Program-made: the position numbers and the translations under genes | Notes under the pieces: model-generated | What the model was told of the DNA's origin: nothing | The model's database searches: none | What the model saw: only the letters and a program-made list of their open reading frames with translations | In this document: positions 1-64,000 of the stretch, one piece after another | Numbering within the stretch: position 1 is the stretch's first letter | How the letters are laid out: each line of letters starts with the position of its first letter | From: Ignavibacteriota bacterium | GTDB taxonomy: Bacteria > Bacteroidota > Ignavibacteria > UBA10030 | Direction: 5' to 3' | Length of the DNA stretch: 64,000 bases | Assembly (NCBI GenBank): GCA_963701295.1 | Contig: OY969585.1 | Span: 2,912,001-2,976,000, forward strand

Positions 1-29
1 CGGTTTTCCATACCTTCATAAAAACAAAA

Positions 30-521
30 TTAATTGTCTCTTCGCCTGTTCCAACGATCCTTTGCAACATCACGCATCAATTCTCTTAGATTTTTGTTGA
101 AATTACGTTCAAAGACAATAAATTGAGATATCTGTTTTAACGATAGAATATCTCTTAGTTCTTTAATAAACTTTGTATGCTCTTCCAGCATTTTTTCCTC
201 GCTCAGATCAATGTCTTTAATAACATTTTCCAGAGCCGCATCTTTTGAATTTGATTTGCTCAACTCCTGAAGCTGATCTATCAGCTCATTTCGTTCTCTT
301 CCAATGGCGCGTATATTCTCCTCGTGTTTATTGTATCGTGCAAAAAAACGAACTGAGGTTTCTTCATTCATTTGAACGACTTCTATAAGACGCAGCTTTT
401 TATACTGGGCAATACGCTCTGCAGCAGGCCCATGCATAGGAAGTTGATCTTGAGCGGCTACCTGTGATAGCATGAAGAATATTGAGATCAATAATAGATT
501 ATGTGCTCGAATAATCCTCAT
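30..521 (-). CDS. Secreted/periplasmic helical protein (Spy/CpxP-like), third gene of ECF operon
   Basis: N-terminal signal peptide (LLLISIFFMLSQVAAQ), helical charged body, C-terminal 'ILSLKQISQF' resembling the LTxxQ motif; overlaps anti-sigma stop. Confidence 0.55.
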   Translation of the reverse strand: MRIIRAHNLLLISIFFMLSQVAAQDQLPMHGPAAERIAQYKKLRLIEVVQMNEETSVRFFARYNKHEENIRAIGRERNELIDQLQELSKSNSKDAALENVIKDIDLSEEKMLEEHTKFIKELRDILSLKQISQFIVFERNFNKNLRELMRDVAKDRWNRRRDN

Positions 522-1153
522 AGCATTTCCCTTTCTGAAAGTTCCGACAATAATTGCTCCGCCTGTTCTCTATTCAATCCTGAGAGAACTCCGTCAATAT
601 CCATGTCCACTATCTCACCACTCTCGATTTGCTTCAAGAGAGCCTCTCGAATAAAATGATCGCCTTTCAGGTGTTCGGCGATTCCTTCAGAGGCAATTTC
701 TTGATTCAACAACACATTCGAGCCGGCATATTCATTTGAAACCGCCTGCACAACTTCATCTGGAGAATAATTTTTCAATACCTGAAAAAGAGCATCTGTT
801 TGTTCATGCACGGATGAAGAATCTGAAGGTATTCTGATCAAGAGAATCAAAAACAACGCAGAAACTGCGAGCGGCAGTAGAAGCTTCGATGTAATCTTTC
901 TATCACTCCAGAGAGAGTCGCGATGACCCATGAGGCGCTCCTGCACACGAGGAAGAATGGTAGAATAATATACTGAACTTGGAGATACATTCCGACTATG
1001 CTGGAGTGCATCATACACAGCTTTCAACTCATTGTAATGATTTTGACATTCAGAACATTGCTGTAAATGCAAACGAACCTGATCGCAATCGTATTCGCCC
1101 AAATGCTCCGTAATGTAATCCATCAAGGAATATTTAATGTGCCCTGTGTGCAC
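518..1153 (-). CDS. Zinc-binding (zf-HC2) transmembrane anti-sigma factor
   Basis: HLQQCSEC (HxxxCxxC) motif, single TM segment (LLLPLAVSALFLILLI), directly downstream of ECF sigma. Confidence 0.85.
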   Translation of the reverse strand: MHTGHIKYSLMDYITEHLGEYDCDQVRLHLQQCSECQNHYNELKAVYDALQHSRNVSPSSVYYSTILPRVQERLMGHRDSLWSDRKITSKLLLPLAVSALFLILLIRIPSDSSSVHEQTDALFQVLKNYSPDEVVQAVSNEYAGSNVLLNQEIASEGIAEHLKGDHFIREALLKQIESGEIVDMDIDGVLSGLNREQAEQLLSELSEREML

Positions 1154-1691
1154 GGTTCACAAATTCTCCAATATTCTTTACAGCATGAAAATAATTTGCT
1201 TTCAGCCCGCCAACCGATGTCTTTAATATCTTTGAAATGTCTTCATACGGTAATTCTTCGTAATAGCGAAGAATAAAAACAGCCTTTTGTTTTTCAGGAA
1301 GCTGCTGTATAGCTTCTTCGATAAGTTGTTTTTGCTCACTCTGCTCATATTGCTTGTCCGGCTGGTCACTCTCTTCACTCGGATAATCAAAGAATTCATC
1401 AATTCGTAAGAAATCTTTTATTCGTTGTCTACGAATTGTATTGAGTGAGACATTGACCGTTATCCGGTAGAGCCATGTATAAACACTCGACTTTCCTCGA
1501 AAATCACTGAGTGCTTTATATACCTTTAAAAATACTTCTTGAACAATATCATCAGCCTGATCATGATCGTTCACGAATCGGTGTGCGATCCAATAGACCT
1601 TTTCCTGATATCGTCGTACCAACTCGTTAAATGAGGCCTCATTGCCCTTCTGGAATGATTCAACAAGTTCTAGGTCATTTGAGACGCTCAT
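1134..1691 (-). CDS. ECF RNA polymerase sigma-70 factor
   Basis: Region 2 'DDIVQEVFLKVY...FRGKSSVYTWLYRITVN' and region 4 'LPEKQKAVFILRYYEELPYEDISKIL'. Confidence 0.95.
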   Translation of the reverse strand: MSVSNDLELVESFQKGNEASFNELVRRYQEKVYWIAHRFVNDHDQADDIVQEVFLKVYKALSDFRGKSSVYTWLYRITVNVSLNTIRRQRIKDFLRIDEFFDYPSEESDQPDKQYEQSEQKQLIEEAIQQLPEKQKAVFILRYYEELPYEDISKILKTSVGGLKANYFHAVKNIGEFVNRAHRAH

Positions 1692-1713
1692 GAGTCATTC
1701 ATATGTCAATAAT

Positions 1714-1740
1714 TTGACACTCAGGAATCTTGCAGGTTTA
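1714..1740 (-). promoter_or_regulatory. Possible autoregulatory ECF-type promoter
   Basis: Minus strand TAAAC-N17-GTCAA about 20 nt upstream of the sigma ATG, matching the generic ECF AAC...GTC pattern; imperfect palindrome TGTCAATAATTTGACA overlaps it. Confidence 0.35.
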
Positions 1741-1762
1741 ATTCTAGCATGAATACGAGGCA

Positions 1763-3454
1763 TCACCAAATCCCTAAACTTGCGCCTATGGCACATTCGA
1801 CCTGATGCGCGCGATTTTGAGAAGGATCGGCTTCATCTGCAATCGAACGTACCCGGCCATTGAAATGAATGAAAATATCGCGAATGGGCTGATAGAGCAA
1901 AGTCAATCCGGTTGAACGCTCGACATGTAATGGCCCAAAAAGAAATGTCCAATAACCCTGATAGTCTGAATATTGGTCTGCCAAAGGCAGTGTTCCTCCT
2001 TTTCGATATACTTCGCTAAAGATGGTAAAACGAAGCGCATGAATAGGCGAGAGACCAACTTCTAAAAATAAATCGTCGGAATTTTGACCCATCCAACTTC
2101 CGAGGCAAAATCCATTGTTGGTAAATGTTGTAGAAGGGTATTGATGATTATATGTCGCCGGATTAACCCGAGAATATTCAATAGTCATATCGATATTGGT
2201 GCTGGGGAAGTCGAACACCCGAACACCGGTCGTGAAAGCAACTTGTCGATGAGATAGGTTGGGATCAAATAATTTGTCGGTATTCAATTCATCAATGAAT
2301 AACGAAAGATAGGCATTGACATTCCTTATGACATTTAAATCCAAGCTTCCAAAGATCTGGCAATTGTCTTTGTTATCGTTATAATGTTCACCCGCTTTGA
2401 AGAACATAATGGGAATTAAATACATCAACAATGGCCCCCTATCGCTATACACGATTGATTCGCCTATCGAAAAGTCTACCCCACGCCACAAAGATATTTC
2501 TATTTGATGCGCAGCAATATATTTCACATGATCAACTTCGCGGAATGTGGAATATGCCGGGTTGAAATATGTGATGGTATAGGAATTCGTCGAATCGATA
2601 ACATTTGAGTTTAATTCACCATGGAAATAAATGAAATCGATATCTTTCGAAAAGGGAACACGCAATTTGATTTGAGGATAGGAAGGGGTATTGTCAGAAA
2701 ATATGACATTATTCATTCTTCCATATCCCCAAACATTGTTCATTTTTTCCAGTGACAAAGTAAATGCTCCGATTTGCCAGCTGAATTGAGCGTTTACTTC
2801 ATCATATTGAAAATTATCCGTGAGCACGCCTTCTGACGGGATAACACCACGGAGAGGAGTCTTTGCCCTCTTATAATAGTCTTTGTCAAGGCTGGAAAGA
2901 AATCCTACGTCATCAAGCTGTCTATCGTTCAATCGGCTAAAATTGAGATTGTCACCTTTCTCTAAATTGTCATCTATATTAAAATAGAATCCGACATTGT
3001 TAAACGCATAGCCATATGTTTTAAATCCCTGCGCGCGATCCGACGTTGCCTGCTTTCCTGTGTAAGTGCGTGTCAGGCTGTAATCAATATCAAAATTCAA
3101 TATCCCTTGGTCTAGTTCATGCGAATAAATATGCCAACGTGTTTCACTTGGTTCTGCATCGCCGGAGATTTTCAGCATTTCATAATTGAATTCTGTTTTC
3201 AGGAATTCATAGGTTTCTCTTTCGACTTTGGTCATTTCATCGACGTGTTTTTCCAAAGTAAGGAGTGCAGAAGCAATTTGTATTCGCGACAGAGGTTTGG
3301 CAGCATCCTTGTAATCGACGAGAATCTCACGCGCTTCCATCCTCTTGAGAAAATCATATACTTCATGTTGTACCGGCACATACACAGACTGTGCGTGCAC
3401 GAGAACTCCCATAACGGCGAATAATATGATACTCTTGAAAAGAATCCGATTCAT
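1763..3454 (-). CDS. Capsule assembly Wzi-family outer-membrane protein
   Basis: Signal peptide, 'VYDFLKRME...KPLSR' N-terminus, 'KYIAAHQIE', 'GSWMGQNSDD', terminal W; at the end of the glycan locus. Confidence 0.7.
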   Translation of the reverse strand: MNRILFKSIILFAVMGVLVHAQSVYVPVQHEVYDFLKRMEAREILVDYKDAAKPLSRIQIASALLTLEKHVDEMTKVERETYEFLKTEFNYEMLKISGDAEPSETRWHIYSHELDQGILNFDIDYSLTRTYTGKQATSDRAQGFKTYGYAFNNVGFYFNIDDNLEKGDNLNFSRLNDRQLDDVGFLSSLDKDYYKRAKTPLRGVIPSEGVLTDNFQYDEVNAQFSWQIGAFTLSLEKMNNVWGYGRMNNVIFSDNTPSYPQIKLRVPFSKDIDFIYFHGELNSNVIDSTNSYTITYFNPAYSTFREVDHVKYIAAHQIEISLWRGVDFSIGESIVYSDRGPLLMYLIPIMFFKAGEHYNDNKDNCQIFGSLDLNVIRNVNAYLSLFIDELNTDKLFDPNLSHRQVAFTTGVRVFDFPSTNIDMTIEYSRVNPATYNHQYPSTTFTNNGFCLGSWMGQNSDDLFLEVGLSPIHALRFTIFSEVYRKGGTLPLADQYSDYQGYWTFLFGPLHVERSTGLTLLYQPIRDIFIHFNGRVRSIADEADPSQNRAHQVECAIGASLGIW

Positions 3455-3478
3455 TCAATTTCCTTTTTGTTTTGTGAT

Positions 3479-4216
3479 CTAATGTTCATGCCGCCACAAC
3501 TCGCGCCATGAATGTATTTCTTCCACTTTTGGATAGCGTGCCGGTGCTTTTCCCGTTATGAGGTATCGTACATCGCAATACGCATGAAAAAGAACTGTCG
3601 GAAGTAAATTCTTTTTCAATCTCCGTGTTGAAACCAACGCACGTGCTTTTCTATTAACGGTACAGAATCCTAAATGCGACATTCTTCTGCTCAAGTCAAG
3701 ATCTTCGACGATACCAAAATCTTCCCGAAACCCGCCGGCTGCTTCAAATCCTGCACGCCTATACGCTACGCAAATTCCTGGAAAGAGTGGCAGTCCGAAG
3801 AAATCGAATAATCGAACCATACCGTATGTGCTTCGATACACACAGCGCCGCAAAATACCGCCGTCACATGGTTGTGCCATGCCAGTCATGCCGATAATCG
3901 CCGGATTTGAAAATTCCTGATGACAATAGCTAAGAAAATCTTGATCCAAAGTTGCATCTGCATCGACAAAAATGAGAATATCTCCGCGTGCTTTTTTCGC
4001 GCCGATATTACGGCCGTAGGCAATTCCTTTCCGATCTTCCACAAGAACGCTATCTGCATATGGACGTGCAATGTCTGCAGTGTGATCCGTTGAACGCGCA
4101 TCGGAAACAATAATTTCAAATTCTGTTCGTTGATATCGCTGCTCACCTAGTGATCGAAGGCATCTTTCGATACATCCTTCTTCCATATAGGTGGGAACAA
4201 TAATTGAGAATTCCAT
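3479..4216 (-). CDS. Glycosyltransferase family 2
   Basis: SIIVPTY, FVDAD DxD motif, EDLDL. Confidence 0.92.
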   Translation of the reverse strand: MEFSIIVPTYMEEGCIERCLRSLGEQRYQRTEFEIIVSDARSTDHTADIARPYADSVLVEDRKGIAYGRNIGAKKARGDILIFVDADATLDQDFLSYCHQEFSNPAIIGMTGMAQPCDGGILRRCVYRSTYGMVRLFDFFGLPLFPGICVAYRRAGFEAAGGFREDFGIVEDLDLSRRMSHLGFCTVNRKARALVSTRRLKKNLLPTVLFHAYCDVRYLITGKAPARYPKVEEIHSWRELWRHEH

Positions 4217-4225
4217 CGAATCTCC

Positions 4226-7200
4226 CTACCGAACCTTTGCAAGTTTCTGGATGACTTCTGTGCCCGATTTATTGCTCTTAGCAATAACTTTATAGAAATA
4301 TATTCCATTGGCTATATTATCTCCGTCATGATCCCTGCCATTCCAGTACACTCGATAATATGCATTAGCCTGAGGAGGCACCTGGATATCCTGGATAAGG
4401 CGTCCAGCGATCGTATAGATCTTTATCTTTATTTCATCGGCATAGTCCGTGAGGATGAATGTAAAATATGTTTCCGACGCAAAGGGATTGGGATAATTAA
4501 ATACATCGAGCAACTTGAGGTTTGTCTCGACTCGAAACTGGATTTGCGTAGCTACCGAATCGGAATAATTTCCAGAAGCATCCATCACTCGTACCGACAA
4601 CGTGTGGTCCCCAGTTGCAAGAGTTGGATGGTACGTAACAGAGGCTTTTGCATTTCCGCTTTGCCCGCTTTGCGATATGAAGAGACTGTCCGGCATAGGG
4701 CCAAGAGCTACCCTCCGTCCATCCAAGGCGAGATACACCGAAGAAGGATCAGAAATTGGCAATGGGCTGTTATCATAAATTGCTATTTTAATAGTTGGGC
4801 TGGGCAAAACATAATCGCCATTGTAAATGCGCTGTCCGTCGAATGTGATAGCAAATGTGGGACGCGTTGTATCGGTTTGAACATAAAACGAAACAGAATA
4901 ATAATTATTGATAGTATATATTTCTGGAATTGATTGTTGGGGGTCGATCGACAGTATTTCTGTGTTGCTGCCGGCGCGTCCGGTCGTTGCAAGAGAATAC
5001 GTTACCGTAGTAAATGAATCAGCAGGGACAACAGGAATGATAACCGTATCCTTTTGACGGATACCGTTATTCATCAATGTAAAGACCACTTTCACGCTGT
5101 CGGCAGGTTGCTCGCCTGCATTGTAAATTTTTGCTGTTATCCCTAAGGATTTCCCTTCCATCAATGTATCGGAAGTTATCGAAACACATTGATAATTGAT
5201 GGCAAGTTCCGGAGGAGGTTTCAGTAAAACATTCCAATTTTTTAAGAGAGGCGTTTCACCCGAAGCATTCGCAGTAAATTTTCCTAAAAGTTGTAATGTC
5301 CGATATTTCTTTGCACTAAAAGATGCAAGAGTTAACGTACTGCTCGTATCGTTTGTCACAAGCGTATCCACTGAACCTGTAAGCGTTGTCCCAAGAACAT
5401 ACATACCAAGATTACTTCCTGCGGGTGTTGTCTTGGTAATTGCAGCTTGTTTCCATTGAGAAGAAGGGCCAAAAGATGGGCTGAGCACATAACCAGATAG
5501 AGCTGGGCGAATGAAAGTTGTATCAAGCTGAACTCGCAATGAATCGGATCCTATATACCATCCTTCCAATGCCGTACCTACTGGATCGCCTTTTCTGCCA
5601 AGTAACGCCCATGATGCGCGCCAGCCGGTAGTGTAATCCGTTAATTTATCGATATAAGCGCTTCCAAATTCTTTGATAGCATTTGCTGCAGCAGGTGTCG
5701 GTGAGCTTGATCCTGGAATAAGAACGCCATTAAAGGCATCGTCAATCACAACCATTGCCACTAAACTTCCATTAGGCATTGCTTCAAGAAATTTTATCAA
5801 TTTTGTCGAACTTGTTGAATCTCCGTAAGTATCAAAGGACTGTTGTTGAATAGCATGATAATCCATCGTATCTAATTGGACAATTGTAATGCCACGATTG
5901 AAAGTGCTGCCAAGTAAGTTTATTCCATTTACTTTCACCGCTCCATAATCTATGGTATTTCGTCCAGATGAAACAATTTCAATCGAATACGTTGAAACTA
6001 ACAGATGCACACCTGTTGAATCATGAAAACAATGAGAATAAGAATTCGTTGTCCATTCTGATGGTACGGTCTGCGTCCACCGAGTCAAAGAATCTGATGA
6101 CGGAACAAATGAGCCGGATGTAGGCGAAAGAGAACCGGAAGTCTTCCAGTAATATCGTTTTACTGCTATATCGGCAGGAGTAAAGGATGTTACCACCTGT
6201 CCTATCGGAGCTGTATAGGAAGATGCTGTCGAGAACGAATCGCTGGTATCGATCATAATTGTTACTGCATTCGTATCGCTCGGTTTTTTTACCGGATTGA
6301 GAAGAATGAACTTTTTCGGCGGACAATTCAATCCGGGAACAGGATATGCAATTCTATATACCGCCGTTTGTACTACGACAGAATATTCGCAGGAATTGTC
6401 GGAATAATTCGACTCCGAAACCGTACGAGCCGGGTTCAATTGTATGACAAAGGTATGTTCTCCCGGCAAGTTCTTCACGACGTATGAAAGATGAATTGTG
6501 TCGGCATACAACGGAACCGGCAAGGCAAATATCGTATCGGAACTCGTCGTGAGATATGTATGTGTGACTTTTACTTTGAAGGTATCGGTTGGCACAGCCC
6601 CCAAATTGTGATATGGAATCGTCAGAGAAATCACATCATTATCGTCCGACGGAAAGCTGGGTGAAGAAGTTATTAGACTGCTGGAAATAACCAGATTTGG
6701 CAATGACGGAATAGCCAACCGAACAGCAGGATCGCCGATCAATGTATTGGTCAGCATCAACTGTCTTCCCATCGCAGAGTTATTCCATCCATTTTGATTC
6801 AAGGTAAGAATTTTCCCTAAAAGATGATCTTTTCCAATGGTATGCGTGGAATCTGCCATGACTTCTTCAAAGAAGTATTCCGGCAGAGTGGTAGCGATGG
6901 ATTCAAATCCCAAGGAAGAATTCCCGATATATCCAATCGCCGAGCTATTACTGCCGACAACAAACTGTTCGCTAAATGAACTGATATTCGGCTCCGCAAA
7001 CTTCCCCGTCGAACATCCGAAATCGGAAATGAACGGGAAACGTCCGACTGTATTTGCTAAATCCGTTACCTTATTGATATCATTGTCCCAAGTTTCAGTC
7101 CCGCTATGTCCAATATAAGTAATCATCAACGCACTGCTGTCAATAGCATTTGCAATTTGTGTCGTTGTGTATGGGCCAAAGCTGGAAACCGGATTTGATG

Positions 7201-9499
7201 TTTTATAAAAATCGATGGCAATGCCGCCGATCGGCCGCGGTTGAATGATCTCGTTTATAACTTGTTGATTCACAGAATGAAATGTTGAATACTCACTGCT
7301 AGTGGAACCGCCGGCAAAGAACATATATCGTTTATTCCAGACATCGGATGTCTGTGTTACGTATGTTTGCAGCCTTGTAAAATAGCGTTGAAATTCATCC
7401 GTTGACGCTACAGGCAATCGCCCCAAATACATTTGAGGAATATCAAGTGAATCATACAGTTTGGCTATCCATTGATCACTTACAGGCATACCAAATACCG
7501 GAACAACGTTCCGGACATAACTGCCCTCTGCAATGCCGAGATAATTCTTAAAATCGTAATTGGCTTCGCCCACCAATAACACGTACAAAGGCATGGGCGA
7601 CGTCCAATTCGTGGTTGCTTTCAAAAATTCCCGTTCCGCTTCAGGAACAGGATAACCATAACCGAATTCATCAAATATATCTTTTATATTGATAATGGCA
7701 GTCATCAAGCCGTATGTTGATTGGATAAAGGCAGTGTACTGTTCTGCAAGAGAAAGAAATGAGGAATCAGTGATCAAGAGATAATCGGCGTGACGAGAAG
7801 AATTTCGTAAATCGACAAAGGCACTTTTATATGCAATCAGCGGTGTTGCAATTTTTGCCGATGAGACAATAACGTAGCGGTCTCCATTGCGAACAGTATC
7901 TACGAAAGAGACAGTATACGTCCCTGAACCATCAACTGTTCCTAAAATACGTTTTGGATATTTTCCTGATTTATAAATTACCGCGCTGTTTGATGCAAGT
8001 CCATGAAGAACCACTCTCCGTACGGCAGTACCGCTGAGATCATGAAATCCAAACCAGAGACTGTCATCTGTTGCTGTCAGCGAACGAGGGTATTCAACAT
8101 CTGCCCAATCAAATACAATTGAATTGGTTGACGATGCCGAAGCATAGGAATACAGATGCAAGGTATTTGTTCCCTCGGTTAGGATCGAAGTACTGATCGC
8201 CCGCCGTAGGATCGATTGTTCAAAAGGACCAAGAATCGACGTATCAGGAAGCAATGTAGAATTGATACCGATTTGCACCATATGAGCATTTGCGATGGAG
8301 CTGATAGCTGCCGATCCCGCCACCTTCATCAAAATTCGAGGAGAAAATGCTCCGGATTGTATCTGCGTCGCAGAAAAAGTCGGATCACAACTTCCTCCCG
8401 CATAGATATATGTCCAGACCCACATATCACCGGATGTCCAGTATGGATTCTGCTGTTCTACCGCATCATCGCCGCAATACGCATAGACTGTATTTTGTTC
8501 GATGTGAACGTTTTCCGTGTACCAGAAAAGCGAATCATTGGGTGTTACTGTTGTATCGTTCGTTGTATATCGCGCACCAGACGCACTTCCCCATTCTAAC
8601 CAGTAATAGGAAGTGTCGGTGTATCGGTTGAGATATTCGGAATATTCTTCCTCGCCAGTCGGAATGATCCGATACAGTGTATCAGGGTTATAATTTTTTG
8701 TACCAACAAACTCAAGATAATCTCCTGCAGAAAAAGTATGAGCGGATACAGTGTTCACCGTCATCGGCAATTCATGTCCTTTGTTGAATAATTGAAACGT
8801 CGTCGGATCTGCTTGTGCCAACTCCGATGCAATGCTCGTTAATTGCACATAGGAAAGACGGTACACACCATCGCCGGGAATGGTAATTTTGATCGCTTTG
8901 CCGTTGATTGGAATCCATGCTTTCGTCGAATCACTCCACGTAAGTGCTTCCGTAGAAACAAATGAGGAAGCGCTATTCACTTCCAATGCATTCAAAACGG
9001 ATTGAAATTGTTTATCATTGGCGGATGTCGCTGAAACCGGAAGTAGCGAGCCGCTTAGAGTCACATCAATCGTATCAACAGATTGAACAGTTTGACCGTA
9101 TCGTACAAGAGGCGCCACCGATAATTCCGCTAAACGTTGTCCCCGGAACCAGCGATATCCTTTCAATGTAACAAGAGAACTTCCCGAACTCGGTACTTGC
9201 TGCCGCACTTGCTCTAGAGACGATGAAAATTTAGATATTTTTCCCGAAAGCGTATGTGCAGAATGATGGCGCACTTGTAGTTGAATCTTCGCCTTTGGCG
9301 CTATCGCATAATAACATGTGTATGATGTCTTCGCAGCTGTATCGGTTTCTGCATGATGCAAAACAAATTGAATATTCATTCCGCTTTGTGAAGAATGCAG
9401 GTTCGCTCTTCCCCATGGAAAATATTTTTGTTGTGCAACAGCAGTGGAATCAAACAACAGCGATATCAGCAAAATCACGCCGACAATAAATCTGCTCAT
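4226..9499 (-). CDS. PorU-like C25 (gingipain-family) cysteine peptidase with ILEI-like and CARDB-like domains and T9SS C-terminal domain; start more likely 9499 or 9541 than 9595
   Basis: C25 motifs 'YVLLVGEA', 'MYLGRLP', His in 'YIGHS', Cys in 'DFGCSTG', 'TLIGDPA'; ILEI-like 'NRGITIVQLD...FDTY...WRASWALLGRKG'; CTD 'NYPNPF...NGIYFYKV...KLAKVR'. Confidence 0.85.
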   Translation of the reverse strand: MSRFIVGVILLISLLFDSTAVAQQKYFPWGRANLHSSQSGMNIQFVLHHAETDTAAKTSYTCYYAIAPKAKIQLQVRHHSAHTLSGKISKFSSSLEQVRQQVPSSGSSLVTLKGYRWFRGQRLAELSVAPLVRYGQTVQSVDTIDVTLSGSLLPVSATSANDKQFQSVLNALEVNSASSFVSTEALTWSDSTKAWIPINGKAIKITIPGDGVYRLSYVQLTSIASELAQADPTTFQLFNKGHELPMTVNTVSAHTFSAGDYLEFVGTKNYNPDTLYRIIPTGEEEYSEYLNRYTDTSYYWLEWGSASGARYTTNDTTVTPNDSLFWYTENVHIEQNTVYAYCGDDAVEQQNPYWTSGDMWVWTYIYAGGSCDPTFSATQIQSGAFSPRILMKVAGSAAISSIANAHMVQIGINSTLLPDTSILGPFEQSILRRAISTSILTEGTNTLHLYSYASASSTNSIVFDWADVEYPRSLTATDDSLWFGFHDLSGTAVRRVVLHGLASNSAVIYKSGKYPKRILGTVDGSGTYTVSFVDTVRNGDRYVIVSSAKIATPLIAYKSAFVDLRNSSRHADYLLITDSSFLSLAEQYTAFIQSTYGLMTAIINIKDIFDEFGYGYPVPEAEREFLKATTNWTSPMPLYVLLVGEANYDFKNYLGIAEGSYVRNVVPVFGMPVSDQWIAKLYDSLDIPQMYLGRLPVASTDEFQRYFTRLQTYVTQTSDVWNKRYMFFAGGSTSSEYSTFHSVNQQVINEIIQPRPIGGIAIDFYKTSNPVSSFGPYTTTQIANAIDSSALMITYIGHSGTETWDNDINKVTDLANTVGRFPFISDFGCSTGKFAEPNISSFSEQFVVGSNSSAIGYIGNSSLGFESIATTLPEYFFEEVMADSTHTIGKDHLLGKILTLNQNGWNNSAMGRQLMLTNTLIGDPAVRLAIPSLPNLVISSSLITSSPSFPSDDNDVISLTIPYHNLGAVPTDTFKVKVTHTYLTTSSDTIFALPVPLYADTIHLSYVVKNLPGEHTFVIQLNPARTVSESNYSDNSCEYSVVVQTAVYRIAYPVPGLNCPPKKFILLNPVKKPSDTNAVTIMIDTSDSFSTASSYTAPIGQVVTSFTPADIAVKRYYWKTSGSLSPTSGSFVPSSDSLTRWTQTVPSEWTTNSYSHCFHDSTGVHLLVSTYSIEIVSSGRNTIDYGAVKVNGINLLGSTFNRGITIVQLDTMDYHAIQQQSFDTYGDSTSSTKLIKFLEAMPNGSLVAMVVIDDAFNGVLIPGSSSPTPAAANAIKEFGSAYIDKLTDYTTGWRASWALLGRKGDPVGTALEGWYIGSDSLRVQLDTTFIRPALSGYVLSPSFGPSSQWKQAAITKTTPAGSNLGMYVLGTTLTGSVDTLVTNDTSSTLTLASFSAKKYRTLQLLGKFTANASGETPLLKNWNVLLKPPPELAINYQCVSITSDTLMEGKSLGITAKIYNAGEQPADSVKVVFTLMNNGIRQKDTVIIPVVPADSFTTVTYSLATTGRAGSNTEILSIDPQQSIPEIYTINNYYSVSFYVQTDTTRPTFAITFDGQRIYNGDYVLPSPTIKIAIYDNSPLPISDPSSVYLALDGRRVALGPMPDSLFISQSGQSGNAKASVTYHPTLATGDHTLSVRVMDASGNYSDSVATQIQFRVETNLKLLDVFNYPNPFASETYFTFILTDYADEIKIKIYTIAGRLIQDIQVPPQANAYYRVYWNGRDHDGDNIANGIYFYKVIAKSNKSGTEVIQKLAKVR

Positions 9500-9534
9500 A
9501 ACTGTACAACTAAAATTTGCTATCATCTCTGAAT

Positions 9535-11334
9535 TCAGCATTTCAGAGACCAATAATATCGTTTGATACCTTGCCCAATACCTGATAATATACAATAACT
9601 TTCTGAAAGAGATAATCTAAACTGCAGCGTCTTTTTAATTGTTCGTAACACACAAAACGGAATAACGAACATCATGCATAAATGATTTCGATTTTTTAGG
9701 AAATAAATAATTTCGTTGTGGTGAAAATCCCTGTAATATTGCGCCGTTGCATTTATCTGTAAAAGAACATTTCCTGTCTTTTGAGGGATATGCTGGATAG
9801 TTGTCTCGTTCGTAAAACGAATACGGTAGCCCAAGCTTTTCAAACGCTCAGAAACATCTTGCTCTTCAAATATTGATGTCCCTCGAAATATTGCATCAAA
9901 ATAACCGGCTTCCTGCAACACAGTTTGTTTTATGGACATATTTCCCCCTACCAAAGTTTCGACATCACAACAAACATCGGAATGAAATCCATCTTTCATA
10001 CGTCCGTACCATAATACACGACAAATATCTGTAGACATCAACGGCGGTAAATCGTTTTCAATAATTCTGCATGAAACACCCCCTATCGTAGTATCTCTGT
10101 GATTCTTCACATGAACTTCCATCATCTTAGGAGAAGGAACAATATCATCATCACAGAATAAAAGAATATCTCCTGTTGCGTTACGAATTCCGATATTCTT
10201 AGCATTAGAGCGGTTGGGATAGGCAGAATACAGTAACTTCAATGGATAAGGAACAGATATACCTTGTCGTGATACTTGCTGTGTTGCACTACTTTGATCT
10301 ACCACAATCACTTCAAACGATGTATAGGTTTGTTCTTTCAATGCTGTAAGTAAGTGGAGAACACATTCCGGACGATTACAGGTCGGAATAATAATAGAAA
10401 CAAATGGTTGAAGACGTTGTTCTTCACTTTGGATAACAGTAAGAGCATTCGCTATTTGTTGAAAGTAATTATTGGAAAATCGATGTACGGATAGGATATG
10501 ATTACGTGATTCAATCCATTTGGCAAGAAGTCGAAACCAGAGACTATATATTCGCTTCATCCATATCGCACGTCGTAAGGCATGACGACGATGGAAGCGA
10601 AGAAAATTACGATAAAATTCTATTTTGTGCCGTTCCTGTACTTGCGTAAAACTTGCGCCTCCGTAGTGAATAATTGACACGGATGGAACATGCATCACTT
10701 TAAATCCCGATGTTCGCAATCGGAACGGTAAATCAGCATCTTCAAAGAAAAAGGAAAAACCTTCATCAAATCCACCAACAGCATTAAAGTGCGAACGGCG
10801 CAAGAATAGAAACGCCCCCTCAACATAATTTACATTTTGCCGCAGGGAGATGTTTTTGCGTCGCTCTTCAAATTCACGCCATATACCACGAAAATTGTTC
10901 GGCACAATTTCTAATAACAACCCGCGTAACACTGTCGTTCGGGAAAACCTTGTCCTGCTATTGTCGTTTCCATCTTTATGTTGACATCCTAGCAAAGCAA
11001 TCAGAGCATCTTGTTCCATAAAAGAACACAGCGTTTCTATAGCTCCGGGTTCGACAATAACATCGGCATTGGAAATAACTACATATCGTGTCGTAAGCAG
11101 TGTAGAACCAGTGTTAGCGGCATGCCCATAACCGAGATTCTCGTTCAACACACAAAATCGAATTTGTGGATACTGCACCCGAAGCTGCTCTACGCTACCA
11201 TCAGTTGAACCTTGATCGAGAACAATAAGATTCTTTAACAACACACCATCCGATAAAAAAGAAGCAACACAATTCAACAAATGTTGACACGTATTCCAAC
11301 TGATAATAACTACTCCAATATCAGGTAAAATCAC
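9535..11334 (-). CDS. Two-domain glycosyltransferase (GT2-GT2 fusion)
   Basis: Two GT-A starts ('GVVIISWN...SNAD' and 'VSIIIPTCNR...FCDDD'). Confidence 0.9.
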   Translation of the reverse strand: MILPDIGVVIISWNTCQHLLNCVASFLSDGVLLKNLIVLDQGSTDGSVEQLRVQYPQIRFCVLNENLGYGHAANTGSTLLTTRYVVISNADVIVEPGAIETLCSFMEQDALIALLGCQHKDGNDNSRTRFSRTTVLRGLLLEIVPNNFRGIWREFEERRKNISLRQNVNYVEGAFLFLRRSHFNAVGGFDEGFSFFFEDADLPFRLRTSGFKVMHVPSVSIIHYGGASFTQVQERHKIEFYRNFLRFHRRHALRRAIWMKRIYSLWFRLLAKWIESRNHILSVHRFSNNYFQQIANALTVIQSEEQRLQPFVSIIIPTCNRPECVLHLLTALKEQTYTSFEVIVVDQSSATQQVSRQGISVPYPLKLLYSAYPNRSNAKNIGIRNATGDILLFCDDDIVPSPKMMEVHVKNHRDTTIGGVSCRIIENDLPPLMSTDICRVLWYGRMKDGFHSDVCCDVETLVGGNMSIKQTVLQEAGYFDAIFRGTSIFEEQDVSERLKSLGYRIRFTNETTIQHIPQKTGNVLLQINATAQYYRDFHHNEIIYFLKNRNHLCMMFVIPFCVLRTIKKTLQFRLSLSESYCILSGIGQGIKRYYWSLKC

Positions 11335-12242
11335 AATCGACTCCGAAAAAGCAAAAATAATTTATCGCCTAAATAGGTTGCAAACCAATAGCGCCATAGA
11401 ATCCAATTTTTCCACATTGTGGGAAATGCCTGCACAAACCATTGGCGCGCTATTCGCATGTGACCATGATAGTATTCATTTAAGCCGAGGCGAAACTTTA
11501 TAGCATATTGGTCGTTCACCGTCAGGTTGTTGTGAAGTTTATGTAATAAATAATCATTAGCAAAATTCAAGGTATAAATTCGTTGTTCGTTTTTTCGTTC
11601 GACAGAAATAGCATGTGCATGGAGGCGATACCGAAGAAGGACTTTTTGAAGATTATAAAAGTTCGTAACCGGCAATAGGCGAAGAAAGAATTCATAATCA
11701 ATTGCGCTTTGACACATTTCATTGAAACCTCCAACAACATCAAATAACTCTCTGCGCATCATGGTCGCAGGAAAGCACATAGAAGAATGCTTTGTTATTT
11801 CATATTCAATATCAGTATGTTGTTCTGGTAATCTGCGAATGGTGTGCATCACGTTGTTGCGTGCATCCATAAGCTGGTACCAGCAGGATACCACGCCAAT
11901 TTCAGGATGTTCCTGCAAAATATGATATTGTTCCTTTAATCGATCAGGTAGCGCAACATCATCTGCATCCATAAAAGCAATAATCGGAGCTTTGGTATGT
12001 TTAATTCCTTCATTTAAGGCATGCGCACGACCGGAATGATTAATAAAAATAGCTTTTCTCCTATCATCATGAAGCGACTCGATAAGAGTCCTCGTTCTGT
12101 CGGTAGAACCATCATCCACGATAAGCAATTCATAGTCGGTCATCGTCTGAGCAAGAATACTACGAATCGCTGCTTCAAGATACCGTTCTCCATTGTACAC
12201 TGACATAACAATGGACACTTTACTCAATAGATCTTTACTCAT
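11331..12242 (-). CDS. Glycosyltransferase family 2
   Basis: VSIVMSVYNGERYL, DDGSTD, FMDADD. Confidence 0.93.
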   Translation of the reverse strand: MSKDLLSKVSIVMSVYNGERYLEAAIRSILAQTMTDYELLIVDDGSTDRTRTLIESLHDDRRKAIFINHSGRAHALNEGIKHTKAPIIAFMDADDVALPDRLKEQYHILQEHPEIGVVSCWYQLMDARNNVMHTIRRLPEQHTDIEYEITKHSSMCFPATMMRRELFDVVGGFNEMCQSAIDYEFFLRLLPVTNFYNLQKVLLRYRLHAHAISVERKNEQRIYTLNFANDYLLHKLHNNLTVNDQYAIKFRLGLNEYYHGHMRIARQWFVQAFPTMWKNWILWRYWFATYLGDKLFLLFRSRL

Positions 12243-12254
12243 ACCATTCTCTTA

Positions 12255-13175
12255 TCACAACCAATGAGGTCTGCGGAAAGAATACTCCCCATCTCGAAAA
12301 AATCCACCGGCATGGTTTCCGTAACCATATCTCTTTTGAATATTACGAGACATAACTTTTCGTAGCTTCCAATTTCTTATCACTATCCATAAACCTGCAA
12401 TAAATCCTCTTGAAATGGTTAAAGCACATCCCTTGCAAATCCCAAAAATAATTCTTCCCATGATAATCCTAGTTATTCTTCCTATAACCCTATGTAATGA
12501 ATAATGTGAGACTAAAATAATAATGATATTGCGATTACAATAGTATTGTTTTCTTAAATCGATTGAATTATTCGTTTTATACAAACGATGTGAGGATGAA
12601 TAGGTATGATGCACGATTGCATTGGACTCATATTCAATATCATAACCTTTGTGTAATACGCGGAGGGAGAAATCTATTTCATGCGAATAAAGAAACAAGT
12701 CTTCGTTAAACATCCCGGCAGATAAAAACATCGCATGTCGAAACAGCACTCCACAACCAATAAAGTTTGGATAAATAGAAAAACTTTTTTGAGTAGTCTC
12801 ATGTTTGTTCAATGTATCATTATATATATTCAATGCTAATATTGCACAGTTAGGTAAACGATTCATCGTTTGTACACTTATTCCAAGCGCATCTTTTTCC
12901 GGATAACTATCATCATCCAAAAATAACAGATACTCCCCTTTCGCTATCTTTGCTCCCTCATTCCAGCCTGCTATGCCAATATTTTTCTGTAACTCAAGCA
13001 AACGGACGGTAGGATATTCTGATTTCACCATTTCAACAGAGCCGTCGTGAGAATTGTTATCAACAACAACCACTTCTATGTTTTTGTAGTCCTGCTCAAA
13101 TACTTTTTGGAGAGTATTCCGTAAGTAGTCTTTTCTGTTGTACGAAAGAATATTTACTGTAACAAGAGGCTGCAT
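12255..13175 (-). CDS. Glycosyltransferase family 2 (possible galactofuranosyl/rhamnosyl transferase)
   Basis: VVVDNNSHDGS, FLDDD; adjacent to glf. Confidence 0.88.
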   Translation of the reverse strand: MQPLVTVNILSYNRKDYLRNTLQKVFEQDYKNIEVVVVDNNSHDGSVEMVKSEYPTVRLLELQKNIGIAGWNEGAKIAKGEYLLFLDDDSYPEKDALGISVQTMNRLPNCAILALNIYNDTLNKHETTQKSFSIYPNFIGCGVLFRHAMFLSAGMFNEDLFLYSHEIDFSLRVLHKGYDIEYESNAIVHHTYSSSHRLYKTNNSIDLRKQYYCNRNIIIILVSHYSLHRVIGRITRIIMGRIIFGICKGCALTISRGFIAGLWIVIRNWKLRKVMSRNIQKRYGYGNHAGGFFRDGEYSFRRPHWL

Positions 13176-13176
13176 G

Positions 13177-14271
13177 TTAAGAATGGGTGATGTTCTTAAA
13201 AGCTGTTAATGACTGCGCAATAACCTGATCCATATTGTAATAGCGATAAGTCGCAAGCCGGCCGACAAAATGCACAGTTTTCAATTTTTCCGCTTCGGCA
13301 GCATATAATTTATATAACGCTGTATTTTCGTCATTCGGTATAGGGTAATATGGCTCGCCTGTCTCGTGTGAATATTCTTTTGCTATAGTTGTCTTGCTCT
13401 GGTGTTGTCCGGTAATATGTTTGAATTCGATACTCCGTGTATAGGTAAAATCGTTCGGGTAGTTCACCTGCGCAACCGGTTGAACAAATTCCTTCTCGTG
13501 AGTCTCAAATTCAAAACTGAGCGAACGATACGGTAATGCACCAAATGTTTGATGAAAATACTCGTCAATCGGACCGGTGAAAATCAACCGGTTAAAAGTC
13601 CCGGACGGTATATTTTTAAAATCAGTATTGAGCTCAACCGAAATCAACGGATGAGCGATCATTTTGTTAAACATCTCGGTGTATCCATTAGCGGGCATCA
13701 TTTGAAAGCGGTCATCAAAATATCGATCATCTGTATTCGTTCGGATCGGTAACCGGCCACAAACAGATGGTGCTAAATGTGATGGTTCGACACCCCAATG
13801 TTTTGTCGTATATCCTTTATACAACAAATCATACAATCGCCTGCCGATCTTTGAAACAACAACATCTTCAGAGTTTCGAATAAATGAGATCGATTCTTTC
13901 TCCCGCTCATAAAAGGCTCTTACTTCTTCGTCGGTTGTATAATGAAACCCAAAAAGAGTGTTGACAGTTGTTCTATTGACCGGCATCGGAACAAGTGAAC
14001 CGTTCACCGACGCCAAGACCCGATGTTCGTACGGATGCCATGAAGTAAATTGCGATAAGTACTTGATGATGCTTTCATCATTTGTATGGAACAAATGAGG
14101 ACCATAATGGTGTATACGAATACCGTGTTCATCGATGGAATCATATGCATTTCCACCGATGTGAGAACGACGATCAATCACTAGAACCTTCTTTCTTAAT
14201 TGCGACGCCAATCGCTCCGCAAGCACACAACCAGCAAAACCGGCACCAACTATGAGATATTCGTATTTCAT
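13177..14271 (-). CDS. glf: UDP-galactopyranose mutase
   Basis: GAGFAG FAD motif, HIGGNAYD, HHYGPHLFHT, EPYYP, GRLATYRYYNMDQ. Confidence 0.97.
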   Translation of the reverse strand: MKYEYLIVGAGFAGCVLAERLASQLRKKVLVIDRRSHIGGNAYDSIDEHGIRIHHYGPHLFHTNDESIIKYLSQFTSWHPYEHRVLASVNGSLVPMPVNRTTVNTLFGFHYTTDEEVRAFYEREKESISFIRNSEDVVVSKIGRRLYDLLYKGYTTKHWGVEPSHLAPSVCGRLPIRTNTDDRYFDDRFQMMPANGYTEMFNKMIAHPLISVELNTDFKNIPSGTFNRLIFTGPIDEYFHQTFGALPYRSLSFEFETHEKEFVQPVAQVNYPNDFTYTRSIEFKHITGQHQSKTTIAKEYSHETGEPYYPIPNDENTALYKLYAAEAEKLKTVHFVGRLATYRYYNMDQVIAQSLTAFKNITHS

Positions 14272-15353
14272 TGTACATCCAATTTAATGGAATCCATCCT
14301 TAATACAATGGACGATATTTTTTCGGCCACATACTCAGAACCTTCGGGAGACAGATGCCCATCGTCTTTGATATAATAATTTCCAATATCAGTCGGTGAC
14401 ATTTTTTTTATATCATCATATAACTCATAATAGAAGACCTGCGTATCTTTAAGTGATTGTATAAAGTCATGGTCTTCTAAATTTTCTATTTGCAGTAAAT
14501 TATCTACCCTGGGACAACGTATAACAATAAGACGTTGGTTATTGAGTTTTACACAAGTGATTAAATCTGCAAATATCTTTTTAACGATACCGTCGCTTTT
14601 GAACTTTAAATATCGTTTGTAAAAAGGGTTTAATAATTTACTATACTCTAACACTTTAATAATAACTTCGGGTGAATTATTTCTTGATGATCTTAACATC
14701 AGTTCACCATTTTCTAAATCATAACTTGGTTTATTCATTCCTTCAACTTTGCGATAGGCTTCTAATACGCGCGGAATGTCATCCTCGATAAACATGAGAA
14801 CGATGATTTGAGGCTTTATAATTGGTTCGTATTTTTTGTATGCTAGATACATTTGATCAATACCCCACCCAGGCATCCCCATATTATAAACGTTATACTG
14901 TGACCCCAGTTTTTCTTGAAGCTTCGACGAAATAGTTGATTTTTCATCAAGAAAAACTCCAAATATAAATGAATCACCCAATAACATCACTCTTGTGTTG
15001 TTGTTTTGAGCACAAGCTGTATCATAATCGTTAGTATTTCTAAACCCTTGATTATTTATTACATACTCCACTTTTAGATCTTTGTACTTTTTATTTGAAA
15101 ATGGAATGTACTTATTCTTTTTGCATACCCATCCCAAGTCCTTTTCAGTTAACGGCCACGTGACATCGACAAGATTTGTATCAACATGGATCTCCTTATT
15201 TTTATATTGCCCGGGATATGTTCGTGAATAATTTGTTTTATCCGACCAGAATATTCTCAGCCCAATCTCAAGTAAAATCATTAACATAAGCGTTAATAGC
15301 ACATTCCATAAAATTAGCCTTACAATTCTTAGATATTTTTTCCGCTTGGTCAT
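14268..15353 (-). CDS. Membrane-anchored SGNH/GDSL-family hydrolase or acyltransferase (glycan modification)
   Basis: N-terminal TM, 'INNQGFR', 'LGDSFIFG' (GDS), 'NMGMPGWG', 'DDGHLS' (DxH). Confidence 0.82.
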   Translation of the reverse strand: MTKRKKYLRIVRLILWNVLLTLMLMILLEIGLRIFWSDKTNYSRTYPGQYKNKEIHVDTNLVDVTWPLTEKDLGWVCKKNKYIPFSNKKYKDLKVEYVINNQGFRNTNDYDTACAQNNNTRVMLLGDSFIFGVFLDEKSTISSKLQEKLGSQYNVYNMGMPGWGIDQMYLAYKKYEPIIKPQIIVLMFIEDDIPRVLEAYRKVEGMNKPSYDLENGELMLRSSRNNSPEVIIKVLEYSKLLNPFYKRYLKFKSDGIVKKIFADLITCVKLNNQRLIVIRCPRVDNLLQIENLEDHDFIQSLKDTQVFYYELYDDIKKMSPTDIGNYYIKDDGHLSPEGSEYVAEKISSIVLRMDSIKLDVQ

Positions 15354-15607
15354 TATTACGCTATTCAGTTCGTTATTCTTGTGTAATTCTTCAGAAGATT
15401 TAATCTGTTAAGTAATTTCTGATAAAGCGTTGAGAATAATCGTTGTCACTGATGCACAAATTGAAATTTTTGAAAAAGGTAGATGATCGGCTGGAATAAT
15501 ATTCATGTTGTCAGTTTTAGTTTAAATTCAGACTTCCTAAAAGATAAGAATGCCCGCCCTTCCAATTATTCTGACGTATTAAACTAGATTATTCTATAAT
15601 CAAATAG

Positions 15608-16972
15608 TTACGTTTGTTTCCGATACCATCTCGTCATCAAAATGCCATACACAGCGATAAATGCTGCGCCTGAGGTTCTAAGGCTGAAAGAAAAAAGTAA
15701 TACACAGAGCCCCATAGCCATAAGAGCGATAACCGCTATCTTTATAATGCTAAGGACTTCTTTCGTGAAGGTCAATGGAACTTCATGGTTAAGCGCCTTC
15801 CATGAACGCACTGCAACAAGAGTCTCGGCAAAGATTGTTGTCAGAGCGGCTCCAGTCATTCCATACATCGGAATAAGGAACACATTGAGAAGAAGATTCA
15901 ATCCTGCACTCCAAGCGACAATCGATAAGTATTTCTTTTCCTTCCCGAGCAAAAGAAGCGGCTGAGCAAATGTGATACTGATGAAAACAGCTATTATATC
16001 CAACGAGAGAAGACGGAGCGGAAGCACTGCACCGTCGTACGCCGAACCATAGAGCATTGTAATGAATTCCGGCGCATAGATGCCTATGAGGATTCCGGTC
16101 GGCAATCCAATCATACACATCGTCAAGACAAACGCTTTCCATTCTTTCACTGCTGCGGTTTTAAGTGAAACGAGATACGGCAAATAAGAAGCGAAAAGAA
16201 GATTAGGAATTGCCGAAGCGAGCGTGACAATTTTGTAAGCACTTGTGTACAGTCCGACTTCACGGCTTGTTTTGAACACCCCCAGAAGCACCGTATCTAT
16301 ATTCAAATAAACCTGGACACACATGGAAGCCGCACCTACTGTAATCGCCGAAATGCAATATGCGCGAAGTTGCTCCCACCGTACGCTATGCATCCATACA
16401 AAGTTTTTTCTGAGTATTCCTGACATTGGAATGAGCGCGAGGGCGGAAGAAACTGCAAAAAAGACCGGCACACGGGGAAGATCTCCAGCACTTTGGACGC
16501 CGCCAATAACAAAAAGAAGATACAGCAAGCTCTGCGCAAAACGGCTGACCGCCACAATATGCATTTGATTATGAGCGCGGAAAAAGAATTGAAACGTAAA
16601 GGGAATGGTAAACAGTGCCAAACCTTGCAGAATCAATAATTGTTTTACAGCTAAAGAAAACGGAACAAACAAGCAGACCAGCAGCAAGAGAGCAAAAGAG
16701 GCGATCGCAGAACCTGATTTTAAAAGAAAGAGAGAAGTGAGAATGCCGGAAGGTTCTTTTTCAGAACGCGCAGTCTCACGCGCGCCGACGATATCATACC
16801 CTGGATTAGCAATAAGAGCAAAATATGTATACACCGCAACGACAAATCCATAGTCGCCAAACCCATTCACTCCAATTCTTCTCGCAAGATATGCAGTAGT
16901 GAGGAACCCTAAGACTTTGGAAACAATTTCTGCCGACGATAAGAAAAAGAAATTTTTTTCAGCACTTCTCAT
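15608..16972 (-). CDS. wzx: Wzx-type oligosaccharide flippase (start reassigned to ATG at 16972)
   Basis: 'KNFFFLSSAEIVSK...YLARRIGVNGFGDY', many TM helices, 'LNVFLIPMYGMTGAALTT'. Confidence 0.9.
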   Translation of the reverse strand: MRSAEKNFFFLSSAEIVSKVLGFLTTAYLARRIGVNGFGDYGFVVAVYTYFALIANPGYDIVGARETARSEKEPSGILTSLFLLKSGSAIASFALLLLVCLFVPFSLAVKQLLILQGLALFTIPFTFQFFFRAHNQMHIVAVSRFAQSLLYLLFVIGGVQSAGDLPRVPVFFAVSSALALIPMSGILRKNFVWMHSVRWEQLRAYCISAITVGAASMCVQVYLNIDTVLLGVFKTSREVGLYTSAYKIVTLASAIPNLLFASYLPYLVSLKTAAVKEWKAFVLTMCMIGLPTGILIGIYAPEFITMLYGSAYDGAVLPLRLLSLDIIAVFISITFAQPLLLLGKEKKYLSIVAWSAGLNLLLNVFLIPMYGMTGAALTTIFAETLVAVRSWKALNHEVPLTFTKEVLSIIKIAVIALMAMGLCVLLFSFSLRTSGAAFIAVYGILMTRWYRKQT

Positions 16973-16995
16973 GCGAATGGCGGCAATTTCACGCG

Positions 16996-17790
16996 TTATC
17001 GTTTCAAGAACCGTGCGTGGAGAATACGGAGAAGAAACAACGGATTTCCGATCAAATATCGTTTCCACAATCTTCGCGGTTCTTGGATGAGGCGGAACGC
17101 CCACTCGAATCCAAGAGCTCCGAGCCACCGCGGGCAATTTATTTTATCGCCTGAGACGGTATCAAGAAAACCTCCGCCCATCCAGATTAAATTCACATTC
17201 AGCTTTGAAAAGTTTTCCTTCGTCCAGGCTTCCTGCAGGGGAACTCCCATTCCTAAAAGAAGAATATCCGGCTGGCAAGCATTAATAGCACGAACGACAG
17301 AATTGTTTTCCTCTTCCGAAATAAAGCCATGATGATATCCCGAAATCTGCAAGCCGGGATATAATTCCTTCAGCCTCGTTGCGGCACGCTCTGCAACAGA
17401 CGATGCACCGCCAAGGAAGAACAACTTCAAGTCGTTTTCAACAGCACTCTCGGCTATGTCGTAAATATAATCCGAGAGCGTAATACGCTCGGGAATATTT
17501 TCGCCTAAGAGCCGTGCTCCTAAGCGAACTCCCTCGCCATCGCAATAACTCACGAGCGATTGATCAAGGAATTCCTTGAACCATGGTATCTCCAGCGCGA
17601 CATCAATCGTGTGAATATTGATATAGGAAAACCAGCCTCGCCGTTTGGTTTTTATAGAGTAGAGAATGAGCGACTTGAATTGCGAACGTGTGAGAATATC
17701 AACACGGATATCGAGAATACTCGTTGATCGAATCAATGGTTTTTCTTGTTCACTATGATGGCTCGGATGTGCGGACGCTGAATTGGACAT
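16996..17790 (-). CDS. WecB/TagA/CpsF-family (GT26) glycosyltransferase
   Basis: 'YCDGEGV', 'LLGMGVPLQE', 'GFEWAFRLIQEPRRLWKRY'. Confidence 0.93.
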   Translation of the reverse strand: MSNSASAHPSHHSEQEKPLIRSTSILDIRVDILTRSQFKSLILYSIKTKRRGWFSYINIHTIDVALEIPWFKEFLDQSLVSYCDGEGVRLGARLLGENIPERITLSDYIYDIAESAVENDLKLFFLGGASSVAERAATRLKELYPGLQISGYHHGFISEEENNSVVRAINACQPDILLLGMGVPLQEAWTKENFSKLNVNLIWMGGGFLDTVSGDKINCPRWLGALGFEWAFRLIQEPRRLWKRYLIGNPLFLLRILHARFLKR

Positions 17791-17806
17791 AATCACCAAC
17801 CGCTCA

Positions 17807-18754
17807 TTATTCCTGCCGAACAAGGCCGAGTTTTTCTCTGAAATACCTCATCGTTTTCAACAATCCCTCTTGCCTGCGTACCCTCGGCTCCCACCCCAGC
17901 AACTCTTTCGCTTTAGTAATATCCGGCTGGCGTACTTTGGGATCGTCTTCAGGAAGGTCTTGGAAGATTATTTTACTACGGCTTCCGGTCAGTTGGATTA
18001 TTTCTTTTGCAAGTTCCAGCATGGTTACTTCTTCCGGATTCCCAATATTCATCGGCATATCATAATCGGACATCATCAGGCTGTAAATGCCATCGATGAG
18101 ATCCGAAACATAACAGACGCTTCTTGTCTGGCTGCCGTCTCCAAAGACCGTCACATTTTCATTCTTCATTGCTTGCGACATAAAGGTGGGAATTGCACGC
18201 CCATCGTTCATACGCATGCGCTCGCCGTAGGTATTGAAGATACGAATGATCCGAGTTTCCACACCATGGTATCTATGATACGCCATCGTCATGGCTTCTG
18301 CAAACCGTTTCGCTTCATCATACACACCGCGCGGACCAACGGGATTCACATTTCCCCAGTAATCTTCCTTCTGTGGATGAATCAATGGGTCACCATACAC
18401 CTCGGAGGTGGATGCGATGAAGAAGCGCGCACCTTTTGCTTTTGCAAGACCAAGCGCCTTGTGCGTTCCCAAGGAACCGACCTTGAGAGTTTGAATAGGC
18501 AGCTTCAGATAATCAATCGGGCTTGCAGGGGAAGCGAAATGAAAAATGAAATCCACCGCCCCATCTACAAAAATATAATTCGTTACATCATGCTGGACGA
18601 AGGAAAAATGAGGATTGCCCAAGAGATGTGCTATGTTGGCGGTATCCCCCGTGATCAGGTTGTCAATGCAGATGACTTCATGATTTTCCGCAAGAAGCCG
18701 ATCGCATAAATGCGAACCAAGAAATCCGGCGCCGCCGGTAACGAGCGACCGCAT
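17807..18754 (-). CDS. UDP-glucuronate decarboxylase (UDP-xylose synthase)
   Basis: [44 protein letters not shown]; TAATG-coupled to fcl stop. Confidence 0.92.
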
Positions 18755-19680
18755 TATTTGTTCTCCAGATACCATTGGATGGTTTTTCGTATCCCCTCGC
18801 GCAAGGGGGTTTTAGCTTTCCAGCCAAGCTGATGAATTTTTGAAACATCCAGTAATTTTTGCGGTGCACCATCGGGTTTCGTTGTGTCGAATACGATGGC
18901 GCCGTTATATTCCACTTCTTGTTTGACGATGGTTGCGAGTTCGAGAATCGTCACGTCTTCCCCAACGCCGACGTTGATTATTTCTCCGTCATCGTAGTGA
19001 TTCATCAAGAAGACACATGCATCTGCAAGATCATCGACAAAAAGAAACTCGCGTTTTGGCGCGCCAGTTCCCCACACAGTAACCGAAGGCGCACCTTCTT
19101 TCCTTGCTTCGATAAATTTCCTTATCAGCGCGGGCAGCACATGAGAACTTTTCAAATCGAAGTTATCGTGCAGCCCGTACAAATTTGTCGGCATTACGGA
19201 AATATAGTTCGTCCCGTACTGCCGGTTATACGCCTGGCACATTTCGATCCCGGCAATCTTCGCTATCGCATACGGCTCGTTGGTAGGCTCCAACTTTCCA
19301 TCCAGAAACGAATCTTCCTTGATCGGCTGAGGAGCGAACTTCGGATAGATGCATGAACTGCCTAAAAAACAGAGTTTCTTTACACCGGTTTGGTATGCGG
19401 CGTGAATAATATTAGTTTGAATCTGAAGATTGATATAAATAAAATCAGCAGGATATGTATTATTCGCATGAATCCCGCCTACTTTAGCGGCTGCAAGAAA
19501 AACATAATCCGGTTTCTCTTGCTGAAGAAATGATTCCACAAGAGATTGTTTTGTTAAATCAAGCTCATCGATCGTGCGCAAAAGAAACCTTGCATATCCT
19601 TGTGCCTGCAGAGACCGCAAAATCGCCGATCCCACTAATCCGGTATGACCTGCGATATATATTTTATCAGAATGATTCAT
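18754..19680 (-). CDS. fcl: GDP-L-fucose synthase
   Basis: [49 protein letters not shown]. Confidence 0.96.
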
Positions 19681-19689
19681 GAATGTATA

Positions 19690-19781
19690 GTTCTTTGTGC
19701 GTAGTTAATTAGTACTTCGTTCTTTGTGCCTCGGTCTTTGTGCTTCGTTCTTTGTGCTTAGTTTTTTGTACTTAGTTCTTT
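19690..19781 (+). repeat. Degenerate heptamer tandem array, about 13 units (GTTCTTT/GTGCTTC)
   Basis: gttcttt gtgcgta gttaatta gtacttc gttcttt gtgcctc ggtcttt gtgcttc gttcttt gtgctta gtttttt gtactta gttcttt. Confidence 0.9.
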
Positions 19782-20137
19782 TTAATAAGTATTGGATAAA
19801 TCCACCAATAAGATTTTTAATATCTTTTGCTTCTGTGAATAATTCATCAAATTCATTTTGAGTAATATATCGGCAATCAACGACAACGTATAAGAGCGTT
19901 TGGACTTCGGAAGTTGATCTGTAAGCATAATTTACAGAAAAGGATAAAACTTTTCCTCGATCCCGAATCAAATCCCTCTGCAATATTTGCCATAATAGAA
20001 ACTGTTGCACGTTGAATCTGTTCTCTTAGTCCAAAATCTTTTGCGAAATCTCCTTTGGCTGTCAAGCCATATATTCGCGATGTCAGCTCACGAGCCTTTT
20101 TCCACGATTCAATATCTTCAAATCGTTCAATCTTCAA
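19705..20137 (-). pseudogene. Four-helix-bundle protein (23S rRNA IVP/Avd-like family), split by a frameshift near 19935
   Basis: ORF 19877-20137 gives the N-half (FEDIESWKKAREL...QIQRATVSIMANIAEGF); ORF 19705-20010 gives the C-half (NYAYRSTSEVQTLLY...LIGGFIQYL); removing one base of TTC TGTA AAT restores F-L-N. Confidence 0.85.
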
Positions 20138-20181
20138 TTTCTATCATTCTCTTATTTCCAACAGAACTAACCAACTCTGAA

Positions 20182-21222
20182 CTAGTATCCACGTTTCTTC
20201 ACTTTTTCAAAATCTGCATGTGCCATCATTTTCGCTAAGTCGCGAAATGTTGTCTTCGGCACCCACCCCAATTTATTTTTGGCTTTTGTTGCATCTCCCA
20301 TAAGCAATTCAACCTCTGTTGGACGATAATATCGAGGATCGACTTCTACGAATGTCTTGCCGTCTTTTTTCGATATTCCTATTTCCTGTTCCTTCTCGCC
20401 TTTCCACACCAAATCCATCTCTAATTCAGTAAACACTGTTTCGATAAATTCTTTCACAGAATGCGCCTCGCCGGTGGCAAGCACAAAATCCTCCGGTACA
20501 TTCTGCTGCAGCATACGCCACATCCCTTCACAATATTCCGGCGCATATCCCCAATCGCGTTTTGCGTGAAGATTTCCTATTGTAAGTTTTTCTTGCAAAC
20601 CAAGCTTGATTCTTGCAGCCGCAAGCGTAATCTTTCTCGTTACAAAGGTTTCACCGCGGCGGGGAGATTCATGATTAAAGAGGATACCATTACAGGCATA
20701 CAGCCCGTATGCTTCACGATAATTGATGATGATCCAGTACCCGTACAGCTTCGCTACACCATACGGACTGCGGGGATAAAATGGCGTTCGCTCTGTTTGC
20801 GGCACTTCCTGCGCTTTGCCGAACAATTCGCTTGTCGAAGCCTGATAAAACCGCGTGCGAACTCCCGTCTCCCGAATCGCATCCAAGAACCGCAGTGTCC
20901 CTACAGCATCCACCTCAGCCGTGTACTCAGGAACCTCAAATGAGACTTTCACATGGCTTTGCGCGGCAAGATTATAGATTTCCTCGGGTTCAACTTTTTC
21001 GAGGAGACGGTTGAGGTTGCTCGTATCCGTCACATCGCCATAATGCAGGAACATACGATCGCCGTATATTTTTGGATTATTGTAAAGATGATCGATACGG
21101 CCTGTGTTGAATGAACTGCTGCGTCGAATGATTCCGTGTACTTCATACCCTTTTTCAAGCAAGAGTTCCAAAAGATAGGAACCATCCTGGCCGGTGATAC
21201 CGGTAATGAGCGCTTTTTTCAT
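20182..21222 (-). CDS. gmd: GDP-mannose 4,6-dehydratase
   Basis: [57 protein letters not shown]. Confidence 0.98.
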
Positions 21223-21230
21223 AAAAATTA

Positions 21231-21314
21231 GTAAAGAGTGAATGGTGAATAGTAAATGGTGAATAGTAAATAGTAAATGGTAAATAGTAAATAGTGAATA
21301 GTAAATAGTGAATT
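21231..21314 (+). repeat. Heptamer tandem array, 12 units GTRAATR
   Basis: gtaaaga gtgaatg gtgaata gtaaatg gtgaata gtaaata gtaaatg gtaaata gtaaata gtgaata gtaaata gtgaatt. Confidence 0.95.
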
Positions 21315-21344
21315 GTTCATGATATCTGATTAAAAGTAAAAAAA

Positions 21345-21706
21345 TCAGTCTCGAATAGATTTACTCAAACCGCTGAGTAGTTTCTGAATCTCTATCAGAT
21401 GAACTTCAATCCTTTCGTACTGTGCTTTATCAAAATAATTCATATTCAGGCATATCTCTACCTGCGTATCAATCTCACTAAGAGAACCTTGTGCAACATT
21501 AAGGAAATACAATTTCTCTTTTTTCGATTTTCGTGTAAGTCCTTCTGCTATATTTGAAGGAACTGATACGGCAGCTCGCTTCAACTGCGACTTTAAACCA
21601 AACTCTTCATCCCGTGGAAATGTCTTTGTTTCTTCATAAATCAATGTGACCAATGCAATACTTTTCTTCCATGCTTCCAGCTTTTTGTGCGCCTTTCGTT
21701 GATCAC
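21345..21706 (-). CDS. Four-helix-bundle protein (IVP/Avd-like); homology extends upstream of the TTG at 21653 but the natural start appears frameshifted
   Basis: In-frame '[55 protein letters not shown]'; the nearest GTG (21704-21706) is out of frame by one base. Confidence 0.8.
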
Positions 21707-21716
21707 AATTACTTTC

Positions 21717-21772
21717 TTTTCTCTGTTCCCTGTTTCCTCATTACTCTTCACCGTTTACTCTTTATCGGTTAC
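21717..21772 (-). repeat. Heptamer array, about 8 units, inverted relative to 21231-21314
   Basis: Plus strand tgttccc tgtttcc tcattac tcttcac cgtttac tctttat cggttac; overlaps the stop codon at 21769. Confidence 0.75.
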
Positions 21773-22734
21773 TTATTTTTCTTCTTTAATTTTACTTGCG
21801 CTTCCACCCATGGATAGGTCAGTTTAATCCCATCTTCAAGATATACCTTCGCTTTCCAGCCAAGTGAGAATATCCGGTCATTTGAGAAATTACGCGATTG
21901 AACTCCGACCGGGCCCTTGACATGCTTGATAATGATTTTCTTTTCTGCGACCTTCGCGACTGTATTGGCGAGCTCATCAACCGTTACATACTGCGGGCAT
22001 CCGATATTCACAGCTCCCCTCAAATCCGAATGCATCAAGAGATAAATACCATCCACCATATCGCTTACGTAGGTATAAGAACGAACTGCTGTGCCATCTC
22101 CCCAGACTTCAATTGTGCCGCCATTTTCGGCTTCCGCCACTTTGCGAGACATTGCAGCGGGAGCTTTTTCCCGTCCGCCCGTCCAGGTGCCTTCCGGGCC
22201 GTAGCAATTTTGAAACCTCGCAATCCTTACTTGCATTCCATACCGGCGCTCATACGCCATGGCAATACGCTCAGAATAAAGTTTCTCCCACCCGTATTCG
22301 TTATCGGGATGCGCAGGAATTGCCTGATCTTCCGACATCTCAGGCTCGCCCGGTTTCATATCGCGATAGACACAGACAGACGAGGAAAAGAAATAGCGAG
22401 GTACGCCCATTCTTGCCGCGAGATCCGTCATATAAATATTCACAAGCGCGCTATTGTGCATGATCTCGGTTTCAGCGGAATGAATAAAGCCCATTCCACC
22501 CATATCTGCAGCAAGTTGATATACTTCATCGAATGTACCGCCATCGACCGTAAGCGCTGTACGACAATTGTCTTCAATCCTTAGATCCAGCAAGAGAAAT
22601 TCATCCGCCGCCTTCGGCGACCATTCGTGCGGCTTGATATCGACGCTGCGAACCCAGTAGCCTTCTTTTTTGAGTTTCTTTACAAGATGACAGCCAATAA
22701 AACCTCCTGCACCGCATACTAAAGCTTTTTTCAT
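21769..22734 (-). CDS. NAD-dependent epimerase, GDP-mannose 3,5-epimerase-like
   Basis: GAGGFIG, QLAADMGGMGFIHS, SSSVCVY, YGWEKL, GGREKAPAA, IEVWGDG: motifs characteristic of the GME subfamily. Confidence 0.85.
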   Translation of the reverse strand: MKKALVCGAGGFIGCHLVKKLKKEGYWVRSVDIKPHEWSPKAADEFLLLDLRIEDNCRTALTVDGGTFDEVYQLAADMGGMGFIHSAETEIMHNSALVNIYMTDLAARMGVPRYFFSSSVCVYRDMKPGEPEMSEDQAIPAHPDNEYGWEKLYSERIAMAYERRYGMQVRIARFQNCYGPEGTWTGGREKAPAAMSRKVAEAENGGTIEVWGDGTAVRSYTYVSDMVDGIYLLMHSDLRGAVNIGCPQYVTVDELANTVAKVAEKKIIIKHVKGPVGVQSRNFSNDRIFSLGWKAKVYLEDGIKLTYPWVEAQVKLKKKNK

Positions 22735-22737
22735 GAT

Positions 22738-22810
22738 GTTATCAGTTAAGAGTTATGAGTGAATAGTAAATTTGTTAGATAGTTATTTTGTTCTTAGTTG
22801 TTAGTTAAAG
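22738..22810 (+). repeat. Heptamer array, about 10 units (GTTANNA)
   Basis: gttatca gttaaga gttatga gtgaata gtaaatt ... gttctta gttgtta gttaaag. Confidence 0.75.
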
Positions 22811-22997
22811 ACATATTTTATTAACCGATGGTATGAAGAAAACCCGAATTTTTATATCAGAGTAAGAAATCATTCAATGCACTTCCCCTTTTTCCCCTTC
22901 TTAACTAAGGAGGGGATATGGAGTAGTTGAAATTTTTGATTGGTGCATTTTCTATTGTAACTTCTTGTGCGGTTTTTACCTTTCTACTTGCTAAATC

Positions 22998-23067
22998 TTC
23001 TTACTTATCACGTATTACCTATCACTCTTCACCGTTCACTCTTCATCGTTTACTCTTCACTCTTTAC
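22998..23067 (-). repeat. Heptamer array, 10 units, inverted relative to 22738-22810
   Basis: Plus strand ttcttac ttatcac gtattac ctatcac tcttcac cgttcac tcttcat cgtttac tcttcac tctttac; overlaps the ugd stop. Confidence 0.88.
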
Positions 23068-24370
23068 TGCTCTTTCTTCCAATTCCATAATAGGTAAACC
23101 CGGCATCCTGTACTTCCTTGGGATCGTAAATATTTCTTCCGTCAAACATAACCGGCGTCTTCATAATGGACTTCATGTAAAGCATATCCGGTTTACGGAA
23201 TTCATTCCATTCCGTCACGACAATCAGTGCGTCTGCATTGTTCAGTGCGGCGTATGCCGTCTTACAAAACTGCACACGAGCACCAAACACTTTCTTTGCA
23301 TGAGGCATCGCAACCGGGTCATGGGCTTTTATGGTCACCCCCTCTTTCAATAAGCTTGATATGATCACCATGGAAGGAGCTTCACGAATATCGTCCGTCT
23401 GAGGCTTGAATGCAATTCCCCAAATCGCAACAGTTTTTCCTTTGAGTTTCCCTGCGAAATGTCTTTTAAGCTTTGCGATCAGCATTTTCTTCTGGTCTTC
23501 ATTGATACGGTCTACCGCATCGAGAATGCGCAATGGATGCGCATTGTTCGCCGATGTTTTGATCAACGCCTTAACATCTTTTGGGAAACATGAACCGCCG
23601 TAGCCGATACCTGCAAATAAAAAATTCTTGCCGATGCGCGGGTCGCTGCCAATTCCTTTTCGTATCCATTCGATGTCTGCGCCGACTTTCTCGCAGAGGT
23701 TTGCAAGATCGTTCATAAATGTGATCTTCGTCGCCAGAAATGAATTTGCTGCATACTTTGTCAGCTCTGCGCTTTTTTCATCCATGACGATGATGGGATT
23801 GCCGGTACGGACAAAAGGTTCGTACAGTTCTCTCATGACTTGTGCGGTTTTCTTATCGCTAGTCCCGATAATGATGCGATCCGGTCTCAAGGAGTCTTGA
23901 AGCGCCGACCCCTCTTTGAAGAATTCCGGATTGGACACGACTTGTACGTCGTATTTCCCGCGGTTCTCAAATATTTGCCTCATTTTTTCTACTGTGCCGA
24001 CCGGAACTGTACTTTTGCTGACAACGATTTTTGCTTCATTCAAATAACCTGCTATCCCCTTTGCTACTTCCATCACATGTGTAAGGTCAGCAGAACCGTT
24101 TTCCGATTGCGGTGTTGGAAGACAGAGAAAAATAACTTGAGACTTTTCGACTGCAAATTTTAAATTCGTCGAAAATACCAAGCGCCCGTCTTTTACGTTT
24201 CGCTTTACGACCTCATCCAGGCCCGGTTCATAGATCGGAATAATTCCTTTTTTAAGGTTGTCGATCTTTTTTTTGTCGATATCCATGCAAATGACGTTGT
24301 TGCCTGTGTCTGCAAAACAAGCGCCTTGCACAATGCCTACATAACCGGTTCCAATAATAGATATCTTCAT
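23057..24370 (-). CDS. ugd: UDP-glucose 6-dehydrogenase
   Basis: IIGTGYVG, KSTVPVGT, NPEF, SAELTKYAANSFLA, GYGGSCFPKD, FKPQTDDIREAP. Confidence 0.96.
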   Translation of the reverse strand: MKISIIGTGYVGIVQGACFADTGNNVICMDIDKKKIDNLKKGIIPIYEPGLDEVVKRNVKDGRLVFSTNLKFAVEKSQVIFLCLPTPQSENGSADLTHVMEVAKGIAGYLNEAKIVVSKSTVPVGTVEKMRQIFENRGKYDVQVVSNPEFFKEGSALQDSLRPDRIIIGTSDKKTAQVMRELYEPFVRTGNPIIVMDEKSAELTKYAANSFLATKITFMNDLANLCEKVGADIEWIRKGIGSDPRIGKNFLFAGIGYGGSCFPKDVKALIKTSANNAHPLRILDAVDRINEDQKKMLIAKLKRHFAGKLKGKTVAIWGIAFKPQTDDIREAPSMVIISSLLKEGVTIKAHDPVAMPHAKKVFGARVQFCKTAYAALNNADALIVVTEWNEFRKPDMLYMKSIMKTPVMFDGRNIYDPKEVQDAGFTYYGIGRKSSKE

Positions 24371-24378
24371 AATGACTT

Positions 24379-24441
24379 GTAAATAGTTAAGAGTTTATGT
24401 TGAATGGTTAATAGTAAACAGCAAACAGTGAATAGCAATCA
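24379..24441 (+). repeat. Heptamer array, 9 units
   Basis: gtaaata gttaaga gtttatg ttgaatg gttaata gtaaaca gcaaaca gtgaata gcaatca. Confidence 0.85.
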
Positions 24442-24540
24442 TTAAAAAGTGGTCATCAAGGCATACGTTAACACTCCAAAAAAACCATAAGATTAATAAT
24501 TTTACGGATTAATTGACAGAAAGTAAAGGATGAGAAGACG

Positions 24541-24713
24541 ATAAACAGTGAATAGTGAAAGGTAAAGAGTTAAAATTGAATAGTGAATAGTAAAGAGTGA
24601 AGGGTTAAGAGGAAAGAGTGATGAGAGTTCGTAGTGCGTAGTTAACAGAGTAAAACAACGAAGAGTAAACAGTAAATGGTGATAAGTGATAGGTGAGATG
24701 TGAATTGTGAAGA
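24541..24713 (+). repeat. Long mosaic heptamer array, about 23 units
   Basis: gtgaata gtgaaag gtaaaga ... gttcgta gtgcgta ... gtaaaca gtaaatg gtgataa gtgatag gtgagat gtgaatt gtgaaga. Confidence 0.9.
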
Positions 24714-24718
24714 GATAC

Positions 24719-26164
24719 TCAACACGCACCTTTCCCGAAGAGAACAACGGGGATGGTTGCAAAGATAATCTCCAGATCGAAAATGAGGGATTGATTCTCA
24801 ATGTAATAGAGATCGAGCCAGATCATGTCATGAAATCCGAGAGCGCTTCTTCCTGATATCTGCCACAATCCGGTAATTCCCGGTTTTACTTTTTCACGAA
24901 CCTTAATGGTGTTCCAATAATCTTTCGACTCTTTGAGTTTTTCTAAATCGAAAACAGGCAAGGGTCTCGGACCGACAATACTCATTTCTCCTCTGATGAC
25001 ATTGATCAGCTGCGGTAGTTCGTCAATACTGAGTTTTCGGATAATCTTGCCGACCTTTGTCATGCGCGGGTCATTCTTAATTTTAAAAAGCGCTCCGTTC
25101 GATTCATTTTTTTCAAACAAGGATTCTTTGAGCGCATCCGCGTCTTTCACCATACTGCGAAATTTATAAAAGTAAAACATTTCACCGCCGCGAATTGCCG
25201 CACGATGCTGCTTAAAAAATATCGGCATCCCTGACTCTATCAATATTGCCGCTGCCGTAACAAGAAGTATCGGACTGAGAAGAATCAATGCAGTGACAGC
25301 AAAGACAATATCAAACAACCGCTTGAGCACATATTTAGCGGTGTCAATGCGTTTTCGTTCCTGGGAGTAGATAGTAATCCCTGCCATATCGTACACACGT
25401 GACAACGACATGAGAGAACCGGAATTCTCCGACAGTACTTTAAGTTTTATCTGTTTCTTTTGGCATATTTTCAGAATACCAGCATACCCGTTTGTCATTG
25501 TCTCAATGGAAGGAACAAAGACCCTGTCAATTTCAAATTTCTCAACGAGATGTTGAAATTCGGATAATGGATACGTTGGGATAAGAGATCCGTTTATTCT
25601 TATATGCCGGGGAGTTCTCTGAGGTTGTTGATGAACAACCATGCCTTGAATGACATATCCCAGCTCGGGGAATTTCTTAAACCGCCGTACAACATTCATA
25701 CCTTCCTGATCGTATCCTGCAAGGAGAACATGATGATTTCCATACCCCCGCTGCTGCATAGAACGAACAAAGATATTTAAAAGCACTCTGCCAAGAACGA
25801 AGAGTACGGGCAGGAGAAGAAAAAAAATAATTGTGAACCTTCTTGGAAAATCGCTGTATTGAAAGAGAAAAAGAACCGAAAAAAGAATGAGCACAGAATA
25901 GAGATATGCCTTACTCGCTAAAAAATAGAGACGCTTGGTATTGCTGTGCAATGTAACCCGATACACTCCGATGATCAGCGCTGAAAAGATCATCGACAAT
26001 CCAAGAAATGCGCTGAATTGAAGAAACACGGTTGTGGAATAATAGGATAGATTGGGAAAAAATCCCCGTACGATATAAGCAAGAATCGCGCTTGTTACAA
26101 GAGCGAGAGTATCCGTAAGAAGAGCAATGAAAATTACTATGGTTCGCCAGTTGCGTTTCAGCAT
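24719..26164 (-). CDS. Priming polyprenyl-phosphate sugar-1-phosphate transferase (WcaJ/WbaP family)
   Basis: N-terminal TMs, 'KRLFDIV', 'YKFRSM', 'DPRMTKVG', 'DELPQLINV..GEMSIVGPRP', 'KPGITGLWQ'. Confidence 0.95.
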   Translation of the reverse strand: MLKRNWRTIVIFIALLTDTLALVTSAILAYIVRGFFPNLSYYSTTVFLQFSAFLGLSMIFSALIIGVYRVTLHSNTKRLYFLASKAYLYSVLILFSVLFLFQYSDFPRRFTIIFFLLLPVLFVLGRVLLNIFVRSMQQRGYGNHHVLLAGYDQEGMNVVRRFKKFPELGYVIQGMVVHQQPQRTPRHIRINGSLIPTYPLSEFQHLVEKFEIDRVFVPSIETMTNGYAGILKICQKKQIKLKVLSENSGSLMSLSRVYDMAGITIYSQERKRIDTAKYVLKRLFDIVFAVTALILLSPILLVTAAAILIESGMPIFFKQHRAAIRGGEMFYFYKFRSMVKDADALKESLFEKNESNGALFKIKNDPRMTKVGKIIRKLSIDELPQLINVIRGEMSIVGPRPLPVFDLEKLKESKDYWNTIKVREKVKPGITGLWQISGRSALGFHDMIWLDLYYIENQSLIFDLEIIFATIPVVLFGKGAC

Positions 26165-26427
26165 GTATAATTGGTTTTTCTATTCAATGATCCCCTTGCC
26201 TCCGAGGAAATATGCACTATTCCTTATATAAATTTGGAATAATTATACCAGAGATGCAAGAGAGAACTGTTCTCCCAGACCAGAATGTGCGCTGAATCAA
26301 CTTAAAACTAAGCAGAAGCCATACTGGGTGCTGTCGGGACTTATTTGCCCGCTTGACGAGCCCTTCGCAGTCTGATAACCAGCCTTATCGCGGGGGGGCG
26401 CTGTATTTTTTGTCATCAGATTATGCC

Positions 26428-26866
26428 GACATTGCGAATGACTGCAAGGAGCGCGACAGTCTTACACCCGTCATTGCGAATGTTTTCCAATGAAGCAATC
26501 TCTCTTTTCCCTATGGTATCAGATTGCTTCACCGCTTTCAGCGGTTCGCAATGACAATATGAAAGTCATTGCAAACGACTTCTAGGAGCACGGCAATCCC
26601 TCTTTTCCTCTTTCTCCGTCATTGCGAACAGTTTCATCGTGAAGCAATCTCTCCTTTTCTCAACGTTATCAGATTGCCTCAGTCGTTTCACTCCTTCGCA
26701 ATGACATAATAGGACGGTCAGTAGACTACGTGTCATTGTGAGCGACCGTAAAGAGTGCGGCAGTCTCTCTCATTCAGTCATTGCGATCCCGACTTGTCGG
26801 GAGAAGCAATCTCGTTTTTTCCCTTAGTAAGTAGGTTTCTTCGTCTTTCGGGATCTTCGCAATGAC
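26428..26866. repeat. REP-like palindromic repeat cluster (GTCATTGCGA...GAAGCAATC / GATTGCTTC...TCGCAATGAC)
   Basis: Forward half-sites at 26428, 26470, 26565, 26618, 26732, 26777; inverted ones ending at 26555, 26705, 26866. Confidence 0.92.
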
Positions 26867-26874
26867 TTGGCTCT

Positions 26875-27192
26875 TTATTCTAATTCAAGAGGAAGTATTT
26901 CTCCATCTTGATACAAATCTTTCCATTCGGGATTCACATTATCAATAAGATCAAGTTTCTTCTGTCTTGAACCTGCTTTGATTTGTTTCTCGCGTGAAAT
27001 GGCATCATAAGCAGTTTCAAATATTTCATAATACACGAGTTTGGTAATATTGTACCGACTTGTAAATCCTTTTATCTGTTTCTCTTTGTGTTTCCATACT
27101 CTTCGTGCAAGATCATTTGTCATGCCGGTATACAGTACAGTATTGTTCTTATTGGTCATTATGTATGCAAAGTATTGTCGTTCTTCGTACAT
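26875..27192 (-). CDS. Stand-alone GIY-YIG nuclease family protein
   Basis: 'YFAYIM...LYTGMTNDLARRVWKHK...FTSRYNITKLVYYE...AISREKQIK...NPEWKDL'. Confidence 0.93.
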   Translation of the reverse strand: MYEERQYFAYIMTNKNNTVLYTGMTNDLARRVWKHKEKQIKGFTSRYNITKLVYYEIFETAYDAISREKQIKAGSRQKKLDLIDNVNPEWKDLYQDGEILPLELE

Positions 27193-27202
27193 AAGTTATG
27201 TC

Positions 27203-27603
27203 GTCATTGCACTCTCACACGTCATTGCGAACGTAGTGAAGCAATCCTTCTTCTATTCAGTCACTGCGAACATTTTCATCGTGAAGCAATCTCTCCTTTT
27301 CTCGACGTTATCAGATTGCTTCGTCACCTGCCCCTTCGGGGCTTCGTTCCTCGCAATGACAATATGAAAGTCATTGCGAGTGACTGCAAGAAGCGCGACA
27401 GTCTTACACCCGTCATTGCGAACGCAGTGAAGCAATCCTTCTTCTATTCAGTCATTGCGAACAGTTTCCTCGTGAAGCAATCTCTCCTTTTCTCAACGTT
27501 ATCAGATTGCTTCACCGCTTTCAGCGGTTCGCAATGACATAATAGGATGGTCAGCAGACTACGTGTCATTGCGAGTCCCAACTAAGCGGGACGAAGCAAT
27601 CCC
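27203..27603. repeat. REP-like palindromic repeat cluster, same family
   Basis: Forward half-sites at 27203, 27221, 27260, 27370, 27412, 27451, 27565; inverted ones ending at 27360, 27538. Confidence 0.92.
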
Positions 27604-27701
27604 GTTTTTTCTTTCTTAAGAGAATAGCGTCGCTGTTTCACTCATCGCGTTGATTTGGCGCTTTATTTGAACGGATACACACTGGACAATTACAACAAAC
27701 A

Positions 27702-28838
27702 TCAGGAGGCAACTCCAGATGCCATCTTTTCTTTTTCCCCTGAAACCATTTTACAAAATAACTTTTCGTACTGATTAGTGATCTTTTCCCAAGTATATTT
27801 TTCTTCAATTCTTTTTTTTGCTTTTGCACGGAAAGCCTTCACAAGGGATTCATCAGAATCCATGTGATGGATAAGCCGAGTTAATTCGTTTGGTTCCTTT
27901 TTAAAATATACGCCATGCTCTTCTCCATCGAGCACTTCCCGGCTAAAGACAGTATCCAACGCAAGCACACAACAGCCGCTCGCAAGTGCCATTAGAAGAG
28001 TCGGATTAGTTCCGCCAAATTCATGTCCATGGATATATACATAAGAATTGCAATACAATTCACGCAGAACCTCCGCATCCCGTACATATCCGGTAAATAT
28101 TATTCTTAGATCCTTTGTCTGCCTAATAGATTCTGCGTAAGCATCTTTATAGGGAACATCCCCTACAATAACAAGTTTCCGCTTTGTCTTAGTTTGTTCA
28201 AAACCTCTGACAATATCGGCAGCGTTATTGTCCGGTATTAATCTGCCTACAACAAGATAATATTCATCGGGAGATAAATTATATTTCTGAAGCAGTTCAG
28301 GTTTTTGGCTTGTTGAAATATGTGCGCCGTATGCAATAACCACGCTCTCTGCACTAAATTCCCTCCTATAGATCTCAGCCATGCTCTCTGAATCTGAAAC
28401 AACAACATTAAATAACTTTGTAGCAAGTTTGGATGCTGTGTAGAAGTACTTAGCGCCCAATCCTTTCCATTTAGGACGCAGCCATTCTAAGCCATCGACA
28501 TTAATAGCGGTTTTCTGTCTAAAGAGTTTTGTCAGTAAACCAAACGGTCCATTGGCAGAGTTTACATAGAATACAACATCATTCCCTCTGCAACAGACAT
28601 CAAGTGTGGAAAGGAGTGAATTAGTAAATTGGCTGAGGGTTTTTGATTTAATTGAAGGAATATATCGCAATTGCACACCATCGACAATTTTTGGATAACT
28701 CCCAAATAGCCCACGATGACAATAAACTGTTACAATATGCCCTCGTGCTGTAAGTCTCGGAGCTAACTCAGCTACAAATGTCTCATAACCGCTATAAACA
28801 TAAGGATAACCACGTGTACCTATGATTGAGATGTTCAT
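27702..28838 (-). CDS. GT4 glycosyltransferase with DUF1972-type N-terminus
   Basis: 'IIGTRGYP..YSGYETF', 'NVDGLEW.RPKW', 'HGHEFGGTNPTLL'. Confidence 0.9.
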   Translation of the reverse strand: MNISIIGTRGYPYVYSGYETFVAELAPRLTARGHIVTVYCHRGLFGSYPKIVDGVQLRYIPSIKSKTLSQFTNSLLSTLDVCCRGNDVVFYVNSANGPFGLLTKLFRQKTAINVDGLEWLRPKWKGLGAKYFYTASKLATKLFNVVVSDSESMAEIYRREFSAESVVIAYGAHISTSQKPELLQKYNLSPDEYYLVVGRLIPDNNAADIVRGFEQTKTKRKLVIVGDVPYKDAYAESIRQTKDLRIIFTGYVRDAEVLRELYCNSYVYIHGHEFGGTNPTLLMALASGCCVLALDTVFSREVLDGEEHGVYFKKEPNELTRLIHHMDSDESLVKAFRAKAKKRIEEKYTWEKITNQYEKLFCKMVSGEKEKMASGVAS

Positions 28839-28848
28839 AATTACATTG

Positions 28849-29985
28849 TCACACTGCGTTAATACAATCTATTAATTTGTTTTGATAGGAACTACTTGAA
28901 AATAATTTTTGTGCCCTCTCCCTTGCTTTTGCACCTATTCGTTGTCTCAACATTTTATTTTCGATAAGATTTCCAATTATTTTTGCAGCTGTGGCTTCAT
29001 CATCAAACGGAATTAAAAAACCTGAATCTCCATCTATCATCATCTCGGTGGCACCACCATGATTTGTAGCCACGACGGCTCTACCTGATGCCATGGCTTC
29101 GAGAATAACCGTTGGAAAAGGATCCGGCTGAGTTGAGGGTAATACAAATATATCAAACGATCGCAAAATATTTGCTATATCTTTTCGGTATCGCAAATCG
29201 ATAACAACTTTTTCAAGGCGCAATGTCCTTTTCAAATCATCTAGTTTTTCATATAAATACTCATAACCTTGAAAAGCATCACCAACCATGACAAATATAA
29301 TATTTTTGTGTTCACGATATATTCTGTCAGCAATTTTGAGAAAATAGTCTTGGCCTTTCCAGTAATGCACCCGACCAATCATCCCGATAACTATGGTATT
29401 CTCTGTTCGTTTTAGTTCCTTGTCTATGGTCGGACCATCTAACAAATAATTAGCGTATTCAATACCGTTATAAATTACCTCAATCGGTACTTTCTTGACA
29501 TATCTTTGCCAATGGCTTTTTACTGCTTCCGATACAACAATGATTTTACTTGAGCAGGAATTGAGTAGCTTTCCAGTAAACCACGAAAATAGTAAAGGTC
29601 TATCAATGATTTCATGTATGTGCCAGATATGCTTTATATGCATTCTTCTCGTGACAAAAGCACCCACTATAACAGCCGTCGTATTTGAGTATACTAATGT
29701 GATATTATTATCTATTATAATCTTTTTTATCTTGCTATAACTCTTTGTGATTGCTTGAATTCTGTTTAAGGTACCACTGATGCTAAAATATTTTCTACGC
29801 AAGATTCCCAAATCATATATTTTTACAAAAGCGCCTTTTTTTTGCAATTCGGGGACTAAGTCACCTTCCTCTGACAATACTACGGTCACACTGTTATTTT
29901 TTGATAGCAAACTCTCAACTGTATATAAAAGTATTTTACTTGCCCCATAAAGATCAGACGAACTATGCAACATGAGTATATTCAT
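28849..29985 (-). CDS. Glycosyltransferase family 4
   Basis: 'SSDLYGA', 'GRVHYWKGQ', 'PDPFPTVILEAMASG'. Confidence 0.93.
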   Translation of the reverse strand: MNILMLHSSSDLYGASKILLYTVESLLSKNNSVTVVLSEEGDLVPELQKKGAFVKIYDLGILRRKYFSISGTLNRIQAITKSYSKIKKIIIDNNITLVYSNTTAVIVGAFVTRRMHIKHIWHIHEIIDRPLLFSWFTGKLLNSCSSKIIVVSEAVKSHWQRYVKKVPIEVIYNGIEYANYLLDGPTIDKELKRTENTIVIGMIGRVHYWKGQDYFLKIADRIYREHKNIIFVMVGDAFQGYEYLYEKLDDLKRTLRLEKVVIDLRYRKDIANILRSFDIFVLPSTQPDPFPTVILEAMASGRAVVATNHGGATEMMIDGDSGFLIPFDDEATAAKIIGNLIENKMLRQRIGAKARERAQKLFSSSSYQNKLIDCINAV

Positions 29986-30083
29986 TATTATACTTAACTC
30001 TTATAAAGATTTACATTTATATTCTTGAATATTTTAGCCTAAACCTAAGATATTATGATGTTTAAAATGCAAACTTATGCTGT

Positions 30084-30803
30084 TTATTCAATTTTCACTT
30101 TTATTTCAGTAGAGAACTTTTTTTGTCTTTTCATAATAATTTTTGCTGGCACACCTGCAACTATTGAATATGGAGGAACATCCTTGGTTACCACACTTCC
30201 GGCCGCTACGACAGAACCATGTCCTATTGTTACGCCAGATAGGATAACACTGTTCGCTGCTATCCAGCAATCGTCTTCAATTTTTACAAAGCTTCGCGTT
30301 ACCCCCTGTTCTTTCATCGGAATAGTAACGTTATCGGTGTTATGATTCTCAGCATATATGCTGACCCGCGGTGAGATCATGACATTGCTTCCGATCTCAA
30401 TATAACCTGAACAACCAATATACGAATATGCACCTATATTTGAATTATTTCCTATGTGCAAACCCTCACCAATGGGACCTCCATAAATATTTGCCGGTCG
30501 TATAATCACAAATTTACCAATAGTCACCCGATTACCAATATGTATTTTTTTTTCTGCAAGACAATTAATTTCACAATTGTCTTCTGCAATGAAGTTTTTA
30601 CCAACAAAAAGATTATGTGCGTATGGTATTTTTACATCTTTACCAATGAGTACGATCCCGGCGGATTTGCCGAAGAATATTCTTTTTGCTGTTCCTCGGA
30701 TAAAAAACATTGATAGTCTCGCGAAAGTCAGTACTACATCATATCCATTCCATTGGCCTCTGAAACGGTCTAAACCTAACAATATTTTTAAATCTATAGT
30801 CAT
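30084..30803 (-). CDS. Hexapeptide-repeat O-acyltransferase
   Basis: Left-handed beta-helix repeats, '[45 protein letters not shown]'. Confidence 0.92.
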
Positions 30804-30864
30804 ATCCGTTCTCTTAATATGTAGTGAAGTGAAAACAAAAATAGAAGTGAGTTAGTCCAAAGTG

Positions 30865-31689
30865 TTACGCGTTATACTTCGAGCGAAATGTGAATCTCCT
30901 AGCTATTTGCAAAGGAAAGTAAGCACCCAATAGCGCCTTTTTGATAATTCTAAAAAACTTAAATAGATATTTTAATGGTGTATAAAATTCAGGATTTATC
31001 CCATATTTTCCCCTGTATGCATCCGCTGTTACCTTGCACTCGTTAGCCATCTTATTCACGCTCAAATATGTTTTGCTTTGAGAATGCAGTCTGTATGAAC
31101 CGATAATGTCGTTTAATTGAAAAAATTTACATCGATTGAACGCGAATCTAAGGTAAAGCTCATAATCCATTGCATAAGTCAAATCTTCATTGAGCAGACC
31201 ATACTTATCAAAACAATGCCTTCTAAAAAATCCGGCCGCATTTGCATGATAACATCTTTCTGTAAATAAATATATGTATAAATCTAATTTTAATTCATTT
31301 GTAGCATGAAGGATTTTCCCATTTTCATCGATAAAATCTACATTCCCAAAAACAGCATCTACTTCAGGATGCTCCACAAATACTTTTGTCGCTTTTTGAA
31401 TTGCATCTTCATAATATCTATCATCAGAGTTGATCCATCCAATAATTTCACCGGTTGCTATTTGCAATCCTTTATTTATAGCATGGCTTTGTCCCTTATC
31501 AGGCTCGCTTACCCAATACGCAATTTCTTTTTCATATTTATGAATAATTTCTCTAGAATTATCCGTTGACCCGCCATCTATGATAATATATTCCAGATTT
31601 AAATAATGTTGCTCGACAACACTGCCGATAGTCTCCTCAATGTATTTTCCCTGATTATACGATGGCGTTATGATTGATACTTTCAACAT
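30865..31689 (-). CDS. Glycosyltransferase family 2
   Basis: SIITPSYNQG, DGGSTD, DKGQSHAINKG, WINSDD. Confidence 0.94.
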   Translation of the reverse strand: MLKVSIITPSYNQGKYIEETIGSVVEQHYLNLEYIIIDGGSTDNSREIIHKYEKEIAYWVSEPDKGQSHAINKGLQIATGEIIGWINSDDRYYEDAIQKATKVFVEHPEVDAVFGNVDFIDENGKILHATNELKLDLYIYLFTERCYHANAAGFFRRHCFDKYGLLNEDLTYAMDYELYLRFAFNRCKFFQLNDIIGSYRLHSQSKTYLSVNKMANECKVTADAYRGKYGINPEFYTPLKYLFKFFRIIKKALLGAYFPLQIARRFTFRSKYNA

Positions 31690-31712
31690 TATTGATTATG
31701 ACTTAGCCAATA

Positions 31713-32555
31713 TCATTTTCCAAGAACATAGAAAACGTAGCACGGACCAATTTTTTCAAACAGATTTGTTCTATGATACTTTGTGTTAAAAGAAAATATT
31801 TTTGATAGTATTCTATCGATAATCATGAATAAACTATTATTAAATACCTGGATATTAAAAATTGTCCAGAGCTTGCCTATAAGGGGAAATTCATGGTAAT
31901 TTTTCTTAATGACTTTAAATCCAGAATCCACAATAATTTTGTCAAATATTTTGATTGGAATGCCTCTTTCATTTTTCGTACACCCATTGCGTGGAAATCG
32001 CCAATCACCCATTGATACGATAGGTTCTTTAATTAAGCAAAATCCACCAGGTTTAAGGCAGCGATACAATTCAAAAATTACTTTTGAGACATTGGCAACA
32101 TGATGAAGAGTTGCAAATGAAACTATTAAATCAAATTTATCAGAGTCAAAAGGTAATTCTCCATTTATTGATGCCTTTATATACTTATAACCCTTTTTAT
32201 TTTCAAAATATTTTTCAGATGATTCTATTATTGTCAAATTATTTATTTGATTGAGGATAGGCGTTAATTCCCTTCCATCTGCGCTTCCAAACCCTAATAC
32301 CTCCTTAAATATATTTGACTTCTTTCTGATATAATTGAATCCATACATATTATGCAAAACATCATTATTCCTAAAGGGTTTGTATTTACCCTCAATAAAC
32401 AAGTTGAAATAAGCATCCTGTTCTTCTTTATAGAACAACTCCAATTGTTCTATATTAAAATCATCCCCATACAGTTTTATGCCTGCCAAGTATTCATTCA
32501 TGATCATATTCTTTACTACATTAATTTTTTTTATATAAGCGATGCAACCATTCAA
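31713..32555 (-). CDS. Class I SAM-dependent methyltransferase
   Basis: 'LPFDSDKFDLIV...TLHHV...RCLKPGG'; motif I degenerate (VLGFGSADG); start uncertain. Confidence 0.8.
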   Translation of the reverse strand: MNGCIAYIKKINVVKNMIMNEYLAGIKLYGDDFNIEQLELFYKEEQDAYFNLFIEGKYKPFRNNDVLHNMYGFNYIRKKSNIFKEVLGFGSADGRELTPILNQINNLTIIESSEKYFENKKGYKYIKASINGELPFDSDKFDLIVSFATLHHVANVSKVIFELYRCLKPGGFCLIKEPIVSMGDWRFPRNGCTKNERGIPIKIFDKIIVDSGFKVIKKNYHEFPLIGKLWTIFNIQVFNNSLFMIIDRILSKIFSFNTKYHRTNLFEKIGPCYVFYVLGK

Positions 32556-32652
32556 TCATCTTATTCTTGAATTAATATCAAATTATTTATTTAACCAGAT
32601 TATAAATGCGTTCTAATTATTTGACTGCGCAAAGACTAAGATATTTAAGCAA

Positions 32653-33843
32653 CTAAATAAATACAATTTTGTCTAATTCAATTTTAATTTTCTTATACAC
32701 ATCATCAATTGTTATATTAGCAATACACGGAAAAGGATTTTCACGTTGCACTTGATAAATGCAATTCCATCCACACATAAAGCAATCCATTTTATGAAAC
32801 ACTGGAATAATATTAGCCTTTTCCATTAATTTTTGAGGATATGGTATAAATTTGCCAAATTGCCCCCCACCGATAATACATAGCGAAGGTATTCCCAATG
32901 CATTTGCAATATGGATTGGTCCTGTTTCGTAGCCAATCAGTAACTTTAAGTGTGATATGATAGCAGGGATCTCTCCCGTTTTTGTTTTACCACGTAAATC
33001 GAGGATATTATTTATTTTTTGAATATCATTATTCATTACATTCGAATTGTCTATGCCAATCAAGAGAATAACTATATTAGGATAGTTACTGCAAATTGAT
33101 CGTATTATTTTTTCAAGCTTTGAGAATTCCCATTCTCTATGTTTATCGCTCGCATCAGTAACAATACCAATTAATATTTTTCCATTGCAATTAATACTGG
33201 CTAATAATTCTTCTACCCTTGCCTTCTGCTCTTCAGAGATAAATAATGATGGCTTAAAATCAGTGATTTCTATACCCATGACTTCAATCATCTCACGATT
33301 TATTAATAATTCATGTGTGCTCTCTGTGATTTTATTGCTTCTAAGCAATTTCGTATAGATACAATTACCACGATTTTGTTCATCAATATACAAATTTGGT
33401 GTCAAGGTGTCCCATCCAATAGTTTCTACGGCGCATGACCATAATGCGATTTCATCACTAATCCAGTCCCTTGAATAAACAGAGTTTATTGCAATGGAGA
33501 AGCCTCTTCTCTTGATTTTATATAGAAATAGTAATTTATAAAAAATATTTTTTCGGTAGGCATTTCTGTTAAATACAATCAATTCATCGATATAAGGACA
33601 ATCAAACGCCAGATCAGTAATCTTGTCTTGAACCACCAAGCAGATTTTCTTATTACTATATTTTATTCTCAGATACTTTAATGTCGGTGTAATTAATACA
33701 AAATCACCAATCATATCATTTCTTATAATAAGTAGATTCTTACAATTACGATAGCCTTTTATTTTCGTGTTCATTATCCCTAAGTACCAAACAAAAAGAT
33801 TTACGCACCTCCCAAGAATATTTCGTTTTTCTTTCGTCTGCAT
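32653..33843 (-). CDS. Glycosyltransferase family 9 (heptosyltransferase-like)
   Basis: 'LIIRNDMIGDFVLITP', 'LRGKT', 'ETGPIHIANALGIP', C-terminal Cys cluster. Confidence 0.9.
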   Translation of the reverse strand: MQTKEKRNILGRCVNLFVWYLGIMNTKIKGYRNCKNLLIIRNDMIGDFVLITPTLKYLRIKYSNKKICLVVQDKITDLAFDCPYIDELIVFNRNAYRKNIFYKLLFLYKIKRRGFSIAINSVYSRDWISDEIALWSCAVETIGWDTLTPNLYIDEQNRGNCIYTKLLRSNKITESTHELLINREMIEVMGIEITDFKPSLFISEEQKARVEELLASINCNGKILIGIVTDASDKHREWEFSKLEKIIRSICSNYPNIVILLIGIDNSNVMNNDIQKINNILDLRGKTKTGEIPAIISHLKLLIGYETGPIHIANALGIPSLCIIGGGQFGKFIPYPQKLMEKANIIPVFHKMDCFMCGWNCIYQVQRENPFPCIANITIDDVYKKIKIELDKIVFI

Positions 33844-33894
33844 CTTCAGCCATATTGTTTCGTAAGCAGTGTGGAATAACTATTTATCATTTTG

Positions 33895-34617
33895 TTACTT
33901 CTTAGCGATTACCTTCAATTCATAAGTAAATATTTCTGGACTGTTGATATGGTATGAGCTCGATGTAACCTTATTCCATAATTTTTTATTCAACTTATAG
34001 ATAGAGAGCAAAAGTTTTTTAATAACTCTTCTTATGCCAGTTGACCCCTCTAAGCCTAGTTCGTCCAAAAAAACGATACTTTTAAAATTTGCTGATTTGA
34101 GCACATAATAGAGACTTCCCGCAGTGAACAAAACATTGTGAGTAAAGTCTTCGTATGCCCAATAACAATCTGTATTAGACTGAGCGTTTGGAACCATTAT
34201 GCATAGGCAACCATTCTTACTTAACAATTTATTTTTGATTTCTCTTAAAGTGTTTATTATTTCACTTTTTTCAATATGTTCAAGTACATGACTCATTATA
34301 ATGAAATCATACTCTTGTTTACACCTCCTACAAAAGGAAGTGATATTTGAAATCTTTTCGACGTTCAATCCATTATTTTTACAATAATGGACAGAATTGG
34401 CTGACACATCAATCCCTTTGATATTTTTGTACTTCATTTCCCTAAGAGTAAAAAGGGTTAGTCCTAACCCACATCCAATATCAAGAATTCGTGAATCCTT
34501 ATCCTTTGGTAACACTTCTCTAAGATAACTCTGTAAAACATACTTTACAGATGGACTAGGAACTATGTTACGGTGATCGAAATATTTTTCATAGTCTACT
34601 CTCTTAGTTATACCCAT
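33895..34617 (-). CDS. Class I SAM-dependent methyltransferase
   Basis: ILDIGCGLG, SHVLEHI, VPNA, DFTH. Confidence 0.9.
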   Translation of the reverse strand: MGITKRVDYEKYFDHRNIVPSPSVKYVLQSYLREVLPKDKDSRILDIGCGLGLTLFTLREMKYKNIKGIDVSANSVHYCKNNGLNVEKISNITSFCRRCKQEYDFIIMSHVLEHIEKSEIINTLREIKNKLLSKNGCLCIMVPNAQSNTDCYWAYEDFTHNVLFTAGSLYYVLKSANFKSIVFLDELGLEGSTGIRRVIKKLLLSIYKLNKKLWNKVTSSSYHINSPEIFTYELKVIAKK

Positions 34618-34874
34618 TTATTTCCTCCACTTTATGATACCCAATTTCATAAGACATGTGTCGTAATAGCATTTTATAGAACGGGATAATTCTGTCGAAC
34701 CATATTCTCATATGCAATTTTGAATAGTGCTTTTGCAATTATATCTTCCGAAAAAAACTCTGATGCAAGTTTTCTCAACAACACTATGGTTTCCTCTCTT
34801 TTATGATTTTAAGTTTGATTTTGTCATCTATATACAACAAGATTAATTCGACATCATCTTTTCGAAGTTTGCGA

Positions 34875-36050
34875 TCAAATGCCGATTTTTAATAATATCT
34901 CCCTCCACCTATTCAAGAAATAATCTTCTGAATAGTAATATTTGGCATCCCTTATTGTTTTTATGCTATTTCCTTGACACCAATCATCTGGTTTAGCAGA
35001 AAGAATTTTCACGGTTCTTTCAAGCTCTTGAAGACTGTCATTCCTTAGATTCACCCCAAAATCTCCAGTATCAATTCCCACTTGTCTTGTAACTATGGGA
35101 ATGAGTCCTGAATGCATACATTGGACAACTGCACCTGACTGTCCTTCTGAACAACTTGGCATAATTACATACAAGCATTTTCTCAATAGATCATCGAATT
35201 CCCTTGAATTGACCTTTACCCATCCCACAGGATGTATATTCTGCATATGGAATAATTCTTTTTGATAACACTTGCAAAAGTCAATCTCATCATAGTAACG
35301 CCCACAAATGTGTAGATGCAATTTTGGGTGTTTTGAAAATACTTCTAAAAGCAGGTCGAGACCCTTCAATAATTGCCAACGTCCACCAAAAAAAAGAAAG
35401 TTTTTTTTTGCTTCAGAATATTTCTTTTCGACTATATTATTCTTATTATAGCCATAATTATTGAATGTATATATTGGTCCTTTAAATGATTCATTCCATG
35501 TTGTTTTTGTATGATCATTGCCAAAAGTTATGATAGCGTCTATTATTTTTAAGAATGGCATATTCTCAGTATGTAATTCTATTTCAATTGAACAATTCCG
35601 TCTAAAGGTAAATCCATCTAATCGCTTTCTTAGATTTCTATTATGAACAATATGATTCATACCTGTACCCAGGTAAATAAACTTTGTGTGATTTTTACAT
35701 CTCAACCTTGAGACATTAAGATCGATTTTATGGCTTATGATTAAATCATATTCATAGTCCGATTTTATGTTTGCATCATTCACATCCGCAACATCAACGA
35801 TATAACCATACTCAGAGATAATATCCGCAATTTGCCTACATTGCTTCATATTTTGATGATGTAAAAAATATCTGCTCTTTTGTTTTATTTGAAAAGGCAT
35901 AATTAAATAGACAAGTAGGGCCCTTTTCTTGAAAGCCTGCTCTCTACTTTTATTGACATTGTACTTAACATGATAGGTTTGTAGTTTTTTCGGAAGCATT
36001 CGGATAATATTAAACAAGCGCCTAGCGAAAATCAATTTATCATTGATCAT
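34875..36050 (-). CDS. Glycosyltransferase family 4
   Basis: 'KGLDLLLEVF', 'PSCSEGQSGAVVQCMHSGLIP'. Confidence 0.85.
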   Translation of the reverse strand: MINDKLIFARRLFNIIRMLPKKLQTYHVKYNVNKSREQAFKKRALLVYLIMPFQIKQKSRYFLHHQNMKQCRQIADIISEYGYIVDVADVNDANIKSDYEYDLIISHKIDLNVSRLRCKNHTKFIYLGTGMNHIVHNRNLRKRLDGFTFRRNCSIEIELHTENMPFLKIIDAIITFGNDHTKTTWNESFKGPIYTFNNYGYNKNNIVEKKYSEAKKNFLFFGGRWQLLKGLDLLLEVFSKHPKLHLHICGRYYDEIDFCKCYQKELFHMQNIHPVGWVKVNSREFDDLLRKCLYVIMPSCSEGQSGAVVQCMHSGLIPIVTRQVGIDTGDFGVNLRNDSLQELERTVKILSAKPDDWCQGNSIKTIRDAKYYYSEDYFLNRWREILLKIGI

Positions 36051-37366
36051 TATATTCCATTCATTTCTTTTATTGTTTCTATCTTCTCATGGTTTTTACG
36101 TCTATCTTCGAAATAGTAGAAGCGCCAAATACAATCTGAGATAGCCCACACCATCAAATTAATGGATATGCTTGGTTCCGACACCAATGTACTGCTGGCT
36201 ACTGCTTGTACCCATATCATTATTGTATAAGTAATAGCCGCTATCAAGAATATAGATTCCCTTTTTATACCCATCATTCTAATTCTTATAAAATTTTTTC
36301 TGACGAAAGTAATTGAAATATACGCAAACAAGATTATACCAATGATACCAAATCGGTAATAAAGCATAATAAGATGACTATCAGCACCACTATTCACGCT
36401 TTCCAATAGAATTGAATCTATTGATTTAAAATCTATTTCTGTGCCTGTATTTTCAAATCCTGCTCCCAATAACGGATTATTTACCATAATCTGTGTAACA
36501 AGCAAAATATTCATGCGATGTCTAAATGAACCCTCTCCTTCGCTTAGTTCAACTACTCCAAGTTTAAATCGTTCCATAATTGACGGGAACATAGATATCA
36601 ATAGAGTAACTACAATACTGATAGATATTAGCATTACAATAGCGCTTTTGCCATATTTCCGCAATTTTAAGACATACTTTTGCCAAAACAAAATTAGCAA
36701 GGCAACAATAAGACCTGTATATACATTTCGCGTAAACGATAGAAGAACAATAAGTAACAAACTGCAGAAAATGAAAAGACTACGTACAGAATATCTAGCA
36801 TAAAGAATCCATGACAACGAGAAACATGTAGCTGCTACAAGCCATTGCTGGAATGGATTCCAAGTTCTAAAGAATCCTCCGACATTCTCTACCGTAGACA
36901 TTGATGCTGCATTTTCCACAGAATTTGGTTGCCAACCAAATATATTTTGAGATAAATATATGAAGTACCCAATAATCATAAATATGAATAAATATTTTTT
37001 AAATAATTCGAATAATTTTCTATCAACTATTATATATGGGATGATATAATAGATCGCATAATGGAATATTATACTGCAAAAACGAAAGGCATTATTGAAA
37101 GAGCAGCCTAGGTAAAGAGAATAAAAGCAGAGTAATATCGTGTATAGTAAAAATATACCCAACTCCTTTCCAATCGAATACTCTATAGTATTCCTCAGTA
37201 ATATTTTCTTCTTCCTTTCCTTCCATCCATAAATTAGAAGAACAACGAAGATAATATCGATTGGGTGAACGCTAACACCATAACACATAAATGGTATTAA
37301 AGATAGAGTTCCCCAAAAATAACAAGACAAAATGAAGAAGAAGAATAATATCAGTATAAAGATCAA
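36050..37366 (-). CDS. wzy: Wzy-type polysaccharide polymerase (O-antigen ligase-like fold)
   Basis: About 11 TM segments, 'SFTR', periplasmic loop 'SFRHR...NPLLGAGF...DS'. Confidence 0.75.
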   Translation of the reverse strand: MIFILILFFFFILSCYFWGTLSLIPFMCYGVSVHPIDIIFVVLLIYGWKERKKKILLRNTIEYSIGKELGIFLLYTILLCFYSLYLGCSFNNAFRFCSIIFHYAIYYIIPYIIVDRKLFELFKKYLFIFMIIGYFIYLSQNIFGWQPNSVENAASMSTVENVGGFFRTWNPFQQWLVAATCFSLSWILYARYSVRSLFIFCSLLLIVLLSFTRNVYTGLIVALLILFWQKYVLKLRKYGKSAIVMLISISIVVTLLISMFPSIMERFKLGVVELSEGEGSFRHRMNILLVTQIMVNNPLLGAGFENTGTEIDFKSIDSILLESVNSGADSHLIMLYYRFGIIGIILFAYISITFVRKNFIRIRMMGIKRESIFLIAAITYTIMIWVQAVASSTLVSEPSISINLMVWAISDCIWRFYYFEDRRKNHEKIETIKEMNGI

Positions 37367-38382
37367 TTTGTTGATCTCTTAAATAAGCTCATTATTCTGT
37401 GCCCAATGGAAAGTAAAAGATTTATTTCAGAAATAATAAATACTTTATATGAGGTACCGTAACGTTTTCTCCAACTAAACCACTGAATAAAAAGGGTAAT
37501 TGGTGAAATGATATTTGCGTGGTTTGACCAATAATTTGAACAACTTGAAATCAATAATTTATCGAAGTAAGTATTTAAATCAGTATCGATGTCGATAAGT
37601 AATATTTTATCTAACTCGTTACGCACTTCTAGTGTTTCAATAAACTTTTTAAACCAAATGGAATATTCATAACAGGATTTTATGGCTAACGACAAAGGAT
37701 ATTCCGATGTCAGGTTTTTACCAAAATTTCTTTTCTCTAATAATATATTTTTCACATAGCCAATTCCACTTCTTTGTGCAAGCATGAACCATGTCGCATA
37801 GTCTGATGACCATGCGAGAGGAAAATTCACAAAACCACCAATTCTTTGCAAAGATTTAGTTCGACATAAAAACTCTGAAATTGATAATATCCTGCTGCTT
37901 CGGAAACCATGCCATACAAAATCAATTCCAGATTCCCAGTATGGACAACTTGATGAAATGACTACTTTTCCATTTTTATCGATTGTTGTTAATCTACAGT
38001 GCACAATATTGGTATCAGGGAGCCCTAGAAGACACTCTAGAAGTTCAGCGGCAAATGTTCGCATATATACATCATCATCAGACGCCAAAATAAAATATTG
38101 TCCTTTTGCATATTCAAGAACTTTATTCCAATTCTTAACAGGAGAATATTTGCCTATATTTACTTTATTTTCATAATAACGAATCCGTGGATCATTGTAT
38201 TTCTTTACTGTTTCTTTTACATCTTCAGGAGAAGCGTCATTCACAATAACTAATTCAATATTTTTATATGTCTGATTTAATATACTTTCTATTGCATCTT
38301 CTAAACATTCATTTTTATAGGCAGGCATTCCAAATGTAATTAACTCCGCATGCTTTTTTTCTTTTATCGAATTATCTTTCAT
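37363..38382 (-). CDS. Glycosyltransferase family 2
   Basis: GMPAYK, VNDASP, LASDDD. Confidence 0.92.
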   Translation of the reverse strand: MKDNSIKEKKHAELITFGMPAYKNECLEDAIESILNQTYKNIELVIVNDASPEDVKETVKKYNDPRIRYYENKVNIGKYSPVKNWNKVLEYAKGQYFILASDDDVYMRTFAAELLECLLGLPDTNIVHCRLTTIDKNGKVVISSSCPYWESGIDFVWHGFRSSRILSISEFLCRTKSLQRIGGFVNFPLAWSSDYATWFMLAQRSGIGYVKNILLEKRNFGKNLTSEYPLSLAIKSCYEYSIWFKKFIETLEVRNELDKILLIDIDTDLNTYFDKLLISSCSNYWSNHANIISPITLFIQWFSWRKRYGTSYKVFIISEINLLLSIGHRIMSLFKRSTN

Positions 38383-38406
38383 TGTAATACACTCTCATTC
38401 TTAATT

Positions 38407-39072
38407 TTATTTGTTTGAAGAATGCTGTTCTAATTTGGCAACTACCGCAAATTGAAGAAATCGCATATCTCTAATACTATTTAAAAGAAGAATATTGCTT
38501 ACTTTAAATTTTATTGATTCAGTTGCATTGATACCACTTAATATTAAGATTTTAAATCCTGACTCCCTAAATAACCGAATGATTGATTTCTCAGTATAAA
38601 ATCGATAGTGTGTTTTATCAAGAATACCTGAATCCCTATATTGAAAATCCTTTCTAATAACTATATCAACAATATTATTCCAGAACCTAAAATTTGGGAT
38701 TGAAAGAACAACTATGGATTCGTTGTTTCCCAAATATCGTTTAATATTTTCAAGTGTATCCCAAGGATCCGACATATGTTCTAAAACATCATTTAATATA
38801 ATACAGTCAAAATACTTTTTGGGCAATTTTATTTTTGAATCGAACATTGCATTCTGCACGCTAAACAATCTAGTCGAAGCAATTTTAGCTGCATTCTTGT
38901 TTGGTTCAATTCCCCAGACTTCGGCATCTTGTCGTTTTATCAATTGCAATCCAAATAGCCCTTCACTACAGCCAATTTCAAGTATCTTTTTGCAATATCG
39001 AGGAACAAAATCCAACATTTCAGAACGATGACATTTAAAATATGAAGTCTCATTTTTCAAATTATTTTCCAT
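38407..39072 (-). CDS. Class I SAM-dependent methyltransferase
   Basis: ILEIGCSEG, NDVLEHM.DPW, SIPN, GILDKTH. Confidence 0.9.
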   Translation of the reverse strand: MENNLKNETSYFKCHRSEMLDFVPRYCKKILEIGCSEGLFGLQLIKRQDAEVWGIEPNKNAAKIASTRLFSVQNAMFDSKIKLPKKYFDCIILNDVLEHMSDPWDTLENIKRYLGNNESIVVLSIPNFRFWNNIVDIVIRKDFQYRDSGILDKTHYRFYTEKSIIRLFRESGFKILILSGINATESIKFKVSNILLLNSIRDMRFLQFAVVAKLEQHSSNK

Positions 39073-39092
39073 GATTATGTTATTTTTACTTT

Positions 39093-40523
39093 TTAACGAT
39101 TAAGATCTATAGTTTTTAATGCAATATTTACTATTTGCTTAATTTCCGAACTAAATATTAATCTCAAGACAAAGAGTACTGTAATAAGTACTCCTACCCG
39201 AATTACGAAAGAACGGTCAAGCAGAGAATATGATAATGTCGATAAAATAATATATGAGAAGAATACTTTAAACTCTTTTTTCCACCTAATCATATCAGGT
39301 AAAATATTTTTTATAAAATGCCAATGGATTGTAAAACCTACTATACCAGAAAGAAATAGTGCAATAGATAATCCTGTAGCACCATAATGTGAACCTATAA
39401 AGGAAAATGTTCCTATAAGTAATGCATTCACAAGAGAGAGACGCACCATAGTATGCTCTCTATTCATTGCAACAAATATCAATCCAACCAACCCGAACAT
39501 CATAGATTGTATAGCGACCCATAATTGAGCTGATAGGGGAACCACTGCTAATATATATTTATCTCCGAATAATAGGACTACAAATTCATGTCCTAACAAA
39601 CTGAGAATAGTTGCGATGAGAATTCCGCTAAAAGCTAATATCGTAAACATCTTTTCAATATTCTGTTTGAAAGATTCAATATCGTTTATTGCAGAGACTG
39701 AAAGTAATGGAAATATCGCCGGATAAATATTCACAAACATCATTTGAATTGGTTGTGTTAATCTATTCCCAATTCCATAATATGCTACCTGGTTCATACC
39801 TGAAAAAGCTGCAAGAAACATTAAAGGAATTTGTGATACAGGTAGAGACAATAAATTCGTTCCATAAATCGGCATGCTTTGTCTAAGAAGTTCACTTGAA
39901 CTTATCATATATCCGGCAGAACATGATCCGGATTCGAAATATTGTTTTCTCCATTCCCACCAGAAGTAAAATAAACTTTTAACTATTTGTACACCAACAA
40001 AAGTGTAGAATACAACTTCCAACGTCATTAAGGCTGGGGTAATTGTAAACACAAGTGCAAACCAGAATAAAGAACTAATAACAGACAACCAAGCCGATAT
40101 TTGCATTTGACCAATACTAAACGCAAATGTCTCAGTAACATCCCAGCTCATTTGTACTAATAGATATATGAAGATTGCGAAAAGGAATATAATCGATTGT
40201 ATCTCATGTAAATGAACATATCCAACTAATATACAACCTGCAATCATTGTAGCTAAGAAGATTATCTTTGAAGAATGTCGTGCAATAAGTGGAAGAGCAA
40301 AAGGATTTCTAGCTATTTCGCGGATGGAGATATTTCGAAGCCCTAAATTGGCAAGAACCTGAGCAATTGATACCGCAGTAATGATATAAATGTAGCGACC
40401 GTAGTCTGCTGGTGATAATATACGTGCGATTCTGACTAAGCAAATAAAATTCAGCGATGTTTGAATGAAACTTGCTGTAGTTAAAAGCGACCAATTTCGA
40501 ATAATTCTTGATTTTATTTTCAA
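39093..40523 (-). CDS. wzx: Second Wzx-type flippase
   Basis: 'IARILSPADYG', 'LGLRNISIREIAR', many TM helices. Confidence 0.85.
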   Translation of the reverse strand: MKIKSRIIRNWSLLTTASFIQTSLNFICLVRIARILSPADYGRYIYIITAVSIAQVLANLGLRNISIREIARNPFALPLIARHSSKIIFLATMIAGCILVGYVHLHEIQSIIFLFAIFIYLLVQMSWDVTETFAFSIGQMQISAWLSVISSLFWFALVFTITPALMTLEVVFYTFVGVQIVKSLFYFWWEWRKQYFESGSCSAGYMISSSELLRQSMPIYGTNLLSLPVSQIPLMFLAAFSGMNQVAYYGIGNRLTQPIQMMFVNIYPAIFPLLSVSAINDIESFKQNIEKMFTILAFSGILIATILSLLGHEFVVLLFGDKYILAVVPLSAQLWVAIQSMMFGLVGLIFVAMNREHTMVRLSLVNALLIGTFSFIGSHYGATGLSIALFLSGIVGFTIHWHFIKNILPDMIRWKKEFKVFFSYIILSTLSYSLLDRSFVIRVGVLITVLFVLRLIFSSEIKQIVNIALKTIDLNR

Positions 40524-40805
40524 AATATTCAGCTAGGATGTTCACTTATTTCTGTACGAAGGTAGCGATTGAATTCTCGAATTGTTAAAAATAATTGCAT
40601 TTTGATATCTATATCATTGTCACTAATTTATTCTATAATATATCTTTAGATATAACGTAAATTCTGGATAATGATTTTGTGAATATTCATTAACAATAAC
40701 ACTGCCATCTAATGTGGTACCGTACATAGTTTTTGTATTGCCCTTTGAAATACTATTCCCCGATTTTATATCCTTAATCTCGTGCATCTATAATTCATGT
40801 ACTTC

Positions 40806-41762
40806 TTATTTCTTTTTACCGACGAAGTAGAGATCATCCCAAAGTATATTTTCTCCTTCGAATATCATCGAATTTGCTTGAATCCTTTTATAAACCACCT
40901 CAAAGTTTTCTTGTAGATATTTTTCAATGACTTTTCTATCTACTCTTAACGGATGCGCTGCATCATAGCTGTTTTTCGCGGTGTTTCGAATTTGTTCATG
41001 GTCATAATATTTATCTTCAAAAACAAAATATCCATCCTTATGAATTATCTTAAGTATGTTTTGAAACACTAATTCTACATCATAACAATGTTCTATAACA
41101 TTAATCATGGTTATTAAATCATAGCGATTGCTCAAGGGAATTGTTTCTGCTGCACTATTTATAAGTTCCTTTATTTTAGTTTTCCTTGAGAGTATGCGCA
41201 AATATAATCGAAATGCGAAAGGAAATATTTTTCTTATGACTTTTCCTAAAAGTGGAACATATTCAGAGAAAAGATATTTATCACTATAAAAACAAAAGGG
41301 ATGTTTTAGATACTCATAAATTAACGGATCTAAAAGTGAACAATTTGTCACTTTGCATAGACCAGCTATAATTCTTGAATTTGTAAATGGTCCACATCCT
41401 ATTTCCAACATAGAACGAAAAGTCCTATTTTTAATTACTTTGTATTTATCGAATTGTTCAAAATGATAGTCATTTCTATCGTTTGCGCTTCTAATTCCTT
41501 TTTTTAGCCAATGATTCTTTTCACATTCCTGCGCTTTTTCCCATCTTTCTGCCGTAACCTTGACAATTCCTTTGTCTTTACTTAAATATTTAGCATCGTT
41601 TTCTTTGCGCAGAGCTTCTATCGCTTTCTCACCAGTAAAAACATTTATTTCTTTATCAATAAAAACCGGTTTCGCCATAGATATTATTTTTATAATACTT
41701 TGCTCGGTATAAAACAATCCCACATTAGATAATAACGCAACAAGTGAATTTAAGTTTGTCAC
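40806..41762 (-). CDS. Class I SAM-dependent methyltransferase (start probably near 41678, MAKP)
   Basis: MLEIGCGPF, INVIEHC. Confidence 0.8.
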   Translation of the reverse strand: MTNLNSLVALLSNVGLFYTEQSIIKIISMAKPVFIDKEINVFTGEKAIEALRKENDAKYLSKDKGIVKVTAERWEKAQECEKNHWLKKGIRSANDRNDYHFEQFDKYKVIKNRTFRSMLEIGCGPFTNSRIIAGLCKVTNCSLLDPLIYEYLKHPFCFYSDKYLFSEYVPLLGKVIRKIFPFAFRLYLRILSRKTKIKELINSAAETIPLSNRYDLITMINVIEHCYDVELVFQNILKIIHKDGYFVFEDKYYDHEQIRNTAKNSYDAAHPLRVDRKVIEKYLQENFEVVYKRIQANSMIFEGENILWDDLYFVGKKK

Positions 41763-41858
41763 ATATTCTATTACAATGCAGCGTTCATTAAAATTACATT
41801 TACATAAAGTAGCTACTAATTTCTAAATGAATAACATTAACTGAGACTTCCATCTATC

Positions 41859-41900
41859 GGTTTACCGTTCACTTTCTATTGTTCATTGTTTACTCTTCAT
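41859..41900 (-). repeat. Heptamer array, 6 units
   Basis: Plus strand ggtttac cgttcac tttctat tgttcat tgtttac tcttcat. Confidence 0.7.
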
Positions 41901-41903
41901 CTT

Positions 41904-42089
41904 TTTAATTGTCTCACCTGATTATACTAAGCAATAATATTTTTCCCCTATTTATATTCAATAATACGAGTAGCTTCCAGAACCAACAAATGCCAGCATC
42001 ATCGATACCAGGACAATAATCGATCTTTTGGCATTTCTTTTTTTGCAGCTGCACGTCCGTTATCAAAAACATTTATGATCTTTGTCATG
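41904..42089 (-). pseudogene. Decayed duplicate of the wzz 3' end
   Basis: Reads TKIINVFDNGRAAAKKEMPK/SIIVLVSMMLAFVGSGSY/RIIEYK*GKNI versus wzz TPIISVMDYARAAASKERPKRRVIVLVSMMLAFIGSCGYRIIEQKYGKNI; frameshifts and stops. Confidence 0.88.
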
Positions 42090-42154
42090 AAGTCTATGAG
42101 ACAAAATGTATGGAAATTCTATGTGTTTTCAAAAGGATGCCGCGTAAATAATAA

Positions 42155-42217
42155 GTGAAGAGGAAATAGTGAAGAGAAAACAGTGAAGAGTAAATGGAAA
42201 AGAGTAAAGAGTGAAAA
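42155..42217 (+). repeat. Heptamer array, 9 units (GTGAAGA)
   Basis: gtgaaga ggaaata gtgaaga gaaaaca gtgaaga gtaaatg gaaaaga gtaaaga gtgaaaa. Confidence 0.85.
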
Positions 42218-42343
42218 AAGCTGATATTTTCACAGTGGTAGTCGGTAATGCTTTCTCGTGCTTCATTCCTTTCAGTCGAATAGAGGCTGCTGTCTGCAAG
42301 GAAAGTTTTCTTTCGTTCTACTATTCTAAAATAATTGTTATGA

Positions 42344-42475
42344 CTATAAAGTTTGGATAGGAAGTGCAATAAGGTTCTTCTCAAAAGCGACAGTCTCTTG
42401 ACCTGAATAAAGCACGATTCCTCAAATAAACTTACTCCCTCGTTCCTCCGAGAGTAACCGCATAGCTTTGAATGA
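42344..42475 (-). pseudogene. C-terminal remnant of an AAA+/DUF4143-type ATPase
   Basis: Translates SFKAMRLLSEERGSKFI*GIVLYSGQETVAFEKNLIALPIQTL*, resembling (from memory) the family C-terminus F.GL..L....G..F.RG.VLY.G.....F...L.A.P...LW. Confidence 0.6.
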
Positions 42476-42649
42476 CGCTCCATCATGTATTGGACGATTA
42501 TCGTCCATCATACGGTGGAATATACGGTATAGGGTTTATGTAATTTTAATCTTCTGCTTTAAATTTACATCGTAAAAGAATCATATTCATTTAGCCATCG
42601 AATGAATAAACTCTCCACTACGACCAAAAACCTATCCCTGACGGACTAA

Positions 42650-43084
42650 TCATCCATCGTCCTTTTTGTCTAATTGATAAAACGCTAAGATTGCTGTATA
42701 GAAAACCTCCAAATCCTGCAAACGATCACTGAGTATATTTTTTAAAATATCGAGATTGATGGCCTGGTATTCATGCACAACAATATTTCGGAACCCTGCC
42801 ATATGTTCCAAACGGATAGAGAGATCGCCGCTCATAATTCCTTGAAGATGGAGTATATGAAAGTGCTCCTTTAAATCTCGTGGTAATCCGAACCCACCTG
42901 CAGCAATCACATGTGCAGCAAGATCCAGCGCAGCTTGTATTGCACGCTGTAAATTTAAAATAAAAATATCCTGCTTGTCGATATTTTCTAATGCCGCAGG
43001 TTCCAAACCGGTTACATCTCTGATCCGCTGCAGGCAGCGCTGGATAATGGCAACTTTGCCGTACACGATATCCGCATCAAGCAT
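42650..43084 (-). CDS. HEPN (DUF86) RNase toxin, HepT-like
   Basis: 'LNLQRAIQAALDLAAH', 'GFRNIVVHEY' (RX4HXY). Confidence 0.9.
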   Translation of the reverse strand: MLDADIVYGKVAIIQRCLQRIRDVTGLEPAALENIDKQDIFILNLQRAIQAALDLAAHVIAAGGFGLPRDLKEHFHILHLQGIMSGDLSIRLEHMAGFRNIVVHEYQAINLDILKNILSDRLQDLEVFYTAILAFYQLDKKDDG

Positions 43085-43499
43085 AGATTCGCCCATGTAA
43101 GATGCCCTCTTCTATCGGCTTCCGGATTTGCTTGAGGTCACAATAAGCACCAAGTGTTTGTACGATAAACTTCTGAAGACTCCGTTCATCTCTCACAAAA
43201 AGAAGCTTTCCGAAGCGTAAAACCTGCATCTGGATGATTGGATCTGCCTTCTGCAGCAAAAGCAAATCAATCTCTTCTATTTCCACGCATTCGCGAATAG
43301 ATTGCAAAAGTCGCAACTGCGTTTTGTATACACCGATTTCGGCTTGTGCCGGTAAGAGCACAGCAACATCAATGTCTTCAGGCGCATCGTATGTTAAAAA
43401 AGACCCGAAAACGTACAATGCAAGAATTTCTCTATGGCGTTCTCCAAATACCTTGAGACGGCTATATACTTCCTGTTTTTGTCCATCATTAAAAACCAT
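43077..43499 (-). CDS. Minimal nucleotidyltransferase antitoxin, MntA-like
   Basis: 'LYVFGSF...EDIDVAV', 'EIDLLLL', 'VLRFGKLLF'; overlaps the HEPN start. Confidence 0.88.
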   Translation of the reverse strand: MVFNDGQKQEVYSRLKVFGERHREILALYVFGSFLTYDAPEDIDVAVLLPAQAEIGVYKTQLRLLQSIRECVEIEEIDLLLLQKADPIIQMQVLRFGKLLFVRDERSLQKFIVQTLGAYCDLKQIRKPIEEGILHGRIYA

Positions 43500-43643
43500 A
43501 CTCTATTCGCCACATCCATTGAACATCGCTTGAACAACAGAGAAAATATAATCAAATTTACAGAAAGATTCATACAAAAACTTATAGACACAAAGCGATC
43601 ACCCCTGTCCTTCGCAAGTTCCTTCTATGACTATTGGGAGAGC

Positions 43644-43692
43644 GAATGATGAATTGCGATTGAAGAAACGAGAATGTTGAATAAAGAACTGC
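43644..43692 (+). repeat. Heptamer array of a different type, 7 units GAANNNN
   Basis: gaatgat gaattgc gattgaa gaaacga gaatgtt gaataaa gaactgc. Confidence 0.65.
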
Positions 43693-43724
43693 GCAATTTC
43701 TTAGACATTGACGGTTAGATAAAC

Positions 43725-43782
43725 TCCCAACTACGAACTAATAAACTATGCACAAAGCACTACGCACTAAAACACTAAGAAC
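43725..43782 (-). repeat. Heptamer array, about 8 units, beginning at the wzz stop
   Basis: Plus strand tcccaac tacgaac taataaac tatgcac aaagcac tacgcac taaaacac taagaac. Confidence 0.8.
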
Positions 43783-44804
43783 TATAATCTTCTAAATATT
43801 CCATACCATCCTTGAATATTCTTCCCATACTTTTGCTCAATAATACGATATCCGCAAGAACCAATAAACGCCAGCATCATCGATACGAGAACAATGACTC
43901 TTCGTTTTGGCCTTTCTTTACTTGCAGCCGCACGGGCATAATCCATGACACTAATGATGGGAGTAGTCCGAATCTCTTCGATCTTGACAAGTTCATATTG
44001 CTTCTTTAATTCCACATACATCGTAGAATTGATTTGCATTTCCCGCATCAGCCGCTCCTGATCGAGAAGCAGCTGCGGCGAGCCGCTGATCGATCTATTC
44101 TTTTCACGAAAATCCTTGAGTGCATTTTCCGCTTTTGAAAGGTCTTCCTTCACTTCCACCAGCCGCGCTTCGATCCATTTCCTCTGTTCCGAGGCATTGG
44201 TGTTTCTCTTTGTCCGGATAAATTTATCCGCTGCACGAATTGTGGTATTTAGGATGTCTGCCGATAACTGAGGCTCTGCTGTTTCAATGGACATCGTCAA
44301 CACCGCTGTTTTAAGATCCAGAGCAACATCCAATCCATTACGAAGATTCAGCAGTGCAACTTCATACTCCCGTTCTGGATTCTTTTCCTTAATCTTCCAG
44401 TATTGAATGAGGTCGACAGAATCAGGATATTCTTTCGTTTGGTACTTTGTAAGGATGACCGCTTTTAACACCGATTCGCTTTTCAGAATTATTGGATACA
44501 ATTTTACAATCGATCCTTCTCCGCCAACATTGACACCCGCCATAGCTGCAAGGTCCGTCAAGCCTCCGCCTAACGATCCAAGCTTAGATTTATCCGTATC
44601 CGGCAAGAGCACCGCTGTCGATTTGAAAGATTCCGGCAAGAGCAAACTAATAATTATTGCCAATACTGTTACGGCACCGGTAACAATTCCAATAAACTTT
44701 CTGGATTGCCACAGAAGCGAAAGGATATTCATCCAATCGATTCGGGATTCACCCTCCGTGAGTTGATTGGAAGATTCGTCGGTATTTTGAGATGGAGTTT
44801 TCAA
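43782..44804 (-). CDS. wzz: Wzz/GumC-type polysaccharide co-polymerase (chain-length determinant)
   Basis: Two terminal TMs, 'LLLPESFKSTAVLLP', coiled coil, 'VMDYARAAASKERPKRRVIV'; no kinase domain. Confidence 0.9.
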   Translation of the reverse strand: MKTPSQNTDESSNQLTEGESRIDWMNILSLLWQSRKFIGIVTGAVTVLAIIISLLLPESFKSTAVLLPDTDKSKLGSLGGGLTDLAAMAGVNVGGEGSIVKLYPIILKSESVLKAVILTKYQTKEYPDSVDLIQYWKIKEKNPEREYEVALLNLRNGLDVALDLKTAVLTMSIETAEPQLSADILNTTIRAADKFIRTKRNTNASEQRKWIEARLVEVKEDLSKAENALKDFREKNRSISGSPQLLLDQERLMREMQINSTMYVELKKQYELVKIEEIRTTPIISVMDYARAAASKERPKRRVIVLVSMMLAFIGSCGYRIIEQKYGKNIQGWYGIFRRL

Positions 44805-44805
44805 T

Positions 44806-44855
44806 GTTAATCAGTGGTTAGTTATATGTGATAAGTAATTGGTTATTAGTGATAA
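44806..44855 (+). repeat. Heptamer array, 7 units (GTGATAA)
   Basis: gttaatca gtggtta gttatat gtgataa gtaattg gttatta gtgataa. Confidence 0.8.
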
Positions 44856-44856
44856 A

Positions 44857-45228
44857 TTATAAGTCGTTTTTGCTAATGCTTCTGATAAGACCGCTTAAAA
44901 GCCGCTCCACTTCAGACAATCGTTCATTTGCAATGATATTTGTCTCCTCATGAATGAAATCCAATCTGTGAGATATTTCAATCTGCGCGTCAATTTCGCT
45001 GAGTGAACCTTGTGCCATATTTAAGAAATGAATTTTATCTTTTCTCGTTCTTCGCGTCAATCCTTCTGAAATATTAGAGGGAACAGAAACGGCTGCACGC
45101 CGCAGTTGAGACTTCAGTCCAAATTCTTCTTCGCGCGGAAATTGTTTTGTAATTTCATACAAGTACACGACAAGATCAATTGCCTTCGACCATAATTGTA
45201 ACTTCTTATGCGGTTTTTGCCTTTCCAC
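44857..45228 (-). CDS. Four-helix-bundle protein (23S rRNA IVP/Avd-like), intact
   Basis: '[48 protein letters not shown]...[18 protein letters not shown]'. Confidence 0.92.
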   Translation of the reverse strand: MERQKPHKKLQLWSKAIDLVVYLYEITKQFPREEEFGLKSQLRRAAVSVPSNISEGLTRRTRKDKIHFLNMAQGSLSEIDAQIEISHRLDFIHEETNIIANERLSEVERLLSGLIRSISKNDL

Positions 45229-45235
45229 TTAAATC

Positions 45236-45326
45236 TTCCTACTTATCATTTCTAACTTATCACCTATTACTTATCACTTATCACTTCTAACTTATCACTT
45301 CTTGCTTATCACCTATTACTTATCAT
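45236..45326 (-). repeat. Heptamer array, 13 units (TTATCAC), inverted relative to 44806-44855
   Basis: ttcctac ttatcat ttctaac ttatcac ctattac ttatcac ttatcac ttctaac ttatcac ttcttgc ttatcac ctattac ttatcat; overlaps the stop at 45323. Confidence 0.95.
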
Positions 45327-47728
45327 TTTGTGACTTGTACAATCGCGATCATCATCGTAGCAATGCTGACCATAATTGTCGCCCAATCTCGAAGAATAGG
45401 CAATGTCTTGCTTTCTCTCTCAATCTTCTTTGGGACAAATACCGTGCTTCCGCCAAGTATTTCCGGATTGGGGAAAATAAACCATCCCTCTTCCCACTTT
45501 TTACCGTTGGGTAATGTGACAAAAATTCTATCGTCATCGGCTTCATCTTTCAAGCCGCCCGCCTGTTCCAAATAATAGCTGAGACTTGCTCCTTTTTTAT
45601 AGACAACCGCCGCCGGCACAAACACTTCACCGCGCACCATAATAACTTCCTGCTGAAAAGAGATTGTAATAGAATCACCTGCGAGTAATTTAAGATTCTC
45701 TGAGGATTCAGTATCCTGAAGAGCTTTTTTGAAATCGATAGGCACCAAGCCGGCATTGTTCCATTTTCGGATCAGTGTCGATCCTTCCACATATGCCCCC
45801 AGCCGCAAACCGCCTGCCCGTTTAATGATGCTGGAAAGTTTTTCACCTTCATTTTGTAGTGCATACGCTCCTGGGTACAAAACATATCCTCTTACCCAAA
45901 CGACCCTTTCCCTATTGTATTTAGGATTTGAGGGAACCATCAGATGATCGAAATCTTTCAGAAAGCCGATTTGTGCCCAATGGTCTGCCCAGTAGTCTTC
46001 AGGTGCGTTAAACTTCGTAATGGTGCTCAGATACCCGACCTTTGTCGTATCCATCCTTGCTAATTCCCATGACTTAAGAGACGCTTCTTCTGTGAGTCCG
46101 CCAGCCACGACGACAAGGTCTGAGATTGTCATACTATCGTACCGCGTGTAGGTGCCGGGATTCCTTACCGCGCCGCCTACACTGACAGTATGTTCCGGAA
46201 AAAATTGGCTTTCTTTATAGACGACGAGAGAATCTTCATTTTTTAATTCAATATTGTTAAGTGAATCCTCGCTCAGCGCAAGCCGCGGATTGAACGAAAT
46301 GACTTCCCGGCGAAGGTTTGGCTGCATGCGAAAGAGTGTTGCGCGCTCGGAAAATGTGTTGCGCTCAAGGCTGTCTGCCGAAAGAAGAAGGTCTTTTATA
46401 TGCATACCCGGCTGTAACTCAAACACACCGGGTTTCTTAACATTTCCCCGAATCGTTACCCGATTCTGCGGCAGCAATCCCACTTGAAAGATTGTTATAA
46501 TATCGCCGTCCTTCATCACGGTATTGCTTGTTTCAAGGTCCTGCCGGGAATTAAAACGCAGATCAAAGTCTAAAAAGTTTTTCGCATAGTTTTTCCGGTC
46601 TTCAAACGGGATCAGGCGCTCAATATGAATTCGGTCGGCATAGGCATCGAATCGTAAACCGCCGGCATACTTTAATAATTCACCAAGATTCTCGGATTCG
46701 TTCAATTCGTAGAGAGCAGGCCTTAAAATCCATCCTGTGATGCCGACCCTGATTCCGACAGGCTTGATAAATACAATATCGCCATCTTGCAAACGAATGT
46801 CTTTTGATTTATCTGCACGCAAGGCATAGTCGTAGAAATCAAGTGTGCTGACTGCTTTTCCATTTCGGATAATTTGAATATTCCTCAGACTGCCATTGAT
46901 CGTCGGCCCGCCCGAAAGATAGAGAGCATGAAGTGCAGACGATAAAGAAGAAAGAGAATAACCGCCCGGCTTTTGTACTTCGCCTAACACAAACACCTGA
47001 ATTGTTCTCACTTTTCCGAGAGAGATATCCAAAAAGGAAGAAGCGCCATGTTCGCCGTTTTTGAGGCTTGAGTACACAGAAGTCATACGATTGAGCATCT
47101 TTTCGCGAAGCTGTGGAATTGTCATCCCGCTCGCAGGCACGGGGCCAACATCGGGAACAAGAATGCTTCCCTCTCGATTGACAGGTACTTGGTAGAACAA
47201 CTTTGTGTCGCCCCACACGGAAACTATAACTTCGTCGCCGGGCCCGAGTGCATAAGAAGGCGGTGTCGCAATATTCAGGATTGGCTCAAACGTAGAAGCA
47301 GCGAAATGAAAAATCGTGTACCCAAACGGCTGCAGATTTTCCACAGTTCTGCCGGTGAATCCTTGGACAGTGTATTCCTTCTTTTCGATAGGAATTTCGA
47401 CTTTCATTATCGGTGAAACATTTGCTGAAGAAGCCGGTACGAATGAGGATGATGCCGGAATCTGTGAAACGCCTTGACCCTGTAGTGCTCCAGGAATCGG
47501 CTGCATCTTACCTAAATATTCTTCCAGATTGATATTTAATGCAGATGCCCGATTGATAGCTTCTTCCCGAGTGATTCCCAATTCTTTGAGCTTCTGATCA
47601 ATTTCTTCCGGAGTCATGCTTTTGAGCACAGTTTCCGCTTGAGCTTTTGTCTGCGACGATGCTCGGAAAGAATAAAAGGAAGTGCCTATGAGCAATCCTG
47701 CGCATAGGAGGAACAAATATCTACTCAT
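45323..47728 (-). CDS. Polysaccharide export protein with multiple SLBB domains (Wza/KpsD-like)
   Basis: 'YALGPGDEVIVSVWG', repeated 'V.GEV.KPG.Y' SLBB units, C-terminal amphipathic helix. Confidence 0.92.
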   Translation of the reverse strand: MSRYLFLLCAGLLIGTSFYSFRASSQTKAQAETVLKSMTPEEIDQKLKELGITREEAINRASALNINLEEYLGKMQPIPGALQGQGVSQIPASSSFVPASSANVSPIMKVEIPIEKKEYTVQGFTGRTVENLQPFGYTIFHFAASTFEPILNIATPPSYALGPGDEVIVSVWGDTKLFYQVPVNREGSILVPDVGPVPASGMTIPQLREKMLNRMTSVYSSLKNGEHGASSFLDISLGKVRTIQVFVLGEVQKPGGYSLSSLSSALHALYLSGGPTINGSLRNIQIIRNGKAVSTLDFYDYALRADKSKDIRLQDGDIVFIKPVGIRVGITGWILRPALYELNESENLGELLKYAGGLRFDAYADRIHIERLIPFEDRKNYAKNFLDFDLRFNSRQDLETSNTVMKDGDIITIFQVGLLPQNRVTIRGNVKKPGVFELQPGMHIKDLLLSADSLERNTFSERATLFRMQPNLRREVISFNPRLALSEDSLNNIELKNEDSLVVYKESQFFPEHTVSVGGAVRNPGTYTRYDSMTISDLVVVAGGLTEEASLKSWELARMDTTKVGYLSTITKFNAPEDYWADHWAQIGFLKDFDHLMVPSNPKYNRERVVWVRGYVLYPGAYALQNEGEKLSSIIKRAGGLRLGAYVEGSTLIRKWNNAGLVPIDFKKALQDTESSENLKLLAGDSITISFQQEVIMVRGEVFVPAAVVYKKGASLSYYLEQAGGLKDEADDDRIFVTLPNGKKWEEGWFIFPNPEILGGSTVFVPKKIERESKTLPILRDWATIMVSIATMMIAIVQVTK

Positions 47729-47852
47729 GATGTACCCCTTCAGTATCGAATATCAGCGTATAACCTTTACAATATAATTCTTCGATCACAATAAAATTGT
47801 TTTTTTTAGTTTTACAGAATAAGAGTATCCATTATGTATTCTGTAGTGCATA

Positions 47853-48347
47853 CTACAAGCGTTCAAAAAAGGATTTCAGCAATTTCCACGTCTTGCGAAT
47901 ATCCTCGGAAATCATCTTCGTCTCAGCCACTACCGGCATAAAGTTCGTGTCGCCATTCCATCTGGGAACAAGATGGAAGTGAATGTGTTTGTCAATGCCG
48001 GCACCCGCAACCCTTCCTACATTCGCGCCAAAATTAAATCCATCCGGCGTACTGTCCTTGTGCAGCGCTTGCATGCACCGTGCAACGGTTTTCATAACTT
48101 CCAGGTTTGCCTTATCCGTCAGTTTACCCATCGATGGAGTGTGCATATAGGGCACAACCATCACATGACCGTTGTTATACGGATACCTGTTCATCACGAC
48201 AAAACATTCTTTTCCGCGCCACACGATAAGGTTTTTGGTATCATCGTGTTCCTTTGCGATTCTACAAAAGAGGCATCCCCTTGATTTCTTGCCGCCTTGA
48301 AAGGATTGTATATAGGCCGATCTCCACGGAGAAAATAGGCGCTTCAT
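47853..48347 (-). CDS. HIT-family nucleotide hydrolase
   Basis: 'LFSPWR..YI', CLFC, 'NRYPYNNGH', HIHFH triad, 'VPRWNGDTNFM'. Confidence 0.95.
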   Translation of the reverse strand: MKRLFSPWRSAYIQSFQGGKKSRGCLFCRIAKEHDDTKNLIVWRGKECFVVMNRYPYNNGHVMVVPYMHTPSMGKLTDKANLEVMKTVARCMQALHKDSTPDGFNFGANVGRVAGAGIDKHIHFHLVPRWNGDTNFMPVVAETKMISEDIRKTWKLLKSFFERL

Positions 48348-48527
48348 CTTACTACCGTCTCTTCCATGAGTGTTGAGTGCAGCAAAGTCAATGCATAGTT
48401 CATAGGCATCTCTCCACCCGACTTTTTCTTAGCAATGTATCAAACAAAGATATATCAATCAAGATGGCACAACGAGTAGGCGTATTCTCTGGAGAGCAGC
48501 ACTTTGCCACTTTTTCGACATTCTTTA

Positions 48528-49460
48528 TCATAATTCATACTCCAGATGAAGAGTAGGGACGAACTCTACGATATTTCCGTAAATCCGCCTCGATTCAATA
48601 TGGCCCTGCAATTTAATCCTATGATTTAACTTTGATGCATTCCACGCCGCCTCCAGTGCGCTCAATACATGGTTCGCAACGATGACATAGGAAACGGTAG
48701 TAGCAATAGTATAAAAACTATTTGCGTCCCCCCTCATTTTGGCGTAGGCAAGAAACTCGGGCGACACATTGCCTATTCCATTATCTCCAAGTACATCTGC
48801 TTTTGTGAACCCCGTTGCATCACTCCAGCCGCTGCCGAACTGAGAATATTTTCCGATCATTTCATAATATTGCTGGTCGCCATGCGGTGCAAGCTGGTGC
48901 GTAAAACCTGTCGGTTGAATAGCCATGTTTCCGCCTATTGCAGACTCAGCAGCATTCAATTCATTCCAGTTGACCCGTTCCCACGGTTTAAGACTCTGAT
49001 CTGGCTTGATAGAAATTGCCTCACCGAAGTTCGCATTGACCCAAGCAGCATAGGTGACCACCGACCAGTTTTCGTCTGCATAATTTTGAAAAAGGTTCGT
49101 TTGATTGTCGCCTTTCTTTTCGTATGTCGCATAGATAACCCACATCAATACTTCTGCCCCGAAGAACGCGGCACTCTGCCAGTAATTTTTCGTATACAAT
49201 TGCCCTGCACCCGGGATGACAGCGGAGAATAATCCGGCTCTCACCGGAGAGTATATTCTCTTATAGACTACTTTACTCTCTGCCACAGAACTATCTACAC
49301 TGGTCATGCCATCGTTATCCATCGACAAATCGTACTGCAAATTGCCTGTCAGGAAGCGCGCTCCGTTCTGATCTGCAGGATCAATTCTGTATTGTCCATG
49401 CATATTCATGCACAAAAGAACAAGGCCGCAGATTTCCAAAATCATCATCCGGAATTTCAT
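48528..49460 (-). CDS. Exported hypothetical protein (DUF5683-like)
   Basis: Signal peptide; 'SPVRAGLFSAVIPGAGQLY'; 'QQYYEMIGKY'. Confidence 0.55.
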   Translation of the reverse strand: MKFRMMILEICGLVLLCMNMHGQYRIDPADQNGARFLTGNLQYDLSMDNDGMTSVDSSVAESKVVYKRIYSPVRAGLFSAVIPGAGQLYTKNYWQSAAFFGAEVLMWVIYATYEKKGDNQTNLFQNYADENWSVVTYAAWVNANFGEAISIKPDQSLKPWERVNWNELNAAESAIGGNMAIQPTGFTHQLAPHGDQQYYEMIGKYSQFGSGWSDATGFTKADVLGDNGIGNVSPEFLAYAKMRGDANSFYTIATTVSYVIVANHVLSALEAAWNASKLNHRIKLQGHIESRRIYGNIVEFVPTLHLEYEL

Positions 49461-49463
49461 GTT

Positions 49464-52400
49464 TCACCTCATAAATTGACGTGGAAGAATATCGTTCAAT
49501 TCAAATCCGAATAACACACCTAAATAGAAGCGCCATTCGTGTCCATACTGTACAGTCGTCGTATTGATATCTACGACATTTCGTGAAAATTGATCCAGGC
49601 CATAGGCGCCTGAGAAAAAGATACGCGTGGGATATGCATAGAAGGAATATGTCTCAAGCCGGAGCTCAAAGCCAACATCCCGCTTCCACTGGTCTATGGA
49701 AGGTGCTTTGCCGGACCATGCATCTCCTATATCGTAAAATACAGATCCAAAAAGCTTTTTAAAATAGAGCTGGAGGACTCGGAAATTAAGTTCGGTCTCA
49801 AGAGGAAATCGATATGTCGCGTTGAGTGCTACGGTCTTGTTGCCGCCGATTGCGTAGAAGGGATACCCCCTCATTCCGACAAATCCGCCCGCATAGTAAT
49901 CAAAAAACTCATCGACTGAATGGCCAAGGATGCCATCTGCATTGAGCCCCAGTGTGAGAGTCTGCTGAGAGAGCGGAAGCGCTATGTGTTCTGTCCAATT
50001 CAGTTCGAGCCGATGAAAGTAATAGGGAGTATAAATAGGAAATCGAAACCCATTCTCTTTATTTTCTCCTGTGGAATCGGTCGGATTATATTTATCCATC
50101 TCATACAGATATTTTAATGAGAATGTTCTCCCAACCGGATTGATCTCTTTATCGACTGTTCGCAGAATACCATCATACTTGAGCTGTGCCGAAAATGTAT
50201 TGCCGATAAGATACGTAGATCGCGATGCCGGAATCACTCCGAGATTTTGTTCATCAGGAATTGAATAAAACCAACTTCCAAAATTTTGATTGTATTGACT
50301 CAGTGTATATGCCAGTATCAATTCACAGTTTTCAGAGAACACATTTTGTTTGAGCGAAAAATCAAACTCAAAAAGGTCATAGGTGACGTCGGTTTCAAAT
50401 TTCAGCGGGTTGGGATTCCACGGAAGTTCAAACGATATATTTCGCGAACGTGAAATATTATAAAGTTCCAGAGAAGCTGTTGGCTCCAATCCTATTTGAT
50501 ACAGGAGGGGTAAGCGGCCTCTATATTCGACATCGAGAAAAAGATCACGTTCCCATTTCCTGTTTATTGCAGCACCGCCAAAAAAATCCATTTTATCGAG
50601 CATTTCTGAGGAACTTACAAACAAGCCCGGCTTGATCATATCCAGGACATTACCGCTTTGTGTGTAGTTATCAAAACGGAGCAGCGGTATTAATGAAATG
50701 CTTGTGAAGACAGACTTGTAGGGCTTCGCCGGATATGCTGCAGTGTCTTGAATATGAAAATGATTCTCGCTCGCGACCAAAGACAGCGCACCTGCTCTCG
50801 ACTCATCCATCTTCTTAGGCTGACCGAAAGAAAGCGAGCGATCCACAGCTAAATAATTTGATACAGAAACCGATGCATTGCTAGAGTCGTGACGGACAGA
50901 AGCGATCTTATATCCTGAAGATGTATACGTCACATAGATCAAGTTGCCTTTTTGATCAAGCGTTGGAAGAAAAGCGCTTCCCAGAACGCTTGTTTCCTGT
51001 TGTTCCATATTCGTCTTGAGATTGAGCGAGTAAATATTAAATATTCCGCCTCTATCCCATGAATAATACAGGATTGAATCTGAAGCGAAGAATGGATTCC
51101 GACAATCGCCTGAATGGGACAAGAGTTGATAATTCTCCCCATTTGAATCGATGAGAGCCACCGATTGATTGTGTTCTACAGAATATCCGAATGCAATTTT
51201 TTTTCCATCCTTCGACCAAATCGGAGTGTAGACTTGTTCGCCATTATGAAAATGTGTCAACTGAGAATTGTTCTTTCCATTCGTATCACAGACGGCAAGA
51301 TTCAGCGTCCCGTCGCTTCCAGACGTATAGACAATTTTTTTCCCGTCGGAAGATACCTTGGGGTTAAATGCACGCAAGCCATATGTTAAGCGTTCCTCTT
51401 TTTCTGCCGCAATATTGTACTTGAAGAGATCACTGTATGCAGACCAGTGCGGATTATTGCGCGTGATTCGCGCGTAATAAATATTCTGTCCGTTTGGAGA
51501 AAAGGAAAGAGTTGAATTCGCTTGCGGAACGATCATTTTTGTTTTCTTTGTTGTTCGGTCATAGACATAGACACTTGTTAAAGAAGAATAATCCATGCCT
51601 TTATTCGAGATATAGGCAATCGAAGCACCATCCGGTGAAACGACAGGATAGAAATTCCAGAATCCTTCGTTCTCGATGATTTCCTCATTCGTGCGCATCG
51701 AACGCAAAGAATCCGCCAAGGGTTTGTACTGAAGTGTTTTTTCTTTCTTCCATTCTTCGTAGAGCTCTTTGCCTGTTATTCCCACCGACGCTTCGATGGC
51801 TCCATCCATAGTCAAGCGGAACGGTGCTGCAAGCTGCCTTGATATGTCCCGAAGTTTATCGACACCATAGTGTTGAGCAATATATCCGACGAGTGAAAAG
51901 CCTGCATTATAAACCGATTCACTCCCCAATGATGTCTTTTCAAAAAATCCCATTTCTTCCCATGAGAGCGGATTTCCATCACTCATGTACATCCGTAAAA
52001 TCATATCGCGGTGGGTATCCCATCTGTCATATTGAAATGAAGGATTATTGTACTGCGCGGTTCCTTCTGCAAACCAGCTGGGCACGACAAAACCGGAAAT
52101 AGGGTACGAGACAATAACATTGGGATATCCATACAACACATCCGGACGCCGCTCTGCTTCATAGCCAAGCCATTGGAAATAAATGCCAGGAACTTTCCTG
52201 CTAAATTTTAGTGCTGTTTGAATCTGAACGATATGAGTAAATTCGTGCGTGACGACATTCCATAACCATGGATGTGTCCCCCGCAATTCAAAATCCATTG
52301 CGGACGCCCAGATCACAATTCTATTATTGATGAAATCTGTGCCGCCGTTGGAATAATCGTCATAGTCACAGATAACAAAATTAACCCGCGAATCAGGTTC

Positions 52401-52616
52401 ATGTCCGTACATCGTTGTAATCGGCCCATACACGCTCTCAGCAACTTTTGTAACTTCCCGTGCTGTTCGTTCTGTCCCTTGATGGAAATGAACAAGAAAA
52501 TGTTTTGTCTCAATGGTCTGCCATTCCAATTCCGGATGATAAAAATCTTCCTGGGCAAGGACAATGGGCGACGCCATACATAAAAGAATCAGTATCAAAA
52601 ATAAATTAAACTTCAA
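49464..52616 (-). CDS. Multidomain envelope protein: zinc-peptidase-like N-domain, TolB/PD40 propeller, Omp85-like barrel
   Basis: 'VVTHEFTHIV' + 'WFAEGTAQY'; 'SPDG/SPNG/SKDG' repeats; 'GMRGYP', 'FYDIGDAW' barrel motifs. Confidence 0.7.
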   Translation of the reverse strand: MKFNLFLILILLCMASPIVLAQEDFYHPELEWQTIETKHFLVHFHQGTERTAREVTKVAESVYGPITTMYGHEPDSRVNFVICDYDDYSNGGTDFINNRIVIWASAMDFELRGTHPWLWNVVTHEFTHIVQIQTALKFSRKVPGIYFQWLGYEAERRPDVLYGYPNVIVSYPISGFVVPSWFAEGTAQYNNPSFQYDRWDTHRDMILRMYMSDGNPLSWEEMGFFEKTSLGSESVYNAGFSLVGYIAQHYGVDKLRDISRQLAAPFRLTMDGAIEASVGITGKELYEEWKKEKTLQYKPLADSLRSMRTNEEIIENEGFWNFYPVVSPDGASIAYISNKGMDYSSLTSVYVYDRTTKKTKMIVPQANSTLSFSPNGQNIYYARITRNNPHWSAYSDLFKYNIAAEKEERLTYGLRAFNPKVSSDGKKIVYTSGSDGTLNLAVCDTNGKNNSQLTHFHNGEQVYTPIWSKDGKKIAFGYSVEHNQSVALIDSNGENYQLLSHSGDCRNPFFASDSILYYSWDRGGIFNIYSLNLKTNMEQQETSVLGSAFLPTLDQKGNLIYVTYTSSGYKIASVRHDSSNASVSVSNYLAVDRSLSFGQPKKMDESRAGALSLVASENHFHIQDTAAYPAKPYKSVFTSISLIPLLRFDNYTQSGNVLDMIKPGLFVSSSEMLDKMDFFGGAAINRKWERDLFLDVEYRGRLPLLYQIGLEPTASLELYNISRSRNISFELPWNPNPLKFETDVTYDLFEFDFSLKQNVFSENCELILAYTLSQYNQNFGSWFYSIPDEQNLGVIPASRSTYLIGNTFSAQLKYDGILRTVDKEINPVGRTFSLKYLYEMDKYNPTDSTGENKENGFRFPIYTPYYFHRLELNWTEHIALPLSQQTLTLGLNADGILGHSVDEFFDYYAGGFVGMRGYPFYAIGGNKTVALNATYRFPLETELNFRVLQLYFKKLFGSVFYDIGDAWSGKAPSIDQWKRDVGFELRLETYSFYAYPTRIFFSGAYGLDQFSRNVVDINTTTVQYGHEWRFYLGVLFGFELNDILPRQFMR

Positions 52617-52733
52617 GCTCCCTCATAGAGGAAATATTTGTTTCTCGATAATACCAAATTATTTACCGCTTATACCAGTCAAAGCATGATTTTTGCGACG
52701 AGCATGAATGCTCTCACTGGGCATCATAAAGAA

Positions 52734-52754
52734 CCCTGCGCCAAGAGCGCAGGG
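52734..52754 (-). terminator. Probable intrinsic terminator
   Basis: 8-bp stem CCCTGCGC/GCGCAGGG, 5-nt loop, followed by TTCTTT on the minus strand about 35 nt after the stop at 52790. Confidence 0.6.
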
Positions 52755-52789
52755 AATTCTCGTTAACATTAAATTTCACCAGCAGCTAT

Positions 52790-53446
52790 TTATATTGTAT
52801 ATCCGAGAAGTAATCTAAAATGATTCTCATGGATATTCACTTGAGAAAGCTCATTATCAGGTACCAATTCTGATATACCAAACCAAGATTCAGCTGAAAT
52901 GCTAAAATGCGACAATCTATAAGACACTCGTAATCCAGCGTCATGCGACCAAGAGGGATATTGATTGGTTACATCAAAGCTGGAATTTTCAATTGGTGGT
53001 GATGTAGACATCCAGTCCATTATCTTGAGATGTCGATTTGCTTTGTAACCTATTCCAAACGAAAAAACGGATACCTTATATGTGATAAAGAGTCCTGTCT
53101 CTAAAGCATCGAACCAAATCGTTGAGCTGCCATAAGAGTATTTACTGCTTTCTCCGCCAAACCGATTGTATCCCAAAAATGGGTTACAGTTAAAATTATC
53201 TGAAAGCCGGATATCGTATTTTAAGCGCACTTCCGGCGTGAGAGCGAACTGTGTCCGATCAAATCTGAAATCCTTTAAAGGCGGAAGAAGATCCTTTAAA
53301 AACATTTGATTATAACCACCACCAATTTCTATACCAAGACCAGATAGAACAGATTGAGAATATAGTGCTTGTGATATCATAAGAATAAGAGCAAAAATTA
53401 GGATGCTCCTAATAAAAGAACTTAACCGCTGAGATTTGGTACACAT
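52790..53446 (-). CDS. Small outer-membrane beta-barrel protein
   Basis: Signal peptide, alternating beta-strands, C-terminal 'FRLLLGYTI'. Confidence 0.65.
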   Translation of the reverse strand: MCTKSQRLSSFIRSILIFALILMISQALYSQSVLSGLGIEIGGGYNQMFLKDLLPPLKDFRFDRTQFALTPEVRLKYDIRLSDNFNCNPFLGYNRFGGESSKYSYGSSTIWFDALETGLFITYKVSVFSFGIGYKANRHLKIMDWMSTSPPIENSSFDVTNQYPSWSHDAGLRVSYRLSHFSISAESWFGISELVPDNELSQVNIHENHFRLLLGYTI

Positions 53447-53597
53447 GGTAACTCCTTCATGATAATTAAAAGCACTGTGAATTAGGAATTATTATGTTTG
53501 TACCAATCTTTTATATTATTCCTTTCTGTGAATAATCTTACGTTTGTATACTAACATCAATTTAGCGTAATATCAGTCGATAATTTTAAAGTACATC

Positions 53598-56500
53598 TTA
53601 TTTTACGACAGCAATTTTGATGATCTTTACGTCGTTTTGAGTGATACCTTTGGCTTCGACACGCGCAAGATAAACGCCGCTTTGTATGTTTGAAACATCC
53701 CAGGAAATCTCACTATCCATTCCCGCTGTTCCTCTTCCCTTCAATTCCGTTATTTTCACACCGGAGAGGTCGAGAATGGTAACGGTGATGTTTGCATCTT
53801 CAGAAGTATAGTACCGAATTTGTGTGGAACGACCATAGACAGGATTGGGCCAGTTATAGACACGCGACTTTGGCAAGAATTCCGGAGTGAGAGGATGAGA
53901 TACAGTCTGAGTCCATTCTGTATTGCTATGCCTTTCATCGCCAAGATGCTGCCACCATACCAAGGAATTCGTGGTAAATGTCGTTGAAGTGAGAAACGCA
54001 TCGAGTGAACCGTTCTCTGAAAGGACGGCGACTCCTCCTATGTTTGAAGAATTCGTGTATGTTATAGGAAATGATTTTCCAGGAGAAGTCACTTGAATAG
54101 GGAAACCTGTGAGTAGTTTTCCATTTCGATTGTACACCCACATCTCACCATCATTCGTGAATGCGATGATTTCGAGTTTACCGTCTCCATCAAAATCGAC
54201 GATTAAAGGTGTACCGGTAAATTCATTGGTGCCTCTCGTTTGAATCGGAAAACCATCGAGCATAACACCCGCCCGGCTTAAAGCCGATATGTGAGTTGCC
54301 GATTGAATAATTATGTCTTTTTCACCATCTCCATCGATATCTGCTATGGCAAGCTCTTGGAGAGTAGAATCGGGCACACTCACATCGAAGAGCTTCTGAG
54401 ATAATGATTGATCAAAAGACACTGTTCTGTTTCCGTTTATTTCTGCTGCAACGACATAGTTCCCTTTGGGTGAGACTGCCGCGGCAAGTATCCACGTGCC
54501 CGCTGAAGCAGGCAATCCAGCAGAATCCCGTTCACTATAAATCCGATTTCCGGATGCACAAAAATATTCTTCGGGTTGTGATAACGAAGGTGTTGGCAAA
54601 AGTGCAAGAGAAGTTATCGGTCCGCTTCGGACAAAGCGTTGAGAAATCAAATCGCCGTTGATGTTGAACTCATACACTTTTCCTGAATCCGATCCGATCA
54701 GAATCGATGGCAGAACACTCAGCGAAGCGAAACATGGAGATGTCGTGAATTTCGAGGAGATTGTCCTTGTGAAAATATTCAGGCTGTCGAATACACCTTG
54801 CGCATTGGGAGAAGTAAGTTGATATAGAGTGAGAGCACTATCCTGAACACTTGCCACTATTTCGCTTCCCGTTTGTTCATACACAGCTACGCCAAAGTTG
54901 TTTTTTTTGCAAGGTAATGCATGGTTCGTTAAATTTTGTCCGTTGCTTTGGAATGCAAAGATGCTGTCATTGACGGGAAGATAGAGATGATGATTTTTTG
55001 TTGATGTGGGATACGTGGACGCATAGGCGAGCGTACGGGATAATGCTGTATCCCGCTTGAGAACGTTACTTCCTATTTCAACCACCGCTGTCATAATCGG
55101 TGACCGTGCACTAAAATCCCTGATTGTGATTAAACTCGCTGCTCCTGAATGGCTGTTGCTGTTTGGGAAAGAATATTGATTAAAGATATTTTTGTAGAGG
55201 ATAGCAGAATTACCGGAGAACCAGCAATCGAGCGGACTTCCATTTTCTGTTCCGGATCCTGCATCAGTTGATTGATAGCTTTGCCCAATATCTTTTGACC
55301 CATCGGCTTCCATGAGCTCTACCCCGCGATGGTCGATATCAGCATTCACCGTGTTTGATTTCAATCCCGCTTGAATAATATTTTCGTCTATATGCCAAAT
55401 TAAAATTCCGCCGCCGTCATATTTCCCGGTTCCATCCGTCATATCGCCTATCACTGCCCAATCGAAGTTACTCACATCTACCACTGAACCACTGATTAAG
55501 CTATCTTCATAATACTGAAAGCCTGCTGTATCTTTTTTGAAATAGAGAAATGTATCAGTGCCATTTTTGACAAGTGTTAATTTCTGGCCATTTCCTTCGG
55601 GATCTCGATTGCGGTTTTCGAGAAGAAAATATTCCGATTGACTCATAGGTATTTTATAGACGACATCTTGGCCCGTATTTGTCAAGCCCACAGCTGGCAG
55701 TGTAAGCGTTTCACTCGAACTTTGGATCGATTTTGGAACGACCCAACCTAGATATATTTTTTCCCATGCACTCGGCTCGGGAGGAAAAAGTCCACTGTAG
55801 GCGAAGATATCCGCACCATCCATCAATCCAAATTGTCCGATACCCGACAGGCCGTTTGTAGTATTAAACAAATCAGGAAGGCCTAAATAACTTCCCACAG
55901 AAGCAGCAAACAACCCGTTGATGCTCAGTTGAAAAATTGCGCCGGAGATATCCTGCGACTCCGTTTCCGGCAGAATAATTGTGTTTTTGATATAACCGTT
56001 TACCATACCTTGAAAGGAGGATTGTCCAAGTGCCGTTGCGAACGCAGTCGAATCTAAATAGAGCGATGGAATATCATACGGTGTAGGATTAATTCCTAAC
56101 GAACTTACTAAGTCAATATCACGCCCTACGCCTGCATGAAAGATGACGAACGCATCATACTTTGAAAAATCAACTCCCGGAGAAAGTGAATCCGCTATGT
56201 GCCAACTTTCAATTGCCAGATCGGCAAGTTTTCTATTATCGTTCCCCGTTGATGGCGGCGAGTACGCTGCCATCGGTTTCGAGAGCACGATCTTCTGAGG
56301 AACAACAGAACCAGTTATTGTTAAAATTCCATTCGAAACTTTATGAAAATAATTTTCAACAAATCGAATTTTATTTCTAAAATATGCTAAATCATGCGGA
56401 GGTGGATCAATCTGTGCCGAAGAACCTATAAGCTGGAACGTACCGTTTCCGGTTGTCTGTTCATCGCTATCCGTCTGGAACTCGACCATGATGGCGAGTA

Positions 56501-56651
56501 TACGAAGAGTATCAATCGGAGTCGATTGAGCCAACTGAACTCGAAGAGGAGCCATTGACGTGCGCAGGAGATGAGATACTTTATATCGTGTTTGCCCATA
56601 CGATAAAGAACTTAGAAGAAAAAACACACTCATTACCCACACACGTATCAC
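53598..56651 (-). CDS. T9SS cargo: M6 (immune inhibitor A)-like domain lacking HExxH, FG-GAP repeats, CTD
   Basis: 'ILAIMVEF', 'IFHAGVG', 'LGLPDL', 'GQFGLMD', 'SAWEKIYLGW', 'EYFLLENR', 'GILIWHIDE'; DIDGDG/DFDGDG repeats; 'NWPNP...SGVYLARV...KIAVVK'. Confidence 0.82.
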   Translation of the reverse strand: MIRVWVMSVFFLLSSLSYGQTRYKVSHLLRTSMAPLRVQLAQSTPIDTLRILAIMVEFQTDSDEQTTGNGTFQLIGSSAQIDPPPHDLAYFRNKIRFVENYFHKVSNGILTITGSVVPQKIVLSKPMAAYSPPSTGNDNRKLADLAIESWHIADSLSPGVDFSKYDAFVIFHAGVGRDIDLVSSLGINPTPYDIPSLYLDSTAFATALGQSSFQGMVNGYIKNTIILPETESQDISGAIFQLSINGLFAASVGSYLGLPDLFNTTNGLSGIGQFGLMDGADIFAYSGLFPPEPSAWEKIYLGWVVPKSIQSSSETLTLPAVGLTNTGQDVVYKIPMSQSEYFLLENRNRDPEGNGQKLTLVKNGTDTFLYFKKDTAGFQYYEDSLISGSVVDVSNFDWAVIGDMTDGTGKYDGGGILIWHIDENIIQAGLKSNTVNADIDHRGVELMEADGSKDIGQSYQSTDAGSGTENGSPLDCWFSGNSAILYKNIFNQYSFPNSNSHSGAASLITIRDFSARSPIMTAVVEIGSNVLKRDTALSRTLAYASTYPTSTKNHHLYLPVNDSIFAFQSNGQNLTNHALPCKKNNFGVAVYEQTGSEIVASVQDSALTLYQLTSPNAQGVFDSLNIFTRTISSKFTTSPCFASLSVLPSILIGSDSGKVYEFNINGDLISQRFVRSGPITSLALLPTPSLSQPEEYFCASGNRIYSERDSAGLPASAGTWILAAAVSPKGNYVVAAEINGNRTVSFDQSLSQKLFDVSVPDSTLQELAIADIDGDGEKDIIIQSATHISALSRAGVMLDGFPIQTRGTNEFTGTPLIVDFDGDGKLEIIAFTNDGEMWVYNRNGKLLTGFPIQVTSPGKSFPITYTNSSNIGGVAVLSENGSLDAFLTSTTFTTNSLVWWQHLGDERHSNTEWTQTVSHPLTPEFLPKSRVYNWPNPVYGRSTQIRYYTSEDANITVTILDLSGVKITELKGRGTAGMDSEISWDVSNIQSGVYLARVEAKGITQNDVKIIKIAVVK

Positions 56652-56860
56652 AGAGACTCCTACAGTTCCTAATTCAGGTTATGCAAAATAGTGTTTTGGT
56701 CGAAATCCCAAGAATTGAGAATTCCATTACTTCATAGATTCCACTTGTTAAAAGACTCGCTTTTGTAGTTATGTCCGCTGTTCGGGATATTTTACAAAAG
56801 AACTCCTAAAAATCTCATATTCCATATATCCATGTAGACAACATCGAGTTTTTAAGAAAT

Positions 56861-57952
56861 CTACTGACCATCACCACCCCAGTCCATCGATAGTGTGAGG
56901 CGCAGCGTTCCATCAAGCGGCTCTTGTCCCTGAATAGTACTGATGTATCCAAAATCGAAGCCGTAAAGATCATATCTGATGCCGGCACCGAAGGTCATAA
57001 ACTTTCGATTACCTTCTCGAGGGTCTTCATAAAAATATCCGGCACGAATTGCAACCAATTTCGGCGAACCGTACCAATATTCCATTCCTATTGCAGAATC
57101 GAATCGTCGTATTTGTTCACTAATATTTCCCTGTGTCCATGTCGTAAAGAAAGCCTTATAGAATTCGTCGGACTGCGCACCCCATCTCGCCACCAATAGC
57201 CGACTCACTTCTACGGTAAATGTCAGATTATTATATTCGCTTTCAATAACCTTATACGCGATGCCAAGACGAAGATTCATGGGAAGAGGATCGGCTTGTG
57301 CCTTGTCGACATAAAATATATTTGGACCAATATTGGACAGATTCAATCCGAAACTCAGACTCTTTCCGAGAAAAAGCGGACGGTATAACAATCCGAGATC
57401 GAAAGAAAATCCAGTGGCTGTTCCGCTTCCCACTTCTTGCCCGGCTCCTTGATTAGCAAGATGTGAATAAATAATTCTAATGCTGGTTCCAATCCCGAGT
57501 TGTTCGTTAAGCTTTGTGCTATAGGTCGCCGAAACGGCAAGTTCATATCCTGTAAATGTTCCTACGATGTCAGGCCCGGCAGAAGTCGTTCTATTAAATT
57601 CACCAAGGTTGAGATAGGTGAGTTGACCGCCGACAACTCCATCCAATGCTTCGACAGGTTGTTTATAGGCTGCATGAGCAATCCATATATCAGATAGTCC
57701 TAAGCCGGGGAGCCAGTTTGTATGTGTCATTGCTAGTTCAGAGCCAGTTTGGAATGCAAGACCTGCAGGGTTCCAAAACACCGCCCATGCATTATCCGCT
57801 ATCGCCACGCCTGTTTCACCCATCCCGCCTGCACGCGAATCTGGTACAATGAGCAAAAAGGGGACTGCCGTAGTTTGTGTCGTCTGAGCTTGGGCACTAT
57901 TCGAGAATAAGAATCCGAATACAAACAGGACGACAATAATTTTCTTCATCAT
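56861..57952 (-). CDS. porV: Type IX secretion system outer-membrane shuttle PorV
   Basis: 'TTAVPFLLIVPDSRAGGMGETGVA', 'WNPAGLAF', 'LPMNLRLG', 'RAGYFYE...GNRKFMTFGAG'; follows porU. Confidence 0.92.
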   Translation of the reverse strand: MMKKIIVVLFVFGFLFSNSAQAQTTQTTAVPFLLIVPDSRAGGMGETGVAIADNAWAVFWNPAGLAFQTGSELAMTHTNWLPGLGLSDIWIAHAAYKQPVEALDGVVGGQLTYLNLGEFNRTTSAGPDIVGTFTGYELAVSATYSTKLNEQLGIGTSIRIIYSHLANQGAGQEVGSGTATGFSFDLGLLYRPLFLGKSLSFGLNLSNIGPNIFYVDKAQADPLPMNLRLGIAYKVIESEYNNLTFTVEVSRLLVARWGAQSDEFYKAFFTTWTQGNISEQIRRFDSAIGMEYWYGSPKLVAIRAGYFYEDPREGNRKFMTFGAGIRYDLYGFDFGYISTIQGQEPLDGTLRLTLSMDWGGDGQ

Positions 57953-58074
57953 ATATGTAACCTCCAGACTGTGAATGTTAAGTATCATTGTATTTTCTAG
58001 AATATACTTAAATGTGTTTTGATATGGTATGATAGAATATTCTCTTTCAATAGTACGTACGCTGCATCATCAAG

Positions 58075-61000
58075 TCAGCGTACAACAGCGAGCTTACCGA
58101 TGGTTTCGCTCGTGTGTTGCCCATTTTGACTATGCGCAATCAGTTTATACAAGTAGATGCCATTGGCAAGACGATCTCCATCATTATCTCTTCCATTCCA
58201 AGGAATTCTTACAGAACGATCTCTGATATTTTGTACGCTCATTTTCCCGATAAGCCTGCCCGCGACTGAAAATATTTTTATCTCCACATTGATCGGATCG
58301 ATGACATTACGCTGGAAGGTGAAGGTCGTGGAATTCGAGAATGGATTGGGATAATTCACCACATTCAACAAGGTGAGATCATCGGCAGCAGAGACCTCAA
58401 AATATGTTTCTGCCTCTGAGGAATTGTTCCGAATATCCCAGGCTTTTATGCTCAGTGTATATTTGCCCTCGCCGAGAGAGTCGCCTATGAGATCGCTTAA
58501 AGAATGGCTCACTTCACCCGATTTATATGTATCAAGATCGCTTTGATAATAATTCGATAAATCAAAAGTTCGCTCCGGGTTGCTGATTGTAGCCGACAAC
58601 TGATGCCCTACTCCAGCCGTCGATGTGTTGATACCACTTTCATCATGCAATCGTACGATCAAGGTTGGATTGCTTTTTACAACATCTCCAGGACGAAAAT
58701 TAAGATCATTGAGATATATAGAAATTTGCGGCCCTACCGTATCAATTGCTACGCTTGAATCGATGCCGTTGATCATTACGTTTTCAGTATATCCCGCTCC
58801 ATTGGTTGTGTTATTCCATGCGTACATCGAAATTCGCGATTGGTTCCCGAATGTCACATCTTTGGGTATAGGAATAGTTATTTTAAATTGTCCACTAGTA
58901 ATAGAAACTCCGCCGCGATAGAGCAAACTGCCGTTTTCCTTAAATCGAAAGTCGCCAAGTCCTTCTACGATGTGAACTTCTCTTTGCGAATCGAAAACCT
59001 GAAGTGTCCCTTTCCCTTGAAATGATGTTATTGGTGTCCCATTATTCTGCCTCATTGCACCTTGAATAGGTACACGTCCCAAGGATTTCATTGTAACGAT
59101 ACTCAATGTTGATTTCCCATTCACGCTATCAATTGAAGCAACGTTCTTCGGCATGAGAAGCCGTAGTGTCGGATCACCGAAGAGATGAAATTTTTGAGTA
59201 TTCATTACATCAGAGTTAACAGATTTTGCTAATAGCGCCGCATCCCCTAATCTAGGATTTCTTCCCGCAGCATCTTTAGTGAACAGATTGTAAAAGAAAC
59301 TTGTATTGAGCACAGCATTGGGATTTTCATAGACTTTACGCGCTGCTCCAAAAGTCCCAATCGCTCCCCCTTGCTCCATGGTTACAAGCTGTTCGTCCGT
59401 ACTGAGTATACTTGGATCGTCATACAAGCTATTTTCACAAGCTGCTACGACAACGAAAGTCAAATGATCCTGATTGGATAGTTTCGGTAGCTCGCCTTCT
59501 CGAGTAAATATCCATTCATGAGCCCATACTTGATCGTTCCCGTGGCCAATGAAATTTGTATATAATGTACCCTGATTTATTGCATCAACAATCGCTGTAT
59601 TTGCACTTGGTTTCCTGCGACCTAAAGCGCTATTCACCGTTGGGTATTCGACGATATAAATTTTTTTCTTTTCAAAACTTTTAGCAGCATTGCTTTCAGC
59701 AATCGTTTCGGTTTTGTCTGTAAACTCAGATCCATCATCCTCTTCGGTTGAAGTTAATCCGTCATCAGCGACAAGTGTTAAACTATTTCGCCAGGAATTG
59801 CTATCGGGAGCAGATGTCTCATACGAAATAATTTTATTGACCACTATAGATGCCTCTTGGACGCTGCGCGCAGGAAGACGCCCGATTGCAGCGGAATAGA
59901 TAGAGTTTTGTGAATCTAAAAGAACGAACTCATCATCCGTTGGATAACTTGTATTGGTAGGATCAAGCGATTCTTCTGTTTCGTATGGAGGAATCCAATT
60001 ACGTTGATTTGAGCTAATATTCTTATAGTCGAAATATCCCCAGCCAAACAAGAGGACATATTGCGGAACAGGGCTCTGCCAATACGCTTGAGTATATCTT
60101 AAAAATTCTCGTATTGCAAGAATGTCTGGAAGGCCTCCTGAGAATTCGCTATAGATTTGATTGATATCCACAACAAGAGTCCGAAGACTATCGTGAGATT
60201 CACGCTGTGCCTTTAAGAGATTCGCCGCTGACAAGAATTCCGGAGGAGAAATAATGATGAAATCATACTGTGATTGAACATTATGCAGATTTATCGTGTT
60301 GTCAATTTTTGTCGTTGTTCCAGGGGTTTTGAATCCAGTTTTACCAATCACCGCGATTTGACGAACAGATCCGCTTGTCTGCTCAAGCTGGATTTTGCAT
60401 ACCGTGGGATCAGCAGAATAATATTTTAATTCTTTCACATTACTATGATCGGTGACATCAAACGCACGTATATCGCTCGAAAAATTACTAATGCTATACT
60501 GAACCGATCCTGTGACATCGGGCGAGGTAAAGATAAGAGTGTCGTTGACAGCTTCAAACCTTCGCTGATAATATATTTCCATCCAATCTAACCATGTTAA
60601 CGCGTCTTGATTCTGATTGCCGGGGGTCACTTGGATTGTTACACTACTCGCATTATTCGGCACCCCGCCTGTTCGCGATGGATACAGATATTCTTCATTT
60701 GCGTATACAGTGCCCAAGCCGGCAGGCCCCATCGTTTTAGACCCGCCTGTAAGAAGCTGGCCATTTTCAAAAATATCCAGATTATCAGGTGTTGTCGAAT
60801 TGTGCAAAAACTTGAATCGATAGGTAATCGGAGATGTTGCAACTAATCCCGGCAGCGATCTATTGTATGTGCCGGCATCCGTCCCCGCAAATTTTTCCCC
60901 AACCCACAGACGCCCCGAATTCTGGAGATTGTATTTTTCTTCTTCAACGAATAATTTTTCCTGAAAACTTGCCGGTTGTATTGCTGTTGGAGAAACGGCT

Positions 61001-62064
61001 GAAGCAGAAAGTGTATCCATTTGCTTGCCGTGGCCTTGGGTAACGGTAAAGAAGTAATAATTTATTTCTGTATACGGATTAATATAATGTTGAAAAGTGT
61101 TGTTTCCGTTATAGAGCCAGCCTCTTACTCCCCGTCCGTAAAAAATTATATAATCTTCTGGATCGAAAATTCCATTACTATTTTGGTCTACCACCAACCG
61201 CGGAATTTCCAACAATGTATTTGGCCGAGGGCTTGTATTATCATCCGGGATTGCCAAGCCTCCATTCCCATACAATCGAATGGAGTTGATATCGCTTATC
61301 GAGATATTCAAACTGCGGAAGTAATTATAATCCAATTTGTACATACCAGTTTCAGTTACTTCTATGCGATACCATTCGCCTTGGGCAAGCGGAGAATCTT
61401 CATTCGTAGATTGCCGGGAACTTACTTTTGGCATCTTTGCTAATTGAGCTTTTTGCGGCAAGTCGCCCCTCAGTAGACAAGAAGAAACCAAACCGGCTGG
61501 AAAAGCATTTGTAAAATTAAGCCGAACAACCATGCGCGAATAAATCTTGACCTTCTCTTTGTCAATCGCCCGAACAGGATGCAAGAGAAGAGTTCCAACA
61601 CATCCTATGCTCGTCTGCCCAACATGAATAAGCTCAGCAAGAACGTATTGACCCGGTGCCCGTACTGTCCGAGCAAAACTCGTATCATCATAGCTTTCGC
61701 TAACGCCAAAATTCTTAAGGGTCTTCCTCGTAGGTTTAGGCAGCAGCTTGACCGTATCTCTGATTTGATATTCACTTGTTAAGACTTGAAGCGAATATTG
61801 AGGTGATGGAAGGAGCAGAAGAACAGCCCGAATAAAATCAGTCCTGCCTGTTGAATCGTATGCTATTTGACTGCCGAAGAACCGAAATCGAGTGAAGAGA
61901 GTGCCTTGGTTTCCAGAAACATGTTCAGTCTGAATGTGCGGTGTAAACTCCAGAACTACAGAATGTTGATTTTCACTCACGATGCGTATATCTGTCATCG
62001 GCTGAGCAATGCCTGTCAACGTTCCGGCAAAAATGAAGAAAAATATGACAATAGTTTTTTTCAT
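58075..62064 (-). CDS. porU: Type IX secretion system sortase PorU
   Basis: 'S.LAQGEWYRIEVTETGMYKL', 'LYGNGG', 'IGRLP', 'NFIGHG...WAHE', 'AACE', 'LFGDP', 'D.SGINT..GVGH', CTD; adjacent to porV. Confidence 0.93.
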   Translation of the reverse strand: MKKTIVIFFFIFAGTLTGIAQPMTDIRIVSENQHSVVLEFTPHIQTEHVSGNQGTLFTRFRFFGSQIAYDSTGRTDFIRAVLLLLPSPQYSLQVLTSEYQIRDTVKLLPKPTRKTLKNFGVSESYDDTSFARTVRAPGQYVLAELIHVGQTSIGCVGTLLLHPVRAIDKEKVKIYSRMVVRLNFTNAFPAGLVSSCLLRGDLPQKAQLAKMPKVSSRQSTNEDSPLAQGEWYRIEVTETGMYKLDYNYFRSLNISISDINSIRLYGNGGLAIPDDNTSPRPNTLLEIPRLVVDQNSNGIFDPEDYIIFYGRGVRGWLYNGNNTFQHYINPYTEINYYFFTVTQGHGKQMDTLSASAVSPTAIQPASFQEKLFVEEEKYNLQNSGRLWVGEKFAGTDAGTYNRSLPGLVATSPITYRFKFLHNSTTPDNLDIFENGQLLTGGSKTMGPAGLGTVYANEEYLYPSRTGGVPNNASSVTIQVTPGNQNQDALTWLDWMEIYYQRRFEAVNDTLIFTSPDVTGSVQYSISNFSSDIRAFDVTDHSNVKELKYYSADPTVCKIQLEQTSGSVRQIAVIGKTGFKTPGTTTKIDNTINLHNVQSQYDFIIISPPEFLSAANLLKAQRESHDSLRTLVVDINQIYSEFSGGLPDILAIREFLRYTQAYWQSPVPQYVLLFGWGYFDYKNISSNQRNWIPPYETEESLDPTNTSYPTDDEFVLLDSQNSIYSAAIGRLPARSVQEASIVVNKIISYETSAPDSNSWRNSLTLVADDGLTSTEEDDGSEFTDKTETIAESNAAKSFEKKKIYIVEYPTVNSALGRRKPSANTAIVDAINQGTLYTNFIGHGNDQVWAHEWIFTREGELPKLSNQDHLTFVVVAACENSLYDDPSILSTDEQLVTMEQGGAIGTFGAARKVYENPNAVLNTSFFYNLFTKDAAGRNPRLGDAALLAKSVNSDVMNTQKFHLFGDPTLRLLMPKNVASIDSVNGKSTLSIVTMKSLGRVPIQGAMRQNNGTPITSFQGKGTLQVFDSQREVHIVEGLGDFRFKENGSLLYRGGVSITSGQFKITIPIPKDVTFGNQSRISMYAWNNTTNGAGYTENVMINGIDSSVAIDTVGPQISIYLNDLNFRPGDVVKSNPTLIVRLHDESGINTSTAGVGHQLSATISNPERTFDLSNYYQSDLDTYKSGEVSHSLSDLIGDSLGEGKYTLSIKAWDIRNNSSEAETYFEVSAADDLTLLNVVNYPNPFSNSTTFTFQRNVIDPINVEIKIFSVAGRLIGKMSVQNIRDRSVRIPWNGRDNDGDRLANGIYLYKLIAHSQNGQHTSETIGKLAVVR

Positions 62065-62213
62065 AAAAAAAGCCGACCGAGAAACAATGGTCTTCTCGTT
62101 CGGCTAAACATGGAAGCAGAGAGTCTCGGCCGAACTTGAAAAAGGTTTCTACGGCAAATGCAATTCCTAACTTTTTACCCTGTGACACTTTAGGAATGAA
62201 CCTTTATCAAGCC
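62065..62213 (-). promoter_or_regulatory. Structured 5' leader with terminator hairpin and competing antiterminator upstream of porU
   Basis: AGCCGAACGAGAA-9nt-TTCTCGGTCGGCT plus T-run directly before ATG; upstream GTTCGGC complementary to the 5' arm; nested stems 62135-62211. Confidence 0.65.
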
Positions 62214-62433
62214 TTCGATATACTCTCCATAAATAGAACATCACATCATGAATTTATGATAAGATAACGAATGAAATGAAGATTGTCAAGCAAGCAAGAT
62301 TGGAATATCTCACAGGAAAAGAGCGGCCGAAGAAAACTTACATCGTTCGCTGATATTCCAAGAATTGTTTTGCAGTTGTGGCAACATTTGGGTAAATTAG
62401 CTTTGCAAATGAATTTATTCTCAATCAGGTAAT

Positions 62434-63921
62434 ATGTCAAGACCACTCAACATTCTTTTTGTTTCGAGCGAAGTAGAACCTTTCGCTAAAACCGGCGGGC
62501 TTGCCGATGTTTCCAGTGCTCTTCCAAAGGCAGTCAAAGATCTTGGACATGAAATCCGTATTATGATGCCGCGGTATCGATTTATCGGCGAGCGAAAGTT
62601 CAAATTACACGATATCATCCGTCTCCACGGAATCCCCATTCCAATCGGAAATTTGACCGAACTTGGGAACGTAAAATCATCATTTATCAATAATTTAAAA
62701 GAAAAAGTTCAAGTCTATTTTCTCGATAATGCAAATTACTTTGGGCGCGATGGCATCTACCAAAGTCCGACAACGAAAAAAGATTATAAAGATAATGATG
62801 AACGGTTCATTTTCTTCTGCCGTGGTGTCATAGAAACTTTGAAGCGGCTTGGATGGCAGCCGGATATCATCCATTGCAACGATTGGCAGTCAGGGCTTAT
62901 CGCTGCCTATCTCAAAACGATGTTCTCGACTGATCCGTTCTTCAAATCGATGAAAACGGTTTTCACGATCCATAACATGGGATATCAGGGTGCATTTTCA
63001 AAGGAGTCCTTTATTAAATCAAATTTGCCTGAAGAGTTGTTCCGTCCCAACGGTGTAGAAGCATACGGAAACTTCAACTTTCTCAAAACTGGATTGTTTT
63101 TCTCTGACGGTATAACAACGGTGAGCGAAAAATATGCCGATGAAATCTGTGCATCTCCCGAAATTGGTGCCGGACTCAACGGACTTCTTTCAACTCGGCG
63201 AAAAGATTTGCATGGAATTCTGAATGGCATCGATTATCAAATTTGGAATCCTGCCACAGATGAATTCTCTTTCCGCAAATATGATGTCAAATCTATTGAA
63301 GCAAAGGTGGACAATAAACGAGCTTTGCTCACAAAATTCGGATTGGAATTTTCCGAGAACCGTCCGGTGATCGGAATGATCAGTCGGCTTGCAGATCAGA
63401 AAGGATTCGACCTGGTCTTTGAAATTATTGAGGATATTATTCGGCTGGACTTACAGTTCGTGATGCTGGTAGCTGGTGAAAGAGAATACGAAAAGAAAAT
63501 TGAAGCTCTTCAAAAGAAATACTCCAAACGCATTGCGGTAGTCATAGGGTACGACAATGAAATTGCACATTTGATCGAAGCTGGAACGGATATGTTTCTC
63601 ATGCCGTCTAAGTACGAGCCGTGTGGTCTTAATCAGATGTACAGTATGCGCTATGGCACGGTTCCTGTTGTTCGAGCGACCGGCGGGTTAGATGATACAG
63701 TAGAAGATTATACTGGAAACGGAAAAGGAACCGGTTTCAAGTTTGAAAAGTATGAATCGAAAGAATTGATGAAAGTCATTCAGCGTGCACTGAAGGTCTT
63801 TCAACAGCCTGAAGAATGGAAACGGCTCATGCGAAATGGCATGATGCAAGATTTTTCGTGGGAACATTCTGCACGGAAATACATCAACTTATATAAAGAA
63901 CTTTTAAGACATAACGCATAG
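62434..63921 (+). CDS. glgA: Glycogen synthase
   Basis: 'SEVEPFAKTGGLADV', 'HCNDWQ', 'TIHNMGYQG', 'SRLADQKG', 'MPSKYEPCGLNQ', 'TGGLDDTV'. Confidence 0.97.
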   Translation: MSRPLNILFVSSEVEPFAKTGGLADVSSALPKAVKDLGHEIRIMMPRYRFIGERKFKLHDIIRLHGIPIPIGNLTELGNVKSSFINNLKEKVQVYFLDNANYFGRDGIYQSPTTKKDYKDNDERFIFFCRGVIETLKRLGWQPDIIHCNDWQSGLIAAYLKTMFSTDPFFKSMKTVFTIHNMGYQGAFSKESFIKSNLPEELFRPNGVEAYGNFNFLKTGLFFSDGITTVSEKYADEICASPEIGAGLNGLLSTRRKDLHGILNGIDYQIWNPATDEFSFRKYDVKSIEAKVDNKRALLTKFGLEFSENRPVIGMISRLADQKGFDLVFEIIEDIIRLDLQFVMLVAGEREYEKKIEALQKKYSKRIAVVIGYDNEIAHLIEAGTDMFLMPSKYEPCGLNQMYSMRYGTVPVVRATGGLDDTVEDYTGNGKGTGFKFEKYESKELMKVIQRALKVFQQPEEWKRLMRNGMMQDFSWEHSARKYINLYKELLRHNA

Positions 63922-64000
63922 CACTGGATGACATTGGAATTGTTTGCAATCGCAACGGCACCGATAAAGGCCACAGTACTTGTTCCTGCCAGAGAAATGG

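Follow-up and report, generated by a model that had tools for sequence, protein, structure and literature searches.

The ORF-bearing intervening sequences (IVSs) of 23S rRNA, known from Coxiella burnetii and Leptospira, resemble the locus analysed here in encoding a protein of the same family (S23p), in their terminal inverted repeats and in the decay of the ORF (PMC4990558). The IVS in helix 45 of the C. burnetii 23S rRNA carries GACAGAT heptamers in tandem, variable in number and located upstream of the start codon, and they phase as NNNNNAG, like the arrays described below (PMC4990558). The two systems differ in that the IVS lies within rRNA and has a near-perfect 28-bp stem (PMC4990558) that is excised by RNase III, whereas the cassette described here lies between protein-coding genes and has long, degenerate arms whose mismatches show no selection for an RNA stem.

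Polarised heptamers have also been reported. GGGAATC in Xanthomonas and GGGGAYT in Nostoc were interpreted as G-quadruplexes, structures of which the words found here are incapable, but they show the same polarity, with the G-rich word on the coding strand past stops and on the non-coding strand ahead of starts, and many occur as inverted pairs, as here (PMC4692102). According to the supplement of that report, XCC0516 is preceded by a GGGAATC array 6 nt past the bccP stop; the main text does not mention the four-helix gene. TAACTGA repeats, found in Beggiatoaceae, Cyanobacteria and Bacteroidetes and suggested to act in rearrangement, likewise place C-type heptamers just ahead of start codons, with one reverse set directly past a stop, and the available sections of the report mention neither four-helix genes, Avd and IVSs nor paired arms (PMC4679880). 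The polarity of the repeats (Xanthomonas, Beggiatoaceae) and the heptamers of the Coxiella IVS are already published, and no published link between polarised repeats and the four-helix gene family was found in the literature searched.

Two further systems bear on the comparison. Avd is pentameric and associated with nucleic acids (PMC6182149, PMC10053308) and, judging from the structure model, has the same fold (PDB 4DWL, TM 0.80). The four-helix proteins share 13% identity with it and fall below the NCBIfam cut-off (NF033474, 39-43 bits against 80), and the genome has neither a match to the reverse transcriptase (RT) profile RVT_1 nor a TR/VR pair, so a diversity-generating retroelement was rejected. 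MITEs and REP/RAYT systems include gene-less inverted-repeat derivatives of a gene-bearing element, sited past stops and sometimes in frame. The present arrays share all of these features, but the gene at their centre is not a transposase and their ends are periodic degenerate arrays.

Repeat arrays and four-helix genes

The window, that is, the whole stretch of 64,000 nucleotides analysed, contains 13 seven-base arrays according to a lag-7 scan, in agreement with the number of about 13 given by the sequence-only reading. Block shuffling (100 shuffles) yields a mean of 1.05 and a maximum of 4, and other lags (4, 5, 8, 10, 11, 13) give 0-2 arrays each in the same scan. The 7-bp period of that reading thus stands, while its description of the unit as GU-phased is better replaced by NNNNN(A/G)G, with (A/G)G conserved every 7 nt. 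The polarity that it proposed is found at five stops and five starts: G-type (purine) arrays begin at or overlap the stops of SLBB (45323), wzz (43782), ugd (23057), GME (21769) and gmd (20182), the gmd arm being short and outside the set of 13, and C-type arrays stop 2-10 nt short of the starts of wzz, ugd, GME, gmd and fcl. The single exception is the wcaJ stop (24719), which is followed by a C-type array; three relatives (L451, L452 and L459) have a G arm at this site. The four words quoted at 44828-44839, 45266-45277, 19772-19779 and 20163-20170 were recovered. All features are listed in the following table.

Features of the window, in descending order of position
Feature	Positions	Strand	Basis
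Upstream arm of cassette a; G-type, TGATAAG/TAATAGG units, from SLBB stop	45236..45326	-	array scan
4HBa, intact four-helix-bundle gene (PF05635/TIGR02436), Xcc0516 fold	44857..45228	-	profile match, structure model
Downstream arm of cassette a; C-type, CTTATCA units, reaching wzz start	44806..44860	-	z -5.7 with its G arm
G-type arm past wzz stop, TTCGTAG/TTCTTAG word; no four-helix gene after it	43722..43784	-	
MntA-HepT toxin-antitoxin pair, flanked by unmatched G and C arms	42650..43499	-	
C-type arm, CTCTTCA units, upstream of decayed second wzz	42145..42217	-	
3' end of a second wzz copy, decayed; 43% to wzz residues 281-340, three stops	41906..42085	-	
G-type arm, TGAAGAG/TAAACAA, past decayed wzz	41860..41899	-	
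Mosaic C-type arrays right behind wcaJ-like stop; G arm of relatives absent	24544..24718	-	
C-type arm ahead of ugd start	24379..24452	-	
Mosaic G-type arm overlapping ugd stop; TGAAGAG units outer, TGATAAG units inner	22995..23067	-	
5'-end remnant (46 bp) of a gene of 4HBa type, 87% DNA identity	22954..22999	-	
C-type arm ahead of GME-like start	22738..22810	-	
G-type arm overlapping GME-like stop; upstream arm of cassette b	21715..21772	-	
4HBb, four-helix-bundle gene, frame open across whole profile; start codon uncertain	21345..21710	-	
C-type arm, CTATTCA/CTATTTA, ending 7-9 nt ahead of gmd start	21229..21316	-	
Cassette c, upstream arm; short, G-type, from gmd stop; relatives have a longer one	20155..20184	-	
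4HBc, four-helix-bundle gene split over two reading frames (frameshifted)	19783..20147	-	
C-type arm, GCACAAAGAAC/CTAAG units, ending 10 nt ahead of fcl start	19690..19783	-	

The window thus comprises two intact cassettes and a third with a frameshift, besides one 46-bp remnant and arms without a gene. The passengers between arms are four-helix genes or what is left of them, MntA-HepT being the only other one and flanked by unmatched arms; of the four-helix sites named earlier, SLBB-wzz has an intact gene and gmd-fcl a frameshifted one. The word in the arm past the wzz stop accompanies 4HBc-type genes in relatives. 4HBa and 4HBb score 123 and 127 bits, respectively, against PF05635 (cut-off 33.8), TIGR02436 gives 117 bits (cut-off 24) and 4HBc matches the family profile in two pieces. 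The model of 4HBa (pLDDT 94.6) superimposes on 2GSC with a TM of 0.91 and an rmsd of 0.8, an Xcc0516-like four-helix fold, and as modelled the protein has the fold of the pentameric Xcc0516 and Avd. It is under purifying selection (median dN/dS 0.11, 38 pairs), and pseudogenes are frequent among the four-helix genes.

Stops in all three frames occur in 44% of upstream arms (26% when shuffled) and 32% of downstream arms (13% when shuffled); since the enrichment is common to both arms, a specific insulation signal was rejected. Rfam gave no match in the window, promoter and terminator scans stayed at chance level, a search for PF13366 found nothing and none of the 53 window frames scanned is a transposase.

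The genome contains eight four-helix loci, all with the inverted-array layout, in which the S23p ORF lies inside terminal inverted repeats with heptamers, and all located between protein-coding frames, none in 23S rRNA. Five of the eight are outside this glycan cluster, and both glycan specificity and the earlier tie of the element to glycan genes were given up. Gene-less arrays number 129 at a score of at least 14, and in-frame arrays lie inside uvrA and mutS. The polarity holds genome-wide: across 2803 ORFs, 16 periodic windows past stops comprise 11 G-type and 3 C-type, and 11 ahead of starts comprise 7 C-type and 3 G-type, one exception in each set being a four-helix gene's own end. Another count (stops 13 G to 4 C, starts 10 C to 8 G) was discarded, since arrays that reach both ends distort it. 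The eight copies are mutually divergent, with no recent identical cassette copies in the genome, and a single weak partial match to Y1_Tnp lies outside the window. The divergence of the copies, together with the lack of a mobilising enzyme or target-site duplication among the findings, speaks against mobility.

Matching of the arms and turnover of junctions

Whether the two arms of a pair match depends on the locus. Inside the window only SLBB/wzz matches strongly (z -5.7); the match is weak at GME/gmd (-1.1), ugd/GME (-1.5), wzz/42145 (-1.4) and gmd/fcl (+0.8), the last being one of the two pairs cited earlier as co-evolving. The wzz G arm also matches the distant fcl C arm (z -2.3), which is better taken as a 4HBc-type word common to both. 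Across loci, the cognate match goes beyond chance. For the eight loci of the genome, the true arm pairing tops all re-pairings (1 of 40320 permutations) and the cognate arm ranks first in 7/8 rows. Both arms are present in 174 of 210 homologous loci from many phyla, in support of the earlier idea of an IVS-like cassette composed of arms and a four-helix gene, and in 22/27 viral loci; arm alignments exceed the score for 152/210 cognate and 42/838 non-cognate pairs, in a set that includes related genomes and whose loci are therefore not independent. Mirrored unit order is found beyond shared vocabulary (64 vs 34 of 99 loci, p 1e-5) and also against best-word non-cognate arms (p 0.0025).

The word also follows the protein, its similarity rising from 0.34 to 0.62 as protein identity climbs. 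A residue-to-base code was sought in 153 period-7 loci, with a first pass dominated by deep clades. In a 107-locus clade with a similarity baseline, residue 106/base 6 and residue 112/base 5 beat 40/40 block permutations, the top column being setting-dependent, and in independent pairs the code is not significant (n=1-6 among those listed). These are too few, and shared descent alone may therefore explain the tracking of word and protein.

Filled and empty versions of the junctions, sought among relatives, were found. The same junctions in congeners are empty, filled, occupied by another four-helix type with its own word, or left with gene-less arms. At gmd-fcl, 4/14 genus rows are filled and 10/14 empty, with four occupancy changes on the 16-row gmd+fcl tree; no target-site duplication is evident by eye between filled and empty alleles, and slippage could have erased one. 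At SLBB-wzz, relatives have a cassette of type a, b or c with the word of that type, bare arms, or nothing, so that one cassette type is swapped for another at a single junction. The copies form a decay series from intact to frameshifted, remnant, gene-less arms and single arm, and arm length is highly variable among congeners, in which layered arms are also present. The gatB-tpiA cassette, retained in 14/16 genus rows, is therefore long-lived there, a persistence compatible with usefulness to the host or with slow movement. Filled and empty patterns can also result when operon segments recombine in the ordinary way.

Action on DNA or on RNA

The reading that we favour, with about an even chance of being right, is that the arrays are the inverted arms of a small cassette, made up of a four-helix-bundle gene and 7-8-base repeats and patchily distributed at junctions, likely a transposase-less mobile insert with a ring protein for which recognition of its own repeat on DNA is predicted. 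The alternative offered in the sequence-only reading, a 7-nt lattice bound by the four-helix protein, would form part of this picture. The NNNNN(A/G)G word lies at the element's 5' end on each strand, in the fashion of transposon ends. The arms would fold back in single-stranded DNA and be corrected against each other. Cassettes may enter at words that contain a stop, or may recombine into arms already present and so produce the layered arms, and insertions would survive only where both reading frames are spared, hence the stop-to-start grammar; mobilisation by host recombination is a guess. An RNA stem may arise as a by-product and become an RNase III target when the cassette unit sits in 23S rRNA.

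Such a cassette acting on DNA fits better than the model put forward earlier, according to which selection favours pairing of the arms in mRNA, so that the passenger is looped out or excised and the stop stays beside the start, and which we regard as rather unlikely. The arms are able to close a stem, as that model expected: the predicted fold is closed by them at all three four-helix junctions, and at four junctions the expected number of arm-arm pairs was reached by only 1, 2, 2 and 0 of 20 shuffled arms. In 90/127 loci the array starts between -20 and +15 nt relative to the upstream stop, and in 93/127 an ATG lies between -10 and +25 nt relative to the array end; RNase III (rnc) is encoded in the genome, and the Coxiella IVS is cut by this enzyme at the first heptamer (PMC4990558). 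Selection for pairing in the transcript is nevertheless not borne out. Mismatches between arms are 186 of G·U type and 184 of A·C type, compared with 15 and 0 in a tRNA-stem control, the sense duplex beats the antisense one in only 47/90 loci and the longest perfect inverted match has a median of just 10 nt. The folds of whole junctions are not unusual against shuffles (z -1.26, -0.07 and -0.73), many arms are unpaired or unmatched, and arrays occur in frame in uvrA and mutS. To our knowledge, no ligation follows the cleavage of IVSs by RNase III, and excision could therefore not join stop to start; the stop-to-start geometry is largely due to insertion into tight junctions.

TRAP binds NAG repeats, which the (A/G)G of every 7 nt resembles. 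A TRAP-like pentamer could wrap the G-type repeats found in the leader of its own mRNA and regulate its own or the downstream gene, with the C arm as competitor. Purifying selection on the protein, the action of Avd on RNA as a positively charged pentamer (PMC6182149) and the post-transcriptional role proposed for TAACTGA repeats (PMC4679880) are in line with this. It is an unlikely explanation all the same, as it leaves unaccounted for the strand-symmetric mismatches, the filled/empty turnover, the pseudogenes and the eight divergent paralogues with their own words in unrelated operons.

Slippage would offer another account, in which simple repeats expanded and were inherited with a host-useful gene, filled and empty junctions arose as operon segments recombined in the ordinary way and no self-recognition is involved. 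The wide variation in arm length among congeners, the abundance of gene-less arrays and the stability of the gatB-tpiA cassette agree with it. What it does not explain is how arms 400 nt apart have a locus-specific word, period and unit order in common, or how the word moves with the protein type between junctions, and we consider it quite unlikely.

RNA-borne movement, in which an Avd-like pentamer helps a borrowed RT to prime on both host 3' ends and telomerase-like repeat addition writes the G word 5' to 3' on each strand, would account for the polarity, since a break extended by repeats at each of its two 3' ends should show it, and draws on the layered arms and the fold shared with Avd, an RT partner (PMC6182149, PMC10053308), but is very unlikely given proteins below the Avd cut-off, RVT_1 in none of this genome's frames and in only 5/16 genus genomes, and neither template repeat nor RT seen beside the inspected loci.

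Implications for the family and for bacterial repeats

More broadly, and more tentatively than for the cassette itself, four-helix-bundle cassettes may constitute an undescribed class of transposase-less mobile elements, in which the 7-8-base word at the two ends is read by the ring protein encoded between them. Decay of such cassettes might be the origin of the polarised heptamers known from Xanthomonas, cyanobacteria, Beggiatoaceae and Bacteroidota, some of them in-frame inserts within core proteins, and copies that landed in rRNA might be what is known as ORF-bearing 23S rRNA IVSs. This would join three puzzles, namely a very common family of unknown function with solved pentamers, the excess and polarity of 7-base repeats, and the ORF-bearing rRNA IVSs, and the cassette reading would account for a class of bacterial repeats that is widespread and has long lacked an explanation. 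Each four-helix protein gains a candidate ligand adjoining its own gene, and binding specificity is therefore directly testable with matched and mismatched pairs from one window. In surface-glycan operons the cassettes may also help to explain why junctions turn over, and in UvrA and similar proteins where low-complexity inserts come from.

Heptamer arrays and four-helix genes in the window

A lag-7 scan of the window detects 13 arrays at 19672-45328, against 0-2 arrays at other lags and a mean of 1.05 (maximum 4) lag-7 arrays in composition-preserving shuffles (n=100). Genome-wide, 129 lag-7 arrays score at least 14 and 18 score at least 25, compared with 37-71 and 0-1, respectively, at other lags. 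The array observation is confirmed as real, and the coordinates and array words quoted in the sequence-only reading agree with the window sequence. On the mRNA strand of this minus-strand surface-glycan cluster, G-type arrays start at the stops of SLBB, wzz, ugd, GME and gmd, while the reverse-complement C type ends 2-10 nt ahead of the starts of wzz, ugd, GME, gmd and fcl. The proposed stop/start polarity holds at these gene ends but not at the wcaJ-like stop, which C-type units follow. For GME, a label carried over from the same reading, profile scans support the epimerase family only.

Four-helix genes and the decayed wzz of the window
Feature	Position	Strand	Remarks
4HBa	44857-45228	minus	PF05635/TIGR02436
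4HBb	21345-21710	minus	PF05635/TIGR02436
4HBc	19783-20147	minus	PF05635/TIGR02436; in two frames
Decayed second wzz, 3' end	41906-42085		own C arm before, own G arm after

Arrays at 41860 and 42145 flank the decayed wzz, so the polarity rule is obeyed there too; this gene with its own arms suggests that an older wzz was already in place when the SLBB/wzz/MntA-HepT block arrived in front of it. The arms on either side of the toxin-antitoxin pair MntA-HepT do not match (z -1.4). At ugd-GME, a 46-bp remnant has 87% identity to the 5' end of 4HBa. A 114-bp stretch (22822-22935) that lies between this remnant and the GME C arm is 74% identical to G000:C1:2179045-2179157 and is probably another small dispersed element. 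Two further observations concern the cluster: a small GIY-YIG gene (26875-27192) sits amid structured palindromic-repeat arrays (26420-27640) built on GTCATTGCGA/TCGCAATGAC words and unrelated to the heptamer arms, and the non-repeat motif CTTTACTTTCTGTCAATT (minus strand, about 24500-24540), possibly a regulatory site, is kept in the wcaJ-like/ugd interval of many congeners.

The array layout is present at all eight four-helix loci of the genome. Five lie outside the glycan cluster, and the cassette (a four-helix gene between inverted arrays) is peculiar neither to the window nor to glycan genes, contrary to the link originally drawn. When fixed 70-nt windows are compared across these loci, cognate arms, the two arms of one cassette, have a mean duplex energy of -26.4 versus -17.1 kcal/mol; one of 40320 permutations does as well, and the cognate arm ranks first in seven of eight rows, the frameshifted copy ranking last. 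Inside the window, only SLBB/wzz has a strong arm pair. Some arms (the window ugd arm; L263 among the relatives) are layered, their outer words being of one type and their inner words of another.

Junctions in relatives and the wider family

Filled and empty states of the same junction, whose comparison had been proposed, both occur in relatives at gmd-fcl, SLBB-wzz and ugd-GME. The gmd-fcl junction is filled in 4 of 14 genus rows and empty in 10, a single base separating the stop from the start position in nine of the latter; the gmd+fcl tree (16 rows, all with both genes) requires four filled/empty changes. Of 30 wzz loci, 17 were read: a four-helix gene follows SLBB in five (three of type a, one b and one c, after 4HBa-c), each carrying its type's own word; the others comprise four short spacers, three bare arms or remnants, one long plain spacer and four loci where SLBB is absent. 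Among congeners, ugd-GME varies between filled, bare and overlapping states, GME-gmd shows bare G and C arms in L172-L174, and a G arm after wcaJ, missing in the window, is present in three relatives.

Outside the cluster, a junction that we take to be gatB-tpiA (L112, L201-L216) is filled in 14/16 genus rows, 0/12 next rows and two order-level rows; its cassette is built of 8-base units, and the upstream gene appears to take its final codons and its stop from the array. A junction that we take to be mreB-mreC holds a four-helix cassette in the window's genome; in L232, L233, L235, L236, L238 and L245 it is occupied by compact hairpins of the GATGAAAGATT...AATCT type that carry no gene.

The wider survey reduced 418 sequences to 291 full-length genes with flanks and 210 loci below 85% identity, which include kin and are not independent. 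Both arms are present in 174 of the 210 and in 22/27 viral loci. The period is 7 in 162, 8 in 36 and 6 in six, all of one protein clade, with units phased NNNNN(A/G)G or, in one large clade, NNNNNAA. Arm alignments exceed the threshold in 152/210 cognate versus 42/838 non-cognate comparisons (50/90 versus 20/534 in the first locus set). A co-directional upstream stop is found in 156/181 loci, and the array starts within -20..+15 nt of it in 90/127, ahead of it in 49. The nearest named relatives of the window's four-helix protein belong to Ignavibacteria/Bacteroidota MAGs.

Pairing in the transcript or a relation at the DNA level

From the original interpretation, the IVS-like cassette with matching arms stands; the mRNA loop-out, in which the arms pair in the transcript and loop out the passenger, is unlikely. 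Arm pairing closes the MFE at three junctions, and expected arm-arm pairs (37.9, 33.4, 14.6, 26.6) exceed shuffled means (23.4, 26.0, 5.2, 15.4), but whole-junction folds give z-scores of only -1.26, -0.07 and -0.73. RNA-selected stems accept G·U and reject A·C, as in tRNA acceptor stems (15 versus 0, a positional count whose alignment differs from the arm test), whereas the 985 arm mismatches include 186 G·U and 184 A·C, with 52 loci each way. The sense duplex is better than the antisense in just 47/90 loci, and in-frame arrays inside the core genes uvrA (L412:1160-1277) and mutS (L430:1242-1292, 2565-2601) suit insertion better than excision. In uvrA, the word and length of a G-then-C insert vary among congeners (13/14 loci read).

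Unit order is mirrored, real arms outdoing unit-shuffled arms in 64 versus 34 of 99 loci, and cognate arms outdo the best-word non-cognate arm (p 0.0025). Mirrored order without strand bias points to arms related at the DNA level, by common origin or by mutual correction, a mechanism familiar from quasi-palindromes.

A proposed portable cassette and its relation to known systems

We favour, with about even confidence, a portable cassette encoding a ring protein that would recognise the cassette's DNA-level inverted arms. Entry would be at words containing a stop codon or at older arms; copies would survive where neither flanking frame is broken, and decay would leave bare arms. No cassette-mobilising enzyme was identified in this analysis. 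The predicted 4HBa model (pLDDT 94.6) resembles Xcc0516 (TM 0.91), BT_0352 and Avd (TM 0.80). From co-travel and selection we infer that the protein recognises its own repeat; in a residue-to-base test, residue 106/base 6 and residue 112/base 5 passed 40/40 permutations in one setting, with results that moved with settings and too few independent pairs. TRAP-like RNA regulation is doubtful. Word similarity climbs from 0.34 to 0.62 with protein identity, and median dN/dS is 0.11 (38 close pairs), despite common frameshifted and remnant copies. That the repeats are passive companions of a host gene seems rather improbable. RT-assisted movement is very improbable, RVT_1 matching in 5/16 genus genomes and nowhere in the window's own.

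The cassette was rejected as a 23S IVS by location, as a DGR (the window's proteins score under the Avd cut-off, and the genome is free of RVT_1 matches) and as an IS. It shares the build of ORF-bearing IVSs, generalised to operons; RNase III is encoded in the genome. Tandem GACAGAT heptamers precede the S23p start in the Coxiella 23S IVS, RNase III cutting at the first repeat (PMC4990558), GGGAATC repeats have a stop/start polarity like that seen here, with numerous inverted pairs (PMC4692102), and TAACTGA repeats lie ahead of starts (PMC4679880). PMC4692102 also lists an array that lies 6 nt past bccP and overlaps the XCC0516 start; by the criteria of that study it lacks an inverted partner. 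Four-helix genes occur inside cas loci (PMC3936711), Avd is covered by PMC6182149 and PMC10053308, and a four-helix gene appears just in a table of PMC5524665. A literature search covering few subscription papers found none in which heptamer arms within protein-coding operons are linked to the four-helix family. Through the cassette, what PF05635 does and where bacterial heptamer repeats come from can both be tested directly.
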